From assembly GCA_044229845.1 (NCBI GenBank), contig JBGASG010000002.1, forward strand, positions 128,001 to 192,000: a stretch of DNA of 64,000 bases, in the 5' to 3' direction. A program made the position numbers and the translations under genes. Numbering within the stretch: position 1 is the first letter of the stretch; every line of letters starts with the position of its first letter. A model generated the notes under the pieces. That model did no database searches and was not told where the DNA came from. It worked only from the letters and a program-made list of their open reading frames with translations. The DNA is from Candidatus Obscuribacteraceae bacterium. GTDB lineage: Bacteria; Cyanobacteriota; Vampirovibrionia; Obscuribacterales; Obscuribacteraceae. Positions 1 to 64,000 of this stretch are shown piece after piece.

Positions 1-1
1 G

Positions 2-790
2 GAGGCACGCATCGTCATCGAGGCGGATGATGGCAAGAGATCGACCGAGTTATTCAATATGGTCGAAGCCGTCGAAGCCATTTTGCGCAGTTACGGTCAC
101 CGGGTTGAACTCGGAGAGTTTCATCTCAAACACGAAGAGAGCGGCTTCCTGATCACGCCCGCAATTGTTTCGATCGCCGACCTGGATGACGGACGATTCA
201 GCACCACGACCACGATTCAGGTCAACCACCCGGACCTGTTTCCTGACGGCATTTTCGAGTATCAGCATTTCACGGGCGGCACCATCAGCGAAGCCCTGAT
301 CGGTGGCATCAATCAGTGGTATCAAACGGATTTCGAACCGCTGCTAGAGATCCAGCGGGCCACTCCCAAGACCTGCACCACCTGGGAGATGGACATCAAG
401 GACGAAAAGACCCATGCATCCAGGACGAGACGGGCAATTTTCGGTCCTTTGATCTGGTATCGCGCCGTCAAACCCGAACAGGAAGAACCTGAGGAAAGCG
501 GGCACACTGTTTGTCCGTGTTGCATGTTCACCAATTCAATCGAGCAATTCCAAGAACTGGTAAAGAGCCAGTCGATTTGCTGTGTGCGCTTATTCGTCTT
601 GCGCGACGAAGACGGATCTATCGAAGCCGACTGCCGCGTCAACGGCGAAGACTATGCGCTCGGCGCGCAGGCATTGACCGAATATGCCGGTTCCTGGCGA
701 AATCAGGGTTTCGAATTTCGCAAGCAGTATGTTATTTTGCACAATCTGGAATCGCCCAAGAAGACGCGACGATTGTGGCGCAAGAAGTAA
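2..790 (+). CDS. Hypothetical protein, DUF6348-like; frame is open from the window start, so possibly 5'-partial
   Basis: 243-aa ORF from ATG 59, in-frame open back to position 2; contains ADCRVNG and CPCC motifs. Confidence 0.6.
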   Translation, partial: EARIVIEADDGKRSTELFNMVEAVEAILRSYGHRVELGEFHLKHEESGFLITPAIVSIADLDDGRFSTTTTIQVNHPDLFPDGIFEYQHFTGGTISEALIGGINQWYQTDFEPLLEIQRATPKTCTTWEMDIKDEKTHASRTRRAIFGPLIWYRAVKPEQEEPEESGHTVCPCCMFTNSIEQFQELVKSQSICCVRLFVLRDEDGSIEADCRVNGEDYALGAQALTEYAGSWRNQGFEFRKQYVILHNLESPKKTRRLWRKK

Positions 791-800
791 ATAGTGTTTC

Positions 801-1970
<1,170 letters not shown>

Positions 1971-2017
1971 TCAAGTGCTCGACAAAAAGCGGTGCGGCAT
2001 ATGTAGAATCGGTGGTT

Positions 2018-5000
2018 GTGACGACGCCTCCGAAAAACCCATCCGCCCCGATCTCCCTAGCCGCCGCACGCGACACGCTGCGTCGGTCGCCGGCTATTGG
2101 TGTACTGATCGTCATGGGTATGATCGCCTACATTTTTTCGTCCGTGGTGGGCAGCAGTGTTTTTGCCACCGCCTCGCTCGACCTGTCTCTGTCGCCCGAG
2201 GCGATACTTGAAAAGGCCAAAGAAAAAATTCAGCGCTGGGGCGACTTCCATCCCGGCATGATGTCATCGGTCTCTTTTGATGGAGACAACGACGGCAAAA
2301 TTTTTCTAGAGAGAAACTACGGGCAGCAAGAAGCCAACAAACTGATGTCGCAGCTGCCAATCTGGTACTGGTATTGCCGCTTCGTCAAGGAAGGCGATCC
2401 GGAGCCGGTGGTACTCGCCAGCAGGCGGAAGTGGTGGCACGCGACTTTATCGTCAAGGAAGCGGGTATCGCGCTGGATGACGAGCGCTTGCTGCAAACGA
2501 ATGACACCAAGCAACTGCATCGCACCGACCACTCATTTGGATGGGACCTCAACGGCATCGAATACAAAGGCGCGCACGACCGCCTGCAAGTTGTGGTGAG
2601 CGGCAACAAAGTTACGCAGTTCTACCACTACCTGCAGACACCCGAGAGTTGGCAGCGCAGCTATAACGAGATGCGCAGCTACAACAACATGTTCGGGACG
2701 GTGGCATATTTCTTCATGGGCGGGCTGTCGATCGCCACGCTGGCGGTGTTCATTCGCGCCGCCGCCAAACGCACTTTCACATACAAGACGGCGGCCATAT
2801 TCGGCGCCTTCTACGGAATGGCGATGATCATTCCGGCGATCAACTCCATGCCTTCCTGGGTGTCGAGCTATAAGTGGAACGAACCGTATTCCTCTTTTCT
2901 GCTCAGCAAATGGTTCGGCAGTATCTTGCTCGGTGTGCTCTACGCTATTTTGATGGCAATACTGTTCGCTGCGGCTCAACCTTTGTATCGCGAACTGTGC
3001 CCGCAGCGCATGTCGATGAAACGCTGGTTTTCGCCGGAAGCGCTGCGCCGCCCCGAGTTAATCGAGGCGATTGTGGTGGGGCTGGCGGTCTGCGGTTTGT
3101 CGAAGGGCTACCAGATTGCCTATTACTTCTGCGGCGAAAAACTCGGTTACTGGTGCCCGCTCAGCGGCGCAGGACCGGCCACTCTCGGCACCTTGGTCCC
3201 GATTCTGGACGGGCTGAGTATTGGTGTGCAGGCGGCACTGATGGAAGAGGGGCTGTACCGTATTGTCGGATTGCGGCTTTTCGAGCGGCTGTTCCGCGGT
3301 AACTTCTGGGCAGCAAACTTTTTGCAGGCGGTGCTCTGGGGCTTCGCACACAGCTACTACCCACAACAACCGGCATACGCGCGCGGCATCGAACTGACCA
3401 TCGAAGGCCTGTTCAACGGCTGGCTCTTGAAACGATTTGGTCTGTTGCCCTGCCTCCTGTCGCACTTCCTCTTTGATGCTTTGTGCACAAGCGAGGTCTT
3501 GAAGGCGGCACCACTTTCGGTGGCATGGACGGGACTGGTGCCGGTATTGATACCACTTGTCGTGCTGGCGGCGGCTCTGGTGGTTTCTTCTCGAAAAGGC
3601 TTTGTGCAGGAGCCGGCATCGCGCGCCGACACGCAGGAATTTTTACTGCCTGACCTGAAACAAAAGACCACCATGGGGCGTCCGACCGCATTTCTTTATG
3701 CCAAGCCGCTGTCGCTGCGGGTGCGCGCGGCTCTGGCAGTGGCGGCGGCCGGGTGTATTGCGGTGACGCAATTTTTGAGCTGGGAGCCGATCGAGGGCGG
3801 CTGCAAGCCGCTGGCGTTGTCGCGCAAGCAAGCCGTCGCCAAAGGACGAGAGTACTTCCGCGGACTGGGGATTGATCTGGATAAGAAATATCTGGTCAGC
3901 ACCCAGTTGTTCTGCGCGCACGAATCGGGAGACACGCTCGCTTACCTGCAAGAGCAACTGGGTTATGCGCGCACCAAGCAGCTGGTTGAGAAGCTACGCA
4001 ATTTTATGTTCTGGCGAGTCAAGTTCTGCAAGCCCGGTGAGCCGCGTAGTTACGAGGCATACTTCGTGCAAAATGGCGATTTGCTGTCGCCCGACATCGA
4101 ATTGGAAGAAAACGATCCGCTGCCTTCGCTGACTGAGGCTCAGGCGCGCGAGCTGGTGGAAAAATATTTCAAGGGACGCCCGAAGATGGCGCCCTGGAAC
4201 TTCTCCGATGCGGCGCAGCAAAAGCGGACGCGCACCGATTACTCGCTCACGTACGAAATTCCGGAAGGGAAGGTGGGTGATGCCAAGCTCGAGATAACCT
4301 GCGAGGTGAAGGGCAATCTGCTCACGGACGTCAGCACTCAGTGGGAGCTGCCCGATTCGTGGACCCAATTGCGCGAGAAAAAATTGCCGTACGAAAGCAT
4401 CTTGGGGTTGGTGCGCGCGGCGGTGGCGTTGTTTGGCGCCGGGCTGGTTCTGTGGTTTTTGATTGGGCTGTTCCGCGAAGGGCATGTGCGCTGGAAGGTG
4501 CCGATTCTGGTGGGGTTGGTGCTGATTGTGTTGCAAGTGCTGGCAACCTTGAACGACTTGCCTGAGTTTTTCATGAGCTATTCAACTGAGACGCCGATGG
4601 CGAATTTCCTTATGCAAAGTTGTATCGACTTGCTGTGGAGTTTCATCACCGGCGCCGCGGCGAATGCCGCTGCGGTGCTTATAACTCTGGCGGTGATCAA
4701 CAAATACTTCAAAAAATCGTATCTCGAGTCCGCGTTCAAGCTGGCTTTCTATGTATGTCCGCGGGATTTGCGCGTGGCACAGCGGCAGATGTGGTTCGAC
4801 GCGATGCTTACCGCGCTGGCGCTGACGGCTATGTTCAGCGCGTTGGCGTGCCTGTCGGTGGATGGACAGATATTGTTCGGGCATGCCCCGCCGTGCACCG
4901 CGCTTGGATCGACGCTGGCGGACGCCAACACCTACTTCATGACCTATAGCGTGATCGGGGACGCGATAACCGGCATAATTACGCGCTTGTGTTTTGTGGC

Positions 5001-5370
5001 TTTGCTGCCGGCGCTGGCGCACAAATACCTGAAGGGGAACTGGTGGCTGTCGGGGCTTGTGATTGTGGCGGCGGTGGCGCTATTTGACTCGGATACGCGC
5101 TACGTGTCGGACTACGTGCTCAGCCTGGTCGAGTCGCTGGCCGGTGTGATGGCGATGACTTGCATTTTCGTAGCGGGGCGGCGCAATATTTTGACGGCGA
5201 TGCTCACTTTGTTGTGGACGGCGTTTGTGTCGAGCATCGCGTTCATCTACCAATTCGGGTTGCCTTTGCTGGCTTGCCACTTTTGCCTGCTGATTGCGAT
5301 CTGCCTGGCGCCGGTGGCTTACTTCTTCTATTTGCAAAATGCCGCCGACCCGCCTACTGCCGCCACGTAA
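2018..5370 (+). pseudogene. Large multi-pass CPBP (CAAX protease/Abi family) intramembrane metalloprotease, split by a frameshift/deletion near 2405-2415
   Basis: ORF 2012-2599 supplies the N-terminus to WYCRFVKEGDPE; ORF 2374-5370 continues from RQQAEVVARDF with EEGLYR, WGFAH and SHFLFD motifs. Confidence 0.7.
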
Positions 5371-5388
5371 CCGCAGTAGATGCGTAGT

Positions 5389-5626
5389 CCAAATTCGGCT
5401 TTCGCAGGTATACGGCATGCAACAAGCAAGCTCCGGCAATATACCGTATTGGTATCCCAAATTCGATTTGGCATACGTATATGGTATGCAACAAGCAAGC
5501 CCCGGCAATATACCGTATTGGTATCCCAATCCCGATTTGGCATACGTATATGGTATGCAACAAGCAAGCCCCGGCAATATACCGTATTGGTATCCCAATC
5601 CCGATTTGGCATACGTATATGGTATT
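5389..5626. repeat. 69-bp tandem repeat, about 3.3 copies, with internal dyads
   Basis: ATGCAACAAGC recurs at 5417, 5486 and 5555; each unit carries ATACC-N5-GGTAT and CATAC-N7-GTATG. Confidence 0.95.
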
Positions 5627-5677
5627 CCCAAAATCGTCAGCTGTCCGGCCGCGCAATTGAGCACACCCCACCTCACA

Positions 5678-6469
5678 TCAAACTGATTTCTTGCGATAGA
5701 CCCGAGTCGGCGCAGTGAATGGGATGAGCGTTTTCTTCCAGGAAAGAAAAGCATCAGTAGCCGGCAATGCGAACCACGGTACAGGGCGAATGCCGAGTCC
5801 CAACGCGACACACACCGACACCAGAGTCTCGACTGAAGGTATCCCTTTCCCCGTCTCCAGCATCGATATATCCGCTTGTCGCACACCGAGAAGAGACGCA
5901 AGGTCTGTCTGCCTAAGTCCCAGTCTCTTTCTACTTTCGGCGATGGATTTACCAAGTCCTTTGAGCAGAGCGATTTTGGCCGCCTCCCGATCCTTTCTGC
6001 AAAAGCCAGCCACTTGCTTACAGCCTTCGCAATCATCGAGGGAGTGCGACGCTACAATTTCCAGCAATTTGTCATGGTCCCTCCACCGAGTCAGACGCTC
6101 GCTCGTCTCTAAGTGGCTCAAGTAGTTGAGACTGGCGTCCCAGGCGAACCGGTTATCGAAAATTGCGAGCTTCTCGTGGCAGTTCGGACGCAGATTGATA
6201 TGGACACCAATCTTCCTGAGCCATTGCCTGAGGCGTTCGATCTTCGCAATTTGCTTTTCAGTCATCGCCCTGGTGGGCAGCTCCAGAAAAACGCAGACCC
6301 GGACACCTCGTTGGCGCGCGCGTGCCAGAGCAGGAGCCACCAACTCAATCTGCTGGTCCCCAAGAAAGGGGGCGTGAATGACAATCAGGAATTGAGCCTC
6401 GTCAATATCCTGGATAAACCGGTCCAAGTAGTTGTGGTGGAAGTACACATCATGTTCGCCGCTCACCAT
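5678..6469 (-). CDS. PLD-like (HKD) domain protein fused to a C-terminal XRE helix-turn-helix
   Basis: HEKLAIFD...SLN motif; RKRLGLRQTDLASLLGVRQADISMLETG HTH; ATG 6469 preceded by AAAAGGGGG. Confidence 0.8.
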   Translation of the reverse strand: MVSGEHDVYFHHNYLDRFIQDIDEAQFLIVIHAPFLGDQQIELVAPALARARQRGVRVCVFLELPTRAMTEKQIAKIERLRQWLRKIGVHINLRPNCHEKLAIFDNRFAWDASLNYLSHLETSERLTRWRDHDKLLEIVASHSLDDCEGCKQVAGFCRKDREAAKIALLKGLGKSIAESRKRLGLRQTDLASLLGVRQADISMLETGKGIPSVETLVSVCVALGLGIRPVPWFALPATDAFLSWKKTLIPFTAPTRVYRKKSV

Positions 6470-7234
6470 ATTCGATACCCCCTTTTCGATATCGCAGTAC
6501 CTATATATAGGAATACGTTCGACAGGCAGAAAAAGTTCAATCAGTTGCCAACAGCCAGTACAAACAGAAGCCAGTCCTGCAGCGCGTTTCGCGCGCGATC
6601 GCCGCAAGTTTCTTGCAAAATTCGAATTGAACTTTTTTGGAAGGTGGAGCGTCTATATGATCACCTCTCCAAGAATTTCGCGCTCGAAGACAGCAGCTTC
6701 GGGCACGTCCAAACTCACCTCCTACAGGGCAAAGCGAGACTTTTGGATGCGGTGTGAGTGGTAAACCTCGATACCGCTCCTGGTATCGGTTTGCCGGTTG
6801 CATTGCTCCCGCACCCGGCTGGACCGACCAGCAAAAAATCACCGAAAAGGATCGCCCACGCCGGAAAAATGGCTTCGGCAGCCGCCAGAAAGACCCTATA
6901 CGCAGCCGTTAGCTCAGCGAGGCAATACCAACCGTATATATACAAAGTACACGATCGGCATCGCCTGTGGTAGCAAAATTGGTGGCATTAATGTTAGACT
7001 CACAACTCTTGACAGCGCGCTTGGCGCGGCAACCCTGGCGGGTTTAGGCATGCCACCACGGCGCTGGTATTATCGGTAGCACCATATTGACACCATCTGT
7101 TAGGATGTAGTCTAATCTGGCTGTGGGTGCGGGTTGAGGGATTTTGGATTTGGCAAACCCGATGTTCAATAGGTAGCAGGCACATACCTGTTGGGCGCAC
7201 GTTGGTGTGCGCGTGAGGGATCGAAGGAATCTCG

Positions 7235-10200
7235 ATGCGGATCAAAGAAATAGAGTTAGACAACTTCAAAAGCTTCGGTAAGCAGACCACCGTACCCATC
7301 TTGAATGGGTTCACGACCATCTCCGGTCCCAACGGCTCAGGCAAATCAAACATCGTCGACAGCCTGCTCTTCGCCCTCGGCTTGTCCAGCACACGGACCA
7401 TGCGCGCCGAGCGCCTGCCCGACCTGCTCAACAACTTGAGCGGGCGCAATGAGGCGAAAGTCACCGTTCGCTTCACCAACGACGCCGGCACCGAAATCGA
7501 AGTCAGCCGCAGACTGCGCGTCAAAGACAACGGCTATACCAGCACCTATAACCTCAACGGTAAGGTCACCACTCTCAGCGAAATCCATGATGAGCTGATG
7601 AGATATAACGTCAGCCCGACCGGTTTCAACGTCATCATGCAGGGCGACGTGACCAATATCGTCACCATGAGCCCGACTGAGCGCCGCCGTATTATTGATG
7701 AGTTGGCGGGCGTTGCCGAGTTCGATCGCCGCATCGACCAGGCGCAAAAAGAGCTGATTACCGTCGCCGAAAAAATCGATCACCAGCGCATCGTCCTGGC
7801 TGAAATCGGCACGCGCCTCGAGGTGCTGCAATCCGACCGCGACGTCGCCCTCAAGTATCTCGACCTCAAAACTCAGAAAGAGCGCATCGAACGCGACCTG
7901 GTGTTCATTCGCGTCAAAGAGCTGGAAACCAAAGTCGAAGGCGAACGCAATGAAATCGTCAAGCTCGACAAGAGGGAAGAAGAGCTTTGCGAAAAGCGCG
8001 AGGAGTCGGAGCTTGAGACACTCAAGTTGCGTTCCGAAATCGGTCGCATAGAAGAGGATATACGCGAGAAGGGCGGCAACGAACAGCTGCTCATCCGCCA
8101 GGAGCTGGAGAACCAGCGCGGGGAACTCACCCGTGAAGAGAACAAGCTCTCCAACCTGTCCGGCGTCATCGGCGAAAAGGGCAAGCTGCAGAAGCAGGTC
8201 GTCGATCAGATTAAGACCATCGACAAGCACCTCAACTCACTTGGCAAGGAAAAGAAACAGCATCAGGCTGACCTGGAAGCCGTGCAACAGATTCTCGCCG
8301 AGAAACAGGGCTCGTTCAGCGCCGTCAACGCCGAGCTGGAAGTCGTGCGCCAGGCTAAGGACACCGCCACCAGCAAGGTCATGTCACTCCACGAAAAGCT
8401 GGAGATGCTGCGCGATCAGAAAAACCGGTTCGATGTGCGCCGCGCCGAGCTGATCGCCCGCAAAGAATCGCTCGAAAAAGAAATCGAAGCGATTCGCACC
8501 AATACAACTAATTCCATCGGTAAGACCGCGTCCTTGAAGAGCCTGATCGGCACCATGGAACGCAAGTGCGAAGACCAGCAAGCTCAGGGCTTGGGTCTGG
8601 CAAGAAACGTTCGCCAGATGGAAAGCGAAATCGAATCGACGCAGGAAGAAATCGAAGCCAAGCGCGCCGAACTTGAGCAAGTCAACCGCAAGCTCATCGA
8701 GATGGAAACGCACCGCGAAGTCGCCGGCGAAAGCGGCTACGGCAAGGCGGTGGAAGCGATCCTGGGAGCCAACATCAAAGGCGTTTACGGCACCATCGGT
8801 CAACTCGGTCAGGTCGACGAGCGCTACACGACAGCCCTGGAAATGGCCATTGGACCGCGCCTCAGCCACCTGGTCGTGGAAGATGATGAAGTTGCCGCCC
8901 GCTGTATCGAACTGCTCAAACAAACCAAAGCGGGTCGCGCCACGTTCGTTCCTCTTAATAAGATTCAGACGCAACCGCCGGGCTTGCTCCCGAGCCGCCC
9001 GGGCGTCATTGACTTTGCCTATAACCTGATCGATTTCGAGCCGCGTTTCGTCAAAGCCATCCAGTACGCCTGCGGTCAGACCGTGGTCATGGACTCACTG
9101 GAGAACGCCCGCAAATTGATGGGCACCGGACGCCTGGTAACTCTCGAAGGCGAACTGCTCGAGAAGTACGGCACCATTTCCGGTGGCATGGACAACAAAA
9201 ACAAGTTGCACTTCTCGGCGAAAGGCGAAACCGACCTCAACAGCCTGCGCATGAAGGCGAAAAACCTCGCCGACGACATCAAGTGGTTGCAAGACAGCCT
9301 CAAAGAACTGAACGCGTCGATCGCCGGCGACCGCGACAAGCTCAACGACTTCAAAGGCGTGCAAGCTCAGGCGCAAACCGAACTGGACGCCAAAAAAGCC
9401 GAACTGATTGCGGTCGAGAAAGAAGTCGAAGACCTCAAACCGCGGCTGCGCGCCAGCGGCGATGAAATCGAAGCCGTCGACACTGAAGTTGCATCTATTG
9501 ATACCAACTTGAAGCAAGTCAACAAGGAGCTGTCGAAGTTCCAGGATGACATGGCTGAAGTGACGGGCGGTGCCGCCAAGTCGCCGGTCGACAAACTGAT
9601 CGCCGAAGCCGAAGAGCTGAAGGCCGACCTGGATGCCACCGAAAAGAGCGCCAAGGAAATCGAGCGCCACATCGACCGCATCGTCACCGAAGAACGCGTC
9701 GAGCAAGCCAATCGCCAGACGTTGCAAGAACAACTCGACACGATTACCAAAGAACTCGATGAGCTCAACGCTCAAAAGCCGGAGTTCGAAGCCAAGATCA
9801 ACGAGCTCAAAAAACTGATCCAAGATTTGGAGAAGAAGAGCACCGACATCTCCGACGAGCTGAAAGCTCTCAACGACGAGAAGGCTGCCGTTCAGGAAAA
9901 AATCCACGCCATCGAGCTGGAGAAGACCAAGCTGGAGAGCCAGCTCGAACACCTGGCAGAAGAGCGCAACAAACGCCGCCAGCTGATGTACGAACTCAGC
10001 GAAGAGCTGATTCTGAAGCGGCAAGAACTGGACGAACTGCTCGCCGAGCAGCCTGACTACAAGCCGCCGTCGCAGGGCACCGTCGACCAGCTGCTGCATC
10101 AAATCGAGCGCCTGGAGAAGCGGATGCGCGCCATGGAACCGGTCAACATGAAGGCTCTGGAAGAGTACAACGAGACGAAACAGCGCCAGGAAGAGCTGGA

Positions 10201-10753
10201 GGAATATCTCACCGTCTTGAACACCGAGAAGGACGAGATCAATCAGCGTATCGCCGGCTACGACGAGCTGAAGAAGAACACGTTCATGGAGGCGTTCAAC
10301 GCCATCAACGAAAACTTCAAAGAGATCTTTGCCGAGCTGTCTCATGGTTCCGGCAAGCTCGAACTTGAAGACCCGGAACATCCTTTTAATGGCGGTTTGA
10401 TTATCCGCGCGCAGCCACGCGAGAAGAAGATGCAACGCATCGAAGCGCTCTCCGGAGGCGAGAAATCGCTGACGGCGCTGTCGTTTGTGTTTGCCTTCCA
10501 GCGCTATGCGCCCGCGCCGTTCTACGCTTTCGACGAAGTCGACATGATGCTTGACGGTGCCAACGCCGAACGCCTGGCTCGTATGGTGGCACGGCAGTCG
10601 AATGAAGCCCAGTTTGTGGTGGTCAGCCTGCGTCGTCCGATGATCGAAAACGCGGACCACGCAATTGGTGTCTCGCTGCGTTCCGATGGCTATTCCAAGG
10701 TGGTCGGTATCACGGAAGTGAAACTACCGGAGGAAGAAGCAGTTGGAGCATGA
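7235..10753 (+). CDS. smc: Chromosome segregation protein SMC
   Basis: GPNGSGKSN Walker A, coiled coils, hinge (GRATFVPL), LSGGEKS signature, FDEVD Walker B; 1172 aa. Confidence 0.98.
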   Translation: MRIKEIELDNFKSFGKQTTVPILNGFTTISGPNGSGKSNIVDSLLFALGLSSTRTMRAERLPDLLNNLSGRNEAKVTVRFTNDAGTEIEVSRRLRVKDNGYTSTYNLNGKVTTLSEIHDELMRYNVSPTGFNVIMQGDVTNIVTMSPTERRRIIDELAGVAEFDRRIDQAQKELITVAEKIDHQRIVLAEIGTRLEVLQSDRDVALKYLDLKTQKERIERDLVFIRVKELETKVEGERNEIVKLDKREEELCEKREESELETLKLRSEIGRIEEDIREKGGNEQLLIRQELENQRGELTREENKLSNLSGVIGEKGKLQKQVVDQIKTIDKHLNSLGKEKKQHQADLEAVQQILAEKQGSFSAVNAELEVVRQAKDTATSKVMSLHEKLEMLRDQKNRFDVRRAELIARKESLEKEIEAIRTNTTNSIGKTASLKSLIGTMERKCEDQQAQGLGLARNVRQMESEIESTQEEIEAKRAELEQVNRKLIEMETHREVAGESGYGKAVEAILGANIKGVYGTIGQLGQVDERYTTALEMAIGPRLSHLVVEDDEVAARCIELLKQTKAGRATFVPLNKIQTQPPGLLPSRPGVIDFAYNLIDFEPRFVKAIQYACGQTVVMDSLENARKLMGTGRLVTLEGELLEKYGTISGGMDNKNKLHFSAKGETDLNSLRMKAKNLADDIKWLQDSLKELNASIAGDRDKLNDFKGVQAQAQTELDAKKAELIAVEKEVEDLKPRLRASGDEIEAVDTEVASIDTNLKQVNKELSKFQDDMAEVTGGAAKSPVDKLIAEAEELKADLDATEKSAKEIERHIDRIVTEERVEQANRQTLQEQLDTITKELDELNAQKPEFEAKINELKKLIQDLEKKSTDISDELKALNDEKAAVQEKIHAIELEKTKLESQLEHLAEERNKRRQLMYELSEELILKRQELDELLAEQPDYKPPSQGTVDQLLHQIERLEKRMRAMEPVNMKALEEYNETKQRQEELEEYLTVLNTEKDEINQRIAGYDELKKNTFMEAFNAINENFKEIFAELSHGSGKLELEDPEHPFNGGLIIRAQPREKKMQRIEALSGGEKSLTALSFVFAFQRYAPAPFYAFDEVDMMLDGANAERLARMVARQSNEAQFVVVSLRRPMIENADHAIGVSLRSDGYSKVVGITEVKLPEEEAVGA

Positions 10754-11591
10754 GGAACACGCAGTAAATCCGGCACCGGTGCCGGCACTTTCGGACCAGC
10801 CCTCCGGCACCATACCCGGTGACACGCTGATCAGCGTCGAGCGCTCCGGCGGTATCGAAATTCTCGTGTCGATGGCGTCGAAAGGCGAAATAGATCCGAA
10901 AAACATCGACATCATCGATATATGCGATCGATTCCTCAAGGCGATCGCCGCCGCCCCTAAAGAAAACCTGCGCCAATCAGGCAAGATCATCTTCCACGCA
11001 TCTGTTTTGCTGCGCATGAAAGCCGAACAGCTGCTGATCGACAAAATCGAAGATCTCGATTTCGGCGGCGATGACTTCTTAGATTTCGAGGATGATTCAG
11101 GAATAATCTACGACGGCAACAATCAAGCCGTCGCGCGGCAGATTACGCTTGCCGACCTGGAACGCGCACTGACGCGCCGCACAAAAAACACGCAAGTGCG
11201 CCGCCGCCGCGTCACCCTCGAACAACTGATCGAAGCCCTGCGCGACGCGGAAAAACACGAAAAAGAAAAGTCGCAGCGCAAGCCGAAAGCCGTCATCGAT
11301 ATGGACGGTTATGCCGATATGAAAGGCATGGAAGACATTCTCGAACTGGCGCACGACGAAGACATCGAAGACGTGATTGCGCGTATCGAACAAATACTGA
11401 TCGCATATTTCGAAGCCGGGGACATACTGTCTCTGGTGGCACTGATCGAAAAGCTGGGCGGGCGCGGCGACTGGGTGGATGCGTTCCTCGCCGTGCTGTT
11501 TCTCTCCAATGCTGGTAAAGTACAACTACAGCAAGAGAAATTTTACGGTGAGCTTTTCATCGCTAGATCAATTTTGGAGGCAACCGCGTGA
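10743..11591 (+). CDS. scpA: Segregation and condensation protein A (kleisin)
   Basis: GEIDPKNIDI, LLRMKAE, FLAVLFL...LQQEKFYGEL; lies between smc and scpB. Confidence 0.85.
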   Translation: MEHEEHAVNPAPVPALSDQPSGTIPGDTLISVERSGGIEILVSMASKGEIDPKNIDIIDICDRFLKAIAAAPKENLRQSGKIIFHASVLLRMKAEQLLIDKIEDLDFGGDDFLDFEDDSGIIYDGNNQAVARQITLADLERALTRRTKNTQVRRRRVTLEQLIEALRDAEKHEKEKSQRKPKAVIDMDGYADMKGMEDILELAHDEDIEDVIARIEQILIAYFEAGDILSLVALIEKLGGRGDWVDAFLAVLFLSNAGKVQLQQEKFYGELFIARSILEATA

Positions 11592-12436
11592 GCCTAAAAG
11601 CGAAAGTTGAAGCAGTGCTCTTCATGACCGACAAGCCGATTCAGGCTGCGGCCATAGCACGCATCATTAACGCTGATGTTCAGCAAGTGCGGCAGACGAT
11701 GCTGGAACTGATTCGTGAATACGAGGAGCGCCCGGGTGGATTGCAGATCACCGACGAGGGCGGATATGCGTTCCAGGTCAAAGATGAGTATTCATCTTTG
11801 ATGAACGAGTTTGCACCGGTCGAGATGTCCGCGGCATTGCTGCGCACGTTATCAGCAATATGCATCAAGCAGCCGGTCATGCAGTCGGAGATTATCCGCG
11901 TGCGTGGTGCCGGCGCCTACGAACATATTAAAGAACTCGTCAATCGTGAGTTGATCGCGAAAAAAGATGACGGACGCTCGCCGATTTTGACGACTACCAA
12001 GAAGTTTCAAGACTACTTCCGACTGACTAAAGACGGCGGTGAGTTGCGCTCCTACTTGAAGAAACAAGTGAAGAAAGCGGAAGCAGCTGCCGCCGCAGCC
12101 GCTACCCCCACTACTGAAAGCCCGACCGCCGACAAGCAGTTGGAGTTGCCGGTGGTCGGGGGCGATTCCGGTTCCGACAAGCAATTGAACGAGCGCATCT
12201 ACTTAGAGCTGTCACCGGAAAACGAAGAACCAGCAGCGGCAGGCAGCGCCGGGGAAGAAACAGCCACAGCGGACCAGACGATGGAAGAAACAGCGGCGGC
12301 AGGCACAGCTGAAGAAACAGTCGATGTCGGCGAAGAACCGGATGCGCCGGCTGTCTTCGAAATGGAAGCAATTCCGCAAGTCAGCGAAGTGTTCGATGCA
12401 ACGCCGCCGATGCCCGTGGTTACAGACCTGGGCTAG
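11588..12436 (+). CDS. scpB: Segregation and condensation protein B with acidic low-complexity tail
   Basis: VEAVLF, LRTLSAI..KQP, IIRVRG, TTKKFQDYF. Confidence 0.93.
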   Translation: MSLKAKVEAVLFMTDKPIQAAAIARIINADVQQVRQTMLELIREYEERPGGLQITDEGGYAFQVKDEYSSLMNEFAPVEMSAALLRTLSAICIKQPVMQSEIIRVRGAGAYEHIKELVNRELIAKKDDGRSPILTTTKKFQDYFRLTKDGGELRSYLKKQVKKAEAAAAAAATPTTESPTADKQLELPVVGGDSGSDKQLNERIYLELSPENEEPAAAGSAGEETATADQTMEETAAAGTAEETVDVGEEPDAPAVFEMEAIPQVSEVFDATPPMPVVTDLG

Positions 12437-12442
12437 TAAATC

Positions 12443-13153
12443 ATGCACGTTGCAGCAGTAATTGTGGCTGCAGGCAGCGGCACCCGCTTTGGCGGCGATG
12501 GTCCGAAGCAGTTCATCGAACTTGGCGGCAAACCGGTTTTCTTATGGTCGGTTGACGTCTTCAGGCATCATCCGCATATCGAGCAGGTGGTTGTTTCGGC
12601 GCCACCAGATATGGTGCAGGAATTGCAGGCGTCGCTGGCAGTTGCACATTGCGAAGCTGGCGCAACCTGCCTGGTGGTAGGCGGCGGTACCACACGCCAG
12701 GAGTCGGTGTTTAACGGCTTGAGCGCGCTGGCACAGAGCAATCCGCCCCCGACCCACGTGATGGTGCACGATGCGGCCCGCCCGTTTGTTACCCGAGAGA
12801 TATTGGATCGGGTACTGGAACAGCTAGAGAAGACCGACGCATGTACGGTAGCTATCCCGGCATCAGATACGGTGAAACGTGTTGTCGACGGTAGCATTGT
12901 CGAAACGCTGAAGCGCGAGGAGTTGCACTTGATGCAAACGCCTCAGGCCGCCAGATTCGAATTACTTTATCGGGCGCACCAGGACGCGCGCGCCAAACAG
13001 GTTAATACCACGGACGATGCCGCCATTCTGGAAGCCGCGGGCATCCCTGTGCCGGTAGTCCTGGGTTCAAGATTTAATATCAAGATCACCGAAAAGGAAG
13101 ATCTGCTGCTGAGCCAGGCGATCGCCACCATCATAGGCGGGAGCCATTTGTGA
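12443..13153 (+). CDS. ispD: 2-C-methyl-D-erythritol 4-phosphate cytidylyltransferase
   Basis: AAGSGTRF, KQF, GGTTRQESV, VHDAARP, QTPQ, TDDA, NIKIT. Confidence 0.96.
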   Translation: MHVAAVIVAAGSGTRFGGDGPKQFIELGGKPVFLWSVDVFRHHPHIEQVVVSAPPDMVQELQASLAVAHCEAGATCLVVGGGTTRQESVFNGLSALAQSNPPPTHVMVHDAARPFVTREILDRVLEQLEKTDACTVAIPASDTVKRVVDGSIVETLKREELHLMQTPQAARFELLYRAHQDARAKQVNTTDDAAILEAAGIPVPVVLGSRFNIKITEKEDLLLSQAIATIIGGSHL

Positions 13154-13269
13154 TACCATACACGACACCAGATCGCGGACTCGTTGGTTAGACAAAGGCT
13201 ACTTGCCAATTGATCTGAATCAATTAGAATGAGGTCATGTAAAAGACACGTGTCGGAGAGCGGGTAACT

Positions 13270-13770
13270 ATGTCGCAAGAGTCGAAAGATCCTCCTAATG
13301 AGGATCGGGCACCATCCGCGGGGCGCAACGCGAAAGTCGGCGTTGATATTTATCCTGCACTGGTAGATCGGAAGTTCGCACCTATATCCACTCGGACGGA
13401 AAATCGTCTGGGCACACAGATTTCTATATTCGAACCGGCCTCGTTCGATGAAGCTGTGGATATCGTTGAGTGTCTGCGCACGCGCGCTGCCACCACTATC
13501 TGTCTCGATAAAATGCGCAAGATGGATGCGATTCGCCTGGTCGACTTCGTATCTGGTGCCGCCGCCGCCATCGACGGTGACTTCCACAAACTCACAGAAC
13601 AGGTTTTCGTGTTCTGCCCGAGCAACATCAAAATCGTCGCTACCGAAAAACCGACCGAGATGCGTTCAACCCCTGTCACACAAACGACTGGACCGAATCC
13701 GCTTGACTATCTGTTCGCCAACTTGAGTACGACTACCGCAACCACCCAGACTCCCTGGACCAAGCAGTAG
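13270..13770 (+). CDS. sepF: Cell division protein SepF
   Basis: EPASFDEA, RLVDFVSGAAAAIDG, VFVFCPSNI. Confidence 0.88.
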   Translation: MSQESKDPPNEDRAPSAGRNAKVGVDIYPALVDRKFAPISTRTENRLGTQISIFEPASFDEAVDIVECLRTRAATTICLDKMRKMDAIRLVDFVSGAAAAIDGDFHKLTEQVFVFCPSNIKIVATEKPTEMRSTPVTQTTGPNPLDYLFANLSTTTATTQTPWTKQ

Positions 13771-14185
13771 TTTCTCGTCGGCAGAAGTTTAGTAGCTCTC
13801 AGACCGAGCGGCAGTTGTTATGCACAGACGATCGTCTGAAATATCGCACTAGTCAAGCGCACTGCTGAGACGTCAGGCGCAGAAAAAGAGTTAAAGCAAT
13901 CGGCGCTGCCAGCCCCAATGGGGTCGTGCGCAGGCACCTTCACGGTTTTTTACACGACCTCAAAATCTGCGCTGCTATTATTAGGTCCACGAAGCACACA
14001 GCCGTTTTTTCAGACTGGGTGCTGTGTTTCCTCCTTACCTAATCCACCACAACTAGTACTTCGCCTTCATTTCGGTGGGGGCGAAGTTCTATTTTTGGGG
14101 TAGGAAGACCCCGATATTTGGGGCAATCAGGCGTGTATTCAATCAATATCACTGGATATCCCGAGTCGCATTCGAGCAGCATCCG

Positions 14186-14758
14186 ATGCATATCACCATC
14201 CTCGACCTGAAACCAGCCGGCGCCAAAACGCACGAAGAAGTCGCTCAACTCGTGTTGAACGGAATGTCCGCCGGCGCACCAACTGCGTGGCCGACGATCG
14301 AGGATGCGCGGGAAGAAGTCGCGGAGTCGTTCGAAGAAGATCGAATCAGCCTGGTGGCAATTGCTGACAACGGGCGCGTTGTCGGTTGGATCGGTGGCAT
14401 CTCGTGTTATGACGGCAACGTCTTCGAGTTGCATCCCCTGGTAGTCAAGGAAGATCACCGCAATAAGGGCATTGGAAAGAAACTGGTAGCGGCACTCGAG
14501 GAACGCGCGCGAGAAGCCGGCGCCTGCACGATGTTTTTGGGAACCGATGACGAAGTCGATCGCACCAGCCTTTTCGGACACGATTTGTATCCGGATCCGC
14601 TCGTCCACCTAAGCGCTTTGCAAAATCTGCGCGGGCACCCCCTCGGCTTTTACCAGAAGTGCGGTTACTCAGTGATCGGCGTTTTGCCGGATGCCAACGG
14701 ACCCGGCAAGCCAGATATCTTCATGGCGAAGCGCCTGGCAACTACTTCCGTTTCTTAG
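14186..14758 (+). CDS. GNAT acetyltransferase, AAC(6')-I-like
   Basis: [46 protein letters not shown]. Confidence 0.85.
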
Positions 14759-15947
14759 CAGCTGGTTTCTTAGCGGCTGGTTTTTTCGCAACCGGTTTCT
14801 TCGCGGCGGCTTTCTTCGCAACCGGTTTCTTCGCGGCGGCTTTCTTCGCAACCGGTTTCTTCGCGCCGGCTTTCTTAGCAGCTGGTTTCTTCGCGCCGGC
14901 TTTCTTAGCAGCTGGTTTCTTCGCGCCGGCTTTCTTAGCAACTGGTTTCTTCGCGCCGGCTTTCTTAGCAACTGGTTTCTTCGCAGCAGCTTTCTTAGCA
15001 ACTGGTTTCTTCGCAGCAGCTTTCTTAGCAACTGGTTTCTTCGCAGCAGCTTTCTTAGCAACTGGTTTCTTCGCAGCAGCTTTCTTCGCAACTGGTTTCT
15101 TTGCAGCAGCTTTCTTCGCAACTGGTTTCTTTGCGGCTGTTTTCTTAGCAGCTGGTTTCTTCGCGGCCGGTTTCTTCGCGGCCGGTTTCTTCGCAGCAGC
15201 TTTCTTCGCGGCTTTGCTCTTGGAAGCCTTGGCAGCAGCTTTCTTTGGAGCCGCCTTCTTCGCTGACGCCTTCTTCGCGCTCGCGGATTTCTTGGCTCCA
15301 GCTTTCTTGGCTTTGTGCTTGCCGGAACCGGAGGCCGGCTTCTTCGCGGCTCCAGTTTCCTTGCGGGCCGTTGCTTTGCGTCCGGTGCCGGCACGTTTGG
15401 TTGGTGTTTTGCGCGTGCGCTTCGGCTTCCCGGCTTCGCTCTCAGAGACTTCTGCGCTCTCGGTCGCGCTGATGATGATGGTTTCCGCCTCTTCATCATC
15501 TTCGGTAGCCGGCACCGCTATGGCATCAACCACTTCTTCGATGATGATGATTTCTTCGTCGTCATCGTCGTCGTGCTCGATCTCGCTGGCTACTTCCTGG
15601 TGAACCGGAGCGGGCGGCGGTGGCGTTTCTTCTTCGGGCGTGACGTATTCCGGAATCACCTCTTCCGGAACCACTGCATCCGGAACCACTTCTTCTGCGG
15701 TCACCTGCTGGCGATCAGCATATTGGTCTTCGCGCTCCTGGTCTTGGCGTTCTTCATCTTCTCGCTCTTCGTCATCATCTTGTTCGTCCTGATCTTCATC
15801 GTCATAAGAAGATGTGCGAGTGGACGTATTCGAAGTGTCATCGTCTTCTTGATCTTCTTCTTCGTCGTCGCCCCAGTCCTGGTCGTCATATTCGCCCCAA
15901 CCGCTGGCCGGTTGCTGGGGTGACTTGCGGATATATTCGTCGACCAT
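14742..15947 (-). CDS. Histone H1-like protein with Asp/Glu-rich N-terminus and AAKKP/AKKA repeat C-terminus
   Basis: Acidic N-half, Lys/Ala/Pro-rich C-half; start taken at MVDEYIRK. Confidence 0.8.
14748..15210 (-). repeat. Coding 15/30-bp tandem repeat ([10 protein letters not shown])
   Basis: Periodic ACTGGTTTCTTCGCAGCAGCTTTCTTAGCA-type units. Confidence 0.95.
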
Positions 15948-16157
15948 AATGTCCTTCCTTAGAATTTCGTGAACTGGACGCGCCGGACGGGATACCTGGG
16001 TCCTTACTATTGAAGTTTGAAATGGAAAAAAGATCAAGTGGTTGGCCGATACCGCAGGTGGTGCACGGAATCAGCCCGCGATAGCCAAAACCCGCTACAG
16101 CGGCACAAAAAGAGGCGCTCCCCGCAAGGGGAGCGTCTCATGCCACCTTATATTTTT

Positions 16158-16400
16158 TCAGCGACCTGCAGGTGGCTTGGTCGTGTACTCGGCGCCTGTA
16201 CCAGTTACCAGTGGCGTGTCGGCATTGAGTGTGCGTGTTTCACTGGGATTAATTCCCCACATCGCTATAGTGAAGAGCAGCAGCGTGATGGCGGACAGGA
16301 GTGCGATTTTGGCGATGTCTCGGCGGTCTGATTGGATCGCTTGTTCGAGATATTGCAATCTCATCCTCTCTGTATCGTGCCTGTAAACGCTGGATGCCAT
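16158..16400 (-). CDS. Small single-pass membrane protein
   Basis: ATG with GAGG upstream; hydrophobic IALLSAITLLLFTIAMWGI. Confidence 0.6.
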   Translation of the reverse strand: MASSVYRHDTERMRLQYLEQAIQSDRRDIAKIALLSAITLLLFTIAMWGINPSETRTLNADTPLVTGTGAEYTTKPPAGR

Positions 16401-16697
16401 TCTTTTTGCCTCTTGCGCTCCGGTCAGGTTCCCCCTCCCGAGTACACGCATTGACGAATGGGCTCGACGCGGGTTCCCGCCCCTGCAAAATCCCCAGAAC
16501 TGGCAACTGGTAAAGGTTTACAACACTAACAGTGCCAACCTGGAACCGGACGAAGCAGCCCTTGGCAGGCATACATTCTCTGAACTGTCCCGAACCGGCT
16601 CATCCGCTCCACGCGATTCGCTAATCTCAAATTAGCGAGCACCACGCGATGCTCGCACCACAGTTAACGGATCAGCTACAACGCAACGGAGAAGACT

Positions 16698-17372
16698 ATG
16701 AGAGCCCAGTTGACAGATCGCAAGACAGGACTGGTTTACGCGTTCTGGAGCACTATAAATAGGATCGCCATCGCCCTGCACTTCCGCAAGGTAGATGTAG
16801 AAGGGCGCGAATTTCTTCCTGCTGGCGGTCCATTTTTGCTTATCAGCAACCACACCTCGCGCTGGGACGGGCTGCTGGCTTATCACCTGATTAACAGACC
16901 GGCTAATTTCATGGTTTCGCCCAACGAACTGCTGGGTCTGCAAGGTCACGTGCTGGGCTCAATGGGTAGTTTTCCTGCCAATCCGCGCTTCGATCTGGTT
17001 GCGCACATGCAGCGACAGGTGAAGAAAGGCGAACCGATCGTCATCTTTCCCGAAGGCGACACTTATCGCGACGGAGCCACACACCGCTTCAAAAACGGCG
17101 CCGCCCGCTTTGCATTGTCAAGTATCGCCCAGGGGTTGGAGTTTCCCGTGATACCGATGGCGGTGCGTTACTCGGAAGACGGACGGCAAGTTTCGATCAA
17201 ACTGTCCGCGCCCATCGACATCAAGCAGTACGCAGGCACTCATCAGCTGGAAGCCATTCAGGCGTTGACGGCTCGCATGCAGCGCGAGGTTTCATACCTG
17301 AAGTACGAACTCGGGCATCAAGAAGATGTGGCAGTGCTGTTCGCCGGCGATCCGCCGAAATGGGCTGCGTGA
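16698..17372 (+). CDS. PlsC-family lysophospholipid acyltransferase
   Basis: NHTSRWD (HX4D) and IFPEG motifs. Confidence 0.9.
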   Translation: MRAQLTDRKTGLVYAFWSTINRIAIALHFRKVDVEGREFLPAGGPFLLISNHTSRWDGLLAYHLINRPANFMVSPNELLGLQGHVLGSMGSFPANPRFDLVAHMQRQVKKGEPIVIFPEGDTYRDGATHRFKNGAARFALSSIAQGLEFPVIPMAVRYSEDGRQVSIKLSAPIDIKQYAGTHQLEAIQALTARMQREVSYLKYELGHQEDVAVLFAGDPPKWAA

Positions 17373-17425
17373 CAGTACCCCATGAGCTATGATTCTGGCT
17401 TTCAATTGAGGCGCGGAATCCGGGT

Positions 17426-17974
17426 ATGACTCAAGCCGAGGATCTGATCAAGCAACTGAATCTGGCACCTCACCCGGAGGGCGGCTTCTACCGCGAGACC
17501 TATCGCTGCCGATTGACGTTGCCTCAAGCCGCGCTTCCGGCGGTGTACTCCGGAACTCGCTCGGCATCGACGAGCATCTATTATTTGCTCACACCCGGAA
17601 CCTTCTCCTGCATGCACAGGATCGTCACAGATGAAGTGTTTCATTTCTACGCCGGCGATCCGGTGGAGATGCTGCAGTTGTCTGAGTCGCCCAGTGCGGT
17701 TCCCGACGGCATGATATTGCTGGGCAATCAAGTAGGTAAGGGACAAATACCCCAGCATGTGGTGCCCGCCGGTGTGTGGCAGGGCTGCCGCATTGCGCCG
17801 GGCGCGGGCAGCGCCGCCGAGTCTTGCGGCAGCATTCAGTCCGGCTTCGCGTTATTGGGTTGCACGGTGGCACCGGGATTTGATTTCGCCGATTACACCG
17901 AAGGCACTCGGGAATCACTAACCGCACAGTTTCCTCAGTTCGCAGAATTGATCGCTGCTTTGACGAAACGCTGA
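17426..17974 (+). CDS. Cupin_5 (DUF985) family protein
   Basis: LAPHPEGGFYRET, TSIYYLL, EVFHFYAG, CTVAPGFDF. Confidence 0.92.
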   Translation: MTQAEDLIKQLNLAPHPEGGFYRETYRCRLTLPQAALPAVYSGTRSASTSIYYLLTPGTFSCMHRIVTDEVFHFYAGDPVEMLQLSESPSAVPDGMILLGNQVGKGQIPQHVVPAGVWQGCRIAPGAGSAAESCGSIQSGFALLGCTVAPGFDFADYTEGTRESLTAQFPQFAELIAALTKR

Positions 17975-18013
17975 AGGCGCGCGCCTGATGCCGCGCCAGA
18001 CCAGGTGGCGCAC

Positions 18014-19585
18014 TCAGAGTGGGTGGCAGACGACGTTCACTGAGAACGTTGTTTTGCGGTGAATTTTCATGGTGCCCAGACAGCCATCATATCCGGTGCC
18101 CGGGGTCCAGTCATGCCAGCCCTGCACGAAACTGAGACTGACAGCCGGATTGGGTTCGCAGGAGCAGTACGGATCGGGAATGGCAGCAGCACTGGTGACT
18201 TCGTTGGGAGCCATGCTCATATACTCCTTGGTGATGCCGTCTTTTTCACTGCCGTCAGCTTGCGCGCTCTTGTTGAGCCAGAGAGCCGCCGAGCCGACGA
18301 TGGCGGTTTCGGGAGTGGCGATCAACATGCTGCCGGGTCCATTTGATGGATAGATGTAATAGGTGTCTTGTCCCGGAATGAACGGGCAGGCGGCCAGCGC
18401 GCCCAGCATTTCACCCATGCTGCAGTCATGCTTGAGTTCGCGACAGCGTTGCAAGAGGCGGTCTTTGCTAGGTCCCCAGTTGCCGGGCACGAGCGGATTG
18501 AACATGACGTTGGCGAGGGTGCCGACATATTCGTTGCCCACACTGGCATTGACAGTCAGCGTGCCGGTACCGACTTCCGGTATGAAGATCTGCGTGTCCG
18601 TACCCGGGCGATTGTCATAGCTGCCCTTGCGGCTCGGAATCCCGTTGATGACATACTGAATGTCGTTGCCGGGGAAATTGACACGGATGAAACCGCGCAT
18701 CTCTGCGTCATAGTATTTTTGCGGATTGGGTTGTACGAAAGCGAGCGCCTGGTGGGCGAGCGATTCCTGCTTGAGCGACTTACTGTCTACCGAATAGCCG
18801 TTAGGCACCGGCTTGTTCCAGTTGATCGCTTTGACATCCTTCTTGTTTTCGCTGAAGTACGAACCGGCGATTAGGTGGGTGCGTTCCTTCACTTTGAAGG
18901 GCACGAACGCGAACGTGTGGTCGCCGACTTCGAATGTCTGGTAGCCCGGAACGTAGTCGAGTCCCTCGGCCTTCGTTTGCGGAACCGTGACGCCTGACGG
19001 CAACTGACCGGACGTAATCATGATGTTGCTCTCGGCGCCGCGGTCGACGAGCGATGTCGTCCAGTTGCCGGGGTCATGCGCTTTCAGTTCGCTATCCTTC
19101 CCGATCATGCGGACGGAGTTGCGCTCGGCTACTTCGTTGAAAAATGGATACAGATTGGTTGGCGTGTTGAGCTTGTCGGACAGGCGATCAGACATGCCCT
19201 GAGCGGCGTTATAGATTGAATCGGCGTGCGAATTGGCGGTACCAGTATCGGTGCCTTCACTTTTCATGGCCTGATAATTTGCCGAGACCAGCATCGACTT
19301 CGCCCAGACGCGGTTGATGTTGCCGATGCCGAATTCGCCGTTCTTGTCCTGGAGTTCGTTAAACTGTTCTTCTGCGGTGCCGGTCTGCGCCTTCTCTTTG
19401 ACGCGCACCATCATTTGCTTGCCGACGTTGAGCGCCCCGGAATCGGTGGCGTTGCGCACTTCCCGTGAACCGCCCATATACATGGTCAGAACGAACAACC
19501 CGACAATGATCATGACGAGCACCAGGGCGCAGACTATAACCAGTCCAAGCACGGCGCCGCGTTTCTTTCTGCCTCGGTTGGTCAT
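18014..19585 (-). CDS. TadG-like pilus-associated protein
   Basis: Basic N-terminus KKRG followed by a hydrophobic helix and NATDSGAL; adjacent to pilin-like genes. Confidence 0.6.
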   Translation of the reverse strand: MTNRGRKKRGAVLGLVIVCALVLVMIIVGLFVLTMYMGGSREVRNATDSGALNVGKQMMVRVKEKAQTGTAEEQFNELQDKNGEFGIGNINRVWAKSMLVSANYQAMKSEGTDTGTANSHADSIYNAAQGMSDRLSDKLNTPTNLYPFFNEVAERNSVRMIGKDSELKAHDPGNWTTSLVDRGAESNIMITSGQLPSGVTVPQTKAEGLDYVPGYQTFEVGDHTFAFVPFKVKERTHLIAGSYFSENKKDVKAINWNKPVPNGYSVDSKSLKQESLAHQALAFVQPNPQKYYDAEMRGFIRVNFPGNDIQYVINGIPSRKGSYDNRPGTDTQIFIPEVGTGTLTVNASVGNEYVGTLANVMFNPLVPGNWGPSKDRLLQRCRELKHDCSMGEMLGALAACPFIPGQDTYYIYPSNGPGSMLIATPETAIVGSAALWLNKSAQADGSEKDGITKEYMSMAPNEVTSAAAIPDPYCSCEPNPAVSLSFVQGWHDWTPGTGYDGCLGTMKIHRKTTFSVNVVCHPL

Positions 19586-19763
19586 TGCTGCATTTGCTCC
19601 AGGTGTATGACAAACTCCAATATAGTCTACTGACACTGAGTCGCGGATAAATAGGCGGTTTCGGAAGATTTGAAATATGTCACATGCGCAACGGCGCGCG
19701 GCTTTTGGGCATGTTGATATTGTCGCGCATCGGGAACGGTGTGGCAGCCGCAGGTACGCCTAA

Positions 19764-19797
19764 AGAAGGGAAGTGCCCGGCGGGGTAAGCCGGGCAC
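19764..19797 (-). terminator. Intrinsic terminator after pilin copy 1 (paralogous hairpin near 20491-20522)
   Basis: GTGCCCGGC...GCCGGGCAC hairpin followed by a pyrimidine/U tract on the minus strand. Confidence 0.65.
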
Positions 19798-19833
19798 CGC
19801 AGATGGTGCTTCGTTGTCTCGGGTTAAACTCGG

Positions 19834-20229
19834 TTAAATGTCGGCAGGAGCGGCAACGACGGGCTCGATGGCTCTGGCGACCAGGGTGGTTTCGGTCCAG
19901 CCGGGCATCGGCGCCGGGAATTTGACGACCATCTTGGTCTGCACGGTGACTTCGTTGTTGTAATCGAAGGCGGTCATTTCTACGCTCGGGATGATGTTCG
20001 ATTTGCCCATGCCGTGGACGGTTTTGTCGGCGGCGGCTTTGGCGGTGTTGACTTGTTCTTGGTTGGCAGCGGCGCGGGCTGCGTCTTTGGCGAGGTGGTC
20101 GTTGATGGAGTTGCTCATCACGATGGTGGAAAGATTGACTGCGGCAAGCGCGATCGGAACGATAAAGATGCCGCCTACCATGCATTCGATAAAGCTGGTT
20201 CCTTTGCGGCTTCTGTTTCTGGTTTTCAT
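19834..20229 (-). CDS. TadE/Flp-like pilin, copy 1
   Basis: RKG/TSFIE prepilin-type motif, hydrophobic helix, AARAAA. Confidence 0.75.
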   Translation of the reverse strand: MKTRNRSRKGTSFIECMVGGIFIVPIALAAVNLSTIVMSNSINDHLAKDAARAAANQEQVNTAKAAADKTVHGMGKSNIIPSVEMTAFDYNNEVTVQTKMVVKFPAPMPGWTETTLVARAIEPVVAAPADI

Positions 20230-20556
20230 AATTTCCCCCGGCGTCTCGCCGTCTCATCTGCTTCTGAAGGATTAACGGGCGACTGCCGGGATTTAGGGGA
20301 GGCGCAAGATTTGACGCAGCTAATCTGCCCCCCTTGCATACAAGCGGGGTCGCCGATTTGCGAAGCGTGGAGGTGCTGCTTCCTCTCTTAGGGCAAATCA
20401 ACACTTCTGTTGATTTCAAGAGGTTGCAGTTTTCGGGGCTCGCTTGAGCGGCGTGCGGATTGGCAGCCTTTCGTGAAAAATCGACGCTGCAAAAAGAAGT
20501 GCCCGGCGGGGGAGCCGGGCACCGCAGATGGTGCTTGGGTTGTTCAGGGTTAAAAC

Positions 20557-20952
20557 TTAGATGTCGGCAGGAGCGGCGACGACGGGCTCGATGGCTCTGG
20601 CGACCAGGGTGGCTTCGGTCCAGCCCGGAAGCGGAGCTGGGAATTTGACGACCATCTTGGTTTGGACGGTTACTTCGTTGTTGTAATCGAAGGAGGTCAT
20701 TTCGACGCTCGGGATGATGTTCGATTTGCCCATGCCGTGCACGGTTTTGTCGGCGGCGGCTTTGGCGGTGTTGAGTTGCTCCTGGTTGGCAGCGGCGCGG
20801 GCTGCGTCTTTGGCGAGATGGTCGTTGATGGAGTTGCTCATCACGATGGTGGAAAGATTGACTGCGGCAAGCGCGATTGGAACGATAAAGATGCCGCCTA
20901 CCATGCACTCGATAAGGCTGGTTCCTTTGCGGCTTCTGTTTCTGGATTTCAT
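20557..20952 (-). CDS. TadE/Flp-like pilin, copy 2 (near-identical paralogue)
   Basis: RKG/TSLIE motif; only a few residue differences from 19834-20229. Confidence 0.75.
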   Translation of the reverse strand: MKSRNRSRKGTSLIECMVGGIFIVPIALAAVNLSTIVMSNSINDHLAKDAARAAANQEQLNTAKAAADKTVHGMGKSNIIPSVEMTSFDYNNEVTVQTKMVVKFPAPLPGWTEATLVARAIEPVVAAPADI

Positions 20953-21203
20953 ATTTCCCCCCGGCGGATTCGCCGTTTCATCTGCGTCTGGGGAGTTAAC
21001 GGACCGCCCCGGAGATTTAGGGGAGCCGCAAGATTTAACGCCATTAATCTTTTCGAGGCTTTTTAGACATGTGCCAGTTTTGGCACATGTCAGGCAAAAT
21101 CTGTGCTCGGTTGGTAACTTGTGGGCAGAAAACCCATCGCCAAAAATTCCATCCGCTTGAGGTAGTGAAACAGGCGGTCTGTCCTCATGGTCACGAGCGA
21201 ATC

Positions 21204-22253
21204 CTAAAAGGCGCGCGCAGTGAGGCTTTCGGGATGGAGCGAAACATAATTGTGATTTTCAGGCGCGTCCGCGGCTGACTCCTCCAAGAGGTTTAACAAA
21301 TTCCTTTCTATCGTCTGGCAAATATCGTCTAGCGGCAGATGGCTTAAATGCCGGGTATCGAAGGGATTTTGAAGTTCAACCCCAAGCTGATCCAGAGAAA
21401 AAAGTGGATATGCCACCAGCATCGTTATGAGTGGCACGAAGTAAACATTCTCGAGCGAATGCAAAAGAGCCAGAGGTAGAGTGAGGATGAACGAAGCAAT
21501 AAAGCGCCGAATTTTGATTGAATAGGCCAAAGCTAACGGAGTCTTCAAAATTCGCTCGCAGGCGCCAATATGGTCGATTAGTTGCGCTCGCTCACGATCA
21601 GCTTGTAACCAAAAGAAGCGATCCATTCCGTGGACCTCGCATGCTTGTCTAAGCAACAGTCCTAACTCATAGGCGACGGCACTAGGTACATGTTGCTTTG
21701 CAATCAATTCCTGAGCGTGCCGTGTTCCAATCAGTGTGTCCAATGAAGCGCTTGTTTTCTGATTTCGCAAACTTATGCGAGCAGCATGCGGAAATGCAGC
21801 AATCAAGCGAACAAAGTTCTCGCGCCAGATGTCATCTTTAGGCCCATACGCCAGTGCGAGTATGGCTAGGTTCCGACACTGATTTACCAGTCCACCCCAA
21901 AGTTTCCTCGCTTCCCACCATCGGTCATAGCCAGCGTTAGTCCGCAGTACTAGAACCAAGCCAAGGGCAGCGCCGACGTACTCATAGGGAGCCAATGGCA
22001 GTGTCAGTGTGATGCCGAAGCTTACTTTCGAAAAAACGAAAGCGGCAGTTAGCAAACTGGCGAAAAATCCAGCAAAAAGCACGTTCGGCAAAACATGCGG
22101 AGTGATCGAGCCTTGGATGGCAAAGGCCTCACGCCAAAAGACTTGCCATTTAGAGTAGTTAGAGGACTCCGCAGAGCGAATGTCTTGACTGCTCGATACC
22201 TGAAACACTTGATTGCTCCCCAATTTGGATGAACTGCCCGATTTCAACGTCAT
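21204..22253 (-). CDS. Bestrophin-family anion channel (start uncertain)
   Basis: RTNAGYDRWWEARKLWG, GACERILKTP, ELQNPF. Confidence 0.9.
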   Translation of the reverse strand: MTLKSGSSSKLGSNQVFQVSSSQDIRSAESSNYSKWQVFWREAFAIQGSITPHVLPNVLFAGFFASLLTAAFVFSKVSFGITLTLPLAPYEYVGAALGLVLVLRTNAGYDRWWEARKLWGGLVNQCRNLAILALAYGPKDDIWRENFVRLIAAFPHAARISLRNQKTSASLDTLIGTRHAQELIAKQHVPSAVAYELGLLLRQACEVHGMDRFFWLQADRERAQLIDHIGACERILKTPLALAYSIKIRRFIASFILTLPLALLHSLENVYFVPLITMLVAYPLFSLDQLGVELQNPFDTRHLSHLPLDDICQTIERNLLNLLEESAADAPENHNYVSLHPESLTARAF

Positions 22254-22836
22254 AACTAAACACTTGCCCCGTCTCGATTTTGTACGTCCACGCATGCAAG
22301 CTGAGCTCGCCCCGAGCCACTCTTGCTGCTACAGACGGATGCGTTTTCAAGTTCTCAAGTTGAACCAAAACATTTTCTTGAATCGCGATGTTCAATAGTT
22401 GCTCCCTGGATATACTCTCGGAGCCGTAGTTCTCGTGCATAATCCGCCGAGTCGCTGATGCATGACCTAACCAGGCATCTACCGTTGGCAGTTCCGCAAG
22501 TTGACTTGGATCGAGCAACGCTTTCACTGCACCACAATGGGAGTGCCCGCAAACGATGATGTCTTTGACGCCGAGAGCAGCTACAGCAAATTCAATTGTG
22601 GCTCCTTCTCCCCCATTTGAAGCTCCATACGGAGGAATGATATTGCCCGCATTTCGCAGGACAAAAATGTCCCCTGGACGCGTTTGCGTAATGAGATTCG
22701 GATTGATGCGCGAATCGGAGCAAGTTATGAACAATGCCTCTGGACTTTGACCTTCTGCAAGGCGTGTAAACAGCTCTTGCTCAGACTGAAATACATTCGT
22801 CTGAAAATGATGCAATCCTGAGATGAGCTTATGCAT
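22159..22836 (-). CDS. Beta-class carbonic anhydrase
   Basis: CSDSR, RNAGN, CGHSHCGA. Confidence 0.95.
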   Translation of the reverse strand: MHKLISGLHHFQTNVFQSEQELFTRLAEGQSPEALFITCSDSRINPNLITQTRPGDIFVLRNAGNIIPPYGASNGGEGATIEFAVAALGVKDIIVCGHSHCGAVKALLDPSQLAELPTVDAWLGHASATRRIMHENYGSESISREQLLNIAIQENVLVQLENLKTHPSVAARVARGELSLHAWTYKIETGQVFSYDVEIGQFIQIGEQSSVSGIEQSRHSLCGVL

Positions 22837-23212
22837 TGATCTCTCCTTTGTTAGCCACCTTGTCCGATAGCCACACAGACCGGGCCTTTTGTACGGCCGA
22901 AGTGAACTCTTGAATATCGGCTTGAAATGGACCTGCGAATGGCAGTCCGCCGAGAATCCAAATTGCCAGGTCCGGTTGGCGAAGTCGGTAAAACACGTTT
23001 CGGCCTTGCTTCCGCTCGGAGATGAGCCTATGAGAGCGCAATACCGACAGATGCTGTGAAACTCCAGCAGAATTGATTTGCAAGACGTCCGCGATGGTTT
23101 TTACGTCCTTTTCTCCAGCTAATAACTCTTCAATGATGCGGATACGTTGCGGATGGGCAAGAACGCCAAACAGCTCCGCCAACTCTTTGGTCACAATTGT
23201 TCGATACGGCAT
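22829..23212 (-). CDS. ArsR/SmtB family transcriptional regulator
   Basis: LAHPQRIRII, VSQHLSVLR, RKQGRNVFYRL. Confidence 0.92.
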   Translation of the reverse strand: MPYRTIVTKELAELFGVLAHPQRIRIIEELLAGEKDVKTIADVLQINSAGVSQHLSVLRSHRLISERKQGRNVFYRLRQPDLAIWILGGLPFAGPFQADIQEFTSAVQKARSVWLSDKVANKGEINA

Positions 23213-23227
23213 AGACCCCCAAGGATT

Positions 23228-23253
23228 CAAATATTCAAGAGTTTGAATATTTG
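23228..23253. promoter_or_regulatory. Probable ArsR operator
   Basis: Perfect inverted repeat CAAATATTCAA-N4-TTGAATATTTG just upstream of the ArsR gene. Confidence 0.75.
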
Positions 23254-23500
23254 CAGCTTATCATGCGAACCAATGCCTGTCCAGTCCCAGCCCTAAAAGC
23301 CAAGGACATGCGCCTGTCTATTACCGGGTGCCGGAACCTTGGGATTGGCAAAAGAAGCCAGGCGGGGCTCTGCCAGAGAAATAGATGGGAGCGGTCAGGG
23401 ATTTACCCTGTTGGCGACAGGGTGCGTGCGTGGCATTGTGTAGGTAGGCTGGCAGGGGACGAAACATCGGTCCACCGGCACTTACCTTGGGGAAAAACAG

Positions 23501-24520
23501 ATGTCTGTCGACGATATGATGAAGTACGCCGAGATTGCGGCGCCGTGTTCCGCCACGTGGGACGAAATGACCGGCGACGACAAGATGCGATTTTGCGGTG
23601 AGTGCAAACTGCACGTTCTGAATGCGGCGGCGATGACGGATGAGGAAGTGATGCGTGCGCTGCAACGAACGCTGACCGGTGAGCGAGTCTGCATGCGGCT
23701 TTACCGGCGCGATGACGGAACGTTTCTTACCCGGAACTGTCCGAAAGGACTGCAGCTGATTCGGCAACGCGCTCAGCAAGCGGTTCGCCGAGTGGCGGCA
23801 CTGTTTTCCGGCACGCTCGCTCTGGTTATGACGTGCGCCGCCAGCGCCGCTCCGGGCAACAGCAACAACAAGCCGATCTGGCATTCCATAGTGCAAGGCG
23901 CGCCGGCGCAGGCTCCGAAGGGTCCGGCGTCGACGGGCGCGGCGAATGTGACGCCGGTGGTTCCGCGTACCTATTTTGCGCACGAGCGCATGGGACGCAT
24001 GAAGATGTGGACCGCCGAAGAGATCAAGCAACAAGAGACGAAACTTGCTCAGCTCAAGAAAAGCGGTGCATCGAAGGCAGAGATAGTGAAGCAGCTGGAG
24101 TTTCTTGCCGGCATCTGCCGCTACACAACTGGCACTGACGGCACCATGTCTGCCACGCAAGCACGCGCCGAAGCGCTGAAGCTGTACGAAGAGATGGGCG
24201 ACTGGACCAAAGCGGCGGAAACCAGTCGCAGTCTGTCGGAACTGTATCTCGCCGGACCGCACGAAAACCCGGCTAAAGCCGCCGAGTACAGGCTGAAAGC
24301 TGACCAATATTTTGTGCGCATCGCTTCGAAGAAACAGGACGAGGACAAACGCATCGCGACGGCATTGATAGAAGTGGAGAAGAACAAGGACTGGACGAAG
24401 GGCAACACGCTCTGCGCAGACGCAGCCGATGCCGCTCAAACCGCCAAAGAAACCGAGCGCTTCAATCACTGGTCGGACCGCGCCGACATGTACGCGCGGT
24501 ATATGAGAAACCCGCGCTAG
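23501..24520 (+). CDS. Hypothetical protein with N-terminal Cys motif, TM/signal segment and helical C-terminus
   Basis: 339-aa ORF; PCSATWDEM...RFCGEC...C motif. Confidence 0.7.
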   Translation: MSVDDMMKYAEIAAPCSATWDEMTGDDKMRFCGECKLHVLNAAAMTDEEVMRALQRTLTGERVCMRLYRRDDGTFLTRNCPKGLQLIRQRAQQAVRRVAALFSGTLALVMTCAASAAPGNSNNKPIWHSIVQGAPAQAPKGPASTGAANVTPVVPRTYFAHERMGRMKMWTAEEIKQQETKLAQLKKSGASKAEIVKQLEFLAGICRYTTGTDGTMSATQARAEALKLYEEMGDWTKAAETSRSLSELYLAGPHENPAKAAEYRLKADQYFVRIASKKQDEDKRIATALIEVEKNKDWTKGNTLCADAADAAQTAKETERFNHWSDRADMYARYMRNPR

Positions 24521-24536
24521 AGAAACGCGCTGGAGC

Positions 24537-25037
24537 TTATTGCGCGTTGTTCTGGTTTTCGACCAGGCGTTGCGTCTGAATCTGAAAATCCATCGGCGCA
24601 CCCAGACCTGGAATGCCCGGGAAAAACGGAATCGTCAAGAACGGGCGAATGCGAACCCTGGTGGTGACGCGCACTTCCATATCTTGCCGCTTCTGCGTGT
24701 CGGTCGTGCCGACCACATAGTCGACTTGCGTGTTTACTGGTTGCTGCAGCCCGACGAAATTGCCGATGCCCTTTGACTTCCAGTCGTCAGGGATCTTCTT
24801 GCAGACAGTGCCGTTGGGATCCTGCGCTTCCTTTTTAGGTAGCAAAGCCGCTTCGCGCAGTTGCAAGTCGTTCAGCGTCGCGCACGAGAAATAAGCAGCG
24901 CTCATGGCCACCAGGTCGAGCAGCGGAAAGAACAGCATCAGCAGCAGGATGAAGATAGCGGGACCGGTTTCGGCGATGGTTCCGCCGAAGGTGCTGCGTC
25001 TTCTTTTCATGCGTCGGGCGCGGCTGTCCTTGATCAT
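24537..25037 (-). CDS. TadE-like protein
   Basis: Basic leader, G/TIAE motif, hydrophobic helix. Confidence 0.6.
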   Translation of the reverse strand: MIKDSRARRMKRRRSTFGGTIAETGPAIFILLLMLFFPLLDLVAMSAAYFSCATLNDLQLREAALLPKKEAQDPNGTVCKKIPDDWKSKGIGNFVGLQQPVNTQVDYVVGTTDTQKRQDMEVRVTTRVRIRPFLTIPFFPGIPGLGAPMDFQIQTQRLVENQNNAQ

Positions 25038-25201
25038 GATGATGAACTTTATCCTATGCGTTTGGTCGGTGGACCGGGCTGGCGTGTGCCGCCAGTTAGA
25101 ATTACTGTCAGTTCGGTGATTTTAGCGGTGCATGACCGCACACCGACCAAGCGTCCAGATTGTGCACCCCTCAGACTCCCACGTCAAGCGGATTTCCTTC
25201 T

Positions 25202-25702
25202 ATGACTGCACCATGCACGGAACATGAGTTCATCGTCTCTGCTCAGGACTATCAGATCTATCTACAAGATGAAAAAGCAGAAACCGAATTTAGCGAAACG
25301 ATGCACGACGAATTAGTCCAGGACTTGTTTTCCATCGGCGATCGCATCGTTGCTATTGGCACCGTGCGTCCCACCGAAGTGCAGGTCGTCATCGAATGCG
25401 TTGAAGAAGAACCGGAAGATGAAGATCTGGAAGACTGGGATCAAGTGGTGGAATGCAGTCTTGATGTGCCATCGGGAACGCTGGTGATCACCAACAATAT
25501 CGAGAGCTTCGACATGGCGGCGCGGGTGCAATTGAATGCACCAGGCGTTTATCGCTTGCGCATTTTCTACGGAATGCTCGATGAAGTCGATGACGAAGGT
25601 TTTGAAGGCGACGACTTCTATAAAGTGGTGCTCTGGCCGGATTCGATGCAAGAGCCGAAGATGTTGAAGAAGTGGTTCCCGTCACTCAACTTCGAACCGT
25701 AG
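25202..25702 (+). CDS. Acidic hypothetical protein
   Basis: ORF with WDQVVECSL and GVYRLR. Confidence 0.65.
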   Translation: MTAPCTEHEFIVSAQDYQIYLQDEKAETEFSETMHDELVQDLFSIGDRIVAIGTVRPTEVQVVIECVEEEPEDEDLEDWDQVVECSLDVPSGTLVITNNIESFDMAARVQLNAPGVYRLRIFYGMLDEVDDEGFEGDDFYKVVLWPDSMQEPKMLKKWFPSLNFEP

Positions 25703-25707
25703 AACGG

Positions 25708-25735
25708 TGGACACAAAACGCGTTCGCGCTATAAT
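25708..25735 (+). promoter_or_regulatory. Sigma70-type promoter for the leader peptide/tRNA operon
   Basis: TGGACA-N16-TATAAT. Confidence 0.7.
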
Positions 25736-25744
25736 GAGATCACT

Positions 25745-25804
25745 ATGAACAAGAACCTGACACTACGACTTAGCCTCCCACTGCGCCTATATTATTTAGG
25801 TTAG
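25745..25804 (+). CDS. Putative leader peptide MNKNLTLRLSLPLRLYYLG
   Basis: ATG 9 nt after TATAAT; 7 Leu and 2 Tyr in 19 codons; upstream of Leu and Tyr tRNA genes. Confidence 0.7.
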   Translation: MNKNLTLRLSLPLRLYYLG

Positions 25805-25904
25805 GCAGTAGGCTTCGCGCGTATTTGTGATCCGGTCAATTTCATAGAAAGGATTCCGCTCTCTTATCGCGTAGAAGCCGCTTGCACGGCTTAAACCAGC
25901 GCAC

Positions 25905-25982
25905 GCCCGTGTGATGCAACTGGCAGACATCGCCGTCTTAAAAACGGTGTTTCTGGTGGTTCGAATCCACTCACGGGCACCA
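25905..25982 (+). tRNA. tRNA-Leu(TAA), short variable loop, CCA encoded
   Basis: GCCCGTG/CACGGGC acceptor stem, loop CTTAAAA, GTTCGAATC T-arm. Confidence 0.88.
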
Positions 25983-25985
25983 CAT

Positions 25986-26062
25986 GCCGACGTGATGCAA
26001 CTGGCAGACATCCTCGCCTCAGAAGCGCGGTTCTGGTGGTTCGAATCCACTCGTCGGCACCA
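25986..26062 (+). tRNA. tRNA-Leu(CAG), short variable loop, CCA encoded
   Basis: GCCGACG/CGTCGGC acceptor stem, loop CTCAGAA. Confidence 0.88.
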
Positions 26063-26064
26063 TC

Positions 26065-26141
26065 GCCGGTGTGATGCAATTGGCAGACATCGATAGCTCA
26101 AACCTATCGTCTTGGTGGTTCAACTCCACTCACCGGCACCA
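26065..26141 (+). tRNA. tRNA-Leu(CAA), short variable loop, CCA encoded
   Basis: GCCGGTG/CACCGGC acceptor stem, GATAG/CTATC stem, loop CTCAAAC. Confidence 0.88.
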
Positions 26142-26144
26142 CTG

Positions 26145-26220
26145 GCCGACGTGATGCAATGGCAGACATCGTTGATCGAGAATCAACGTCCTGGTGGTTC
26201 GAGTCCACTCGTCGGCACCA
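26145..26220 (+). tRNA. tRNA-Leu(GAG), short variable loop, C33, CCA encoded
   Basis: GTTGA/TCAAC stem, loop TCGAGAA. Confidence 0.85.
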
Positions 26221-26278
26221 CTTTTTCAAATCACCCTGAACCAATATGAGGAAGAAACTTGAATACGGAGAAACGACC

Positions 26279-26368
26279 CGGCGGGTGAAGCCGAGTTGGT
26301 CGAAGGCGCCGTCCTGTAAAGTCGGACTCGCAAGAGTTAACACGTAGGTTCGAATCCTACCCCGCCGA
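26279..26368 (+). tRNA. Atypical tRNA-Tyr(GTA)
   Basis: CGGCGGG/CCCGCCG acceptor stem, loop CTGTAAA, variable arm ACTC-GCAA-GAGT, GTAGG-TTCGAAT-CCTAC T-arm; no CCA. Confidence 0.8.
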
Positions 26369-26436
26369 ATCGTTTCACCATGGACTCTGCTACCATGAAC
26401 AGGTAGTCATACCGTCTCAAGTTAAGGCGAGTTCAG

Positions 26437-27231
26437 ATGCAAATGAGTAATCGCAGAAATTCGATGCCCCCGAGCGCAAAACAGGCACAGGCAGCAGGTT
26501 TTGCCGGACTGTGCCTATCGCTTTTGCTGAGCAGCGTGTTGCCCGCGGCAGCCAATGTCATTCCGGGCGGCACGGGTATTTCCTTCGGGCAGAACCATTC
26601 CTTCATTCTTAAGGCGCCTCCTGGCTGGTCGTTAGATACCGATGCCGGCGCCCAGCAAAATCTGCAGGCGGTCTTCTATCCCGACGAGTCGGACTGGGAC
26701 GGTCCCGTCGCCATGTACACCGAAGTAGATGCGCGCGAGGGCATGGGTCTCGATGCGGCGATTCAAGCTGATATTCAGGACATGAAGACAGACACGCCAG
26801 GACTTAAGGTCAGCGACGGCGGCACCGCGCCGACCGGCGACGGCAAGACCGCCACAATCAAGTATTTCAGCGGCAGCAAAGACGGCAGTTTCGAAGCCAT
26901 CGGCTACGTGCTCGAAAAGAATGTCGTCATCAACATCATTCTCACTGCCCGCAGCAAAGCGCAGTTCGATGGTGCGCTTCCGACTTTCCGCAAGCTGGTT
27001 GGTTCCTATAAATACCTGACCGACAATCCGAAGGGCGCCGATCTGAAAGCGCTCGCCAAGGCAGCCGGTGCCAAACCGACGCCGGGAGCGGAAGAATCCG
27101 GTGATACCGGATCTGGTGGCGGCACCACCACGGCTCCACGTAGCGGCGGCACAGGTTCCGCGAGTACCGGCACCACACCTGCCACCACCAAGCCGTCGAT
27201 CGGCAAACCCGTCACCAAAGACGATTTCTAA
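26437..27231 (+). CDS. Secreted hypothetical protein with Gly/Thr-rich tail
   Basis: Signal-peptide-like segment LLLSSVLPAAA; 264 aa. Confidence 0.7.
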   Translation: MQMSNRRNSMPPSAKQAQAAGFAGLCLSLLLSSVLPAAANVIPGGTGISFGQNHSFILKAPPGWSLDTDAGAQQNLQAVFYPDESDWDGPVAMYTEVDAREGMGLDAAIQADIQDMKTDTPGLKVSDGGTAPTGDGKTATIKYFSGSKDGSFEAIGYVLEKNVVINIILTARSKAQFDGALPTFRKLVGSYKYLTDNPKGADLKALAKAAGAKPTPGAEESGDTGSGGGTTTAPRSGGTGSASTGTTPATTKPSIGKPVTKDDF

Positions 27232-27239
27232 TAAGCCTC

Positions 27240-28427
27240 TTAGAGCGAGACCTGGTTCCACGGATCGTACGGGTCCTGCTCGTCCCACCATGGCTTGACC
27301 GGCTGCGGATTGAGAAGTTTATTCGCCATCTCTTCGTATTGAGCGGCCGGTTTGACGGCGCCCTGCTGACGCAAAAGCGATGCATAGTATTTGTAGACCA
27401 CGCCTTTTTGCGTATCGGTGAACCAATCACTATATTGGCTCAATGAGTTCAACGCGGCGGGAAACTGATTCGCGGCAGCGGCTTTATCACCAGCGAGCAA
27501 GCTGGCAAACGGCAGCATCAGCCTCGCCTTCTCATGCTCGTAGCTGGTCAATTGATCATAACCGGCAGGCGGGCTGTCGAGCACGAATCGCCAGTAGCGC
27601 AGCGCCCCACTATACGCGCCGGCGGCCATCGCGTTTTCTGCGGATTTGCAAACCGCGGATAGCCCGGCTTGCTCATCGTACTTTCCAAATCGGGGAGGCG
27701 GCTCCAACGAGGGATGGCTGTCATCAAGAAATCGGGCTCGATCAATGAGCTCTTCCACGCGTTTGGCGTCGTCCTGTCGATCGGCATGCAAGTACGCAAG
27801 TTGGATCAATTCGAACTCTGGAATCCGCGAGGGTCCATACGGCTGATCGATGGCGCCGAACCACTCATCGGCAACTTGCGCCGCCTTTTGCCATTGCTTC
27901 TGGTCAAGCCTCAGACCCAGCTCGGAATATGTGATGGCAGCATTGGGATAGTCGTCGCCTCCTCGTGCGTCGTCTAAACAAGACTCAGCGCCCTTGACGT
28001 TGCCTACCCACAAATAGTAATTGGCAATATCCATGTTGGCCGCGTTGAGCGTGGCGGGCAGAATTATTCCGCGTGCCAGTCGCAGTTTTAGTTTCAGCAA
28101 CGTCACGGCATCGCCTGTCTTCGGAACATCGCCGAGATAGCCAATATTCCTGGGCGTCTCGCTGACAGGTCCAATCAGGTAATTAGTAACGGACAAAACT
28201 GCGGCCAACACAATTGCGATGATCGCCAGTCCAAGATCCCCGGCTCTTCCGGGCTTGTTCTTTTTCTTCGGTCCCTCCTTCTTGCCCGTCGGCGACGATG
28301 CGGCAGGGGTAGCAGCCGATGTCGGCGCAGGTTGCGGCTCGTCCGACTCAGTCTCGCGGGGCGACTCCTTCAACTCGACAGAGTCGATACCGTCCGTGGT
28401 GTCCGGCTTGAAGGGCTTCGGATCCAT
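27240..28427 (-). CDS. Single-pass membrane protein with helical-repeat C-terminus
   Basis: 395-aa ORF, TM segment LGLAIIAIVLAAVL. Confidence 0.7.
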   Translation of the reverse strand: MDPKPFKPDTTDGIDSVELKESPRETESDEPQPAPTSAATPAASSPTGKKEGPKKKNKPGRAGDLGLAIIAIVLAAVLSVTNYLIGPVSETPRNIGYLGDVPKTGDAVTLLKLKLRLARGIILPATLNAANMDIANYYLWVGNVKGAESCLDDARGGDDYPNAAITYSELGLRLDQKQWQKAAQVADEWFGAIDQPYGPSRIPEFELIQLAYLHADRQDDAKRVEELIDRARFLDDSHPSLEPPPRFGKYDEQAGLSAVCKSAENAMAAGAYSGALRYWRFVLDSPPAGYDQLTSYEHEKARLMLPFASLLAGDKAAAANQFPAALNSLSQYSDWFTDTQKGVVYKYYASLLRQQGAVKPAAQYEEMANKLLNPQPVKPWWDEQDPYDPWNQVSL

Positions 28428-28445
28428 GGCGGCTGATCAACCTCG

Positions 28446-30203
28446 CTAGCGAGCGGGTATGTTATTGCGGCTGAACGAGACTTCCTGAATCAAAAGTTGC
28501 ACGAGTGGCGTAAGCTTCATATTTTGCGCGAAGTGTTTATTGATGGCGCCCAGAACGTATTGGCGCAAATCGTCGCCCGACAGCTTCGACAGCACTGCCT
28601 TATTTTGCAAAATCTCGGTGACGTCGGCTTTCAGCTGATTGATGAAGTCTTCGGGAAGCACGCCGCGTGGCAAAATCAAACCGCGAATGGAGATGTCGGG
28701 ACCGGCAACAATGTCGCGTTCTTTGGTGAGTGTCAAAACTATGTTGACCACGCCGTCTTCAGCGAGCAACAAACGTTCTTCCACAGTTTGCCAGTGAATT
28801 TCCCAGGACCCATTAGAATCGATGAGCACGATGCCGGCATCGATGCTGCCAATCTTAGATCCGCCGTCCTTGCGCAGTTCAAGCACATCACCGTTTTCCA
28901 GAACGAAGGTGTTCTCGCGCGCAACACCGCACTCGACTGCGAGTTCCGCGTGCTTCACGAGCATGCGAAATTCACCGTGGATAGGAATGAAATACTTCGG
29001 TTTGCAAAGGTTGATCATCAACTTCTGTTCTTCGCGGCAAGCGTGTCCGGACACGTGCACGCCGGAATCGCGACCGTAGATAACCTCCGCGCCACGCACG
29101 AACAATTTGTTGATCGTGTTGGCGATGGAACGCTCGTTGCCGGGAATCGGAGTCGCCGACACGATCACCGTGTCGCCACGGGCGATTTTGATTTGCTTGT
29201 GTTCGTCGCGCGCAATACGGCTCAGCGCTGACAGCGGCTCGCCCTGGCTGCCGGTGGTGAGAATGACGACTTTGTCGTGCGGCAGGTTGACGGTTTCTTC
29301 CACGCGAATAATCAGCCCGTCGGGGAACGTCATGTAACCGAGTTCTCGCGATATGTTGGCGAGGTTGAGCATCGAGCGTCCAAGGATCGCTACCTTGCGG
29401 TCGTATTTGATAGCCGCCTGCAATATCTGGCGAATACGGTGCACGTTGCTGGCGAAGGTGGTGACGATAATGCGCTTCTTCGCGTTGGCGAAGACTTCAT
29501 CGAGTTTCTTCCAGACAGATCTCTCTGAGGGTGTGTGCCCGGCGCGCTCGGTGTTGGTGCTGTCGCTGAGCAGGGCGAGAATGCCATCTTCAGCCGCGGC
29601 TGCCAGACTGGCGATGTCGTACTGTTCGCCGTCGACCGGCGTAAAGTCGAACTTGAAGTCGCCGGTGTGCACCACAGCACCAACCGGTGTGTGAATGATC
29701 AAACTGAAAGAGTCGGCAATCGAATGTGTGCAACGAATGAATTGCACGTTGAAGCAACCGACCTTCACTATTTGACGCGGGCGCACCTGGCGCATGACGG
29801 TGCGATCTTCGAGCCCGTATTCTTTGAATTTCTCTTCCAGAAGACCCAGTGCCAGTGCCGGTCCGTAGATAACCGGACAGTCGACTTCGCGCAGAATTTG
29901 CGGCACGCCACCGATGTGGTCTTCGTGTCCATGCGTGATCAAAAGCGCCTTCAGCTTGCTGGCATGTTCTTTGATGAATGAAATGTCGGGCAGCACGATG
30001 TCGACGCCCAGCATATCCTCTGAAGGAAACGCCAGTCCGGCATCGACCAGAATCATGTCGTTGCCGTACATGATGGCCATCGTGTTCTTGCCGATTTCAC
30101 CCAGTCCGCCAATGGGGATGATCTTCAATCCATTGGGTGAGCCGAGTTGTCCGCCGTTATTGATGGCGGCGTTGGGTTGTTTGCTATGGCGTTCGCTGGT
30201 CAC
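28446..30203 (-). CDS. rnj: Ribonuclease J
   Basis: GGLGEIGKN, THGHEDHIG, HTGDFK, TGSQGEP, HVSGHA. Confidence 0.97.
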   Translation of the reverse strand: MTSERHSKQPNAAINNGGQLGSPNGLKIIPIGGLGEIGKNTMAIMYGNDMILVDAGLAFPSEDMLGVDIVLPDISFIKEHASKLKALLITHGHEDHIGGVPQILREVDCPVIYGPALALGLLEEKFKEYGLEDRTVMRQVRPRQIVKVGCFNVQFIRCTHSIADSFSLIIHTPVGAVVHTGDFKFDFTPVDGEQYDIASLAAAAEDGILALLSDSTNTERAGHTPSERSVWKKLDEVFANAKKRIIVTTFASNVHRIRQILQAAIKYDRKVAILGRSMLNLANISRELGYMTFPDGLIIRVEETVNLPHDKVVILTTGSQGEPLSALSRIARDEHKQIKIARGDTVIVSATPIPGNERSIANTINKLFVRGAEVIYGRDSGVHVSGHACREEQKLMINLCKPKYFIPIHGEFRMLVKHAELAVECGVARENTFVLENGDVLELRKDGGSKIGSIDAGIVLIDSNGSWEIHWQTVEERLLLAEDGVVNIVLTLTKERDIVAGPDISIRGLILPRGVLPEDFINQLKADVTEILQNKAVLSKLSGDDLRQYVLGAINKHFAQNMKLTPLVQLLIQEVSFSRNNIPAR

Positions 30204-30233
30204 GAAATTGTCTCGGTCTCCGTGTGGTCGGGG

Positions 30234-31157
30234 TTAGACGCGCGCGTGCACTTTCAAATCGCTGAGCACTTTGTCCAGTGCCTCGCGCTGCGCGGGATTG
30301 AGCGGCACCAGCGGCAGGCGCAGCGTCGGCTGGCACAGTCCCATTTTCGACATCGCATACTTGACGCAGGTTGGATTGGGAGCGGTGAAAAGCCCCTTGA
30401 AGAGCGGCAGATATTGATAATGCAGCTTGCGGGCTTCATCATGTTTGCCGTCGAAATACGCGGCAATCATTTGCTGAATTGGCGTGCCGACCAGATGACT
30501 GGCGACGCTGACGATGCCGCACGCCCCCACCGCGAGAAACGGCAAGGTCATGTAATCGTCACCTGAATAAACGCGGAACGACTCGCGCGCCCGCCCGGCA
30601 AGTTCGGACGCCTGTTCGACGTTGCCTGTGGAATCTTTGACGGCGTGCACGTTGTCATGGCGCTTTGCCAATTCTATGAGCGTATCGCTGTTGATGTTGA
30701 CACCAGTGCGCCCGGGAATGTTGTAAATCAAAAGCGGTAGACTGGTGGCATCGGCGATGGCACCAAAGTGCGCCAGCATACCGTCTTGCGACGGCTTGTT
30801 GTAATAGGGCGCCACCACCAGCGCACCATCGACGCCGGCGCTCTCGGCTTCTTTGGTTGCCTTCACCGACTTGGCAGTGTCGTTGGAACCAGTTCCCATG
30901 ATGATCTTGGCTTTGCCGCCGTTGGCAGCCATGACCGTCTTCAGGAGTTCCTGTTTCTCCGCTTCATCCAGCGTCGGGCTCTCGCCTGTGGTACCGCAAA
31001 CGACAATCGTGTCGGTGCCGTTTTTGAGCAGGTGCTCGACAATCTTGCGCACTGCGGCATGGTCAACCTTGAGGTCGGCATCGAAGGGTGTCACCATCGC
31101 GGTGGCTACTCGTCCGAAGAGGTTGGCATCCGTCTTGATCATTGTCTTTTCCTGCAT
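30234..31157 (-). CDS. dapA: 4-hydroxy-tetrahydrodipicolinate synthase
   Basis: GTTGES, PYYNKP, YNIPGRTG, KDS. Confidence 0.97.
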   Translation of the reverse strand: MQEKTMIKTDANLFGRVATAMVTPFDADLKVDHAAVRKIVEHLLKNGTDTIVVCGTTGESPTLDEAEKQELLKTVMAANGGKAKIIMGTGSNDTAKSVKATKEAESAGVDGALVVAPYYNKPSQDGMLAHFGAIADATSLPLLIYNIPGRTGVNINSDTLIELAKRHDNVHAVKDSTGNVEQASELAGRARESFRVYSGDDYMTLPFLAVGACGIVSVASHLVGTPIQQMIAAYFDGKHDEARKLHYQYLPLFKGLFTAPNPTCVKYAMSKMGLCQPTLRLPLVPLNPAQREALDKVLSDLKVHARV

Positions 31158-31172
31158 TGCTTGGTTGCGTAA

Positions 31173-32219
31173 CTATTTAGAGCCGACTGCGGACCGCAAC
31201 AGGTCGTGCTCCACCATGTACTCGGCGATGCGAATGGCATTCAGTGCCGCACCGATGCGCAGGTTGTCGGCGACCACCCACAGGTTCAAGCCGTTTTCCG
31301 AGGAGGTGTCGGGACGGATGCGCCCGACATACACAGGATCTTGTCCGGCGGCATCAACAGGTGTCGGGTAGTGAGCTTTGGTTGGGTCATCCCAGACTTC
31401 GATGATCGGGCTGTTGGCCAGGCACTCGCGCGCTTGCGCCGGGCTGAGGCGACGTTCGAGATCGACGGTGACCGCTTCGCTGTGACCGATCATGACGGGC
31501 ACACGCACGGTGGTGGCAGTAACCGGCAGATCGGGCAATTCGAGGATTTTGCGGGTTTCATGCACCATCTTCATTTCTTCGAGGGTGTAGCCGTTTTCAT
31601 CGAAAACGTCGATGTGCGGTATCAGGTTGAAGGCAATCTGTCTGCTCAATACTTTCGGCGCATATTCGCTGCCATGGAGAATGGCATGCGTTTGCGTCTC
31701 CAGCTCTTCCATGGCTTCTTTGCCGGCGCCGCTGACCGATTGATAGGTGGAGATGATGACGCGCTTCAAGCCGGCAGCTTCGTGCAGCTGCTTGAGCACC
31801 GGCACCAGTTGCGCCGTCGAGCAGTTGGGGTTGGCGATGATGCCGCTGTGCTTGTGCAAAGCATGGGCATTCACCTCGGGCACCACCAGCGGTACACCTT
31901 CCTGCATGCGGAAGGCATTGGAGTTATCGATGAATACGCAGCCTTGTTGCACCGCCAGCGGTGCCAGTTCCTTGCTGATGCCGCTGCCGGCGGACGCCAA
32001 CACGACATCGACACCTTTGAAGGCTTCGGCGCTCGGCTCCTGCACGGGCAGTTTCTCACCACGAAACTCGATGGTCATATCCTTGGAGCGCGCGCTGGCC
32101 AGCAAGCGCAATTCTTTGACGGGAAACTTGCGTTCTTCCAGAACTTTCAACAACTCCTGACCGACGCGCCCCGTCGCTCCCAGTATTGCTACAGTAATTG
32201 GTTGACGTTGTCCGGTCAT
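31173..32219 (-). CDS. asd: Aspartate-semialdehyde dehydrogenase
   Basis: GATGRVG, ANPNCST, YQSVSGAG, DNLRIGAA. Confidence 0.97.
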   Translation of the reverse strand: MTGQRQPITVAILGATGRVGQELLKVLEERKFPVKELRLLASARSKDMTIEFRGEKLPVQEPSAEAFKGVDVVLASAGSGISKELAPLAVQQGCVFIDNSNAFRMQEGVPLVVPEVNAHALHKHSGIIANPNCSTAQLVPVLKQLHEAAGLKRVIISTYQSVSGAGKEAMEELETQTHAILHGSEYAPKVLSRQIAFNLIPHIDVFDENGYTLEEMKMVHETRKILELPDLPVTATTVRVPVMIGHSEAVTVDLERRLSPAQARECLANSPIIEVWDDPTKAHYPTPVDAAGQDPVYVGRIRPDTSSENGLNLWVVADNLRIGAALNAIRIAEYMVEHDLLRSAVGSK

Positions 32220-33079
32220 TTCGCTGTTACCTCCTGAGCGCGTGCGGGTGCGTTCAAATTTAGTATGTTCTCGAGTCCGACCACCATGTGATCCAGATCC
32301 ATCACTGCTTTCAGCGCCAGCTCAATGCCCTTGCCGAAACAGTCGGTGTTAAAACTGTCGTGGCGGACGGTGAGCAGTTCGCCCGGCGCGCCGAAAATGA
32401 CTTCCTGATGCGAGATCAGACCCGGCAATCGCAACGAATGAATGCGCACGCCGGATTCTACCTTGCCGCCGCGCGAGCCTTCCAGAAGCTCGTGGTCTTC
32501 GACCTCACGCGGGTTGAACTGATTTCCTGACTCGCTGAGTTTGCGCGCGGTGTGCATGGCGGTTCCCGATGGTGCATCTAATTTCTTAGTATGGTGCATT
32601 TCGACAATTTCGACATTCGGGAAGAATGCGCCAGCCTGGCGGGCGAACTCCATCATCAGGACGGCTCCGACGGCGAAGTTGGGAACGTGCATGGCGCCCA
32701 ATTGCTTGCGGGCAGCCAGTTCGGTCAGTGACTTGATGTCCCGGGGGTCGAGTCCGGACGAGCCGGTGACCGCGCGCAATCCCTTGTCCAGAGCCCATTT
32801 CATATGCTCGACGGCTGGCTCGGCGTGAGAAAAGTCCAGTAAGACATCGGCTTCCAAGCCCTGCGGCAGGTCATTGAGACCGCCGACGATGACGACTCCG
32901 GTCCTCAAGAGGCCGACGAGTTCGCCGGCATCCTTGCCGATGTAATCCGCGCCGGCACGCCCGGTGGCGCCGACCAGCTTGAAATCGGGGTTTTCAGCGA
33001 ACAGCTTCGTGCAATAGCGGCCCATGCGGCCGTTAATGCCCGTAACGATTACCCGAATTGGCTTACTGGGGGATTGCAA
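32216..33079 (-). CDS. dapB: 4-hydroxy-tetrahydrodipicolinate reductase
   Basis: GINGRMG, EMHHTKKLDAPSGTA. Confidence 0.96.
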   Translation of the reverse strand: MQSPSKPIRVIVTGINGRMGRYCTKLFAENPDFKLVGATGRAGADYIGKDAGELVGLLRTGVVIVGGLNDLPQGLEADVLLDFSHAEPAVEHMKWALDKGLRAVTGSSGLDPRDIKSLTELAARKQLGAMHVPNFAVGAVLMMEFARQAGAFFPNVEIVEMHHTKKLDAPSGTAMHTARKLSESGNQFNPREVEDHELLEGSRGGKVESGVRIHSLRLPGLISHQEVIFGAPGELLTVRHDSFNTDCFGKGIELALKAVMDLDHMVVGLENILNLNAPARAQEVTAK

Positions 33080-33161
33080 AACTTGAAGGATCTCCCGAAA
33101 ACGCCTGCGGTTCTAGACAAGCGTACCAGGGGATGCCATTAAATGATCACTTCGCTAAGCG

Positions 33162-34016
33162 ATGAAAAGCGCCGAGCGGGCGTCTTTTGGCACTACAATC
33201 TGCGGTATGAGCTACCAGACATTTCACCGCCACCCGCAGATAATCATCGCCGGAGCGCTCTGCGTGCTGTTCTTCGCCGCCGGCTGCACAGCTCCTCTGT
33301 CGATTCCGGCACCCAGTGCCGGACCCGGCTCCGCCAATGTGGGGGCGGTGTCTGCATCAGACCGCCAACAGCTCGAACAATCGCTGGCTCTCACGGTGGC
33401 GGCCAGCCGCCAGGACGGGTCTCCGACTTTTCCGCACAATGCGGAAATCGACGCGCGCCGCCTGCTGGCGCTCGACCGCAACGAGAACAACTACGAGAAA
33501 ACCATGGAGCACGCCACTAGTTTGGCTGAGATTCTGGAAAGAAACGGTCGGATTGACGAGGCGGACATACTGCGCGAGTCGCTGAGCAAGTACAAAGAGG
33601 CGCAAAGCGAACGGGCTCTCGGTGAAGAGAACTTGCAGAAGGGCGACCTGGAGGCAGCTCTGCAGCACTTCAATAAAGAGATTGATGCTCTCGAACATCT
33701 TGATCCCAAGATCTTCAGCGCGTATTCGAAAACCCTGATGGATGCTTACACTCACCTGGCTCTCGTGCAGCAAAAATTACAACACTACGAAGAGGCGGAA
33801 CGACTGCACCGCCAGATCATTGGTGCCACAGTGGAGGCGGAAGGGGACGAGAGCATTGCGGCTCAAGACTCCCAACTCGATCTGGCGCGTTTTTTCGCCG
33901 CCATCGGCGACGCGCACCGAGCACGCCTGATGCTGGACAACGTGATCACGAAGTTTCCGAAGTGCGATGAAGCTCGCAAGCTGCGCGCGCAACTAGGCGA
34001 CGAATCGAAGAGCTAA
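33162..34016 (+). CDS. TPR-containing putative lipoprotein (start may be 33207)
   Basis: Lipobox-like FAAGC; TPR-like helices. Confidence 0.7.
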   Translation: MKSAERASFGTTICGMSYQTFHRHPQIIIAGALCVLFFAAGCTAPLSIPAPSAGPGSANVGAVSASDRQQLEQSLALTVAASRQDGSPTFPHNAEIDARRLLALDRNENNYEKTMEHATSLAEILERNGRIDEADILRESLSKYKEAQSERALGEENLQKGDLEAALQHFNKEIDALEHLDPKIFSAYSKTLMDAYTHLALVQQKLQHYEEAERLHRQIIGATVEAEGDESIAAQDSQLDLARFFAAIGDAHRARLMLDNVITKFPKCDEARKLRAQLGDESKS

Positions 34017-34019
34017 GCG

Positions 34020-34499
34020 TCAGTCGAGGATGGTGGCGGAGGCCAGCATGGCGCGACCGGTCGATCCGAAGCCGCCTGAGCCGCGTTCGCTGTCGTTGGT
34101 TTCGTCGACTTCAATTACTTCCACGCGCGGAACCGGCGTGATCAAAAGTTGGGCGATGCGCTCGCCGGGTTCGAAGATATAGACTTCGTCGCCGTGGTTG
34201 ATCAACAGCACCACCACTTCTCCGCGGTAGTCACTATCGATGGTGCCGACACAGTTGGTCAATGTGACACCAGCTTTGGCGGCAAGACCGGAACGCGGAC
34301 GCAACTGACCTTCGTAGCCCGGCGGAATTTCGACAACCAGTCCCGTCGGCATGCCGAGCCGTTTTCCCGGCGCCAGGCAGAGCGGTCCGTCAATGGCAGC
34401 AGTCAAATCAAGTCCAGCCGCTCCCGGTGTTGCATAACGGGGTAGATCGCGGCAATGCGGAAGGCGTTTCACTTTCAGTTTGACTGCGGCTGTTTCCAC
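34020..34499 (-). CDS. dut: dUTP diphosphatase
   Basis: AGLDL, RPRSGLA, GTIDSDYRGE, RGSGGFGSTG; GTG start with AGAGG upstream. Confidence 0.96.
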   Translation of the reverse strand: METAAVKLKVKRLPHCRDLPRYATPGAAGLDLTAAIDGPLCLAPGKRLGMPTGLVVEIPPGYEGQLRPRSGLAAKAGVTLTNCVGTIDSDYRGEVVVLLINHGDEVYIFEPGERIAQLLITPVPRVEVIEVDETNDSERGSGGFGSTGRAMLASATILD

Positions 34500-34530
34500 T
34501 TCTGCGTTCCTCTTTGATGAGATTAGGTGT

Positions 34531-35784
34531 TTAGCAAGCGAGCTCGTATTGCGATTGCAACTCGGACGTGGGTCCAACGACCACCAGCGAGAGCTGGTCG
34601 TTTCTCAAAAATTCATTGGCGATGTTCTTCAGTTCTTCCGAAGTCACTTTGTCGATGTCGTGACAGATCTCTTCGACTGTCAGTTGCCGACCGTAATAGA
34701 GTTCGCTGTACGCATTGCGACTGGTGCGGTAGCGCATCGATTCCAATCCGAGCAGAAGCTCCGATTTCAGTTGCGTCTTGGCGCGTTTGATTTCTTCGTC
34801 GGTCAGACCGTCCGCTTTCACTTTCTGGAACTCAGCTCCGGTCAACTCCAGCACCTGCGAAACGTGCTTGGGACTGGTGCCGGCATAAACGCCGAACAAT
34901 CCGGCTTTAGTATGGCTTTCGCGGAATGTATTGATGCTGTACACCAGACCGCGTTTCTCGCGCACTTCCTGGAACAGGCGCGATGACATGTTTCCTCCCA
35001 GGCAGAGATCGAGAATCGCCAGGGCATAACGGCGTTGATCGAGCATTTCGATACCGGGCACGGCCAGCACCAGATGCGCTTGTTCGATGTCGCGGTGTTT
35101 GACGAGGTTGAATCGTTCGTATGCCGGAGTGCCGACATCGGGCTTCTGCAACCCAACGGACAATCTATTGAGACCTCGCGACAGCTGTTCAATCACTTGC
35201 TTGTCGTCGAACTTACCGGCGATCGAGATAACAAAGTGCTCGGGGTGGTAAAAATCGCGAACATGCTCTTTGAGCATTTCGCTGGTCAGCCCGCACACGG
35301 TCTCGGCAGTGCCGGTTATCGGTCGGCTTAGAGGATGTTCAGGCCAGATGTTGGCAATCAGCGTCTCGTGCGTGACGTCCTCGGGATCGTCATCGTACAT
35401 CTTGATCTCTTCGAGGATCACCTGGCGTTCCATATCCAGGTCATCTTGCGCCAAGCGGGCGTCGGTCAGCATATCGAGCAGCAGATCAATCGCCACATGC
35501 ACACGGTCGCCCATGACGCGCCCGTAAAAACAAGTGTTCTCTTTTCCGGTGGCGGCGCCGAGGCTGCCGCCGACATCTTCGATCTCCTGCGCAATTTCGC
35601 GCGCCGTGCGCTTGCGAGTGCCCTTGAATAGCATGTGCTCGAGACAATGCGAGACACCGTTTGTCTTCAGTGTCTCGTCTTGGGAACCGACATCAACCCA
35701 CACACCAATAGAAGCGGAATACACCTCATCGACGACTTCGGTGATGATGCGCGCTCCATTGTCTAACTTTGTGGTTTGTATCAT
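34531..35784 (-). CDS. M16 family zinc peptidase
   Basis: HCLEH (HXXEH), SSRLFQEVREKRGLVY. Confidence 0.95.
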   Translation of the reverse strand: MIQTTKLDNGARIITEVVDEVYSASIGVWVDVGSQDETLKTNGVSHCLEHMLFKGTRKRTAREIAQEIEDVGGSLGAATGKENTCFYGRVMGDRVHVAIDLLLDMLTDARLAQDDLDMERQVILEEIKMYDDDPEDVTHETLIANIWPEHPLSRPITGTAETVCGLTSEMLKEHVRDFYHPEHFVISIAGKFDDKQVIEQLSRGLNRLSVGLQKPDVGTPAYERFNLVKHRDIEQAHLVLAVPGIEMLDQRRYALAILDLCLGGNMSSRLFQEVREKRGLVYSINTFRESHTKAGLFGVYAGTSPKHVSQVLELTGAEFQKVKADGLTDEEIKRAKTQLKSELLLGLESMRYRTSRNAYSELYYGRQLTVEEICHDIDKVTSEELKNIANEFLRNDQLSLVVVGPTSELQSQYELAC

Positions 35785-35857
35785 TCTCCAAACGCCGTGG
35801 CCGGGCGCTTCCGGTGCCAATTATAGCCGACTCCGGGGCAACCAACAGCAGTGAAAC

Positions 35858-36204
35858 AAACAAAAACACCACCCGAACTGAATCGCGGTGGTGTTTTCGC
35901 TACTGTCTGACTGCCCGTTGCTCGGGCTCAGTATTTCCTCACGCTTCAGCCAGTCCTTCACGTGGGGCGAGCTCACATCAGCTGTCGTTCCCGGTCAGCG
36001 CTGACCTGACGTTTCCGCTTGGCTCCTCGGCTCGACGCGATTGCAATTTCAGTTCAACCGCTCACCTGATGCATTCAAGAATACAGGTCAGTTTCACGCC
36101 CGAGAAGTACCCCAGAGGACCTTTAATAATCAGCGTTTTGCGTATACAAAACCCGCATCAGAAGCTATGGACTAGCACCACATTTGGTTAAGAAGCGCTC
36201 GATC
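35858..36204 (-). ncRNA. Putative ~350-nt structured ncRNA, copy 1 of 9
   Basis: Conserved repeat; covarying stems; G-U pairs favour the minus strand; terminator hairpin 35867-35893 plus minus-strand U tract. Confidence 0.75.
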
Positions 36205-36357
36205 CACGCGCGCCCCAAAGGGCTCAGGCATTCCATATTCTTTATATATAGGTACGCAATCGAATCGATCGCCCGCCCCGCCCCAATTTATATAAACGCA
36301 TCGCCAATAAGCGACTGCAGGCTCTAAAATGAGACAGAACAAAGGATCGCCACTCCA

Positions 36358-38094
36358 TTGGATCGAGACCGCGACGAGCCCCTCATAAGCAACAGCCACC
36401 CGTCCGGAGTCCTGCGCGCCGGCTACATTCTGGGCGACCGCTACCGCATCGAAGGCTGCATCGGCGCCGGGGGCATGGGCGGCGTGTATAAAGCTACGCA
36501 CATCGAACTGCGGAATACGGTCGCCATCAAAGTAATGCATTCGCGTTTCTCGGTCGACCAGAATGCAGTGGCGCGCTTCCATCGAGAAGCCAAAATCATC
36601 TCCGGACTGCATCACAAAAACATTTTGTCGGTCTACTCGTTTGGAAGCGCCGACGGACTTCTCTATTTGGCGATGGAATTCATCGACGGTCGGTCGCTTG
36701 GAGATTTGATCAGAGAACAAAAACTGCGGTCACAGAAAAACAATGCCATTGCGATTCTTCTGCAAATCTGCGATGCAATGGCTTACGCACACCACCAACA
36801 CGTATTGCACCGCGATCTCAAGCCCGACAATGTACTGATTACCAAGGCCGATCAGACAGCCAAAGTGGTCGACTTCGGATTGGCAAAATTGACTGACGAA
36901 GAAATGCAGCGACTGACAAGCACCGGTCTGGTCGTGGGAGATCCGCGCTATATGAGTCCGGAGCAGTCTCAGGGAAAACCAGTTGACGGACGCTCGGACA
37001 TTTATTCCTTTGGATGTTTGATGTACGAGCTGCTTGCCGGCCGCTGCCCATTCGATGCCGATGCGCCCGTTGCGATTCTCTTCAAACAGATCTCGGAAAA
37101 TCCCGAACTATTTGCTGACGAAACCAACCTTTCGCGCTCACTGCAAGCCATAACGCTGCAGTGCATGCAAAAGGATCCTCAGTTGCGTTATCAATCGTTT
37201 GAAGAAATTGCCGTGCAGTTGCAAATACTCGCGAGCGATCCTGATGCGAAAGTGGAAGGGAGCCACAGCAAAGCTCGTGCTGGTGCTCAAAAACATCCGG
37301 CATCCCCACAAAAAAAACGATTGCTCGCCGTCTTTACCGGGGTGGTTATCACTACGCTTGCCGGTCTGTGTGTGCTGCTTCTCTTGACCCAGTCAAACTC
37401 AAACACGAACGCAACCGGTAAGGATCAGCAAACCGATCACGATCTGCGCCAAGTGCTGGAAAAACTCAAACGCTCATACCACGACGAAGCAAAGTACAAA
37501 AGGGAGTCGCTGGAAGCAGAAAGCATCGCGTCCCAAAATCCCGGCGCGGTCAGTCCTCTTTATCGGGGGCGACTTGATTACGTTCACGCCAGGGTGCTGC
37601 AAGTGGAGACGTATCGATCAAGACCAGTTGAGAAACAGCAGCCCGGCTGGGAACAGGCGCTTAGCTACAGTCGCAAGTCAGTAGTTGAACTAAAGAAGGC
37701 GCGAGCAGATGACGCTTCCTCCTACAGCACTCACACGCGCACGGCAACCGGCTTGCTGATGATGAAGGAAGAAGATCAATATTTCTTCGATTCGATTTTG
37801 CTTTGGCAAGCGATGGCGGAGAAGTGCAATCGGGCCAATGAAGTCGAATCCTCAATGAACGAGATAATGGACTTCTGCGAACGATTCAAAATCGAATCCG
37901 ACTCCGCACCACGCATGACTCCGCTGTGGCAGCTGAAGATCAGTCGCATCGTGCAGACCGGCGATCGGACTGCAGCAAAAACCATCGCCGAGCGCTATTT
38001 GCGGTGCCTGAGGAAACAAGGCTATAAAGCAAGCTTTATTGACGATCAGGTGCGCGCAGTCAGAGCATTGGCGGGAATCGACTTACCGAATTGA
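36358..38094 (+). CDS. Membrane Ser/Thr protein kinase 1 (TTG start)
   Basis: GAGGMG, VAIK, HRDLKPDN, DFG, GDPRYMSPEQ; TM; helical C-domain. Confidence 0.95.
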   Translation: MDRDRDEPLISNSHPSGVLRAGYILGDRYRIEGCIGAGGMGGVYKATHIELRNTVAIKVMHSRFSVDQNAVARFHREAKIISGLHHKNILSVYSFGSADGLLYLAMEFIDGRSLGDLIREQKLRSQKNNAIAILLQICDAMAYAHHQHVLHRDLKPDNVLITKADQTAKVVDFGLAKLTDEEMQRLTSTGLVVGDPRYMSPEQSQGKPVDGRSDIYSFGCLMYELLAGRCPFDADAPVAILFKQISENPELFADETNLSRSLQAITLQCMQKDPQLRYQSFEEIAVQLQILASDPDAKVEGSHSKARAGAQKHPASPQKKRLLAVFTGVVITTLAGLCVLLLLTQSNSNTNATGKDQQTDHDLRQVLEKLKRSYHDEAKYKRESLEAESIASQNPGAVSPLYRGRLDYVHARVLQVETYRSRPVEKQQPGWEQALSYSRKSVVELKKARADDASSYSTHTRTATGLLMMKEEDQYFFDSILLWQAMAEKCNRANEVESSMNEIMDFCERFKIESDSAPRMTPLWQLKISRIVQTGDRTAAKTIAERYLRCLRKQGYKASFIDDQVRAVRALAGIDLPN

Positions 38095-38095
38095 A

Positions 38096-38443
38096 AAACA
38101 AAAACACCACCCGAACTGAATCGCGGTGGTGTTCATGCTACTGCCTGACTGCCCGTTGCTCGGGCTCAGTATTTCCTCATGCTTCAGTCAGTCCTTCACA
38201 TGGGGCGAGCTCTCATCAGCTGTCGTTTCCGGTCAGCGCGGACCTGGTGTTTCTGCTTGGCTCCTCGGCTCGACGCGATTGCAACATCAGCTCAATCGCT
38301 CACCTGATGCATTCAAGAATACACGGCAGCTTCATACCGGAGAAGTACCCCAGAGGACCTTTAATGATCGGCGCTTCGCGTATACAGAACCCACACCAGG
38401 AGCTATAGACCGGCACCACATTCGGTTAAGAAGCGCTCGATCC
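38096..38443 (-). ncRNA. Putative structured ncRNA, copy 2
   Basis: Homologous to 35858-36204. Confidence 0.75.
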
Positions 38444-38604
38444 ACGCGCGCCCCAAAGGGTTCCGGCATTCCATATCGTTTATACAAGTACTTATATATA
38501 AACGCGACAGCGATCCGCCCTAAAGTCACCCGGTTCCATATAGACACATCGCTAACTATCAACCCGAGAGCGTAAAATGAGAAGGAACAAAGGAAGCATC
38601 GTAA

Positions 38605-40338
38605 TTGGATCAAGACCTCCCGAGCACCATACAATCCGGCACGATTCTCGACGGCAAGTACCGCATCGAAGGCTACATCGGCGCGGGCGGTATGGGTAGC
38701 GTCTACAAAGCGATACACGTGCAGCTCGGCAACCCGGTCGCCATCAAAATCATGCACCCGCGGTTTTCACTCGACACCAATTCGACAGCCAGGTTCCACA
38801 GAGAAGCGAAGATCATTTCCGGGCTGCATCACAAGAACATTCTGGCGGTCTATGCATTTGGTTCCAGCGACGGATCTCTATACATGGCAATGGAATTCGT
38901 TGATGGGCAGTCGCTAGGAGATCTGATCAGGGAGCGCGGACCGATGGCGCCGGAAAGTGCAGTACAAATACTCCTACAGATTTGCGAGGCGATGACCTAC
39001 GCGCACCGGCACAAAGTATTACATCGCGATTTAAAACCAGACAACGTACTTTTGGAGCGAGACACCGCGCTGGCAAAAGTCGTCGACTTCGGACTGGCTA
39101 AACTGACTGACGCGGAAACGCAACGACTGACGAGTACCGGCATGATCGTCGGTGACGCGCGCTACATGAGCCCCGAGCAATCGCAAGGCAAGCCGATCGA
39201 TCAACGTTCAGACGTGTACTCATTCGGCTGCCTGATGTATGAAACACTTGCGGGACGCTGCCCGTTTGAAGCAGATACGCCGGTTGCGGTTTTGTTCAAG
39301 CAAGTCTCAGAGGATCCGCAGCCCTTCGCCGCCGATTCGAATATCTCGCGTTCGCTGCAGGCAATTACACTCCAGGCAATGCAGAAGGAGCAACAACAGC
39401 GCTATCAATCGTTTGAAGAGATCGCCACACAATTGCAAAAACTCGTCGGCGATCCAAATGCAAAAGTCGACGGCAGTCACCGTAAAGCATTACCAAAATC
39501 GGCCGGCTCAGGCAGAATGAACAAAGCCACGGCGCTCACAGCGGTACTACTCCTCGCCCTGGCAGCAGTACTGGTGCAGCCGTTGCTGGCATTTTTTCTG
39601 CCGCGCGCGCTGGACAACGAGAACACAACCGGCAATCAGCAATCGAAGCGAACGGCAGAAATGCAAATAGCCAACTTGATACGACAACTAGTATTGCGCG
39701 GTCCTCGCGACGAGCAATTCAGCTCGCTTCTCAACGAAGCCGAATCAATTGCAAAGCAAAATCCTGACATCGACCTCGCGTTCAAGGGTCGTCTCAAATT
39801 TATGCACGGGCGATTAATCGAATCCCGCCACCTAGCAACACACGCCAAGCCAAATATCTTCAGCGATCTGAAGGCTCAAGATAAGCGCAACCTGCAGGAG
39901 GGGCTAAATTACAGCCGCATTGCGGTAAACGAATTACGACAGTCCATGACCGACGCGGAATCGCATCGTGTCTGGAAATCAGAAACCGCCAGTGGATTGA
40001 AACCTCTGCTCGTCGAAGAAATACACTTTCTCGAGTCGCTGGCGCTCTGGCGAGAGATGTCCATTCTGTGCGATTCGTTTTCGGAGATAGAAGCTGCTTC
40101 GGCCCAGATATTTCAAATCTCGGATAGATACAAAATCGACTACGCCAACGAAGCATTAGTGCGCTCTGCGTATGCCGAGTTGATCGAGTTTTACAGGCTT
40201 CGGCACAAGACGTCCGCTGCCGACATCTTGACGAAACGCTATCTGGACAATTTGAAACTGCAGGGCTGCGATCCGCTATTCATCGCCGATGAGCAAAAGC
40301 GGCTACAAACGCAAAAACAAAAACACCACCCGAACTGA
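38605..40338 (+). CDS. Membrane Ser/Thr protein kinase 2 (TTG start; ends KQKHHPN within the repeat)
   Basis: Hanks motifs, GDARYMSPEQ, TM. Confidence 0.95.
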   Translation: MDQDLPSTIQSGTILDGKYRIEGYIGAGGMGSVYKAIHVQLGNPVAIKIMHPRFSLDTNSTARFHREAKIISGLHHKNILAVYAFGSSDGSLYMAMEFVDGQSLGDLIRERGPMAPESAVQILLQICEAMTYAHRHKVLHRDLKPDNVLLERDTALAKVVDFGLAKLTDAETQRLTSTGMIVGDARYMSPEQSQGKPIDQRSDVYSFGCLMYETLAGRCPFEADTPVAVLFKQVSEDPQPFAADSNISRSLQAITLQAMQKEQQQRYQSFEEIATQLQKLVGDPNAKVDGSHRKALPKSAGSGRMNKATALTAVLLLALAAVLVQPLLAFFLPRALDNENTTGNQQSKRTAEMQIANLIRQLVLRGPRDEQFSSLLNEAESIAKQNPDIDLAFKGRLKFMHGRLIESRHLATHAKPNIFSDLKAQDKRNLQEGLNYSRIAVNELRQSMTDAESHRVWKSETASGLKPLLVEEIHFLESLALWREMSILCDSFSEIEAASAQIFQISDRYKIDYANEALVRSAYAELIEFYRLRHKTSAADILTKRYLDNLKLQGCDPLFIADEQKRLQTQKQKHHPN

Positions 40339-40661
40339 ATCGCGGTGGTGTTTATGCTACTGCCTGACTGCCCGTTGCTCGGGCTCAGTATCTCCTCACG
40401 CTTCAGCCAGTCCTTCACGTGGGGCGAGCTCACATCAGCTGTCGTTTCCGGTCAGCGCTGACCTGGTGTTTCCGCTTGGCTCCTCGGCTCGACGCGATTG
40501 CAATTTCAGTTCAATCGCTCACCTGATGCATTCAAGAATACACGGCAGTTTAGCGTACGAGAAGTACCCCAGAGGACCTTTAATGATCTACCTTACGCGT
40601 ACACGAACCCCGCACCAAAAGCTATTTCCTTGCACCACATTTGGTTATGAAGCGCTCGATC
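40315..40661 (-). ncRNA. Putative structured ncRNA, copy 3
   Basis: Homologous to copy 1. Confidence 0.75.
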
Positions 40662-40823
40662 TATGCGCGCCGCAATGAGTTCCGGCATTCAATATCGTTT
40701 ATACAGGTACTTATATATCGATGCGGCGAGAAACCCGCCCAGGGTCGCTCGATTCTATATAGGCGTATCGCCAACTATCGACCGGAGAGCGTAGAATGAG
40801 AAGGAACAAAGGATCGCCCAAGC

Positions 40824-42587
40824 TTGGATCACACAGACGAACAGCAACTTGCCTCGAATACGCAGTCGCTTGCGGGCGGCGGATTGTCCACAGGCACGAT
40901 TCTTGACGGCAAATTTCGCATTGGTAGCTATATCGGCGGTGGAGGCATGGGCGCAGTCTTTAGCGCCACTCATCTGAAGTTAGGAAATCAGGTAGCCATC
41001 AAAGTTCTGCACTCTCGATTTGCGGTCGATCAAAATGCGGTGGCACGGTTTCATCGCGAAGCAAAAATCATCGCCGGGCTGCACCACAAAAACATTCTTT
41101 CCGTCTACGCTTTCGGTTCAGCAGATGGGCTCTTGTACATGGCAATGGAGCTTGTCGACGGCAAGTCGCTTGGAGACCTGATCGCACAGCACGGATCGTA
41201 TTCACCGGAGCGAGCCATTCCCCTTCTTCTTCAGATTTGCGATGCCATGAGTTATGCGCACCAACAAAAAGTCTTGCATCGCGACTTGAAGCCGGACAAC
41301 GTGCTCGTAACCAATGCCGATGACACAGCAAAAGTCGTCGACTTCGGGCTGGCAAAACTTACTGATGCAGAGATGCAAAGACTGACCACCACCGGCATGG
41401 TGGTCGGCGATCCGCGCTACATGAGCCCGGAGCAATCACAAGGCAAGCCGGTCGATGCTCGCTCCGACATCTACTCTTTCGGTTGCTTGATGTATGAAAT
41501 GTTGGCCGGAAGGCGTCCGTTCGACGCTGATACACCGGTTGCAATTCTTTTCAAGCAGATCTCCGAATACCCCGAATCTTTTGCAGATCAGACCAACATT
41601 TCACTGTCGCTTCAGGCGATAGCGTTTCAGGCTCTGCAAAAAGATCCGCAGGCACGGTATCAATCAATTGACGACCTGTCCAGCCAACTGCTCAAGTTGT
41701 CGCGAAATCCAGATGCAAAAGTCGAAGGAGTACGCGCTGGTGGCACGCCTACCCAGTCGCGCAGCACAACCGGAAGTCGCGCAGCGCGCCAGCATGCACT
41801 AAAAATGCTGATCGGTGCATTGCTAGTTGTGGGAGCAATCACGGTCGGCATGGTCATCATTGGCACCAGCACTCGACTGAGCAACGAAGAAGGGCTGCGA
41901 GCAAGCACCCGGCACGAAGTCAGACTTGAGTTCGACTCGCTGATTTCCAACCAGGGCTTTGTCGGCGACCAGAACCCCACAGACGCTCTGGAGCGAGCGC
42001 AAATCCTAGTTGCCCAGTACCCAGAGGAATTCAATTCCAGCGATCGAGCGAAGCTTGATTTGGTACAGGCTCTGAATTTCGAGAGGCTGGGTCGTTATAG
42101 AGAACCAGACAAAATAAAACTCGCGCAGACGCATAACAAAGGGGCCATTTCTCAACTGGAGACTGCCCTCAAAGTACATTCCGACCATCGCCGCCAAAAC
42201 AACATGCCCACGACGGATGCCGGCATGGAACCCTGGAGTAGTGATTCACGTTATTTATTTGAAGCACTACTGCTCCAATCAAGGTTGGCCGATCGAACCG
42301 GCGACCTCAAAGAGATGCGGAGCGCCATAGACTCGCTCCTCTCATTCGCAGAAAAATACGAGTTACCCTACACCATAGACAGGCGCCTGCTAAGAGAGGC
42401 GTGCGAAAGGTTGATTATGGCTTACGGTCAAGCGAACGACAGGCAGGCAGCAGAACAAGTACTGCAGCGCTTTATGAATTGCCTGGCAACTCAAGGTGAC
42501 ATCACCGCATTTACCGATAACGATGAACGATTGCTGCGCGACACCATGGAAAAGGCCTTCGACAAACAAAAACACCACCCGAACTGA
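40824..42587 (+). CDS. Membrane Ser/Thr protein kinase 3 (TTG start; ends KQKHHPN)
   Basis: Hanks motifs, GDPRYMSPEQ, TM. Confidence 0.95.
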   Translation: MDHTDEQQLASNTQSLAGGGLSTGTILDGKFRIGSYIGGGGMGAVFSATHLKLGNQVAIKVLHSRFAVDQNAVARFHREAKIIAGLHHKNILSVYAFGSADGLLYMAMELVDGKSLGDLIAQHGSYSPERAIPLLLQICDAMSYAHQQKVLHRDLKPDNVLVTNADDTAKVVDFGLAKLTDAEMQRLTTTGMVVGDPRYMSPEQSQGKPVDARSDIYSFGCLMYEMLAGRRPFDADTPVAILFKQISEYPESFADQTNISLSLQAIAFQALQKDPQARYQSIDDLSSQLLKLSRNPDAKVEGVRAGGTPTQSRSTTGSRAARQHALKMLIGALLVVGAITVGMVIIGTSTRLSNEEGLRASTRHEVRLEFDSLISNQGFVGDQNPTDALERAQILVAQYPEEFNSSDRAKLDLVQALNFERLGRYREPDKIKLAQTHNKGAISQLETALKVHSDHRRQNNMPTTDAGMEPWSSDSRYLFEALLLQSRLADRTGDLKEMRSAIDSLLSFAEKYELPYTIDRRLLREACERLIMAYGQANDRQAAEQVLQRFMNCLATQGDITAFTDNDERLLRDTMEKAFDKQKHHPN

Positions 42588-42910
42588 ATCGCGGTGGTGT
42601 TAATGCTACTGCCTGACTGCCCGTTGCTCGGGCTCAGTATTTCCTCATGCTTCAGTCAGTCCTTCACATGGGGCGAGCTCACATCAGCTGTCGTTTCCGG
42701 TCAGCGCGGACCTGGTGTTTCTGCTTGGCTCCTCGGCTCGACGCGATTGCAACTTCAGTTCAATCGCTCACCTGATGCATTCAAGAATACACGCCAGGTT
42801 CGAGCCCGAGAAGTACCCCAGAAGACCTTTAATGATCTACATTACGCGTATACAAAAATGGCACCATTACTTATTCTCCGGCACCACATTCGGTTATTGA
42901 GAGCCGGATC
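42564..42910 (-). ncRNA. Putative structured ncRNA, copy 4
   Basis: Homologous to copy 1. Confidence 0.75.
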
Positions 42911-43063
42911 AATGCGCTCAGCAAGCGGCTCGGGCGTTCAATATGCGCAATATATAAATCCCGATCAAGGTGTATCCAAAATTCCCCCGGATCGATATAG
43001 CACATCGCCAATTTCGTACTTCAGGGCATAAAATGAGAGAGAAGAAAGGATCAAAGTGGCATA

Positions 43064-44851
43064 GTGGAATCCCAAGAAACAGCCGGCGCACTGCCCAACG
43101 GCACTGTCGTCGACGGCAAATTCGAAATCACCGGATTCATCGGCGCCGGCGGCATGGGCACCGTCTATCGCGCCCGCCACATTGAGCTGGGCAGCGCCGT
43201 GGCCCTCAAAACACTGCACCCGCGTTTTTCGGTGGACCAGGACGCGTCCGCTCGTTTTCGTCTCGAAGCCAAGATCATCGCCGGGCTGCACCACAAAAAC
43301 ATTCTGGCCGTGCACGCGTCCGGCTACAGCAACAACTTGCTCTACATGGCAATGGAATTGATCGAAGGAACTTCGCTGAGGGCAATGGTTGCAGAAGGCG
43401 GCTCCCTGAGCACCAGCGCAGCGTTGCCTCTTTTGATCCAGATTTGCGACGCGATGATTTATGCACATGCCAACAAGGTTTTGCATCGCGACTTAAAACC
43501 GGACAATGTATTGATCGAAACCAGGGGCACCGAGCGAACTGCCAAGGTCGTCGATTTCGGACTGGCTAAATTGACCGACATCGAAATGCAACGCTTGACA
43601 CAGACTGGGATGGTCGTCGGCGATCCGCATTTCATGAGCCCCGAGCAGGCTCAAGGCAGACAGGCGGATGAGAGGTCGGACATCTACTCATTCGGTTGCT
43701 TGATGTATGACGTGTTGTCAGGCAAGCCTCCCTTCGAGTCAGACTCCGATGTGGCGGTGCTCTTCAAGCAGGTCTCCGACGAACCACAACTCTTCGCAGA
43801 CGCGAAGGCGCCCGCGTGCTTGCGGTCGTGTCAATCGATTTGCTTTCAGGCGATGGAAAAGAATCCGGAGAGTCGATATCAGTCTTTTCAGGAAGTTCGC
43901 AATGAGTTGCAGAAACTTGCAGACAATCCCGATGCGAAGATTTCCGCCTCGTCAAGAATGGCTAAGGAGGCCGCAGCGGGACGAGGTCCCGGAGCGCACA
44001 AATTCCGTCGTTTGCCTGCAACAGTTGCCGCCGTTGCGTTGTTTGCGCTGCTTTGCTTCGCGGCTGCGAAGTTCTTGCACCAAGAAGATGCAGACACACC
44101 GACCGACAAAACCCCGTCGACTGCATCCCAACCCGACGTCGCTAAATTGAAGGAAGCGTACAAGAACCTCAGCGAACGCGATGCACGAGAGAGAGTCAAA
44201 GAATTGATTTCGGTGCTCCAGCGCGCACATCTTTCGGAGTCCGCACGAAAAGCGACTTTTGCAGAGCTGGACATTGCGGAATCGCGTATCGGTTTCGACC
44301 CATTGCAGAGCGGACGTGCCGAATACGAACGAGCGGCATCAATGATGCGCTCCGTAATGGAGCAACCGCAGAGGAATCTGACCATGGATACGGTCGAAGG
44401 TCGCGAAGCCATCGAGCATTGCCGCAAGGCGCTCGCTCACTACAATAAGATCATCTCGCTCTACCAGCGCAGACCAACAGTGAACGACGCAGAGCTGAGC
44501 GATATCAACGCCGCCTCCGTTGAACTGTACCGCACTTACTCTCTCCTGATTCAGATCGCGAATACATACAGTGACTACAAAACAGTGAAGAAGGCCGCGA
44601 AAGAGTGCGTTCGACTCTGCGAATACGCGAAAGTGCCGCCAGGCACTCTGGAAGCTTGCCAGACAGCATTCGACACACTGATCATGATCGACGTTCAAGA
44701 CGTTGATACTGAGGGCGCGCAGAGTATGTCGCAGCGCAAGTTGGCTTTTCTAAAATTGCAGGGCTTCGATGCCGATTCGCTGAAGGAAGAGAAAAGAAAC
44801 CTGACAATCAAGATGCGGGAATGGTCAAAACAAAAACACCACCCGAACTGA
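43064..44851 (+). CDS. Membrane Ser/Thr protein kinase 4 (GTG start; ends KQKHHPN)
   Basis: Hanks motifs, GDPHFMSPEQ, TM. Confidence 0.95.
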   Translation: MESQETAGALPNGTVVDGKFEITGFIGAGGMGTVYRARHIELGSAVALKTLHPRFSVDQDASARFRLEAKIIAGLHHKNILAVHASGYSNNLLYMAMELIEGTSLRAMVAEGGSLSTSAALPLLIQICDAMIYAHANKVLHRDLKPDNVLIETRGTERTAKVVDFGLAKLTDIEMQRLTQTGMVVGDPHFMSPEQAQGRQADERSDIYSFGCLMYDVLSGKPPFESDSDVAVLFKQVSDEPQLFADAKAPACLRSCQSICFQAMEKNPESRYQSFQEVRNELQKLADNPDAKISASSRMAKEAAAGRGPGAHKFRRLPATVAAVALFALLCFAAAKFLHQEDADTPTDKTPSTASQPDVAKLKEAYKNLSERDARERVKELISVLQRAHLSESARKATFAELDIAESRIGFDPLQSGRAEYERAASMMRSVMEQPQRNLTMDTVEGREAIEHCRKALAHYNKIISLYQRRPTVNDAELSDINAASVELYRTYSLLIQIANTYSDYKTVKKAAKECVRLCEYAKVPPGTLEACQTAFDTLIMIDVQDVDTEGAQSMSQRKLAFLKLQGFDADSLKEEKRNLTIKMREWSKQKHHPN

Positions 44852-45174
44852 ATCGCGGTGGTGTTTTCGCTACTGCCTGACTGCCCGTTGCTCGGGCTCA
44901 GTATTTCCTCACGCTTCAGCCAGTCCTTCACGTGGGGCGAGCTCACATCAGCTGTCGTTCCCGGTCAGCGCTGACCTGACGTTTCTGCTTGGCTCCTCGG
45001 CTCGACGCGATTGCAATTTCAGTTCAATCGCTCACCTGATGCATTCAAGAATACACGGCAGTTTCATACCCGAGAAGTACCCCAGAAGACCTTTAATGAT
45101 CCGCACCACGCGTATACGGAAATGGCACCATCGCTTATTCCCTGACATCACATCCGGTTATCGAGCGCCCGATC
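44828..45174 (-). ncRNA. Putative structured ncRNA, copy 5
   Basis: Homologous to copy 1. Confidence 0.75.
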
Positions 45175-45329
45175 AATACGCTGCGCAAGAAGCTCCAGCG
45201 ATCCCTATATCATTCATATCGATTCGGCGACGGCGACATAACTGCAGCACCACGGATCGATATAGCTGTATCGCCAATTCCCGACTCGATGACCTAAAAT
45301 GAGAGAGAAGAAAGGATCGAGTCGCCAGC

Positions 45330-47111
45330 GTGGATCAGGAAAATCTATCTTCAGCAGACGGCGGCCAGGCTGCCAATCACGCGGCGCTGGCGGCGGGAAC
45401 CATCCTCGACGGCAAGTATCGCATCGAGAGTTTCGTCGGCGGCGGCGGCATGGGATCGGTCTATCGAGCCCATCACCTGGAACTGGACAAAGAAGTTGCG
45501 ATTAAGACCATGCATCCGCGGTTTTCAGCCGATGCGGAATCAGTGGCGCGCTTTCAGCGCGAAGCGCACATCATCTGCGAGTTGCACCACAAAAACATTC
45601 TTGCCGTCTACGCCTTCGGCATCGACAAGCAGCTCGATCTTCTTTATATGGCGATGGAGTTTGTCCAGGGACAATCGCTGGGACGACTGATTGCCGAACG
45701 CGGAGCGATCAGTCCCCAACAGGCTCTGCCTCTGCTGATGCAAATTTGTGATGCCATGGCATACGCGCATGCCAATAACGTCCTGCATCGCGATTTAAAA
45801 CCGGACAACGTGCTGATTGCAAATTCCGAAAGCGGTGAACCGGTTGTGAAGGTGGTCGATTTCGGACTGGCAAAAATAACTGATGCCGAAATGCAAAAAC
45901 TGACCAGCACCGGCATTGTGGTCGGCGATCCTTATTACATGAGCCCCGAACAGGCACAGGGACGCACAGTCGATGCGCGATCAGACATTTATTCTTTTGG
46001 CTGCCTGATGTACGAAGTGCTGACAGGTGAGCGTCCGTTTGTGGGCGAGTCGACTGTGGCGATCTTATATAAGCAAATCGGCGAGAGCCCACCACCTTTT
46101 CCTGAAGCAAAGACCAACCTGGCTCGATCGTGCCACTCGATTGTTTTCGAAGCGATGCAGAAATCGGTCGACAAGCGTTACCAATCTTTCGCAGACATCG
46201 GACAGCAACTGGCCAAGCTGCATGCCGACCCGGACGCAAAGGTGGAAGGCATTCAATCGGTTCCGACTTCTCGCGGCATCAGCAGCCCGTCGCGCATGTT
46301 ATCAACCAAAACTGTAATCCGCGTTCTCGCCGTCGTACTGCTGGTGGCAGTGCTGCCCGCAGTTTCTTTTCTGATCCTCAATCCGCGCAAGGTGTCGCCA
46401 ACCAAAGTTGAACCCGACGATGGATACAGCACCTTATCAACAGCCGATGTGCGCGCGCGAGTAAATCAATTGCTTTCGCTCACTAGAGATTCCGAATATC
46501 AGGTCGACCGCGCCGAATCTGCAATGCGCGAGTTGGAAATAGCACGAAAACACATAGGCGAAGACCCTTTTATGCAGGGACGGATCGATGCCCACCATGC
46601 CGTAGTCTTACGGCTGAGAATGCAAAAAACGAACTCGAATGCTGAGTACACCAAACAGATCGCATTTGGGCAAAAAGCCGTCGACGAATTCGATACCGCT
46701 GCTCGGCTGAGCGATGCCGGCGGACGTTATACCGCAGTCAATCAAACCGCCAGTCTGGAACACATCAGAAAAGAGCAGTTGTGGGCGCTGGAAGTAATCC
46801 GCGAAACCGCGCAAGAGATCGGCGACAGAAAAACAGCGCGCGCTGCTGCAAATCGCATTCTCGAGCTCTGGGAACACGTTCCGACAAAATCGCCCGACCC
46901 GATCGTTGAGAGTGCGTTCGACGAGTTACTTGAGTGCAGCCTGAACGAGGATCATCCCGAGGAAGTCGAGAAAATTGCAAAGCGCGCTATGGAGTATTAC
47001 CAGCACACCAAGTGCGACGTCTCGTTCATCCAAAAGCAAAAGAAGAAACTTGACCTGGCACGGTCGCTGGCAACACAGAAGCTGGCAAAACAAAAACACC
47101 ACCCGAACTGA
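45330..47111 (+). CDS. Membrane Ser/Thr protein kinase 5 (GTG start; ends KQKHHPN)
   Basis: Hanks motifs, GDPYYMSPEQ, TM. Confidence 0.95.
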   Translation: MDQENLSSADGGQAANHAALAAGTILDGKYRIESFVGGGGMGSVYRAHHLELDKEVAIKTMHPRFSADAESVARFQREAHIICELHHKNILAVYAFGIDKQLDLLYMAMEFVQGQSLGRLIAERGAISPQQALPLLMQICDAMAYAHANNVLHRDLKPDNVLIANSESGEPVVKVVDFGLAKITDAEMQKLTSTGIVVGDPYYMSPEQAQGRTVDARSDIYSFGCLMYEVLTGERPFVGESTVAILYKQIGESPPPFPEAKTNLARSCHSIVFEAMQKSVDKRYQSFADIGQQLAKLHADPDAKVEGIQSVPTSRGISSPSRMLSTKTVIRVLAVVLLVAVLPAVSFLILNPRKVSPTKVEPDDGYSTLSTADVRARVNQLLSLTRDSEYQVDRAESAMRELEIARKHIGEDPFMQGRIDAHHAVVLRLRMQKTNSNAEYTKQIAFGQKAVDEFDTAARLSDAGGRYTAVNQTASLEHIRKEQLWALEVIRETAQEIGDRKTARAAANRILELWEHVPTKSPDPIVESAFDELLECSLNEDHPEEVEKIAKRAMEYYQHTKCDVSFIQKQKKKLDLARSLATQKLAKQKHHPN

Positions 47112-47435
47112 ATCGCGGTGGTGTTAATGCTACTGCCTGACTGCCCGTTGCTCGGGCTCAGTATCTCCTCACGCTTCAGCCAGTCCTTCACGTGGGGCGA
47201 GCTCACATTAGCTGTCGTTTCCGGTCAGCGCTGACCTGACGTTTCTGCTTGGCTCCTCGGCTCGACGCGACTGCATTTCTCAATCAATCGCTCACCGGTA
47301 TGCAAATAAGATTACCGCGCGAATCGCCGCCCGTGAAGTACCCCAAAGGACCTTTAATGATCCGCATTCTGCGTATACAGAAGTGGCATCATCACTTATT
47401 CCTCGGCACCACATCCGGTTATTAAGCGCCGGATC
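47088..47435 (-). ncRNA. Putative structured ncRNA, copy 6
   Basis: Homologous to copy 1. Confidence 0.75.
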
Positions 47436-47585
47436 AATAAGTGCGGAAAGCGCTTCCGGCGTTTCATATGCGCAATGCATAAGAACAGATCCGCTTACTA
47501 TCCGATGCGCCACCGCTTGCATATAGCAAGGCCGACAAGTGTCGCCGTCAGTGGAATAATGAGACTGGCATAACTGAGATTCATT

Positions 47586-49304
47586 GTGGAAGACAGCTCA
47601 TCCGACAAGCAACCTATCCTGCTAGAGCCAGACGAGATACTGGAAGACAAATATCGCGTCGTCCGCTTTCTCGGCCGCGGTGGCATGGGCAGCGTCCATG
47701 AGGCAATCCACACACACCTCGGCAACCGCGTTGCCATCAAGCTCTTGCATCCCCGTTTGTCAGGCGATGAAAAGCAGCTCGCCAGGTTTCAGCGTGAGGC
47801 GCACATCATTTCGGGGCTGCGACACAAGAACATCTTGTCGGTCTATGGCTTTCATCGCTGGCGCAACATGCCTTTTATGGCGATGGAGTTTATCGAAGGG
47901 GAATCGATCCGCGATCTACTGATAGAGCGGCAGGGCAATCTCTCAGCAACGGAGGCGCTGCCCCTGTTTCTGCAAATCTGCCAGGCTATGCAATTTGCTC
48001 ATAACAACAGCGTGCTGCATCGCGACCTCAAACCAGACAATGTGCTGGTTGTGAAGGAGAGCGACGGCTCACTGACGGCAAAAGTCGTTGACTTCGGACT
48101 GGCCAAACTGCAAGGGACCAACGAGATGCAGAAACTGACCAGCACCGGGCAGGTGGTCGGAGACCCGCATTATATGAGCCCCGAGCAATGCCAGGGCACG
48201 CAGCTCGATGCGCGCTCGGACATCTATTCATTCGGTTGCCTCATGTATGAAGTCTTGACGGGCGCGCGACCGTTCCTCGGCGATTCACCGGTTGCCACCA
48301 TGTATGAGCATCTGCAGAAAAACGCCAAGCCGTTTGCGAAACAATGCGGATTGCCGCTGGCAATCGAAGGCATCGTATTCAAGGCGATTGCCAAGGACCC
48401 TCGCCATCGCTACCAGTCTTTTGAAGAGCTGGCGGCTGACTTAGAAGAATTCTCCCGCAATCCGCAGATGCCGAGCATGCGTGCCGTGTCCGCCCCCACA
48501 GGTGGTGGCATGACTCCCGCAGCAAGAAGTGCCGTTTTGATCATCTTGCTCGGAGCGCTCATCTGCCTGCTTTATGTGTTCAGCCGCCCGCAGGCAGCAA
48601 CCGATCCTTACGCCAACATCTCCGACTCAGAGTTGCGAGCCCGCGCTGTTCCGGCATTGGCGAAGGCGCGCGATGCTTCGCGCAACCACGAGTTCGAGCA
48701 AGCTGATTCGTTTCTCGCCACAGTAGACGAACTGCGCAAACACCTGAACAACGACCCTTATCTCGAAGGGCGCATTGATTATCAACATGGCGAACAGTAT
48801 CTCGAAAGATTCAGAGTCACCCAAAACAAAGAGTTTGCCGCCTTAGCCAAACAATACTTGCTGAAGGCTGATGCCGACTTCAAAAGGGCCCGTGCGTCCT
48901 TATCGGCGACAAGCGGAAAGACTCAGCTGCACGACATCGAATGGCAGATGATCTCCAATCTGGACATGCTGCTCGCGGTCGGGCTGGAATCCTCCGGCTC
49001 CACAGCGGGTGACGAAGCATCGCAGCGACTGCTGGAAGAACTAGAACAAGCACCGCCACCACTGGAGTACATGCAGGGACATTCGGTGCAGAAGGCATTC
49101 AACTGGCTATTCACGCGCCGCATCAGCGAAGGGAAACCTGACGCGGCGGCGGCTCTACTGATACGCAAAATCGATTTTTCCTTACGGCAAGACTCCGATA
49201 CCGACTTTATTGCGCGGGAGAAAAAACGCATGCTGTCTGAAATCGCCGCCGTCGATCCCGTCCTGGCAAAACGGGTGCAGCAGCGGCTGGAAAAGCGCAA
49301 GTAA
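47586..49304 (+). CDS. Membrane Ser/Thr protein kinase 6 (GTG start)
   Basis: Hanks motifs, GDPHYMSPEQ, TM. Confidence 0.95.
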   Translation: MEDSSSDKQPILLEPDEILEDKYRVVRFLGRGGMGSVHEAIHTHLGNRVAIKLLHPRLSGDEKQLARFQREAHIISGLRHKNILSVYGFHRWRNMPFMAMEFIEGESIRDLLIERQGNLSATEALPLFLQICQAMQFAHNNSVLHRDLKPDNVLVVKESDGSLTAKVVDFGLAKLQGTNEMQKLTSTGQVVGDPHYMSPEQCQGTQLDARSDIYSFGCLMYEVLTGARPFLGDSPVATMYEHLQKNAKPFAKQCGLPLAIEGIVFKAIAKDPRHRYQSFEELAADLEEFSRNPQMPSMRAVSAPTGGGMTPAARSAVLIILLGALICLLYVFSRPQAATDPYANISDSELRARAVPALAKARDASRNHEFEQADSFLATVDELRKHLNNDPYLEGRIDYQHGEQYLERFRVTQNKEFAALAKQYLLKADADFKRARASLSATSGKTQLHDIEWQMISNLDMLLAVGLESSGSTAGDEASQRLLEELEQAPPPLEYMQGHSVQKAFNWLFTRRISEGKPDAAAALLIRKIDFSLRQDSDTDFIAREKKRMLSEIAAVDPVLAKRVQQRLEKRK

Positions 49305-49359
49305 CCGCGGCGACAGGCGGTAGCATATACTAGTTAGGACACCGAGCGTACCTAAACCA

Positions 49360-51270
49360 TTGGATCCGGACGAGACACCGAACGACCCGCAAAATTCCAA
49401 CCATGCGCCGTCACCGTCGCTGCAGCCGGGCGCGATCATCGATGAGAAGTACGAACTGAAAAAGTTCATCGGCATGGGAGGCATGGGCGCGGTCTACAGC
49501 GCGGTACACCGGCAACTGGGAACGGACGTCGCCATTAAGGTGCTGCATCCTCGCTTCGGCGTCGATCAAGAATCGGTGGCCAGGTTTCAGCGGGAAGCAC
49601 GCATCATAGCCTCATTGAGACACGCCAACATTCTCAGTGTGTACAGTTTCAATTCATGGCAGGGCATCTTTTACATCGCCATGGAATTGATCGAAGGCGA
49701 TTCGCTGGTGGCATACATTTTTGACGGCGACAGGCTGCGCAAGCCTGAGGATAAACTGCCTTTGCTCATACAAGCCTGCCGAGCAATGAGCTTCGCACAC
49801 AAGAACGGCGTGCTGCATCGCGACCTCAAACCCGACAACGTGCTGGTCGTGAACAACCCCGACGGCAGTCAATCAGCGAAAGTTGTCGACTTCGGATTGG
49901 CAAAACTGCAGGGTGCTTCCGACGTACAACAACTGACGCGCACCGGCGAAGTGTTCGGCGATCCCAATTACATGAGCCCCGAGCAATGCCAGGGCAAGCC
50001 ACTCGATGAACGCTCCGATATCTATTCATTTGGATGCCTCATGTATGAATTATTTTCCGGGGTGAGACCGTTTGAAGCCGACACACCGCTCGGCACTCTC
50101 TACAAACACTTGCAAGACAACCCGCAGCGCTTCGCCAAACAAGTGGGGATTTCCAGTGCGCTGGAAGAAATCATTTTTCGCGCCATGGAAAAATCGCGCG
50201 AACAACGCTACGAGTCATTCGACGAAATCGCCGCCGACCTGACCCGCTTCATCGATAACCCGCAATTGAAGGCGAGCAGCTCGGTGCCTCCGGGTGGTTT
50301 TTCAGGACGGCGCCCAGCCGTACGCAACACCGCATCTGATACCAGCGGCTCAGCGTGGCGCAAAGTTTCGTCGCGGGTGATGCTGATTGTTCTTTGCCTC
50401 TTGCCCGCAGTGACTGCCGCGGTTGTCCTGATGACTCGGCGCGATGCAGAAAATGATGGTGGTCATGGTACTAGCGATGATGGTCGACACGGATTCGTCA
50501 ACCTGTCCCAGCTCGAATTGCGCACGCGAGCACTTGAGCTTTGTTCGCGCACAGCGTTGCTCGTAGCCCGAGAACGTTTTCCAGAAACAGAGACCAACCT
50601 GGCTGAACTGGATCAGCTGCGCCTGCATCTGGAGCACCAGCCCTACGTCGAAGCTCAGATAGATTTTCTGCACGGGTGGTATCAGTTGCAGATGTATCGC
50701 CGGTTGAAAGTACCGGCAGACGGAAAGAACGGAGTGAATTACCTGCGACGCTCGCTGCAAGAATACGACCAGGCATACGCCGATGCCTCCGCCAATGGTG
50801 GCGAGGCTAGTAAAACACGACTGGATGAAATAGCCACTCACAAATTCGAAGCCGCCGATCAATTGCGCTATCTGGGACTCGCTTCTGATGATGCACAAGC
50901 CACACGCCAGGGAGCATTGGAAGTAATCAGGCTGGTCAGACACCTGCCCGATAAACCGGACTACGACCAGTTGAAGGCACTGCAGCAGTCGTACGACGTA
51001 CTGATTCAAATGAATGCCGCCAAAGGAAATTACGAGCGCGCACTGAAGCTGATGTGGCGCAAACTTACTTTTCTCGAACGACAAGGATGCGATCCGGCTT
51101 TCGTTGCCAGTGAACGCAAACGCCTGGAAGTTATGATCAACGAATTGGGCGGTGCCAAAGCGGTGACTCAACTGTCGCCGAAACTGGAAGCAGAGATTCG
51201 CAAGCAATCAGCTTTGCGACACGGCTCCGCGCCCAGTGCCGACCCCGGCATCGACGATATCGAGAAGTGA
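49360..51270 (+). CDS. Membrane Ser/Thr protein kinase 7 (TTG start; no repeat upstream)
   Basis: Hanks motifs, GDPNYMSPEQ, TM. Confidence 0.95.
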   Translation: MDPDETPNDPQNSNHAPSPSLQPGAIIDEKYELKKFIGMGGMGAVYSAVHRQLGTDVAIKVLHPRFGVDQESVARFQREARIIASLRHANILSVYSFNSWQGIFYIAMELIEGDSLVAYIFDGDRLRKPEDKLPLLIQACRAMSFAHKNGVLHRDLKPDNVLVVNNPDGSQSAKVVDFGLAKLQGASDVQQLTRTGEVFGDPNYMSPEQCQGKPLDERSDIYSFGCLMYELFSGVRPFEADTPLGTLYKHLQDNPQRFAKQVGISSALEEIIFRAMEKSREQRYESFDEIAADLTRFIDNPQLKASSSVPPGGFSGRRPAVRNTASDTSGSAWRKVSSRVMLIVLCLLPAVTAAVVLMTRRDAENDGGHGTSDDGRHGFVNLSQLELRTRALELCSRTALLVARERFPETETNLAELDQLRLHLEHQPYVEAQIDFLHGWYQLQMYRRLKVPADGKNGVNYLRRSLQEYDQAYADASANGGEASKTRLDEIATHKFEAADQLRYLGLASDDAQATRQGALEVIRLVRHLPDKPDYDQLKALQQSYDVLIQMNAAKGNYERALKLMWRKLTFLERQGCDPAFVASERKRLEVMINELGGAKAVTQLSPKLEAEIRKQSALRHGSAPSADPGIDDIEK

Positions 51271-51280
51271 AAACGCGCAC

Positions 51281-51629
51281 AAACAAAAACACCACCCGAA
51301 CTGAATCGCGGTGGTGATCATGCTACTGCCTGACTGCCCGTTGCTCGGGCTCAGTATTTCCAAACGCTTCAGTCAGTCCGTCACGTAAGGCGAGCTCACA
51401 ACAGCTGTCGTTCCCGGTCAGCGCTGACCTGATGTTTCCGCTTGGCTCCTCGGCTCGAAGCAATTGCATTTCTCAATCAATTGCTCACCGGTTATGCATA
51501 TAAGAATAGCAAGCTTTCGCAGACCCGACCACTACCCCAAATGACCTTTAATGATCTAATTTTCGCGTATACGAAAGGCGCATCAACACCTATTCTTTGA
51601 CACCACATATGGTTTTTAAGCGCTCGGCC
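51281..51629 (-). ncRNA. Putative structured ncRNA, copy 7
   Basis: Homologous to copy 1; second subtype with compensatory changes. Confidence 0.75.
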
Positions 51630-51781
51630 AACAAGCTGCGCAAGCGATGGCGCGATCGAATATGCGATACATATCACCGAACGCGCATGCCATTTCAAGA
51701 AACTTTCAACCGCACCTCACTAGCATGTCGGCAAAAGCAAGCAGTCCTTGTATAACAGAGGAAGGCACAGGGTTTTCAAGA

Positions 51782-53130
51782 TTGGACCACGACGAAACGG
51801 CAATCGACAACGCGCGACTATCAACCGGAACCGTCGGACAACGTCATCGTTGTGAAGAGCGAAGAAAAGCTTTCGACAGCAACGGTGAAAGTGGTCGATT
51901 TTGGATTAGCCAAGTTGCAAGGCGACAACGACATGCAGCGGCTGACCAGAACCGGCGAAGTCTTCGGCGACCCAAGCTACATGAGCCCAGAAGCCGTTTC
52001 CTGCCGACAATCCAGTCGCCATCTTGATGAAACAGGTTTCGCAAGAACCACCTCCGCTGCCTCAACAGCTGGCGGTGCCGCCCGCGATCGAGGCGATTAT
52101 CTGGCGCGCCATGCAGAAAGACCCGGCTGAGCGGTACGACTCATTCGATGCAATCGCAGCAGAGCTGCGCAACTATGCCGACAATCCCGAGGCGGGAAGC
52201 CGCGCGCGACTGCCGGCGCGCAGCATCGGCGGACAGGCAGGGAAGAAGGGCAAGCAACGATTGCTTGTGACTGGAGCAATCGCGGTCGGTGTTTTTATTG
52301 CCGCGGCGGGGATGTACCTGGCATCAACCAACACACACAACACCGCGACTACAGCCTGCGAGCCATACGAACACCTGTCGCCGAACGAACTGCGACAGCG
52401 CGCCTACGCCCTCATGACGTCGGCATCCGATGCCGCCAAGCTCGGGCAGTATGAGGACGCCAACAAAACGCTGGCTGAGTTGCAGAGATTGCGACGTTAT
52501 CTGGTCACTGACGAAGATACGCAGGGGCACATCGACTACAACATCGCCTTCGTAGCGATGGCCGAAGGAGACAACAATTCCAAAGCACTGCAGCGCAAAG
52601 CCCTCGACTACTATTGCAGTTCAGCCGAACATCTCAAGAAAGCGCGCACCGCGATTTTGTCCAGCAGTCAGCCGCTGTCCAGCTTGCAACTTTTGAAAAT
52701 CGAGGAAGGATTGATCCTGTCCCTCGATGGCGAGCGGCGGGTGGCGGGATATCTGCAAGACAAAACCGCCGCCGATCGCGCCTGTCGCGAGACGCTTGAT
52801 TTTTGCGAAGGCAAATCCGCACCGATTGATAAAGGCAGGAGTCACTCTGCGCAAGCCAGTTTCGACTGGCTGTTCTCTCGAGCTATCCAGACGAAACGCC
52901 TGAAGCGCGCCTACAAACTGATGAAGCGGAAGATAGCGTTTCTTGAGATGCAGAAAGTCGATCCTGGTTTCTTGCAAGAAGCGCGAACCAGCATGGAACA
53001 TCAACTGGTTGAAGCAGCCGCGAATCAGCAAGGCAAGCGTTTCTCCAAATTTGAAGATGCCGAAGATGCGACGGATGCAGAAGATGCGACGGATGCAGAA
53101 GATGCGACGGATGCAGAAGATGCGCAGTGA
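51782..53130 (+). pseudogene. Kinase 8 with two internal deletions/frameshifts; TM and C-domain remain an intact ORF (52024-53130)
   Basis: LDHDETA..LSTGTV joins directly to DNVIVVK..DFG..GDPSYMSPE, which joins directly to KPFPADNPVAILMKQ, in three frames. Confidence 0.85.
53052..53124 (+). repeat. Coding 18-bp tandem repeat (EDATDA)
   Basis: GAAGATGCGACGGATGCA x3 plus partial copies. Confidence 0.9.
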
Positions 53131-53134
53131 ACAC

Positions 53135-53483
53135 AAACAAAAACACCACCCGAACTGAATCGCGGTGGTGTTTAAGCTACTGCCTGACTGCCCGTTGCTC
53201 GGGCTCAGTATTTCCAAACGCTTCAGTCAGTCCGTCACGTAAGGCGAGCTCACAACAGCTGGTGTTTCCGGTCAGCGCTGACCTGATGTTTCCGCTTGGC
53301 TCCTCGGCTCGAAGCAATTGCATTTCTCAATCAATTGCTCACCGGTTATGCATATAAGAATAGCAAGTAATTCCGAGGCGTGCCACTACCCCAATGGACC
53401 TTTAATGATCTAATTTCCGCGTATACGGAAGGCGCATCAACACTTATTGTTTGGCACCACATGTGGTTACTAAGCGCTTGAAC
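53135..53483 (-). ncRNA. Putative structured ncRNA, copy 8
   Basis: Homologous to copy 7. Confidence 0.75.
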
Positions 53484-53647
53484 CATTTGCGGCACAACGC
53501 GATCGACAAACGCATATTCGATCCATATATCATCCGAGAGGGGATCTGAGATCAGGGTTTACCCGGGAAACTCGACAGTACTCGACCGGCTACCCGAAAC
53601 CGGCGCCGGACGTACGATAGAAGTGCCCGCCCAACTTGGCAACGCCC

Positions 53648-54403
53648 ATGAAGACATCCCTGACGTTCAGCATCGCCCTCAGTTTTTTGCTATCAGCGAC
53701 ACTCGGCTGGACCGCTGCGGAGGCAGCTCCTGAGAAGGAGAAGCAGCAGCCCGGCAAACTGATTCCGCTGTCCGCGACCTTCGACAGCAGCAGAACTCTG
53801 CAGGGGCATCTGGAAGTTAAGGGCAATCGCGTGGCGCTGAGATCGCGTACAGCCAGGCGCTCCGGTAACCTGGCCGCCGTGTCCCCCTCGCGCCGACGCA
53901 TGTCGGGGCGGGCTACCCTTGCCGCACGACGGCGTGCGTTATCGGCGATAACTGCGTCGTCCGCCGAATCCGGGTTCAAGCTGGCGGTGGCGACGAGTTC
54001 GCCGCGCCCCAAACTGTCCGCTGCCGCCGCGCCTAAACTGGCAATGGCAGTGCCGGCTCAGCAGCTGCAAACCCGGGTTTCGAAATCGCACGTCCAGACC
54101 GCGGCAGCGGCTCAGGAAGATGCGGATTGCACCTGCCACGAAGCACGCAAACTCGTGGACCAGAAACGCTACAGCGAGGCAGCCATAGCCTACGAAAAAT
54201 ACGCGGACAAGCTGCTGAAGACCTTCAACAAGGAAAACGGCGACTACGCCAGCGCGCTCACCTGGCAGGGCTACAGCCTGGAGATGCAGGGTCGCAAGAA
54301 GGAAGCTCGCAAAATATTGGAGAAGGCAGCGGCTGTCTATCGCACCGCCGATCCTGAAGACGAGACCCTCGAATGGATCGAAGATCGGCTGGCAGAGCTG
54401 TAA
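53648..54403 (+). CDS. Secreted protein with C-terminal TPR-like helices
   Basis: Signal peptide MKTSLTFSIALSFLLSA...; YASALTWQG...GRKKEA. Confidence 0.75.
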   Translation: MKTSLTFSIALSFLLSATLGWTAAEAAPEKEKQQPGKLIPLSATFDSSRTLQGHLEVKGNRVALRSRTARRSGNLAAVSPSRRRMSGRATLAARRRALSAITASSAESGFKLAVATSSPRPKLSAAAAPKLAMAVPAQQLQTRVSKSHVQTAAAAQEDADCTCHEARKLVDQKRYSEAAIAYEKYADKLLKTFNKENGDYASALTWQGYSLEMQGRKKEARKILEKAAAVYRTADPEDETLEWIEDRLAEL

Positions 54404-54752
54404 AAACAAAAACACCACCCGAACTGAATCGCGGTGGTGTTCATGCTACTGCCTGACTGCCCGTTGCTCGGGCTCAGTATTTCCAAACGCTTCAGTCAGT
54501 CCGTCACGTAAGGCGAGCTCGCGATAGCTGTAGTTTCCGGTCAGCGCTGACCTGATGTTTCCGCTCGGCTCCTCGGCTCAAAGGCGTCGCATTTCTCAAT
54601 CGACGACTCACCGTTGATGAAAGTAAGAATAGCGCGGATCTCGAGGTTCGACCACTACCCCAAATGACCTTTAATGATCTTCGTTTTGCGTATACAAAAG
54701 CGGCATAAACACTTATGTCTTGGCACCACATTTGGTTACTAAGCGCTTGAAC
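54404..54752 (-). ncRNA. Putative structured ncRNA, copy 9 (most divergent)
   Basis: Homologous to copies 7-8; compensatory CGTCG/CGACG stem. Confidence 0.75.
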
Positions 54753-54965
54753 CATTTGCCCCGCAAGCCGCTCCGGCTGTCGATATACGCCATATATAAC
54801 TTGCCAACTCGGCCGTGTTCGGAAAGGCGCAAAACGACGTTGCAGCTCAGCCGTAAAATGCGAAGTGATATCAGTTGGGTTGGAACTCGGACTGCTCCGT
54901 GGAGTCGTTATGGGTGTCGAGCCGGACCATATATAGCCGGGCGATTTCTCGGGAGGATGTCCGCT

Positions 54966-55460
54966 ATGACGTCACGCAGACGGCGAAGAAGAACAGCAGA
55001 ATCACGGCAGTTACCAGCCGCGCCGGGCGACCAGCAGGTCAGACAGCTGCCGGTGCCGGCCAGCGCCGTCAATTCTGTGAAGAAATTGCCGGCGCCTGAC
55101 GGGCTGGCAGAAGAACACCTCCCAATCGTCGCGCCCAGGAGCGCGGGGAAGTCGGTGGGAATCTGGCAGAAAGTGCAGCGAGCTGCCAAGAAGGCGCAGG
55201 AGGAAATCGATCTATATAGATCGATCCTGAAACACCCCCGAACCCCCTTGGCTGCCAAGGCACTGTTCGGGGGCGCCATTTTGTACGCCCTGTCGCCGGT
55301 GGACCTGGTTCCGGACTTTTTGCCCGCCATGGGCTGGCTGGACGACCTGATTGTCGTGCCGGCGATGGTTTGGCTGGCACTGGAGCTGGTTCCGGACGAT
55401 GTTATAGAAGAGTGTAGGGAGCGCGTAAAGGCTGGAAACCCGCCGCCTGGCACGGTATAA
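54966..55460 (+). CDS. YkvA/DUF1232 family membrane protein
   Basis: HPRTP, YALSPVDLVPDF, GWLDDL; GGAGG RBS. Confidence 0.9.
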   Translation: MTSRRRRRRTAESRQLPAAPGDQQVRQLPVPASAVNSVKKLPAPDGLAEEHLPIVAPRSAGKSVGIWQKVQRAAKKAQEEIDLYRSILKHPRTPLAAKALFGGAILYALSPVDLVPDFLPAMGWLDDLIVVPAMVWLALELVPDDVIEECRERVKAGNPPPGTV

Positions 55461-55470
55461 TGGAAACTGC

Positions 55471-55542
55471 GCCGACGTAGCTCAGGGGTAGAGCAGCTGT
55501 TTCGTAAACAGCAGGTCGCGAGTTCAAATCTCGCTGTCGGCT
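55471..55542 (+). tRNA. tRNA-Thr(CGT), no encoded CCA
   Basis: Canonical cloverleaf, loop TTCGTAA; TATAAT at 55456-55461. Confidence 0.95.
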
Positions 55543-55556
55543 AAGTTTTTGAAGAT

Positions 55557-56318
55557 ATGACTTTGTGCGGTGCCCCTTCTGATTTCCCGAAGCGGTTTCC
55601 AAGAACCACCTTAAAGGTGCGGAGAAAGCATGCAGCGTGCGATCCGCTAATTGGCGTGGTCCTCTTTTTGGTGGCAACATGTGTGCCATGCATCGCTGCT
55701 GATGAGGACGCAGCATTCATCCAGCTTTGGAATCGGTATTTAGCCAAGCCTGAAATTCAGAAGTTGCTATCGGAGCGCGACGCATCCAACGAACCGGAGT
55801 CAATTCGCGTGCGCCTAAATCGCCTGCTCGAAGGCGATCTCCGCGATCAAGACAATTCCACTCGTAACTCAATTGGGTTTTTAGTCGGCGACTTCCCCGT
55901 TCCAGACTATTCACCGACAGGCGGATACGGTGTTAACGACATCAGGGGTCCGTGGGCAAGACCTGCGCTGATAGGTGCTGGCGGGGGTGCCACGATTGGC
56001 GCGAGAATCGGCATGAACAGGAAGGACCTTCTCTATTCATCAAAGGTCGTAGAGGCGGGTGAGTCCGCTTATGAGATTCACGAGGTTCTCTTGCACGACG
56101 CCAAACAGATTCAGCACAACGTCAGAACAATTGTCTGGCAACTAAGAATTCTAGGAGAGCTTAAACAGTCGATCGCGGATGGAGACAAGTCGGAGATTAC
56201 GCGTACTTGGCTGAAAGATAGCGAACAAGTGGTTCTAAGCGCAGAACAATCTTTGGCATTACAGCTTGGCATTGACTTAACAAGGGTGAAGAACCTCCTT
56301 CGCGATGAAAGTCACTAA
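55557..56318 (+). CDS. Hypothetical exported protein
   Basis: 253-aa ORF with a hydrophobic segment near the N-terminus. Confidence 0.6.
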   Translation: MTLCGAPSDFPKRFPRTTLKVRRKHAACDPLIGVVLFLVATCVPCIAADEDAAFIQLWNRYLAKPEIQKLLSERDASNEPESIRVRLNRLLEGDLRDQDNSTRNSIGFLVGDFPVPDYSPTGGYGVNDIRGPWARPALIGAGGGATIGARIGMNRKDLLYSSKVVEAGESAYEIHEVLLHDAKQIQHNVRTIVWQLRILGELKQSIADGDKSEITRTWLKDSEQVVLSAEQSLALQLGIDLTRVKNLLRDESH

Positions 56319-57495
56319 AATTACCGTCAATGTCCTGAGCCTTCTTATCCTCTTCGGAGGAATCATCAGTGACGCACGGGCGACTGATTCTGAACGCTTC
56401 AAGTATGGAATGGTGCGCGTGCTGAGCGACATCGATCAAAACTCGATGCGCTTTTGCAGCGGCGATCTTTTTGGATTGGAGGATCAAAACGGTAGAACCA
56501 TACTTGATGCAAAGTATTCCGACATCGAATACTGCGGACACGGCATTTTCCTCGCGACAGAGATCCAAAAGTCGAACAAATACTTCTTTGGAGACCAGCG
56601 ACATTTCTTCAATCGCGACGGCGTCGAACTCAGCTACGAGCTACCAGAAGGAACTCTGTTACTGAATATCTTTTCGTTTGGAGACAAAGGTGATCAAAAT
56701 CCTGATCTGATTCTCGACAAATTTGCATCTGACACGATTTTGCTTTTTGTTTATCGGGAGTACGATTCTGCACGTGCACCTTCTTGCTGCCGCCAGGGAC
56801 TGTGCGATTTGAAAGGAAACATTCTCCTGCCGGCGCTGCGAGGTACCATACTATTTCTCGAACCCGGTTCTGCCTTCGTCGATCCTAACGATGGCAAGCG
56901 ATTTATTGTAGACCTGAAGACATGGTCGTCTACGTCGACAAATCTTTCGCGCAATCCGGGCTCCGTGCCGCGGTCACGCCTCCCATGGCTAAAAAACTAT
57001 CAAGTGCCGATGCCTTTTCCAAATGACCGCAAAAGAAAAGTAATTCTTACAGACAATGGTTCATTTGACTCTCAGTATTGGCTGGACAGAAGGGTCAGGG
57101 ACGGTCCAGTCAAGCAGGTCGAAATGTTCAACCGCTTTCTGCATGAATACGATTTGATTGGAATGCATCGGGATCGCGTCGCAGTCTTGCTTGGAGAGCC
57201 CGAGACTGGTACGGTTTCGCCCTCCCTAACTGCCCCGGATTCCTACATCTACACTTTTCCCTGCATGAGTTGCGTGGGATATTTCGACGGCATCAAAATC
57301 AACTTCGCTAATGAACGCGTCATTAGTTGGTCGTTCATCGGCGGCAACAAATACGAACAAACCGGGCACGAGTTCGCACCAATTACAACGAACATGGTGC
57401 TCTGGCGTCCAAAGAGTAAGAATTGGTTGAGGACCATCGGGTCGTTCAATTTTCCACCATCAACCGAACCTAAGGAACCGGCATTCTCACCCTAG
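56305..57495 (+). CDS. Secreted hypothetical protein (WG-repeat-like N-part)
   Basis: Signal peptide; FGLEDQNG and GLCDLKGN; LIGMHRDRVAVLLGEP. Confidence 0.65.
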   Translation: MKVTKITVNVLSLLILFGGIISDARATDSERFKYGMVRVLSDIDQNSMRFCSGDLFGLEDQNGRTILDAKYSDIEYCGHGIFLATEIQKSNKYFFGDQRHFFNRDGVELSYELPEGTLLLNIFSFGDKGDQNPDLILDKFASDTILLFVYREYDSARAPSCCRQGLCDLKGNILLPALRGTILFLEPGSAFVDPNDGKRFIVDLKTWSSTSTNLSRNPGSVPRSRLPWLKNYQVPMPFPNDRKRKVILTDNGSFDSQYWLDRRVRDGPVKQVEMFNRFLHEYDLIGMHRDRVAVLLGEPETGTVSPSLTAPDSYIYTFPCMSCVGYFDGIKINFANERVISWSFIGGNKYEQTGHEFAPITTNMVLWRPKSKNWLRTIGSFNFPPSTEPKEPAFSP

Positions 57496-57819
57496 CCGGG
57501 TGGCACAGAATCGAACGATTGATGCCTGCACCTGAGCAGGATAAGTTTGTCTCGCGCAATTTGCTACCGACTTTCATGCCGCTGATAGTTCCTGCTACTG
57601 CCACCAGGACTGGTGACTTCGTCAAATCGCTCAGCCACAACGATAATCGCGTGAAGGGATCTGCAAGATCACCCGACCTGGTTTTCCGAGTGACGTCGAA
57701 ACATTAGGCGGGCTGACGAGCACATAGAATGACCAGAGTAACTCTATGGGGCTTTACGAAGCAAGACGAATTGGGAATAATGCACACATCCCAGCGCTGT
57801 CACGCCGGCAGAGGTAGTT

Positions 57820-59562
57820 ATGCAAGACGACTCGACACATACTGAGGAGTCCGGCACGCTTGAAAAATCAGTTGGCGGCGAGTCTAAACGCCTTGTCACC
57901 CATACTGTCGGCGCATCCTTTCATAGCGAAACTAGCCAATACACGCTGATCGACCTGATCGGCCATGGCTCAAGCGGGGATGTCTGGAAGGCGTCTACCG
58001 CATCTGGTGCAGACGTTGCCCTAAAGCTCTTCAAAAGAGAACTGCTGTCGAACGAGGAGGCATTGCGCCGCTTCAACCTGGAAGCAAAACTTCTGCGTCG
58101 GATATCGCATCCGAATATCGTGTCGATACTCGACATGGGCGAAACTGGCGAAGGAATTCCATTCATCGTCATGGATCTCGTCCAAGGTGATACCATTCGC
58201 GATAGGCTCAATAGTGCGGGTGTGTTTGCGCCTGACCGGGTCGCTCAGATTGGACGCGAGATTTGCCGAGCACTATCCGCGGCTCACGCACAAACTGTCA
58301 TCCATCGCGATCTTAAACCGAGCAACGTAATTATCGCCGACAGTGACGACGTGCGATTGGTTGACTTCGGCATCTCAAAGGCGGTCGGCTATACGGGCGA
58401 AACTATTACCGAGTTTGGCGGGATGGTTGGAACTCCAGCTTACATGAGCCCCGAGCAGTGTCTCGGCAAACCGGTGGACGCTCGTTCAGACATCTACGCT
58501 CTTGGTTGCACATTGTTTGAAATGTTGACCGGCACCAAAGCTTTTGAATCAGGCACCCCAGTCGAAGCAATAGCAAAACAAATCAGCCCGGATCGACAAT
58601 CACTTAGAGTTCGCTTGAAAGCAACCGGAGCACCGTTAGAGCTTCAATCCGTAATTTGGAAATGTATACAGCGGGAGCCGTCTGAGAGGTACCAAACAGC
58701 TGTGCAGGTGGAACACGACCTCAGCGCATTCCTGACCGGCGCACCTCTCCATTTCGTCCTGTCCTCCAAGCCACACATCTGGTCACGCGTTCTAGTGTGC
58801 TTTATCGGGTTCACCGCAGCAATTGCACTTTTCTGGCCAAACATTGTTTGCCACTTGCATATTGGAACACTAATCCGCAATCGTTACACGAATCAGGTTG
58901 TGCTCTGGGATCCCTGGGCTCCATCAGTTAGAGCAGCAATTGACAATGCGGTGGCTGATCATCGATCTCTGCGCGCTGGTGACTTCCGTAACGCAGCAAT
59001 GGTGGGATGCACTTTTCGATCGCTGGACATGGAGCTAGCGGACTTCACAGGAGCACAACTAACCGGTTCACATTTCATTGACACAAATCTGTGTGGTGCA
59101 AATTTCTCAAATGCACAGCTAGGCGCATCTACTTTCATGGGTGGCACACTGAGCCGTGCTAGATTTCAGAATGCAGTGTTGCAGAATTGCAAAGTCAGTC
59201 CGTCGACAGCCTGTACCGGCGCAGACTTCTCCGACGGCAATCTACTCATGGCAACCTTCGACGGTGTGAATTGTAGGGAAGCAAATTTCACCAGAGCAGA
59301 CTTGCAACAGACTTCCTTTCACAGCGCCTGCTGTAACAATGCAAATTTCACTCGAGCAGACTTGCAACAAACCCTTTTCAGGGGAGCCTCCTGCGACAAC
59401 GCGAATTTCCAATACGCCATCCTCAGTGGGACGGAGTTCGAATACACCAGTTTGCGTTATGCCAATTTCGCACACTGCACGCCCGATATTGTGCGGGCCT
59501 CGCACGCTGACTTGACCGGCACAGGAGCGCGTATCAACGAGGAAGGCGAATTGGTAAGATGA
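57820..59562 (+). CDS. Ser/Thr kinase with TM segment and C-terminal pentapeptide repeats
   Basis: HRDLKPSN, DFG, GTPAYMSPEQ; A(N/D)FxxA(D/Q)L repeats. Confidence 0.93.
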   Translation: MQDDSTHTEESGTLEKSVGGESKRLVTHTVGASFHSETSQYTLIDLIGHGSSGDVWKASTASGADVALKLFKRELLSNEEALRRFNLEAKLLRRISHPNIVSILDMGETGEGIPFIVMDLVQGDTIRDRLNSAGVFAPDRVAQIGREICRALSAAHAQTVIHRDLKPSNVIIADSDDVRLVDFGISKAVGYTGETITEFGGMVGTPAYMSPEQCLGKPVDARSDIYALGCTLFEMLTGTKAFESGTPVEAIAKQISPDRQSLRVRLKATGAPLELQSVIWKCIQREPSERYQTAVQVEHDLSAFLTGAPLHFVLSSKPHIWSRVLVCFIGFTAAIALFWPNIVCHLHIGTLIRNRYTNQVVLWDPWAPSVRAAIDNAVADHRSLRAGDFRNAAMVGCTFRSLDMELADFTGAQLTGSHFIDTNLCGANFSNAQLGASTFMGGTLSRARFQNAVLQNCKVSPSTACTGADFSDGNLLMATFDGVNCREANFTRADLQQTSFHSACCNNANFTRADLQQTLFRGASCDNANFQYAILSGTEFEYTSLRYANFAHCTPDIVRASHADLTGTGARINEEGELVR

Positions 59563-59593
59563 GGTCTCCTGGGCGTATCTCTTTTTGACGCAA

Positions 59594-62500
59594 ATGACAG
59601 AACAGAGCCATCAAGGATTGGGAGAAGTTCGCATCCGCTTCGAGAAGGGGTGGGGTATTTGCTTGGACTTGTCGCAATCCACAGCGCAACTGCCCGACGG
59701 CAACGACCAACCGCTGCGCATTGTGTCCGTTGATGGCACACCGATCAAGGGAATGAGAATTGATCAAGTTCGAGGTTTGATGCGAGGACCTCTGGGGTCG
59801 ATGGTGACCCTGGAATTGTTGAGCACCCGCGATTTGAGCATAAATCTAACCCTTGAGCGAGAACTCAGACGTGTGGGTCCAGCGACACCGAATGCAGTGC
59901 ATGCGATGTTAGCAGCATCTGAAAAGCTCGACAACTTTGATGAGTCCGACTTTCCCGACCAATACTCAACTCATCGTGACCTGACAAAACTGGAACCCTA
60001 TACCACTGGGCTGATGCATGCAGCTTTACTTTGTGGAGAGCATTGGCACGAAAGGTCCGCCATGACATCGGCGGTGCAGCTGTTTACTGTGGTTCCGTAC
60101 TATGACCGGGTTGGGCGGATTGTTGAAGCCGATGCAGCGGCATCGAAAGCCATCGAAAGGTTGCGCCGCACCAACCCCAAATCAATATGGCTGCGCGATG
60201 CCTTCTTTAGGTTTGCAGAACATTGCGAACGGAAAGGTCGATACACTGAAGCAGAGGCAATCTACAGTTTTCTGCTGGGCTCTGCGCAACCCGTTACGTG
60301 GGAGAATTCCGGCTCACGGGCAGACGTGCTAAGTCGTTACGCCCGCATGCTGATCAAGTCTGGCAGAGTCAGCGAAGCAGAAAAGTTGTTTGACGAAGTA
60401 GCGGACTTGGAAAAGGGGCGTTTCTCCATTCGCCGCGAGGTTGCAGACTTTTACGCAGAGCGAGGTAGATTCAATGACTCGATCCAAATCTACTCCGACA
60501 TTGTGATTGAGCTGGAAAAACGATCAGAATCTGAACGAATGTCGCGCAAAGATCAACCGCTAGCTGAAGCGCTCTACCAGCTTGGGATCATGTGGCAGCG
60601 TGCCGGCGACCCAGCGCAGGCGATAGCACAATTGCAGAGAGCTGTCTCTGTCTACGAGGCAAGACTCAGCCCATCCGACCGCCTGGACTTAGAGAAAAAC
60701 CCAAGCTGGTTTCCGACGCTCAGCGATCTCGAAACAAAATTGGGACAGCTGCACCTCGCGAAAGGAGATCTTGACGCCGCAGAGATCAGCCTGCGCAGCG
60801 CGATATCGCGTCTGAGAGCCGCACTTGGCGCAGCCTCACCGAGGTTGAGAGTTCCAACAGCCGCACTCGAACAATGCACCAGTGAGCAGGCAGAACATGC
60901 CGAATCGATTGAACTAAGCGGGATCGAGCAATCGGCCACGACCGACAATGTTGACGATACAGATGAAGTGTATCAGCAGATTGCCTATGCATCACGACTG
61001 GTCTGGGCAGCGAAATTCGACGTAGCGCTGCCGAGCATCTTCAATTTGCTCTTGCTATACGAGGCACCAGTCGACGAAGACACTCCAGCGGCTCGGACGA
61101 ATTTGCTATTAAACAGCCTGTGCGTATTCGCAAGAAAGCTGCTCGACGCCGGCAATTTCAAAGAAGGAAAAGAACTTCTCGATCGGCTTGAGAGTGCTGT
61201 CAGGGACAAAAACGAGCCGCCTTCGACACTACTCCCAATTATCACGGAGTACGCAGTATTTTCGGCGGAGATGAATTTGCCGGTTAGCACATTCTGGGAT
61301 CGTCTGGAGGCAGCCCTAGCCTCTGGAGACTTCGATCAGAGGAGCGAAGCGCTTGCTTCTTCTTACACGATTCCTGAGAGGCTGAGACGCTGGTCACTCG
61401 GTTATCTGTTTGCCGGTGAGTATCTTCGTGCGGAACGGCTTTTGCAGCACGCTTCATATCTGCTCTATAAGTCCGAGAACCTGCAAGATGAATTAGAGGT
61501 GATGACCAGTACAAGTCCACTGTTGCCTATTGACCTGGGCATTGTCCACATTTATTTGGGGAAGCTCCAAGAAGCCAGATCGGCAATCAAGTATGCTCTC
61601 TCATTCGACCGAAACTCCCAATATGCAATTGCGCGAAAAATTACGCATGTTGCTTTCGCCTTGCGCCAATGCGGACACGACAGGGAAGCGCTGTCACTTC
61701 TGCGCAATGCGATAGAGCGCATACCGTATTCATCGTTGCACGACAAGAGACGGAACCAAACCGTGGTACCAGCCCTACTGCATTGGAAACTTGGAGAGCT
61801 CTTGGCGAAACAGGGTAACACGACGCAAGCTCAGGCTGAACTAAATAAAGCCAGCAACCAGTATGCTGAGCGCGGCGCAAGTCCATTGAGTTTCACCTTC
61901 CTGGAGGCGGAATTGGCTGAAACGCAAAATAACTTTGCCGCAGCCTCCAGAATGTACTGGACGAGCCGCAACCAGCCACCTCTTTCCATGATGCAGCACC
62001 AGCACGATCCGGCACGGCGGGACCTGCTCCGCGCAAGACTGTCCAGAGCATTGGCATGCGCAGATCAGGCACTCAATTTTCCTGCTGATGAAACTGTCTC
62101 ACTAATCCTTGAATTGATAAATTACTTGCTACCCGGCGACTATGCTCTTGCAGAGAGCCTATTGCAGAGAGCGCAGCGATTGGTTCCGGCAGAGAGCGAC
62201 ATTGGCAGAAAGGTCACCCGCGCGATGTCCGGACTGACGCTGGGAAGCCAGTCGCGCATAAGCGAACACATAGCCGCTTGCACTCGTGCAGCTCAAGATG
62301 CCGAGAAGTCTGAGCAACTGGATGCCTATCGAACGTGGCTGTCCGTCGCCGCTGCAGAAATTCGGGGCAATCTCCCTGACGAAGCAATCACACATGCAGC
62401 ACACGCGATCACACTGTTCAAAGATCGCTGGACAGCACAATCGTCTTTTAGCCCGCTGCTTGAAGCTCGCGTCTCAATCGTAAAAGGACTGCGGGAAGGA

Positions 62501-64000
62501 GGGAAATCGGCAGCTGCCGAACGGCTGCTGAAACAAGCTGCGGATGCTGCAGGCTTTGTTTACGGCGAGAACAGCTACGCGGCCGCAGCATGTTTTGCTC
62601 ACCTGACAGACTTTTACGCTCTTGAAAGAAAGAAACAGGAAGCGTTAAAAATGGCTGAGCACGCGCTGACGATTTGCCGGGAGTCAAGTAAAAAAGGCAT
62701 TCGCAACATTGATGCATCGGGAGTTATCCATGTCATCTTGTACGCGGCGACACAGTTCGCAGACAGCAACGAATTGGAAATCTCGATTCTTCTCGCGGAG
62801 AATGCTCTGAGCACACATCGAGCCTGCGTCAAACCGGATGAGCTGCTCCTGTCTTCTACTCTCTCGAGACTTGCCCACTTCTACCAACGGAATCAGCAAA
62901 ATGAGGACTGCGATGCAGCATACAGAGAAGCACTAGAAATTTCGCGGCAGCATCCAGAGTCAGCGCACGTCATGTGGCAGATAATCAGAGATTACGCGAC
63001 CTTCCTTCGCGCCATCGGCAAGTCCGCCGAGGCAGATGAGCTTTCAGCGGTTGGCGGACGGATGGAGCCAGAGGCTCCCGAAGAGAGCCCGGCAGCCCTC
63101 GCAAGCCAGGCGGCTAGCCTGGAACGGATCCGGCACATTGATACGGCCCGGCAGCTTTTTGAGAAAGCATACACTGTGTCCAGAGGACGAGAACCGTACA
63201 GTCGGCACACATTGCAGGCGTTGCGTCAACTCATTGGATTCCACATTCGACACAACGACTTCATCCGAGTTGAGCAATTATACAAAGAAGAGCTTGAGCT
63301 GCTGGAGAATTACAGATTCGTTGAATCGTGCGAAATAATGGAATGCCTTTTAGGGTTGGCGAGCACATGCGCTCGTACCGGCAAGACAGAAGAAGCAAAA
63401 AGCTGGTTCAGCAAAGCTCGGAAATCAGACGCTGACTGGAAGCAAAGTAAAAACACTCCATCATCCGCAATGTCCATTGCCGAGGCCGCAATTCTCGTCG
63501 GTTATTTAGAGGATGCGGAAATCCTCTTGGACGCGGCCGAGAAGTTATTGGAGGAGCAAGCCCAGAGCCGGTCACCCGAGACTTCTAAAACACTGACCGC
63601 CATCGCCGATATGTGGTCGAAACTGGGTCGCACCGAAAGAGCTGAAGCAGCGCTCGCTCTCTCAAATGAGCACAGCAAGCCCGTCTCCATGACACCAGAT
63701 ACGGGCTCACAGTCCGTTCAGCCCGACGCACCGGTTGCTTTTGACTCATACCTTTTAGATCTAGAGCGTCGGATTAGACGTTGCTGGTCTCCGCCAGCAG
63801 GCGAAGAGGACAAACGCATCATAGTTCGTTTCAAGATCCATAGGAGGGGAGAAATTTCGCACCTGAGGATCGCCAAATCGTCAGGCAAGTCAAGCGCAGA
63901 TCAGGCAGCCCTGAAGGCAGTCGAACGAGCGTCCCCCTTCAGGTCCTTACCATCCGAAACATCTGACGACCAAGACTTCGAAATGGTTTTCGAATACAAC
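59594..64000 (+). CDS. Very large PDZ-like / TPR / TonB-TolA C-terminal domain protein, 3'-truncated by the window
   Basis: IVSVDG..MRGPLGSMVTLEL near the start, TPR-like helices, and in the same frame at the end RRCWSPP..VRFKI..SSG..DQAALKAVERASPF; probably absent from the ORF track because no stop occurs before the edge. Confidence 0.8.
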   Translation, partial: MTEQSHQGLGEVRIRFEKGWGICLDLSQSTAQLPDGNDQPLRIVSVDGTPIKGMRIDQVRGLMRGPLGSMVTLELLSTRDLSINLTLERELRRVGPATPNAVHAMLAASEKLDNFDESDFPDQYSTHRDLTKLEPYTTGLMHAALLCGEHWHERSAMTSAVQLFTVVPYYDRVGRIVEADAAASKAIERLRRTNPKSIWLRDAFFRFAEHCERKGRYTEAEAIYSFLLGSAQPVTWENSGSRADVLSRYARMLIKSGRVSEAEKLFDEVADLEKGRFSIRREVADFYAERGRFNDSIQIYSDIVIELEKRSESERMSRKDQPLAEALYQLGIMWQRAGDPAQAIAQLQRAVSVYEARLSPSDRLDLEKNPSWFPTLSDLETKLGQLHLAKGDLDAAEISLRSAISRLRAALGAASPRLRVPTAALEQCTSEQAEHAESIELSGIEQSATTDNVDDTDEVYQQIAYASRLVWAAKFDVALPSIFNLLLLYEAPVDEDTPAARTNLLLNSLCVFARKLLDAGNFKEGKELLDRLESAVRDKNEPPSTLLPIITEYAVFSAEMNLPVSTFWDRLEAALASGDFDQRSEALASSYTIPERLRRWSLGYLFAGEYLRAERLLQHASYLLYKSENLQDELEVMTSTSPLLPIDLGIVHIYLGKLQEARSAIKYALSFDRNSQYAIARKITHVAFALRQCGHDREALSLLRNAIERIPYSSLHDKRRNQTVVPALLHWKLGELLAKQGNTTQAQAELNKASNQYAERGASPLSFTFLEAELAETQNNFAAASRMYWTSRNQPPLSMMQHQHDPARRDLLRARLSRALACADQALNFPADETVSLILELINYLLPGDYALAESLLQRAQRLVPAESDIGRKVTRAMSGLTLGSQSRISEHIAACTRAAQDAEKSEQLDAYRTWLSVAAAEIRGNLPDEAITHAAHAITLFKDRWTAQSSFSPLLEARVSIVKGLREGGKSAAAERLLKQAADAAGFVYGENSYAAAACFAHLTDFYALERKKQEALKMAEHALTICRESSKKGIRNIDASGVIHVILYAATQFADSNELEISILLAENALSTHRACVKPDELLLSSTLSRLAHFYQRNQQNEDCDAAYREALEISRQHPESAHVMWQIIRDYATFLRAIGKSAEADELSAVGGRMEPEAPEESPAALASQAASLERIRHIDTARQLFEKAYTVSRGREPYSRHTLQALRQLIGFHIRHNDFIRVEQLYKEELELLENYRFVESCEIMECLLGLASTCARTGKTEEAKSWFSKARKSDADWKQSKNTPSSAMSIAEAAILVGYLEDAEILLDAAEKLLEEQAQSRSPETSKTLTAIADMWSKLGRTERAEAALALSNEHSKPVSMTPDTGSQSVQPDAPVAFDSYLLDLERRIRRCWSPPAGEEDKRIIVRFKIHRRGEISHLRIAKSSGKSSADQAALKAVERASPFRSLPSETSDDQDFEMVFEYN

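Follow-up and report, generated by a model that had tools for sequence, protein, structure and literature searches.

Leader-peptide attenuation is the textbook means by which bacteria gauge charged tRNA for the control of amino-acid synthesis; it governs the trp, his, leu, thr, ilv and phe operons, and Rfam holds leader families for such systems. T-box riboswitches, which control synthetase and amino-acid genes, bind tRNA directly and need no open reading frame (ORF). In Deinococcus and Actinobacteria, amino-acid genes are under the control of leader-peptide mRNAs which the accessible parts of the reports describe as leaderless (PMC4007540, PMC1262725), the ORF starting at or next to the transcription start as predicted for the locus presented here. 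The nearest biological parallel is the tRNA array of Anabaena PCC 7120, whose trn operon carries supernumerary tRNAs that, in the accessible parts of two papers, are normally not expressed and are switched on once translation is disturbed (PMC8421152, PMC10272220). The repressor of this array, TrcR, is described there as binding direct repeats that cover both the -10 box and the transcription start (PMC8421152), and its regulon as including the RNA repair gene rtcB (PMC8421152, PMC10272220); the words "leader" and "attenuat" are absent from the accessible text of PMC8421152. As regards unusual tRNAs, Streptomyces coelicolor harbours a type I tRNA-Leu beside the type II form, and a single LeuRS charges both, according to the accessible part of the report (PMC6614811). 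For leader-peptide control of tRNA genes, no publication was found in a full-text literature search.

The present locus belongs to a member of Obscuribacteraceae, a family of non-photosynthetic Cyanobacteriota, and lies in the window, i.e. the whole 64,000-nt stretch of DNA that was analysed. It resembles the attenuators of amino-acid operons in having a short 5' leader ORF enriched in putative regulatory codons, overlapping pairings (1:2, 2:3 and 3:4) with a stop codon next to region 2 and, in the relatives G093 and G095, a terminator hairpin with a U tract. Unlike these systems, it would control tRNA genes instead of biosynthetic enzymes, and it is tRNA genes that lie downstream, not genes that serve the synthesis or charging of the sensed amino acid. 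Further differences are that the Leu codons, of five types, occupy every other position without forming a run, that the mRNA is predicted to be leaderless, that the 3:4 hairpin in the window is without a U tract and that Rfam gives no match. The locus shares with T-box riboswitches the form of a cis-acting leader RNA which would sense a specific tRNA by a terminator/antiterminator switch, but no T-box match was obtained in the leader region up to E = 10.

Similarity to the Anabaena trn operon extends to the phylum, to the spare tRNA genes and to an associated gene (rtcB there, a phosphoesterase gene behind the same leader type here), whereas control in Anabaena, in the accessible parts of the reports, is by a protein repressor and the locus here has a translated-looking RNA leader. 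As in S. coelicolor, the tRNA-Leu genes of the cluster are devoid of a long variable arm and have ordinary type II copies alongside; in its accessible part, however, the S. coelicolor paper concerns charging and not regulation, and the locus here has genes for four isoacceptors in one operon.

The leader and the spare tRNA genes

The promoter TGGACA-N16-TATAAT and the near-leaderless ORF described in the initial annotation were both confirmed, the former at 25708-25735 with 11 of 12 matches and the latter from the ATG at 25745 to the TAG at 25802-25804, with the translation MNKNLTLRLSLPLRLYYLG. The remaining features are collected in Table 1. Two promoter-like sites, this promoter among them, occur in 25000-27000 (shuffle mean 1.3). 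Since the -10 box lies 9 nt before the ATG, the mRNA is predicted to be leaderless or nearly so, and a Shine-Dalgarno sequence is absent at the leader ORF. In 31 homologous leaders, the stretch 4-12 nt in front of the ATG was searched for the best -10-like hexamer, which has 3-6 of 6 matches and an end 4-11 nt from the start codon. Promoter control by TrcR-type repeats was considered and rejected: the repeat motif TGTWNWWNWNNWGTANYNWA (PMC8421152) has no match at 25700-25760 with up to 2 mismatches allowed, and across the window it has 6 such matches against 6.6 expected.

Table 1. Coordinates of the leader features and of the tRNA genes behind them (window positions)
Feature	Position	Strand	Basis
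-35 box TGGACA	25708..25713	+	promoter scan; 11/12 matches for the promoter, 16-nt spacer
-10 box TATAAT	25730..25735	+	promoter scan; 9 nt upstream of ATG
Leader ORF (putative), 19 codons + TAG, MNKNLTLRLSLPLRLYYLG, 7 Leu + 2 Tyr	25745..25804	+	sequence reading
Region 1, 5' arm of hairpin P1 (1:2), ORF codons 7-15	25764..25788	+	folds, alignment
Region 2, 3' arm of P1; 25811-25821 also 5' arm of P2 (2:3)	25798..25823	+	folds, alignment
Region 3, 3' arm of P2, CGUAGAAGCC, partner 25811-25821	25870..25879	+	duplex, alignment
3:4 hairpin AAGCCG-CUUGCA-CGGCUU	25875..25892	+	sequence, folds
tRNA-Leu(UAA), 78 nt, type I, CCA encoded	25905..25982	+	ARAGORN; Rfam tRNA 43.5 bits
tRNA-Leu(CAG), type I, CCA encoded	25986..26062	+	ARAGORN; Rfam 40.2 bits
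tRNA-Leu(CAA), type I, CCA encoded	26065..26141	+	ARAGORN; Rfam 41.2 bits
tRNA-Leu(GAG), type I, CCA encoded	26145..26220	+	ARAGORN; Rfam 43.4 bits
tRNA-Tyr-like gene, anticodon GUA	about 26279..26368	+	Rfam tRNA 39.8 bits at 26281-26366

The codons reported for the ORF (CTG, CTA, CTT, CTC, CTG, CTA and TTA for Leu, plus TAT TAT) were found as claimed, and so was their match to the downstream tRNA-Leu genes and the tRNA-Tyr-like gene. The concentration of regulatory codons expected of a leader-peptide attenuator is thus present, with 7 Leu and 2 Tyr in 19 codons as compared to 9.8% Leu and 2.6% Tyr in the long ORFs of the genome. Furthermore, the two rarest Leu codons of the genome (CTA and TTA, 3.6% and 3.1% of Leu codons) account for three of the seven in the leader.

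All four tRNA-Leu genes of the cluster combine a Leu anticodon with a short variable region and a tRNA fold (Rfam 40-43 bits), and measure 76-78 nt as against 80-85 nt for the copies encoded elsewhere. With regard to the identity rules for Leu, their sequences show A73 and a D arm resembling that of tRNA-Leu. Long-arm tRNA-Leu genes (cag, caa, gag and taa) as well as a tRNA-Tyr gene, all without encoded CCA, are located elsewhere in the genome, and the tRNAs of the cluster are therefore spares. The tRNA-Tyr-like gene, which received no ARAGORN call at 26279-26368, has a long variable arm, no CCA and one U-U mismatch in the anticodon stem; its first pair is taken as C1-G72, the ends and pairs having been read by eye from the sequence. 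In relatives, ARAGORN calls a tRNA-Tyr at the matching position, and the housekeeping tRNA-Tyr orthologue was located elsewhere in all five genomes tested, so that the lone tRNA-Tyr found behind some homologous leaders is a spare too. The caveat that the cluster holds no tRNA-Leu(tag) for CTA was upheld, and none was found in the rest of the 88%-complete assembly; the same-genus genome G001 has, in addition, lost tRNA-Leu(cag). An Rfam scan of 25000-27000 up to E = 10 returned five tRNAs and three noise matches, with no T-box. A phage origin was rejected on the basis of a blastn search against 50,697 phage records, which gave no match. Long tRNA arrays, whether from cyanobacteria, Acidobacteria or metagenomes, commonly include short tRNA-Leu genes of this kind.

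The three pairings proposed earlier all recur in the predicted folds: 25772-25784 with 25805-25814 as part of P1, GGCTTC (25811-25816) with GAAGCC (25874-25879) in P2, and AAGCCG (25875-25880) with CGGCTT (25887-25892) in the 3:4 hairpin, which has 25875-25879 in common with P2. The stop codon sits in a 3-nt bulge of region 2. Predicted folding of the leader RNA (25740-25904) yields -46.8 kcal/mol versus -38.0 +/- 3.7 kcal/mol for shuffles (z -2.4; 2 of 200 shuffles equal it), and the P2 duplex, at -22.9 kcal/mol, is attained by one of 300 shuffles. When folded free, the leader RNA adopts P1 and 3:4 (-43.9 kcal/mol); masking of region 1 (the first 46 nt, mimicking a ribosome stalled at the Leu codons) gives P2 (-33.8 kcal/mol), and a mask reaching 15 nt past the stop gives 3:4 (-21.7 kcal/mol). 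The masked-ribosome models thus predict the three expected switch states in the window leader, where three-state folding is clearest.

RNA contigs covering 25756/25757 to 25895-25903 were recovered from four metatranscriptome runs of three studies, while 25400-25755 (355 upstream bases) had none in the same four RNA libraries; the leader and the array exist as RNA in these sludge and biofilm samples, unlike the upstream gene. Contigs of two runs reach through tRNAs (to 26238 in X15; 25840-26137 in X17), and since they bridge leader and tRNAs, read-through happens in nature, although contigs cannot reveal true starts, ends, strand or level and no attenuation ratio was drawn from them. The left edge in three runs falls at 25756-25757, i.e. 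11-12 nt past the A of the AUG. At best, this common edge argues weakly against the mRNA being leaderless; a real 5' end at that place would take away the start codon.

The leader family and its codons

A BLAST search of 104 family genomes with the leader gave matches at E <= 1 in 62 and at E <= 1e-7 in eight, of which the eight were taken as real and matches of 16-45 nt with E >= 0.004 were treated as noise. A covariance model built from ten leaders detected the family in 13 of the 104 genomes, and a broader one from sixteen leaders in 28; outside the family, 120 genomes of the class gave one weak match (27.7 bits). A metagenome scan with the region-2 pattern had no matches, while a scan with the tRNA D-arm pattern gave at least 119 loci, with flanks obtained for 80, and two metagenome contigs (L164 and L169) were all that a profile search of 156 loci contributed. 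Leu-rich small ORFs were also sought in front of 130 tRNA arrays. Of the 15 that passed the filter, seven are members of this leader family, and the other eight compare with eight in a control set three times larger.

All 31 tabulated leaders begin with ATG, comprise 17-20 codons and keep the stop, the frame being intact throughout; these are plain counts, uncorrected for phylogeny, over rows that are kin, the 12 from g21 being near-identical. The table leaves out G007:C43 (34.9 bits), the duplicate G020b and G066, in which the start of the ORF is masked with N. The same aligned TAG ends the ORF in 29 of the 31, and the other two stop two codons earlier. Differences in ORF length are all multiples of three and define at least four length classes (17, 18, 19 and 20 codons). 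The G001 leader is 98% identical to that of the window, which is the shortest in the family, with 12 nt between hairpin and tRNA; the L169 leader is also short. A search for a conserved Leu-rich upstream ORF at orthologous tRNA clusters, which had been proposed as a check, thus turned out positive, with homologous leaders in 28 of 104 family genomes and the frame conserved in those tabulated. Translation itself is putative, though the ORF is kept in frame in 31/31 homologous leaders.

Comparative data support the pairings as well. In an alignment of ten sequences, 91.4% of the P1 cells are paired as against 19-41% when the arms are slid, and three of 20 pairs have changed on both sides; with sixteen sequences the values are 80.6% versus 24-43%, eight pairs have changed on both sides, and the 17 both-side-changed cells are a count reached by none of 500 shuffles. 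P2, which links the bases just past the stop with a stretch about 50 nt further downstream, has 93% of its cells paired in the ten sequences (24-57% when slid), with two of ten pairs changed on both sides. Compensatory changes in the ten-sequence set are few. The region 2:3 duplex occurs in all nine Leu-type leaders, and in six of them it is reached by at most 3 of 300 shuffles; among 11 leaders of other types, six have a duplex matched by at most 9 of 200 shuffles. As P1 and P2 share alignment columns 64-77 (25811-25821 in the window), they are mutually exclusive. The layout of an attenuator is therefore found in the predicted structures, with exclusive 1:2, 2:3 and 3:4 pairings, region 1 inside the ORF and the stop near region 2.

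The leaders differ in codon content according to what lies behind them. Those preceding tRNA-Leu arrays (n=9) have 6-8 Leu codons, together with two Tyr codons where a tRNA-Tyr lies downstream and 0, 0 and 1 where none was seen. Leaders of a lone spare tRNA-Tyr (n=17, two genera) contain 1-3 Leu and 2-3 Tyr codons, and those of protein genes (n=4) 2-3 Leu and 0-1 Tyr codons. Within one genome, tRNA-linked and protein-linked paralogous leaders differ in the same manner (7 versus 3 Leu in G001; 6 versus 2 in G007). In the four genomes where a phosphoesterase gene follows the same scaffold, the peptides are mixed, as in MINRLTIRTSFQLRLNPNRG. The leader MNNFRQPRPSLPQRLYR of G020 precedes an array of Gln, Pro, Pro, Ser, Pro, Leu, Arg, Leu, Arg, Leu, Arg, Leu and Tyr tRNAs, and its residues 5-17 (13 consecutive) are all of isotypes in that array; its six differences from the window leader are all to Arg, Gln or Pro, for which tRNAs are present in the array. 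Exceptions to the codon rule are G007 and G115, each with a Tyr codon but no tRNA-Tyr; G020, with two Leu codons for four tRNA-Leu genes; the g21 leaders, which contain 3-4 Ser and 3-4 Arg codons although a lone tRNA-Tyr follows them; and the window itself, whose two CTA codons have no tRNA-Leu(tag) in cluster or assembly. A tree-based test of codons against tRNAs was dropped because no columns can be aligned other than those carrying the trait itself. In the predicted ORFs, leader codon content changes with the isotypes of the downstream tRNAs, which is the strongest support for the attenuator reading. The family thus offers a natural experiment, in which one scaffold appears to have had its codons rewritten whenever the tRNAs behind it changed.

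Proposed switch and rival readings

Judged from sequence, a conserved, translated-looking RNA switch before spare tRNA genes is real, and it is most likely a codon-matched attenuator. That a ribosome-read leader peptide gates the operon of spare tRNAs, as the initial annotation had proposed, draws support from the comparative data on frame, pairings, terminators, spares and codons as far as sequence can tell, and is given slightly better than an even chance. The transcript would begin with the AUG or slightly upstream of it, and its 19-codon ORF would be read by a ribosome. A stall at the Leu codons of region 1 or at the Tyr codons would leave region 2 free for pairing with region 3, and the 2:3 pairing would block the 3:4 hairpin, with the result that the tRNA genes would be expressed. 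A ribosome reaching the UAG inside region 2 would cover that region and allow 3:4 to form, and when there is no translation 1:2 would form and 3:4 again with it. The signal would be the decoding speed of Leu and Tyr codons, i.e. the supply of working tRNA-Leu and tRNA-Tyr, and the output would be another set of genes for these two tRNAs, unusual in type. The leader probably turns on the spare tRNAs when ribosomes read Leu and Tyr codons slowly; we infer translation, stalling and the role of 3:4. The device known from amino-acid operons would then appear to control tRNA genes in a direct loop, in which a slow codon calls up more tRNA for that codon. Such a loop suggests how supernumerary tRNA arrays could stay silent until needed without a protein regulator, and could provide a simple, portable decoding sensor for a chosen codon.

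Short ORFs and hairpins are common, and the locus was picked after being seen; an unrelated ORF and unrelated hairpins might therefore have come to lie next to a tRNA cluster by chance. This explanation is refuted by the homologs in 28 of 104 family genomes, with frame and pairings conserved, and its probability is next to nil; conservation in relatives is the main basis for regarding the observation as more than chance. A structured leader that is not translated, in which the ORF is a by-product of a conserved RNA that guides processing or has a protein, tRNA or small-molecule ligand, is highly improbable. The most conserved bases of the ORF are those of the 5' arm of P1, so that codon conservation there is inseparable from RNA structure, and both the absence of a Shine-Dalgarno sequence and the RNA contigs beginning 11-12 nt past the AUG fit such an RNA. 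Nevertheless, the ATG keeps a fixed place 4-11 nt past a -10-like box, the frame is maintained through at least four length classes with a stop in 31/31 leaders, and the variable loop still spells Leu and Tyr in frame; moreover, no Rfam family, T-box included, matches up to E = 10.

More weight is due to two other readings. A general translation-stress sensor, whose leader is translated and whose RNA is switched by any slowing of the ribosome, be it through antibiotics, starvation or damage to the ribosome, and not by Leu and Tyr decoding in particular, with codon make-up secondary, is rather unlikely. In its favour are the mixed peptides of the same scaffold before the phosphoesterase gene of four genomes and the g21 leaders, which precede tRNA-Tyr and also contain Leu, Ser and Arg codons; in Anabaena, moreover, antibiotics that act on translation induce the long tRNA array, according to the accessible parts of the reports (PMC8421152, PMC10272220). 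However, Leu and Tyr counts track the downstream isotypes across leader types and same-genome paralogs, all six differences of the G020 leader are to Arg, Gln and Pro, and the rarest Leu codons are enriched in the window leader, all of which argue for codon matching. The other reading holds that the family works elsewhere and that the window has a relic, in which the terminator of the genus has decayed, read-through is constitutive and the leader is merely removed by RNase P. Consistent with it are the missing U tract in the window and G001, the shortness of the leader with 12 nt from hairpin to tRNA, the stem mismatch of a Tyr-like tRNA not called by ARAGORN, the loss of tRNA-Leu(cag) in G001 and the RNA contigs spanning leader and tRNAs. 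It is regarded as quite improbable, as the ORF and each of the pairings P1, P2 and 3:4 are intact in the window, with 98% identity to G001, the three-state folds are best in the window leader, and the L169 leader is short too.

The codon-matched attenuator could, in addition, be part of a wider response. Bacterial long-arm (type II) tRNAs, i.e. those for Leu, Ser and Tyr, are singled out by some nucleases. The leader family might accordingly be the cis-acting sensor of a tRNA-damage response which gauges the decoding of type II tRNA codons: cut or depleted tRNAs would be replaced by differently built ones (tRNA-Leu without the long arm, tRNA-Tyr with C1-G72), and a paralogous leader would switch on a phosphoesterase of phage type, which could repair the ends of cut RNA. 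This extension is speculative and considered unlikely; if true, the family would correspond to the TrcR regulon of Anabaena but work without a repressor, and the codons of each sensor copy would tune it to the tRNAs under its control.

The 3:4 hairpin in the window and in relatives

The hairpin of the window is followed by AAACCAGCGCAC (also given as AAACCAGC), without a U tract, and neither a terminator scan nor strict criteria found a terminator-like site in the leader; the caveat raised in this respect was upheld. The U tract is also absent in the same-genus genome G001. Among the homologous leaders checked, a strict terminator (hairpin plus T-rich site) is present in 7 of 17, G093 and G095 among them, the anchor having escaped the script in five further leaders. 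Rho-dependent termination as the read-out was rejected: a search for the Rho RNA-binding domain, which matches 9 of 14 control genomes, found none in the 88%-complete genome. Since the window hairpin has no U tract, it may terminate weakly, may interfere with 5' processing of the first tRNA, which lies 13 nt further on, or may have lost its function.

In some relatives, 3:4 is predicted to be a normal intrinsic terminator. G093 and G095 carry a hairpin of 7-9 bp followed by TTTTT and overlapping region 3, and their minimum-energy fold retains this hairpin even with region 1 masked; read-through there thus needs a kinetic argument. A conserved GGAGGTGAT lies downstream of the hairpin in long leaders. 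The idea that it provides ribosome binding for a second small ORF was rejected, as the putative peptides are not conserved; the element pairs with an upstream CAYYUCC, forming the base of the terminator stem.

tRNA genes behind the leader

The four tRNA-Leu genes that follow the leader (a Leu/Tyr-rich ORF with overlapping pairings) lack a long variable arm and encode CCA, whereas the housekeeping tRNAs of the same genome possess the long arm and do not encode CCA. Comparable short tRNA-Leu genes occur in long tRNA arrays in cyanobacteria and Acidobacteria as well as on many metagenome contigs. The usual first pair of bacterial tRNA-Tyr is G1-C72; the pair read from the sequence of the tRNA-Tyr-like gene (table) is also found in the spare tRNA-Tyr of g16 and g21, two genera in which the leader precedes a lone spare tRNA-Tyr. 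Furthermore, the variable arm of this gene is long, CCA is not encoded and a U-U mismatch lies within the anticodon stem.

The RNA contig of metatranscriptome run X15 reaches as far as 26238, covering a further 18 nt (26221-26238) past the fourth tRNA-Leu, although such contigs cannot show true ends. Since it stops where CTTTTTC lies downstream of the acceptor stem of this tRNA-Leu, the tRNA-Tyr-like gene may be carried on a transcript separate from that of the tRNA-Leu genes.

Leader variants in related genomes

In G020, the family member with a mixed tRNA array behind its leader, only 8 nt separate the leader ORF stop from the downstream tRNA-Gln, the 5' strand of which occupies the place of region 2 (the arm shared by the first two pairings) in other leaders. 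A second leader copy (MNRRLQLRPSYPQRLRK) is located about 640 nt upstream of the first and is followed by a decayed copy of this tRNA-Gln. In the long leaders (L003, L019, L020, L021 and L022), GGAGGTGAT is conserved downstream of the terminator region; this perfect Shine-Dalgarno look-alike and a CAYYUCC upstream of it pair with each other, closing a long hairpin at its base.

Apart from tRNA genes, a homologous leader stands upstream of a predicted 197-aa phosphoesterase gene in four genomes (loci L215, L214, L211 and L216). The protein matches PHROG 547 (E 1e-51) and PDB 1xm7 (E 5e-11), with no match in Pfam. At L214, a 149-aa ORF separates leader and phosphoesterase gene, and an ORF that looks like an integrase gene is located upstream.

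Genomic neighbourhood

The ORFs immediately flanking the tRNA cluster are without a Pfam match; an RNase J gene sits 2 kb downstream of the cluster.

Features of the leader loci and of the source genome (G000)
Feature	Position	Strand	Remarks
Four tRNA-Leu genes	25905-26220		76-78 nt
tRNA-Tyr-like gene	26279-26368		first pair C1-G72
RNase J gene	28446-30203	-	beta-CASP and C-terminal domains, E 5e-51
G020 leader locus	L005:2947-3100	-	also L233
Predicted phosphoesterase	L215:881-1474	-	
Predicted phosphoesterase	L214:2273-2866	+	
tRNA-like gene	G000:C1:107857-107954		98 nt, four-base anticodon (cacg), outside window; ARAGORN
tRNA-SeC	G000:C1:34428-34524		ARAGORN

What the first reader, a model, noticed from the sequence alone, without database searches (positions are those of the whole stretch)
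35858..54752. Array of nine ~350-nt structured RNA-like elements alternating with receptor-like Ser/Thr kinase genes
Seen: nine homologous non-coding elements start at about 35858, 38096, 40315, 42564, 44828, 47088, 51281, 53135 and 54404. They bracket seven intact kinases, a kinase pseudogene and a TPR-like gene. Each element is far better conserved than the kinase C-domains, and each is convergent with the preceding gene (copies 2-9) and divergent from the next. Inference: this is a [minus-strand ncRNA + kinase] module amplified in tandem, in which the RNA may be a partner, antitoxin-like regulator or scaffold for diversified membrane sensor kinases. I do not recognise the RNA as any family I know. 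This is the best candidate for an undescribed system in the window.
Basis: partly seen in the sequence, partly recalled or inferred. Interest (0 to 1): 0.95.

Follow-up and report, generated by a model that had tools for sequence, protein, structure and literature searches.

The report
Tandem poplar-1 RNA genes between kinases
The nine repeats are genes for an already catalogued but functionally unexplained small RNA called poplar-1, copied many times together with neighbouring kinase genes in one group of non-photosynthetic relatives of cyanobacteria, so the RNA is real and abundant but neither new nor tied to the kinases.

Summary
Nine homologous elements lie at the stated starts. They bracket seven intact Ser/Thr kinases, one truncated kinase and a weak TPR-like gene.

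The RNA is not unknown. All nine match Rfam RF03041, poplar-1, on the minus strand at 131.7-137.2 bits against a cut-off of 110.5.

The transcribed unit is about 210 nt, not 350. It comprises a 5' hairpin, the 141-nt Rfam core with a pseudoknot, and an intrinsic terminator; 49 of 52 pairs show compensatory changes. The remaining ~150 nt is a conserved upstream region with a -10-like box and a TTAAA-N8-GGGGTAC motif.

Contigs from four sludge or wastewater RNA libraries cover only 35862-36077. Summed depth there reaches about 8e5, against 2-5 on the adjacent gene.

Poplar-1 was found in 35 of 39 other genomes of the order, whose related records are titled Candidatus Obscuribacterales. It was found in 0 of 21 and 0 of 150 genomes outside it.

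Only 4 of 108 copies in other genera adjoin a kinase.

The kinase-RNA array is genus-specific and predates the split of two species. It keeps every RNA copy while kinases decay.

Function remains unknown. This scan had already found poplar-1 on other DNA.

The parts
35858..36072 (-). poplar-1 RNA gene, copy 1: 5' hairpin P0, Rfam core 35896-36036, and terminator hairpin with U-tract at 35858-35895
   Evidence: cmscan 137.2 bits; nhmmer core 35858-36066; RNA-library contigs cover 35862-36077 only; pair counts
36078..36126 (-). Conserved upstream (promoter-like) region of copy 1: -10-like TATTCT 36078-36083, GGGGTAC 36107-36113, TTAAA 36122-36126. The same layout occurs at all nine copies
   Evidence: The full motif occurs 9 times in the 5.16-Mb genome, all in the array. 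No RNA-library contig lies here, which is only a weak hint
38096..38310 (-). poplar-1 RNA gene, copy 2
   Evidence: cmscan 131.7 bits; nhmmer
40315..40529 (-). poplar-1 RNA gene, copy 3
   Evidence: cmscan 137.0 bits; nhmmer
42564..42778 (-). poplar-1 RNA gene, copy 4
   Evidence: cmscan 131.9 bits; nhmmer
44828..45042 (-). poplar-1 RNA gene, copy 5
   Evidence: cmscan 135.1 bits; nhmmer
47088..47302 (-). poplar-1 RNA gene, copy 6
   Evidence: cmscan 136.8 bits; nhmmer
51281..51495 (-). poplar-1 RNA gene, copy 7
   Evidence: cmscan 133.9 bits; nhmmer
53135..53349 (-). poplar-1 RNA gene, copy 8
   Evidence: cmscan 135.4 bits; nhmmer
54404..54618 (-). poplar-1 RNA gene, copy 9
   Evidence: cmscan 135.2 bits; nhmmer
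34531..35820 (-). M16 peptidase gene directly downstream of copy 1 on the same strand. This is the recurrent, probably ancestral, position of a poplar-1 gene
   Evidence: Pfam PF00675 and PF05193. The same RNA-then-M16 arrangement occurs in 7 other genomes
36358..38094 (+). Ser/Thr kinase 1: kinase domain, membrane helix, helical C-domain
   Evidence: Pkinase 1.3e-53
38605..40338 (+). Ser/Thr kinase 2. Its last codons (KQKHHPN, stop) lie inside the terminator of RNA copy 3
   Evidence: Pkinase 1.3e-54
40824..42587 (+). Ser/Thr kinase 3. Its end overlaps the terminator of copy 4
   Evidence: Pkinase 3.2e-54; C-part model pLDDT 82.7, all-helical
43064..44851 (+). Ser/Thr kinase 4. Its end overlaps the terminator of copy 5
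   Evidence: Pkinase 2.2e-49
45330..47111 (+). Ser/Thr kinase 5. Its end overlaps the terminator of copy 6
   Evidence: Pkinase 1.5e-50
47586..49304 (+). Ser/Thr kinase 6. No RNA gene follows it
   Evidence: Pkinase 6.3e-49
49360..51270 (+). Ser/Thr kinase 7
   Evidence: Pkinase 8.7e-46
51813..53130 (+). Kinase remnant (pseudogene). It lacks about the first 150 residues of the kinase domain and has a frameshift near 51991. The C-domain ORF 52024-53130 is still open
   Evidence: tblastn with kinase 7; no Pfam hit for 52024-53130
53636..54403 (+). Small gene with weak TPR matches, all below Pfam cut-offs. It is not related to the kinase C-domain profile

Best explanation
Each element is a self-contained gene for the poplar-1 RNA (Rfam RF03041).

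Anatomy. Each has a conserved upstream region with a -10-like TAnnnT box and a TTAAA-N8-GGGGTAC motif. This is followed by a transcript of about 210 nt: a 5' hairpin P0, a three-part helix P1 with a symmetrical GGAAAC/GGAAAC internal loop, hairpin P2, hairpin P3, and a pseudoknot between the P2 loop and the P3 internal loop. The unit ends in a strong intrinsic terminator.

Distribution and origin. Poplar-1 is a lineage-specific, multi-copy, very abundant RNA of Candidatus Obscuribacterales. It stands free among unrelated genes and so acts in trans. In this genus a segment holding one RNA gene and one membrane Ser/Thr kinase gene was duplicated in tandem next to the ancestral RNA-then-M16-peptidase locus. 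Selection has since kept every RNA copy, a gene-dosage effect, while the kinases diverged or decayed. The kinases are co-amplified neighbours, not partners.

Shown: family identity, structure, taxonomic range, copy-by-copy orthology, lack of a kinase association, and presence at very high depth in RNA libraries.

Inferred: the start site near 36070, the promoter role of the upstream motif, and action in trans.

Guess, about 45%: the RNA works as the RNA part of a ribonucleoprotein, or as a protein-titrating RNA, rather than by base-pairing with mRNAs.
For: - Family identity: 9 of 9 copies score above the Rfam cut-off, with full-length model matches 1-141.
- Structure: on 89 sequences less than 92% identical to one another, 95.8% of cells pair. 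Column shuffles give 83.3% and slid partners give 35-38%. 49 of 52 pairs have changes on both sides. P0 covaries in 7 of 7 pairs, the pseudoknot's five-pair main helix in 5 of 5 (its sixth pair also changes on both sides), and the terminator in 11 of 11.
- Upstream region: TAnnnT is in register in 118 of 120 copies, and GGGGTA lies 47-49 nt upstream of the core in 99 of 120. The full motif occurs 9 times in the own genome, and all 9 are in the array.
- Expression: contigs of 4 RNA libraries from 4 studies cover 35862-36077 only. Summed depth reaches about 8e5, against 2-5 on the M16 gene and 0 over 36078-36500.
- Genome distribution: the own genome has 9 hits, all in the array.
- Range: found in 32 of 36 genomes of the family and 3 of 3 of the sister family, in 0 of 21 other genomes of the class, and in 0 of 150 in the phylum sample.
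- Neighbours: functionally unrelated to one another. A kinase is adjacent to 4 of 108 copies in other genera, while 15 of 658 ORFs in those loci are kinases. 41 of 108 copies have another copy within 2.5 kb.
- Ancestral locus: the M16 peptidase lies downstream on the same strand in 7 other genomes.
- Array age: 8 of 9 window copies pair one-to-one with copies of the second species.
- Kinase decay: in that species three kinase remnants and one frameshifted kinase lie between RNA copies, all 12 of which are intact.
Against: - The RNA data are assembled contigs from mixed communities. They give no strand, no true ends and no per-organism level, and the depths sum over all poplar-1 variants in the sample. 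The start site and the untranscribed status of 36078-36300 are therefore not shown, and a longer processed precursor is not excluded.
- Within this genus the RNA-kinase alternation has persisted since before the split of the two species, so a local functional link cannot be excluded.
- Four kinase genes end inside the RNA terminator, which could allow convergent interference.
- No protein partner, target or ligand was identified, so the ribonucleoprotein reading rests only on the ornate conserved fold and the high abundance.
- Neighbouring ORFs in relatives were called with my own crude ORF caller.
Confidence: 0.72

Rival explanations
1. RNA-kinase module. Each poplar-1 copy is a dedicated partner of the adjacent sensor kinase, acting as regulator, antitoxin-like element or scaffold, and the pair is the selected unit.
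For: Alternation of RNA genes and kinases over 19 kb. The arrangement is kept in two species. The two units are divergent across a shared 280-nt intergenic region, and their 3' ends are convergent and overlapping.
Against: Only 4 of 108 copies in other genera adjoin a kinase, which is background level. There is no RNA gene between kinases 6 and 7. Intact RNA copies flank decayed kinases here and in the second species. Two kinases with the same C-domain elsewhere in the genome lack the RNA. The RNA sequence is near-constant while the kinase sensor parts share only 28% identity, so there is no copy-specific co-variation.
Confidence: 0.1
2. Trans-acting base-pairing small RNA family in many paralogous copies, like the Qrr RNAs or the NsiR1 tandem array of Nostoc (both recalled from memory). 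The invariant single-stranded stretch between P0 and P1 (UUGAGCCGAGG) would serve as the seed.
For: Free-standing genes with their own terminator, multi-copy and often in tandem. An 11-nt unpaired stretch is almost invariant in 89 sequences.
Against: Conservation is not limited to one seed. Nearly all loops and internal loops are conserved, and a pseudoknot locks the fold, which is unusual for seed-type small RNAs. No target search was made.
Confidence: 0.2
3. Cis-regulatory leader, riboswitch-like or attenuator-like, that controls the gene downstream on the same strand. The original case would be the M16 peptidase.
For: A structured domain followed at once by a terminator. The M16 peptidase lies 38-208 nt downstream on the same strand in 7 other genomes and here. 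From memory, the original description left cis versus trans open.
Against: The downstream neighbour is on the opposite strand for 43 of 103 copies in other genera, and for all of copies 2-9 here. The downstream genes are functionally unrelated to one another. No alternative anti-terminator pairing was seen. RNA-library depth drops from about 1e5-1e6 on the RNA to 2-5 on the M16 gene.
Confidence: 0.05
4. Non-autonomous mobile repeat (MITE-like or REP-like) that has spread between genes.
For: Multi-copy, and often found at contig ends in fragmented assemblies.
Against: No terminal inverted repeats or target duplications appear in the 9-way alignment. The copies hold orthologous positions in two species. 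Base pairs covary as in an RNA. Each copy has a promoter-like box and a terminator. All own-genome copies sit in one array rather than being dispersed.
Confidence: 0.02

Closest known systems
poplar-1 RNA motif (Rfam RF03041; family attributed from memory to Weinberg et al. 2017, NAR 45:10811, PMC5737381)
   Same: All nine copies match the whole 141-position model above the curated cut-off. As I recall the original description, copies tend to lie in tandem and are not consistently upstream of genes. Both points hold here: 41 of 108 copies are clustered, and orientations are mixed.
   Different: The unit seen here is longer than the Rfam model. It has a covarying 5' hairpin, a covarying pseudoknot, a terminator and a conserved upstream motif. 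I could not check whether the original drawing already shows these. The main text has no 'poplar' and the supplement could not be read. The alternation with kinases is special to this genus.
Tandem arrays of small-RNA genes such as NsiR1 of Nostoc/Anabaena, or multi-copy RsmX/Qrr RNAs (recalled, not tested)
   Same: Repeated units, each with its own promoter and terminator, which raises RNA dosage.
   Different: Those are short seed-pairing or CsrA-binding RNAs. Poplar-1 is about 210 nt with a pseudoknotted fold, and CsrA was not found in this genome, in 33 of 36 genomes of the family or in any of the 3 genomes of the sister family. Here protein genes are interleaved.
Abundant housekeeping-type structured RNAs (6S RNA, RNase P RNA, tmRNA)
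   Same: High depth in RNA libraries. A preprint lists poplar-1 next to 6S among RNAs enriched in the intracellular RNA of drinking water (10.1101/2025.10.18.683149; passage read).
   Different: Restricted to one order and multi-copy. It is not a 6S substitute: full-length but weak 6S-like matches co-occur with poplar-1 in 21 of 36 genomes of the family and 3 of 3 of the sister family.
Bacterial eukaryote-like membrane Ser/Thr kinases (PknB-type layout) with a TPR-like extracytoplasmic domain
   Same: N-terminal Pkinase domain, one predicted helix, then an all-helical repeat domain.
   Different: The C-domain has no Pfam match and only weak fold matches to TPR proteins, with E at least 1.3e-3 and TM 0.45-0.5. 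It has no PASTA domains.

Membership tests
poplar-1 RNA (Rfam RF03041) | Score at or above the curated gathering threshold (110.5 bits) of the covariance model, over the full model | tested here: met
   9 of 9 copies score 131.7-137.2 bits over model positions 1-141
poplar-1 RNA (Rfam RF03041) | The three helices of the consensus structure are kept through compensatory changes | tested here: met
   Helices 2-5 and 8-10 are 94-100% paired with changes on both sides. The single exception is one loop-closing pair of P3 at 58%
poplar-1 RNA (Rfam RF03041) | Occurrence in the same lineage or habitat as the seed sequences (from memory, metagenomes of decaying poplar wood chips, with no classified organism) | not testable with these tools
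   The seed sources could not be read. Here the family maps to genomes whose related records are titled Candidatus Obscuribacterales, Obscuribacteraceae or Melainabacteria
Riboswitch / cis-regulatory leader | Consistently upstream of, and on the same strand as, a functionally coherent set of genes | tested here: not met
   The downstream neighbour is on the opposite strand for 43 of 103 copies, and the neighbouring gene families are unrelated to one another
CsrB/RsmZ-type CsrA-titrating RNA | A CsrA protein is present in genomes that carry the RNA | tested here: not met
   PF02599 was not found in the own genome (88% complete). It was found in 3 of 36 genomes of the family and 0 of 3 of the sister family
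Type III toxin-antitoxin or other RNA-antitoxin module with the kinase as toxin | The RNA and the protein gene co-occur as a pair wherever either is found | tested here: not met
   4 of 108 RNA copies in other genera adjoin a kinase. Two kinases of the same subfamily lack the RNA. Kinases decay beside intact RNA genes
Hanks-type Ser/Thr protein kinases (Pfam PF00069) | Pkinase domain above the Pfam gathering score | tested here: met
   7 of 7 intact genes score 157-186 bits against a cut-off of 31.7

The most novel reading that the evidence does not exclude
Poplar-1 is the RNA core of an undescribed, order-specific and very abundant ribonucleoprotein, or a catalytic or ligand-binding RNA, of the non-photosynthetic cyanobacterial relatives Obscuribacterales. 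It is driven by a dedicated promoter element (TTAAA-N8-GGGGTAC) that occurs nowhere else in the genome. In this genus the shared divergent control regions would make each diversified sensor kinase rise and fall with the RNA, so that the array is a co-regulated signalling and RNA-dosage unit rather than an accident of duplication.
Probability: 0.1. Interest if true: 0.7.

Novelty: new member of a known kind. Interest (0 to 1): 0.35.

Why it matters
Poplar-1 is one of many orphan structured RNAs known only as an alignment. This window and its relatives add several things.

- A host lineage: Candidatus Obscuribacterales, common in activated sludge.
- A full gene model with upstream motif, 5' hairpin, pseudoknot and terminator.
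- A taxonomic range limited to one order among the genomes searched.
- Evidence that it is among the most abundant RNAs in some wastewater RNA libraries.

Together these make its function testable by pull-down, probing, or expression across sludge process cycles.

For the kinase array the lesson is negative. Interleaving with a conserved RNA gene can arise from segmental duplication and does not by itself indicate a functional pair.

Tried and rejected
1. CsrA-sponge idea. It was prompted by five GGA motifs per RNA. CsrA was not found in the own genome, and only in 3 of 36 and 0 of 3 genomes of the two families that carry the RNA. Rejected.

2. 6S substitute. Weak full-length 6S-like matches co-occur with poplar-1 in 21 of 36 and 3 of 3 genomes; none was found in the own genome. 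Rejected.

3. NtcA-type promoter. The GTc-N8-TAC-N22-TAnnnT spacing fits the cyanobacterial NtcA layout as I recall it. However, the strongest conservation (TTAAA, GGGG) lies outside the NtcA half-sites. The best NtcA-model match in the genome scores 96.7 bits against a cut-off of 244.95, so it is only a generic CRP/FNR-type protein. Not supported.

4. Small ORF inside the element. Stop-to-stop frames on both strands look conserved only because the DNA is conserved. The best minus-strand frame is cut by a stop in copy 1, loop lengths differ by 1-2 nt between copies, and pairs covary. Rejected.

5. A 350-nt RNA. Sequence similarity to other genera by blastn stops at the 176 nt of core plus terminator in 20 of 21 relatives' copies. 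The alignment adds only the P0 hairpin and short upstream motifs.

6. RNA-library cover. No contig lies on 35808-35861 or on 36078-36500. For contigs, absence of cover is not evidence of no transcription.

7. The simple terminator scan did not list the poplar-1 terminators because their stem has a bulge. They are supported by covariation instead.

8. Literature. Searches for 'poplar-1' with 'RNA motif' gave 0 papers, 'poplar-1' gave 1 paper, 'RF03041' gave 0, and Obscuribacter with RNA terms gave none holding both among the 12 listed.

9. Fold of the kinase C-domain. Only weak TPR-like matches.

Full report
OBSERVATION

The repeat finder returns one family of nine direct repeats, starting at 35858, 38096, 40315, 42564, 44828, 47088, 51281, 53135 and 54404.

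A nine-way alignment shows a block of about 390 well-conserved columns. It begins with an A-rich run and a G+C-rich hairpin.

Pfam finds a protein kinase domain in seven intact genes between the repeats. The ORF 52024-53130 has no Pfam hit. With the stretch before it, it aligns to kinase 7 from residue 154 onward in two frames, so it is a 5'-truncated, frameshifted kinase remnant. The gene 53636-54403 has only sub-threshold TPR matches.

There is no repeat between kinases 6 and 7.

Pairwise identity between copies:
- RNA gene: median 91% nucleotide identity.
- Next 180 nt: 70%.
- Kinase domains: 63% at the nucleotide level and 56% at the protein level.
- Kinase C-terminal parts: 28% amino-acid identity.

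WHAT THE ELEMENT IS

A scan of the whole window against Rfam 15 at gathering thresholds gives nine hits to RF03041, poplar-1. All are on the minus strand, cover the full 141-position model, and score 131.7-137.2 bits against a cut-off of 110.5.

Directly 3' of the motif on the minus strand lies a hairpin followed by UUUUUGUUU.

I aligned copies from 20 other genomes. A further covarying hairpin, P0, lies 5' of the Rfam model. A TAnnnT box sits about 12 nt before P0, and short conserved motifs lie further upstream. Sequence similarity to other genera stops there.

STRUCTURE

I fetched 80 context loci around poplar-1 hits in about 30 related genomes and located 120 copies. I aligned three window copies with 86 representatives that are less than 92% identical to one another.

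On that alignment, the structure transferred from window copy 1 gives the following:
- 95.8% of cells paired, against 83.3% in column shuffles and 35-38% when partners are slid.
- Changes on both sides in 49 of 52 pairs.
- P0 covaries in 7 of 7 pairs.
- The terminator covaries in 11 of 11 pairs.
- The pseudoknot between the P2 loop (CUGRCU) and the internal loop of P3 (AGYCAG) covaries in all 5 pairs of its main helix (its sixth pair also changes on both sides). At one position the pairs are A-U 44, G-C 23 and G-U 12.

Loop lengths differ by one or two bases between copies. The only plausible minus-strand frame is stopped in copy 1. The element is therefore an RNA, not a small protein gene.

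UPSTREAM REGION

Across 120 copies:
- TAnnnT lies in register in 118.
- GGGGTA lies 47-49 nt before the core in 99.
- T[TA]AA[AC] lies 12-13 nt before that.

In the window all nine copies have TTAAAGGTC-N4-GGGGTA(C/G)-N22/23-TA(T/A)TCT. A pattern search of the whole 5.16-Mb genome finds this layout nine times, all in the array.

I read this as a dedicated promoter with a start near 36070 for copy 1. That is inference; a processed longer precursor is not excluded.

The spacing resembles NtcA-type promoters as I recall them. However, the conserved letters are not the NtcA half-sites, and no NtcA orthologue was found.

EXPRESSION

Seventeen of the 24 listed runs are on record as RNA. All listed RNA runs hold about 0.11-0.21 of the sampled words of the 801-nt stretch 35700-36500.

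I laid the contigs of four of these RNA runs, from four studies. They cover only 35862-36077. Summed word depth reaches about 8e5 in two runs, 2e4 in a third and 2e2 in the fourth. Depth is 2-5 on the neighbouring M16 peptidase gene in three of the runs (0 in the fourth) and zero on 36078-36500. One 153-nt contig matches 35909-36061 with a single difference.

These are contigs from mixed communities. They show presence in RNA libraries far above the flanks, which argues against DNA carry-over. They do not show strand, true ends or per-organism level. The stop of cover at about 36077 in several studies is only a weak hint for the 5' end.

A preprint lists poplar-1 with 6S among RNAs enriched in the intracellular RNA of drinking water (10.1101/2025.10.18.683149; one passage read).

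WHERE IT OCCURS

The window's own genome has 22 contigs and is 88% complete. It has nine hits, all in this array.

Among 60 relatives, poplar-1 is found in:
- 32 of 36 genomes of the same family, with 1-12 matches each.
- 3 of 3 genomes of a second family of the order, all three just below the cut-off.
- 0 of 21 genomes of other families of the class.

In an even sample of the phylum it is found in 0 of 150 other genomes from 29 families. These are 'not found in those searched', not proofs of absence.

Related loci fetched with kinase 3 carry record titles such as Candidatus Obscuribacterales, Candidatus Obscuribacteraceae and Candidatus Melainabacteria, which names the lineage.

Many hits lie at contig ends, so copy numbers are lower bounds.

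IS IT TIED TO KINASES?

I called neighbours with a simple ORF caller and a kinase profile built from the window's seven kinases.
- In the second species of the genus, 7 of 12 copies adjoin a kinase-domain ORF.
- In all other genera, 4 of 108 copies do (three kinase genes). In the same loci 15 of 658 ORFs are kinases.
- The own genome has 117 ORFs with a kinase domain, so this is background.

The other neighbours are functionally unrelated to one another: UbiD, a PLP enzyme, dUTPase, M20 and M23 peptidases, a histidine kinase, ZIP and AI-2E transporters, TPR proteins and others.

The upstream neighbour is a median 285 nt away and the downstream one 82 nt away. Orientation is mixed: downstream, 60 on the same strand and 43 on the opposite. 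This fits a free-standing gene that needs about 200 nt of upstream sequence.

41 of 108 copies have another copy within 2.5 kb, so tandem clustering is a family trait.

The one recurrent neighbour is an M16 peptidase immediately downstream on the same strand, in 7 other genomes. This is exactly the position of window copy 1. I take it as the ancestral locus from which the array grew.

HISTORY OF THE ARRAY

I built a tree of the nine window copies and the twelve copies of the second species, using the RNA gene plus 200 nt upstream.
- 8 of 9 window copies pair one-to-one with a copy of the other species, at branch lengths of 0-0.03.
- Paralogues are separated by about 0.1.
- The array therefore predates the split and has not been homogenised.
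- The other species has re-duplicated three units.

In that species kinases 7, 5, 2 and 4 are intact, kinase 6 has a frameshift, and three further kinases survive only as remnants. All twelve RNA copies score 164-202 bits with my profile. In the window too, copies 7-9 flank a kinase remnant and a small unrelated gene.

Two kinases with the same C-terminal domain lie on other contigs, where no poplar-1 was found.

The kinase C-part is modelled as one long helix, read as a membrane helix, followed by an all-helical repeat domain (pLDDT 82.7). It has only weak TPR-like matches in the PDB. If it is outside the cytoplasm, it cannot meet the RNA.

Taken together, selection acts on each RNA copy independently of its kinase.

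HOW IT PROBABLY WORKS

Shown: a compact pseudoknotted RNA of about 210 nt that is multi-copy, lineage-restricted and very abundant in RNA libraries, with its own terminator.

Inferred: its own promoter, and action in trans, because the genes around it differ from copy to copy.

My committed guess, about 45%, is an RNA that works with protein, either as a ribonucleoprotein core or as a titrating RNA. The reasons are that conservation covers nearly all loops, that P1 holds a two-fold symmetrical GGAAAC/GGAAAC internal loop, and that three UGAGCC motifs recur. These features were read from the alignment and not tested.

A seed-pairing small RNA gets about 20% and a cis-acting leader about 5%.

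Tested and dropped: a CsrA sponge and a 6S substitute.

Four kinase genes end (KQKHHPN, stop) inside the RNA terminator. This is most simply a by-product of where the duplication unit begins, though convergent interference is possible.

COMPARISON AND NOVELTY

The family is known: Rfam RF03041. From memory it was described among the 224 motifs of Weinberg et al. 2017, found in poplar wood-chip metagenomes with no host, often in tandem, with cis versus trans unresolved. I could not verify these details. The paper's main text does not contain 'poplar' and its supplement could not be read.

Full-text searches found one paper that mentions poplar-1 and none with RF03041.

Two earlier follow-ups of this scan reached the same identification on other genomes.

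New here, as far as I can see, are the host order, the extended gene model, the abundance and the genus-specific interleaving with kinases. I class it as a new member of a known kind, of moderate interest mainly because an abundant orphan RNA is now easier to test.

Noticed in passing
window 25905-26366 (+): Tight cluster of tRNA genes. ARAGORN calls four tRNA-Leu genes with four different anticodons (taa, cag, caa, gag) within 316 nt. Rfam also lists a fifth tRNA-like hit at 26281-26366 that ARAGORN did not call.
   Followed up: no
window 38605-47111 (+): ends of kinases 2-5: Four kinase ORFs end with the same seven residues, KQKHHPN. These are encoded by the A-run and the 5' arm of the convergent poplar-1 terminator, so the gene and the RNA overlap by about 23 nt tail to tail. 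The same overlap (d = -23) is seen in the second species.
   Followed up: partly
L030, and hits at contig ends in G015, G022 and G025: A 2,282-nt contig of another Obscuribacterales assembly is 100% identical to kinase 3 and is about one repeat unit long. Many poplar-1 hits in relatives sit within about 30-100 nt of contig ends. The repeated RNA gene evidently breaks short-read assemblies, so copy numbers are underestimates.
   Followed up: no
own genome (G000), all contigs: About 117 ORFs with a Ser/Thr kinase domain in 5.16 Mb, or one per 44 kb. This is a very large kinase complement for a bacterium.
   Followed up: no
window 36300-36330 and 40767-40797 (+): A conserved sigma-70-like box (TCGCCA-18-TAAAAT/TAGAAT) and a purine-rich leader lie about 30-60 nt before kinase starts. 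This is the likely kinase promoter, divergent from the RNA promoter (family D10, 50).
   Followed up: no
L119 (G006:C1:2647150-2649153): Four poplar-1 genes lie head to tail with 490-870 nt spacing and no protein gene between them. This is a pure RNA-gene array, unlike the interleaved one here.
   Followed up: partly
about 125-135 nt upstream of the RNA core in relatives and in the window (e.g. window about 36190-36200): A further motif, (C)GCTTGTTAA(C/T), recurs in about half of the copies (53-56 of 120) at a fixed distance. Its role is unknown.
   Followed up: no
window 55471-55542 (+): A tRNA-Thr(cgt) gene lies just beyond the DUF1232 gene that ends the array.
   Followed up: no

Follow-up and report, generated by a model that had tools for sequence, protein, structure and literature searches.

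Nine copies of a poplar-1 (RF03041) RNA gene with a conserved 5' extension in an Obscuribacteraceae genome

Several large bacterial RNAs of complex fold, OLE, raiA, ROOL and GOLLD among them, are several hundred nucleotides long, multi-branched and pseudoknotted, narrow in range and abundant. The NsiR1 arrays of Nostoc and the Yfr2 family of the cyanobacteria are single-hairpin regulators of about 60-100 nt, and RNAs of the Rsm type also occur as tandem copies. To our knowledge poplar-1 (RF03041) is an orphan Rfam entry with neither host nor function known, and we know of no protein gene associated with it. A 2017 survey of 224 candidate RNAs reportedly described poplar-1 from poplar-chip bioreactor metagenomes, with neither a host nor a function. 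The word "poplar" is absent from the main text of that survey (PMC5737381), and an excerpt of a preprint lists poplar-1 among the RNAs enriched in the intracellular RNA of drinking water. Our literature search returned no paper naming RF03041 and none pairing Obscuribacter with a non-coding RNA.

The window, which is the whole 64,000-nt stretch of contig JBGASG010000002.1 analysed here, contains nine copies of a repeat, each a genuine gene for a structured non-coding RNA of the poplar-1 family (Table 1). A first-pass annotation of 35858-36204, which takes in copy 1 from the terminator up to a point about 34 nt from its predicted 5' end, had proposed a conserved minus-strand RNA fold supported by covariation between the copies. 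Taking the explanation as a whole, we consider it likely that each repeat is a poplar-1 gene for an RNA of about 375 nt that acts in trans, and that the copies were multiplied by block duplication.

Table 1. Coordinates of features in the window. Copies 1-9 all belong to repeat D1; the RNA features listed below them are those of copy 1.
Feature	Position	Strand	Remarks
Copy 1	35858..36238	-	about 375-380 nt; RF03041 35896..36036, 137.2 bits; 3' end in U tract; 5' end predicted
Copy 2	38096..38476	-	RF03041 38134-38274, 131.7 bits; 5' end approximate
Copy 3	40315..40695	-	RF03041 40353-40493, 137.0 bits; 5' end approximate
Copy 4	42564..42944	-	RF03041 42602-42742, 131.9 bits; 5' end approximate
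Copy 5	44828..45208	-	RF03041 44866-45006, 135.1 bits; 5' end approximate
Copy 6	47088..47469	-	RF03041 47126-47266, 136.8 bits; 5' end approximate
Copy 7	51281..51663	-	RF03041 51319-51459, 133.9 bits; 5' end approximate
Copy 8	53135..53517	-	RF03041 53173-53313, 135.4 bits; 5' end approximate
Copy 9	54404..54786	-	RF03041 54442-54582, 135.2 bits; 5' end approximate
Predicted -10 box TATATA/TATAAA	36241..36250	-	TATA-rich at the same alignment columns in nine copies; read by eye
5' motif GGAUCGAGCGCUUCUUAACC	36185..36204	-	family consensus UCCRGCGCUUGUUAA; conservation 0.7-0.9 in 133 copies
Long-range helix PL	36068..36159	-	GAUGC 36155-36159 with GCAUC 36068-36072; encloses hairpin b, UUAAA hairpin and stem c
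Hairpin b	36135..36152	-	arms 36147-36152 and 36135-36140, loop UAUACG
UUAAA-loop hairpin	36118..36131	-	GAUU-AUUAAA-GGUC; loop near-invariant
Stem c	36075..36116	-	GGGGUAC with GUAUUCU, two outer pairs and a small inner hairpin
Helix k and stem a	36028..36067	-	CGGU (AGGU in copies 1-5) with GCCG-type partner; stem a 36055-36061/36037-36043 inside
Poplar-1 core RF03041	35896..36036	-	stem d 35960-35967/35937-35944; stem e 35923-35927/35913-35917
Pseudoknot	35907..35953	-	CUGGCU 35948-35953 (loop of stem d) with AGUCAG 35907-35912 (last core stem, internal loop)
Intrinsic terminator	35854..35896	-	13-pair hairpin 35864-35896 and U tract UUUUUGUUUGUUU; invariant in nine copies
Seven full-length Ser/Thr protein kinase genes	36358..51270	+	36358-38094, 38605-40338, 40824-42587, 43064-44851, 45330-47111, 47586-49304, 49360-51270; Pfam Pkinase E 1e-46 to 1e-54
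M16 peptidase gene	34531-35820	-	same strand as copy 1, after its terminator

Family membership and fold of the core

All nine copies matched the RF03041 covariance model on the minus strand over model positions 1-141 of 141, with scores of 131.7-137.2 bits, and the curated gathering score for this 141-nt model is 110.5 bits. Poplar-1 was the only match in an Rfam scan of the window and the copies. A search for 6S RNA (RF00013), of limited sensitivity in that it found 6S in only 5 of 14 control genomes, gave no match in the window or in the whole, 88%-complete genome. The poplar-1 fold is not 6S-like, and we draw no conclusion from this search on the idea of a 6S substitute. The conserved unpaired bases of the model consensus (GAGCCGAGG, two GGAAAC, GAAGGACUG, GAAAUACUGAG and CAGUAGC) were all seen, and they are invariant or nearly so in an alignment of 40 sequences that includes 31 copies from other genomes.

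The nested stems of RF03041 comprise an outer stem with two inner hairpins and a two-part 3' stem. In the 40-sequence alignment these core helices are 96-100% paired with covariation, and they are kept by compensatory change: 21 of 28 core pairs, a count that excludes stem a, helix k, the pseudoknot and the terminator, are altered on both sides. Two of the stems first described from the nine copies lie inside the model and were read correctly, namely stem d, in which CACG/CGUG becomes CAUG/CAUG in copies 2 and 4, and stem e, GCCCG-AGCAA-CGGGC, which does not vary in the nine copies. The core also contains a pseudoknot, covarying here, that the cmscan structure line for poplar-1 cannot display. 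It is 99% paired, and three of its five pairs covary in the 40 sequences, one of them as GC 16, AU 12 and GU 10. Two pseudoknot pairs were prominent in mutual information over 133 copies (GC 108, AU 22; and AU 72, GC 40, GU 16).

Among the nine copies, 94.6% of 765 cells (85 pairs, including the pseudoknot) can pair, compared with 92.6% in shuffled controls, none of 500 reaching the observed value, and 34-41% when the partner columns were slid; 10 of the 85 pairs are altered on both sides. Because the nine copies are related, they supply little independent information and can beat shuffle controls on that account alone. In the 40-sequence alignment, 97.1% of 2311 cells pair, against 86.0% in the shuffles (again 0 of 500) and 34-38% in the slid controls, and 42 of 58 pairs are altered on both sides, so that the covariation first seen in nine copies is borne out by the deeper set of homologues. 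The fold belongs to the minus strand, as had been proposed, because G-U cells number 171 and A-C cells only 6.

We rejected the interpretation of the repeat as a protein-coding gene or small open reading frame. Across a 320-nt stretch starting 150 nt ahead of the GAGCCGAGG anchor and ending 170 nt past it, any given frame was open in at most 8 of 133 copies; the longest open stretch had a median of 81 codons and lay in varying frames. Within tandem units 1-5, identity is 94.4% in the RNA core, 85.4% in the 5' part of the RNA and 53.9% in the co-duplicated kinase DNA.

Just 3' of the model lies a predicted intrinsic terminator, in which the hairpin CACCACC/GGUGGUG is followed by UUUUUGUUU in every copy, exactly as first described. 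Its 13-pair hairpin is 97.7% paired in the 40 sequences, with 11 of 13 pairs covarying. A simple terminator scan did not list it, probably owing to the bulged stem. At the other end, the 5' limit of copy 1 was placed from a -10-like box and the onset of conservation, which would put the transcription start near 36238, give or take 4 nt; a simple sigma-70 scan called no site for the RNA. Each repeat would be a separate poplar-1 RNA gene on the minus strand, with a promoter and an intrinsic terminator of its own.

The conserved 5' extension

The sequence 5' of the core, where stems a, b and c of the first-pass annotation lie, is absent from the Rfam model and matches no Rfam family. It is conserved in other genera: of 133 distinct full-length copies at other loci, 125 were matched by an HMM of the nine 430-nt copies from a start before position 60 of 416, and a covariance model covering the 141 nt immediately upstream of the Rfam core gave 139 matches at 35.6-121 bits, 135 of them over the full model length.

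Stem a is the best supported helix here. Its reported change from CGAUUG/CAAUCG to CAAUUG/CAAUUG in copies 7-8 and to CGUCG/CGACG in copy 9, with G-U variants in copies 1 and 6, was recovered in the nine-copy alignment. Stem a is 91.2% paired with 6 of 7 pairs covarying in the 40-sequence MAFFT alignment, and 94.5% paired with all seven covarying in a model-fitted alignment of 122 distinct copies. Helix k, formed between the extension and the opening bases of the Rfam model, supposedly unpaired there, is 98.8% paired in the 122 copies and nearly invariant, two of its four pairs never varying and one showing a single both-sided change.

Further 5', plain MAFFT with RNAalifold predicted no structure upstream of stem a, averaged base-pair probabilities gave nothing above 0.25 in the 5' region, and a simple helix scan of this region was swamped by G/U-rich noise. 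RNAalifold on a family sub-alignment found no consensus structure in the first ~70 nt of the RNA. The 5' fold becomes informative only after model-based realignment, which leans towards the structure supplied, and the family-wide values below are to be read in that light. Helix PL is 97.8% paired in the nine copies, 92.9% in 17 copies of the genus and 77.6% family-wide, where all four pairs covary (122 distinct copies, model-fitted alignment). The UUAAA hairpin is 100% paired in the genus, without covariation, and 58.9% paired family-wide, where it is unproven.

Hairpin b had been given arms of UUUUG/CAAAA (copies 1 and 9), UUCUG/CAGAA (copy 6), UUUCG/CGAAA (copy 7) and UUCCG/CGGAA (copy 8) around the loop UAUACG, and we find the same. 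Copies 2-5, omitted from that list, are each mismatched at the middle pair and form 4 of 5 pairs (copies 2, 4 and 5) or 3 of 5 (copy 3). Pairing is 77.8% in the nine copies and 74.5% in the genus; family-wide, the three pairs left in the model are 68.8% paired, with the inner pair CG 29, UA 29 and UG 9 among the 122 copies. In stem c the change from GGGUAC/GUAUUC to GGGUAG/CUAUUC in copies 7-9 holds, but the first form occurs in copies 1-6 rather than in copies 1-5 as first stated. Three G-U pairs of this stem are invariant in the nine copies, which are 95.1% paired, the closing pair being C-G in six and G-C in three. Over the 122 distinct copies of the model-fitted alignment the stem is 65.3% paired and its small inner hairpin 55.6%; the central G-U pairs are replaced by G/A oppositions in most genera (GU 19, other 102; GU 55, other 55), and the closing pair is CG 31, GC 12 and other 78. 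Stems b and c hold in the genus but are only partly kept across the family in the form in which they were drawn.

The functional RNA is probably about 375 nt long, more than twice the length of its 141-nt Rfam model. Its 5' part, about 230 conserved nt joined to the core by stem a and the invariant CGGU/GCCG helix, would form a multi-branch domain closed by the long-range helix, and the core would be further locked by the pseudoknot. That the 5' domain is co-transcribed with the core is suggested by one contig from an RNA library (see below), by the nearly invariant helix k and by the conservation of the extension. The catalogued model appears truncated, being without the ~230 conserved nt, three covarying helices outside or across it, and the pseudoknot.

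Distribution, expression and genomic setting

The poplar-1 RNA is confined to one order. We found it in 32 of 36 and in 3 of 3 genomes of two sister families and in none of 21 genomes elsewhere in the class, and the named relatives bear the titles Candidatus Obscuribacterales or Melainabacteria. The genes form tandem arrays and occur at several syntenic sites across these families; in some genomes RNA genes stand back-to-back with no ORFs in between, one locus having four copies in 2.2 kb. In IMG/VR, one of seven pattern matches was a true poplar-1, on a 2581-nt contig, and this single match is too little to argue for a viral origin or a phage link.

Contigs from RNA libraries of four studies cover 35864-36083 at 90% likeness. 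This is the core and about 45 nt beyond it (the 36040-36083 bin holds stem a and helix k). The remainder of the 5' domain and the kinase gene have no such contigs, which does not show that they are silent. One 372-nt contig continues at least 255 nt 5' of the core and carries a relative's stem-a-like sequence. Word depth reaches about 6e5 on the RNA and about 5 on the adjacent peptidase gene, although these are short assembled contigs in which starts, ends and strand cannot be read, depth is a poor measure of expression, and DNA may be present. These data suggest a very high abundance of the RNA in activated-sludge and wastewater communities. Adapter-bearing contig ends were seen at 35888, 35928-35932, 36052 and 36057; they could be fragment ends of an abundant RNA, and we did not read them as processing sites.

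The kinase genes of the array invite the interpretation that the RNA is their cis-acting or antisense partner, its divergent promoter or antisense terminator modulating them, or its terminator serving in both directions. Six full kinase genes each have a divergent RNA copy about 150 nt upstream, and a broken one also has an RNA copy upstream; the seventh full kinase gene (49360-51270) follows directly after the sixth, with no RNA upstream of it. In this genus each RNA of such a pair shares its ~150-nt divergent promoter region with the kinase gene, and kinases 2-5 end in KQKHHPN, whose codons are complementary to the terminator of the next RNA, so that four kinase genes overlap a terminator by 24 nt on the opposite strand. 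A divergent kinase gene also adjoins the RNA in loci L032 and L065. However, the genome has 116 Pkinase matches, only 7-8 of them inside the array, and a kinase neighbour is therefore expected fairly often by chance. Among 29 other loci (L010-L038) the kinase profile matched only L030, of the same genus, L029 and L032; outside the genus, kinase neighbours were seen only at L029, L032 and L065. The 90 flanking ORFs scanned in other genera included M16 peptidase (7), PALP (4), UbiD (3) and Pkinase (2), the rest being diverse or unmatched. Copies 8 and 9 precede non-kinase ORFs, and the conserved core (94%) shows no requirement for complementarity to the diverged kinases (54%), the terminator overlap excepted. 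We consider a role as cis-acting or antisense partner unlikely and did not accept a functional link on the evidence of neighbourhood. The association of RNA and kinase looks incidental, although some cis coupling may exist, given the 24-nt overlap and the shared promoter region.

Also unlikely, in our judgement, is a more elaborate model in which poplar-1 is the 3' third of a ~375-nt pseudoknotted RNA, ranks among the most abundant Obscuribacterales transcripts in wastewater and serves as a lineage-specific RNP or ribozyme core. Co-amplification with receptor-type Ser/Thr kinases would, in this genus, have produced RNA-kinase modules, in which the variable 5' domain and the antisense overlap at the kinase 3' end would give each copy a paralogue-specific regulatory role.

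A riboswitch-like leader with a terminator, controlling a same-strand downstream gene such as the M16 peptidase, seems very unlikely. The peptidase gene does follow copy 1 on the same strand, M16 peptidases are the most frequent flanking family in other genera, at 7 of 90, and a strong terminator closes the RNA, as in attenuating leaders. Yet in eight of the nine copies the gene beyond the terminator is convergent, with its 3' end towards the RNA, and downstream genes in other genomes are diverse, with no constant position before coherent same-strand genes. Beyond the terminator, and upstream of the peptidase start, are a TATAAT-like box and a ribosome-binding site, which suggest that the peptidase gene has a separate promoter. 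The covariation of the terminator stem is that of a constitutive hairpin, and a competing anti-terminator was not seen.

A protein sponge of the CsrB/RsmZ type, acting through conserved unpaired GGA motifs (two GGAAAC, AAGGAC and GAGGAAA), we hold to be highly improbable. Four or five GGA motifs do occur in loops and junctions of the core of this multi-copy, tandem, highly abundant RNA. For CsrA itself the hypothesis is largely refuted, because CsrA (PF02599) was not found in this 88%-complete genome or in another genome of the genus, nor in 33 of the 36 genomes of the RNA-bearing family, and it was found in 7 of 21 genomes of families without the RNA. The compact, multi-branch, pseudoknotted fold is also not a string of GGA hairpins.

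Passive duplication, or remnants of a mobile element whose stems are a by-product of shared ancestry, would account for a tandem array and for nine related copies exceeding their shuffles, but is extremely improbable given that the same fold covaries in other genera in both the 40-sequence and the model-fitted alignments, that G-U pairs mark one strand so strongly and no open frame is shared, that the RNA is far better kept than the kinase DNA of the same unit, that the family recurs across its two sister families at several syntenic sites, and that its depth in RNA libraries is high, all of which upholds the first-pass view that RNA structure is under selection.

Our preferred reading is that the poplar-1 RNA acts in trans as an abundant, compactly folded molecule, most likely as the scaffold of an RNP or as a binder of some cellular factor, and we do not take it as a cis-regulator of the adjoining kinase genes. 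The change of flanking genes from genus to genus, the back-to-back RNA genes and the 116 Pkinase matches in this genome favour action in trans over action in cis. The nine copies would have arisen by tandem duplication of a block made up of one RNA gene and one kinase gene.

Comparison with known RNAs

The present analysis adds to poplar-1 a host lineage, the Obscuribacterales, a non-photosynthetic sister group of the cyanobacteria, as well as a gene anatomy (predicted promoter and terminator) and a count of 1-12 matches per matching genome. By itself the finding reveals no new mechanism. A corrected full-length model would give better annotation, and the RNA is a realistic target for probing, cryo-EM and pull-down.

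With RF03041 the copies share the whole 141-position model, its stems and its conserved junction bases. They differ in that the model starts at UUUGAGCCGAGG, unpaired there, which here is paired with an upstream CGGU and preceded by ~230 conserved nt. Like NsiR1 and Yfr2, poplar-1 consists of repeated RNA genes, each with a predicted promoter and terminator of its own, in a cyanobacteria-related lineage; it differs from them in its length of about 375 nt and its elaborate fold, and the NsiR1 and Yfr2 Rfam models gave no match in the window. The multiple copies, the abundance and the several unpaired GGA motifs recall CsrB and RsmZ, from which poplar-1 is separated by its architecture and by the distribution of CsrA described above. 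Poplar-1 has no sequence or model similarity to OLE, raiA, ROOL or GOLLD, and differs from them in its 1-12 matches per genome and its tandem arrays. By analogy, however, it would resemble these large RNAs in length, multi-branch junctions, pseudoknot, conserved unpaired bases, narrow range and abundance.

Nine copies of the poplar-1 RNA gene

A repeat search of the window found nine direct repeats, each of about 300-430 nt, the first of them at 35858-36204. In an Rfam scan the window gave nine matches to RF03041 (poplar-1 RNA), all on the minus strand, each spanning model positions 1-141 and scoring 131.7-137.2 bits (gathering score, 110.5). The nine copies are a new set of members of this known family, and they are the only RF03041 matches in the whole genome (5.16 Mb, 88% complete).

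The first-pass annotation had listed six paired elements (a-f), each of which is visible in an alignment of the nine copies. Elements d and e fall within the catalogued model and f is the terminator immediately 3' of it; a, b and c sit 5' of the RF03041 match, outside the catalogued sequence. The five pairs of hairpin b are complete only in copies 1 and 6-9, with four of five present in copies 2, 4 and 5 and three in copy 3 (alignment read by eye). Over an 85-pair structure the copies are 94.6% paired, compared with 92.6% after shuffling (0 of 500 shuffles reach the observed value) and 34-41% with slid partners, and both-sided changes occur at 10 pairs. Because the nine copies are paralogues, and hence non-independent, relatives were sought.

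Since a TATATA/TATAAA box occupies shared alignment columns and conservation sets in there, we predict from sequence that transcription starts near 36238 and yields an RNA of about 375 nt. No consensus fold was found for the first ~70 nt of the RNA.

Coordinates of features in the window
Feature	Position	Strand	Basis or remark
Starts of repeats (RNA copies 1-9)	35858, 38096, 40315, 42564, 44828, 47088, 51281, 53135, 54404	minus	
3' end, invariant hairpin and U tract	35854-35896	minus	alignment
TATATA/TATAAA box	36241-36250	minus	same alignment columns across copies
RF03041 match of copy 1	35896-36036	minus	Rfam scan
Seven tandem receptor-type Ser/Thr kinase paralogues	36358-51270	plus	catalytic domains conserved
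24-nt convergent overlaps, kinase 3' end with RNA terminator	40315-40338, 42564-42587, 44828-44851, 47088-47111		
Adjacent ORFs resembling a broken kinase gene	51647-53130		126 and 368 aa
M16 peptidase gene	34531-35820	minus	
Cluster of four tRNA matches	25905-26366		within 79-nt-period tandem repeat, 3.4 copies (25953-26222)
30-nt tandem repeat	14751-15206		15.2 copies, 92% matches; reverse strand would encode lysine-/alanine-rich decapeptide repeat (by eye)
69-nt tandem repeat	5408-5625		3.2 copies, 95% matches

Relatives and host range

Our survey covered the genome of the window, 60 relatives (61 genomes in all) and 14 control genomes. A poplar-1 match was present in 36 of the 61, above the cut-off in 33, with 1-12 matches per genome where there were any. 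The family of the window genome had the RNA in 32 of 36 genomes, and a second family of the same order in 3 of 3, with scores slightly below the cut-off; none was found in 21 genomes from seven other families of the class or in the 14 controls.

A pattern scan of a species-representative genome collection returned at least 139 stretches; among the matches listed, 94 are also hit by an HMM of the repeat, and the other 45, which it misses, are taken to be chance matches to the pattern. Of the true matches listed, most belong to records with the titles Candidatus Obscuribacterales, Obscuribacter, Melainabacteria or 'Cyanobacteria bacterium SZAS'. Six loci (L052, L063, L083, L084, L105 and L117) carry true poplar-1 RNAs on MAG contigs titled Drouetiella, Bryobacterales, Actinobacteria or Oculatellaceae, which suggests label or binning problems and not a broader host range. 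A true poplar-1 (119.1 bits) also lies at 23-156 of a 2581-nt contig filed as viral in IMG/VR (L187); the other six pattern matches there are not poplar-1.

Core, pseudoknot and 5' extension

A 40-sequence MAFFT alignment, fitted to no structure, was 97.1% paired over the pooled core stems, stem a, a CGGU helix (k), terminator and pseudoknot, compared with 86.0% after shuffling (0 of 500) and 34-38% with slid partners. Both-sided changes at 42 of the 58 pairs bear out the original proposal of selection on RNA structure. The minus-strand orientation of the fold was likewise confirmed, with 171 G-U cells versus 6 A-C cells, so that about 7% of the pairs would be lost on the opposite strand. Any one reading frame is open in at most 8 of 133 copies. 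In the pseudoknot, which is 99% paired, the loop of stem d (CUGRCU) pairs with AGYCAG in the internal loop of the last stem. One of its pairs occurs as GC (16), AU (12) or GU (10), and the same two positions rank among the top mutual-information pairs across 133 copies.

With an HMM built from the nine 430-nt copies, alignment to other genera extends well past the Rfam core, and 125 of 133 distinct full-flank copies begin to align before position 60 of the 416 in the HMM. Strongly conserved blocks are UCCRGCGCUUGUUAA, UUAAA, GGGGUAC, GCAU and CGGUGAG. MAFFT with RNAalifold recovered stem a, the core and the terminator and found no helix 5' of stem a; the structure was therefore taken from 17 same-genus copies, in which pairing is 92.9% for the long-range helix PL, 74.5% for hairpin b, 100% for the UUAAA hairpin, 94.8% for stem c with two outer pairs, 86.8% for helix k and 97.5% for stem a. 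A covariance model built from this structure was searched against 100 sources, rebuilt from the matches and searched again, the second model giving 139 matches at 35.6-121 bits, of which 135 span all 141 positions.

In an alignment of 122 distinct rows, fitted to the covariance model and hence biased towards it, stem a is 94.5% paired with covariation at 7 of 7 pairs, helix PL is 77.6% paired with 4 of 4 pairs covarying, and helix k (CGGU with a GCCG-type partner) is 98.8% paired and nearly invariant. The same model-fitted rows give 68.8% for hairpin b (three pairs retained in the model), 65.3% for stem c, 58.9% for the UUAAA hairpin and 55.6% for the inner hairpin. Stem a is thus upheld family-wide; the claims for b and c stand at the genus level and are general only in part. 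The two central G-U pairs of stem c in the window's genus give way to positions opposite A in most other genera, and the C-G/G-C swap seen in the window recurs across the family (31 versus 12 rows, with 78 rows unpaired there). Helix k matters for the anatomy of the RNA, as it joins the extension to the bases with which the Rfam model begins (GAGCCG), treated there as unpaired. The poplar-1 RNA appears to be longer than its catalogue entry, and the published model thus to be truncated.

Expression, neighbouring genes and possible role

A 2.6-kb query shared 7-17% of its words with each of 19 RNA-labelled runs from sludge, wastewater or compost, and contigs of four of these runs, from four studies, were compared with window 35600-36900. 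The contigs cover 35864-36083 only and carry no information on transcript ends; summed word depth is at most ~6e5 over the RNA versus ~5 on the adjacent peptidase gene, such depth being a poor measure of expression that is summed over organisms. A 60-nt contig identical to the window has a depth of 6967, and a 372-nt contig (depth 329) reaches 255 nt or more beyond the 5' side of the core and includes sequence similar to stem a of a relative. The RNA is present in RNA libraries, probably at high abundance, and we claim nothing beyond that. In a preprint on drinking water, poplar-1 is listed as one of the RNAs that are enriched in the intracellular RNA (10.1101/2025.10.18.683149).

The spaces between the RNA copies contain seven full Ser/Thr kinase genes, a further kinase gene that is broken, and two more ORFs. 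The seven full kinases have a common catalytic domain and a hydrophobic segment, and their C-terminal halves are strongly diverged. Among units 1-5 (tandem blocks of one RNA gene and one kinase gene), identity is 94.4% in the RNA core, 85.4% in the 5' subdomain and 53.9% in kinase DNA overall (65.1% for the kinase-domain region, taken as the first 900 nt, and 42.0% from nt ~1000 onwards). Two adjacent ORFs downstream of RNA copy 7 match kinase-profile positions 150-207 and 229-587, neither with its own Pfam hit; together they resemble an eighth kinase gene that has been broken or frameshifted.

The array suggests that RNA and kinase gene form a module. Kinases 2-5 end in KQKHHPN, their last 24 nt being the complement of the terminator hairpin of the following RNA; the first kinase, in contrast, has its stop 1 nt short of the repeat. 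However, among 29 other loci (L010-L038) the kinase profile hits only at same-genus L030 and at L029 and L032, Pkinase occurs in only 2 of 90 flanking ORFs scanned, and the genome (5.16 Mb) contains 116 Pkinase matches, several of them in other tandem arrays. The 90 ORFs were drawn from the longest 110 of 154 non-nested flanking ORFs (at least 110 codons, at most 700 nt from the RNA), after removal of same-genus loci and of a few ORFs that overlapped longer ones. The flanks of the RNA fall into a few recurring syntenic arrangements (M16 peptidase 7, PALP 4, UbiD 3) and are otherwise diverse, as would fit a free-standing RNA gene with several old paralogous loci. In the window the gene downstream of one poplar-1 copy, on the same strand, encodes an M16 peptidase, and M16 peptidase ORFs adjoin the RNA in other genera (L019, L064, L078, L086, L092, L096 and L103); the adjacency looks like conserved synteny of one ancestral copy. 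One locus (L031, genome G006) has four RNA copies in ~2.2 kb. Unlike the kinase-interleaved array of the window, some genomes have back-to-back RNA genes 490-870 nt apart, between which no kinase-like ORF was found.

The evidence supports an RNA that is independently transcribed, compactly folded, abundant, under strong purifying selection and confined to one order. We take it as probably acting in trans, where it would bind a cellular factor as scaffold or ligand; roles as a cis-leader or an antisense element are minor alternatives. A version with the RNA as a CsrA sponge was rejected after a search for CsrA gave no match in the 88%-complete genome of the window or in 33 of the 36 genomes of the family that carries the RNA. 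The 6S RNA model (RF00013) had no match in the 88%-complete genome, a weak result given that the same search was positive in only 5 of 14 controls.

Among the papers searched, none reports the truncation, the pseudoknot or the host, and the supplement to the original description may already record the latter two. Compared with the catalogue entry, what is added here is the apparent truncation of the published model, a covarying pseudoknot and the host lineage.
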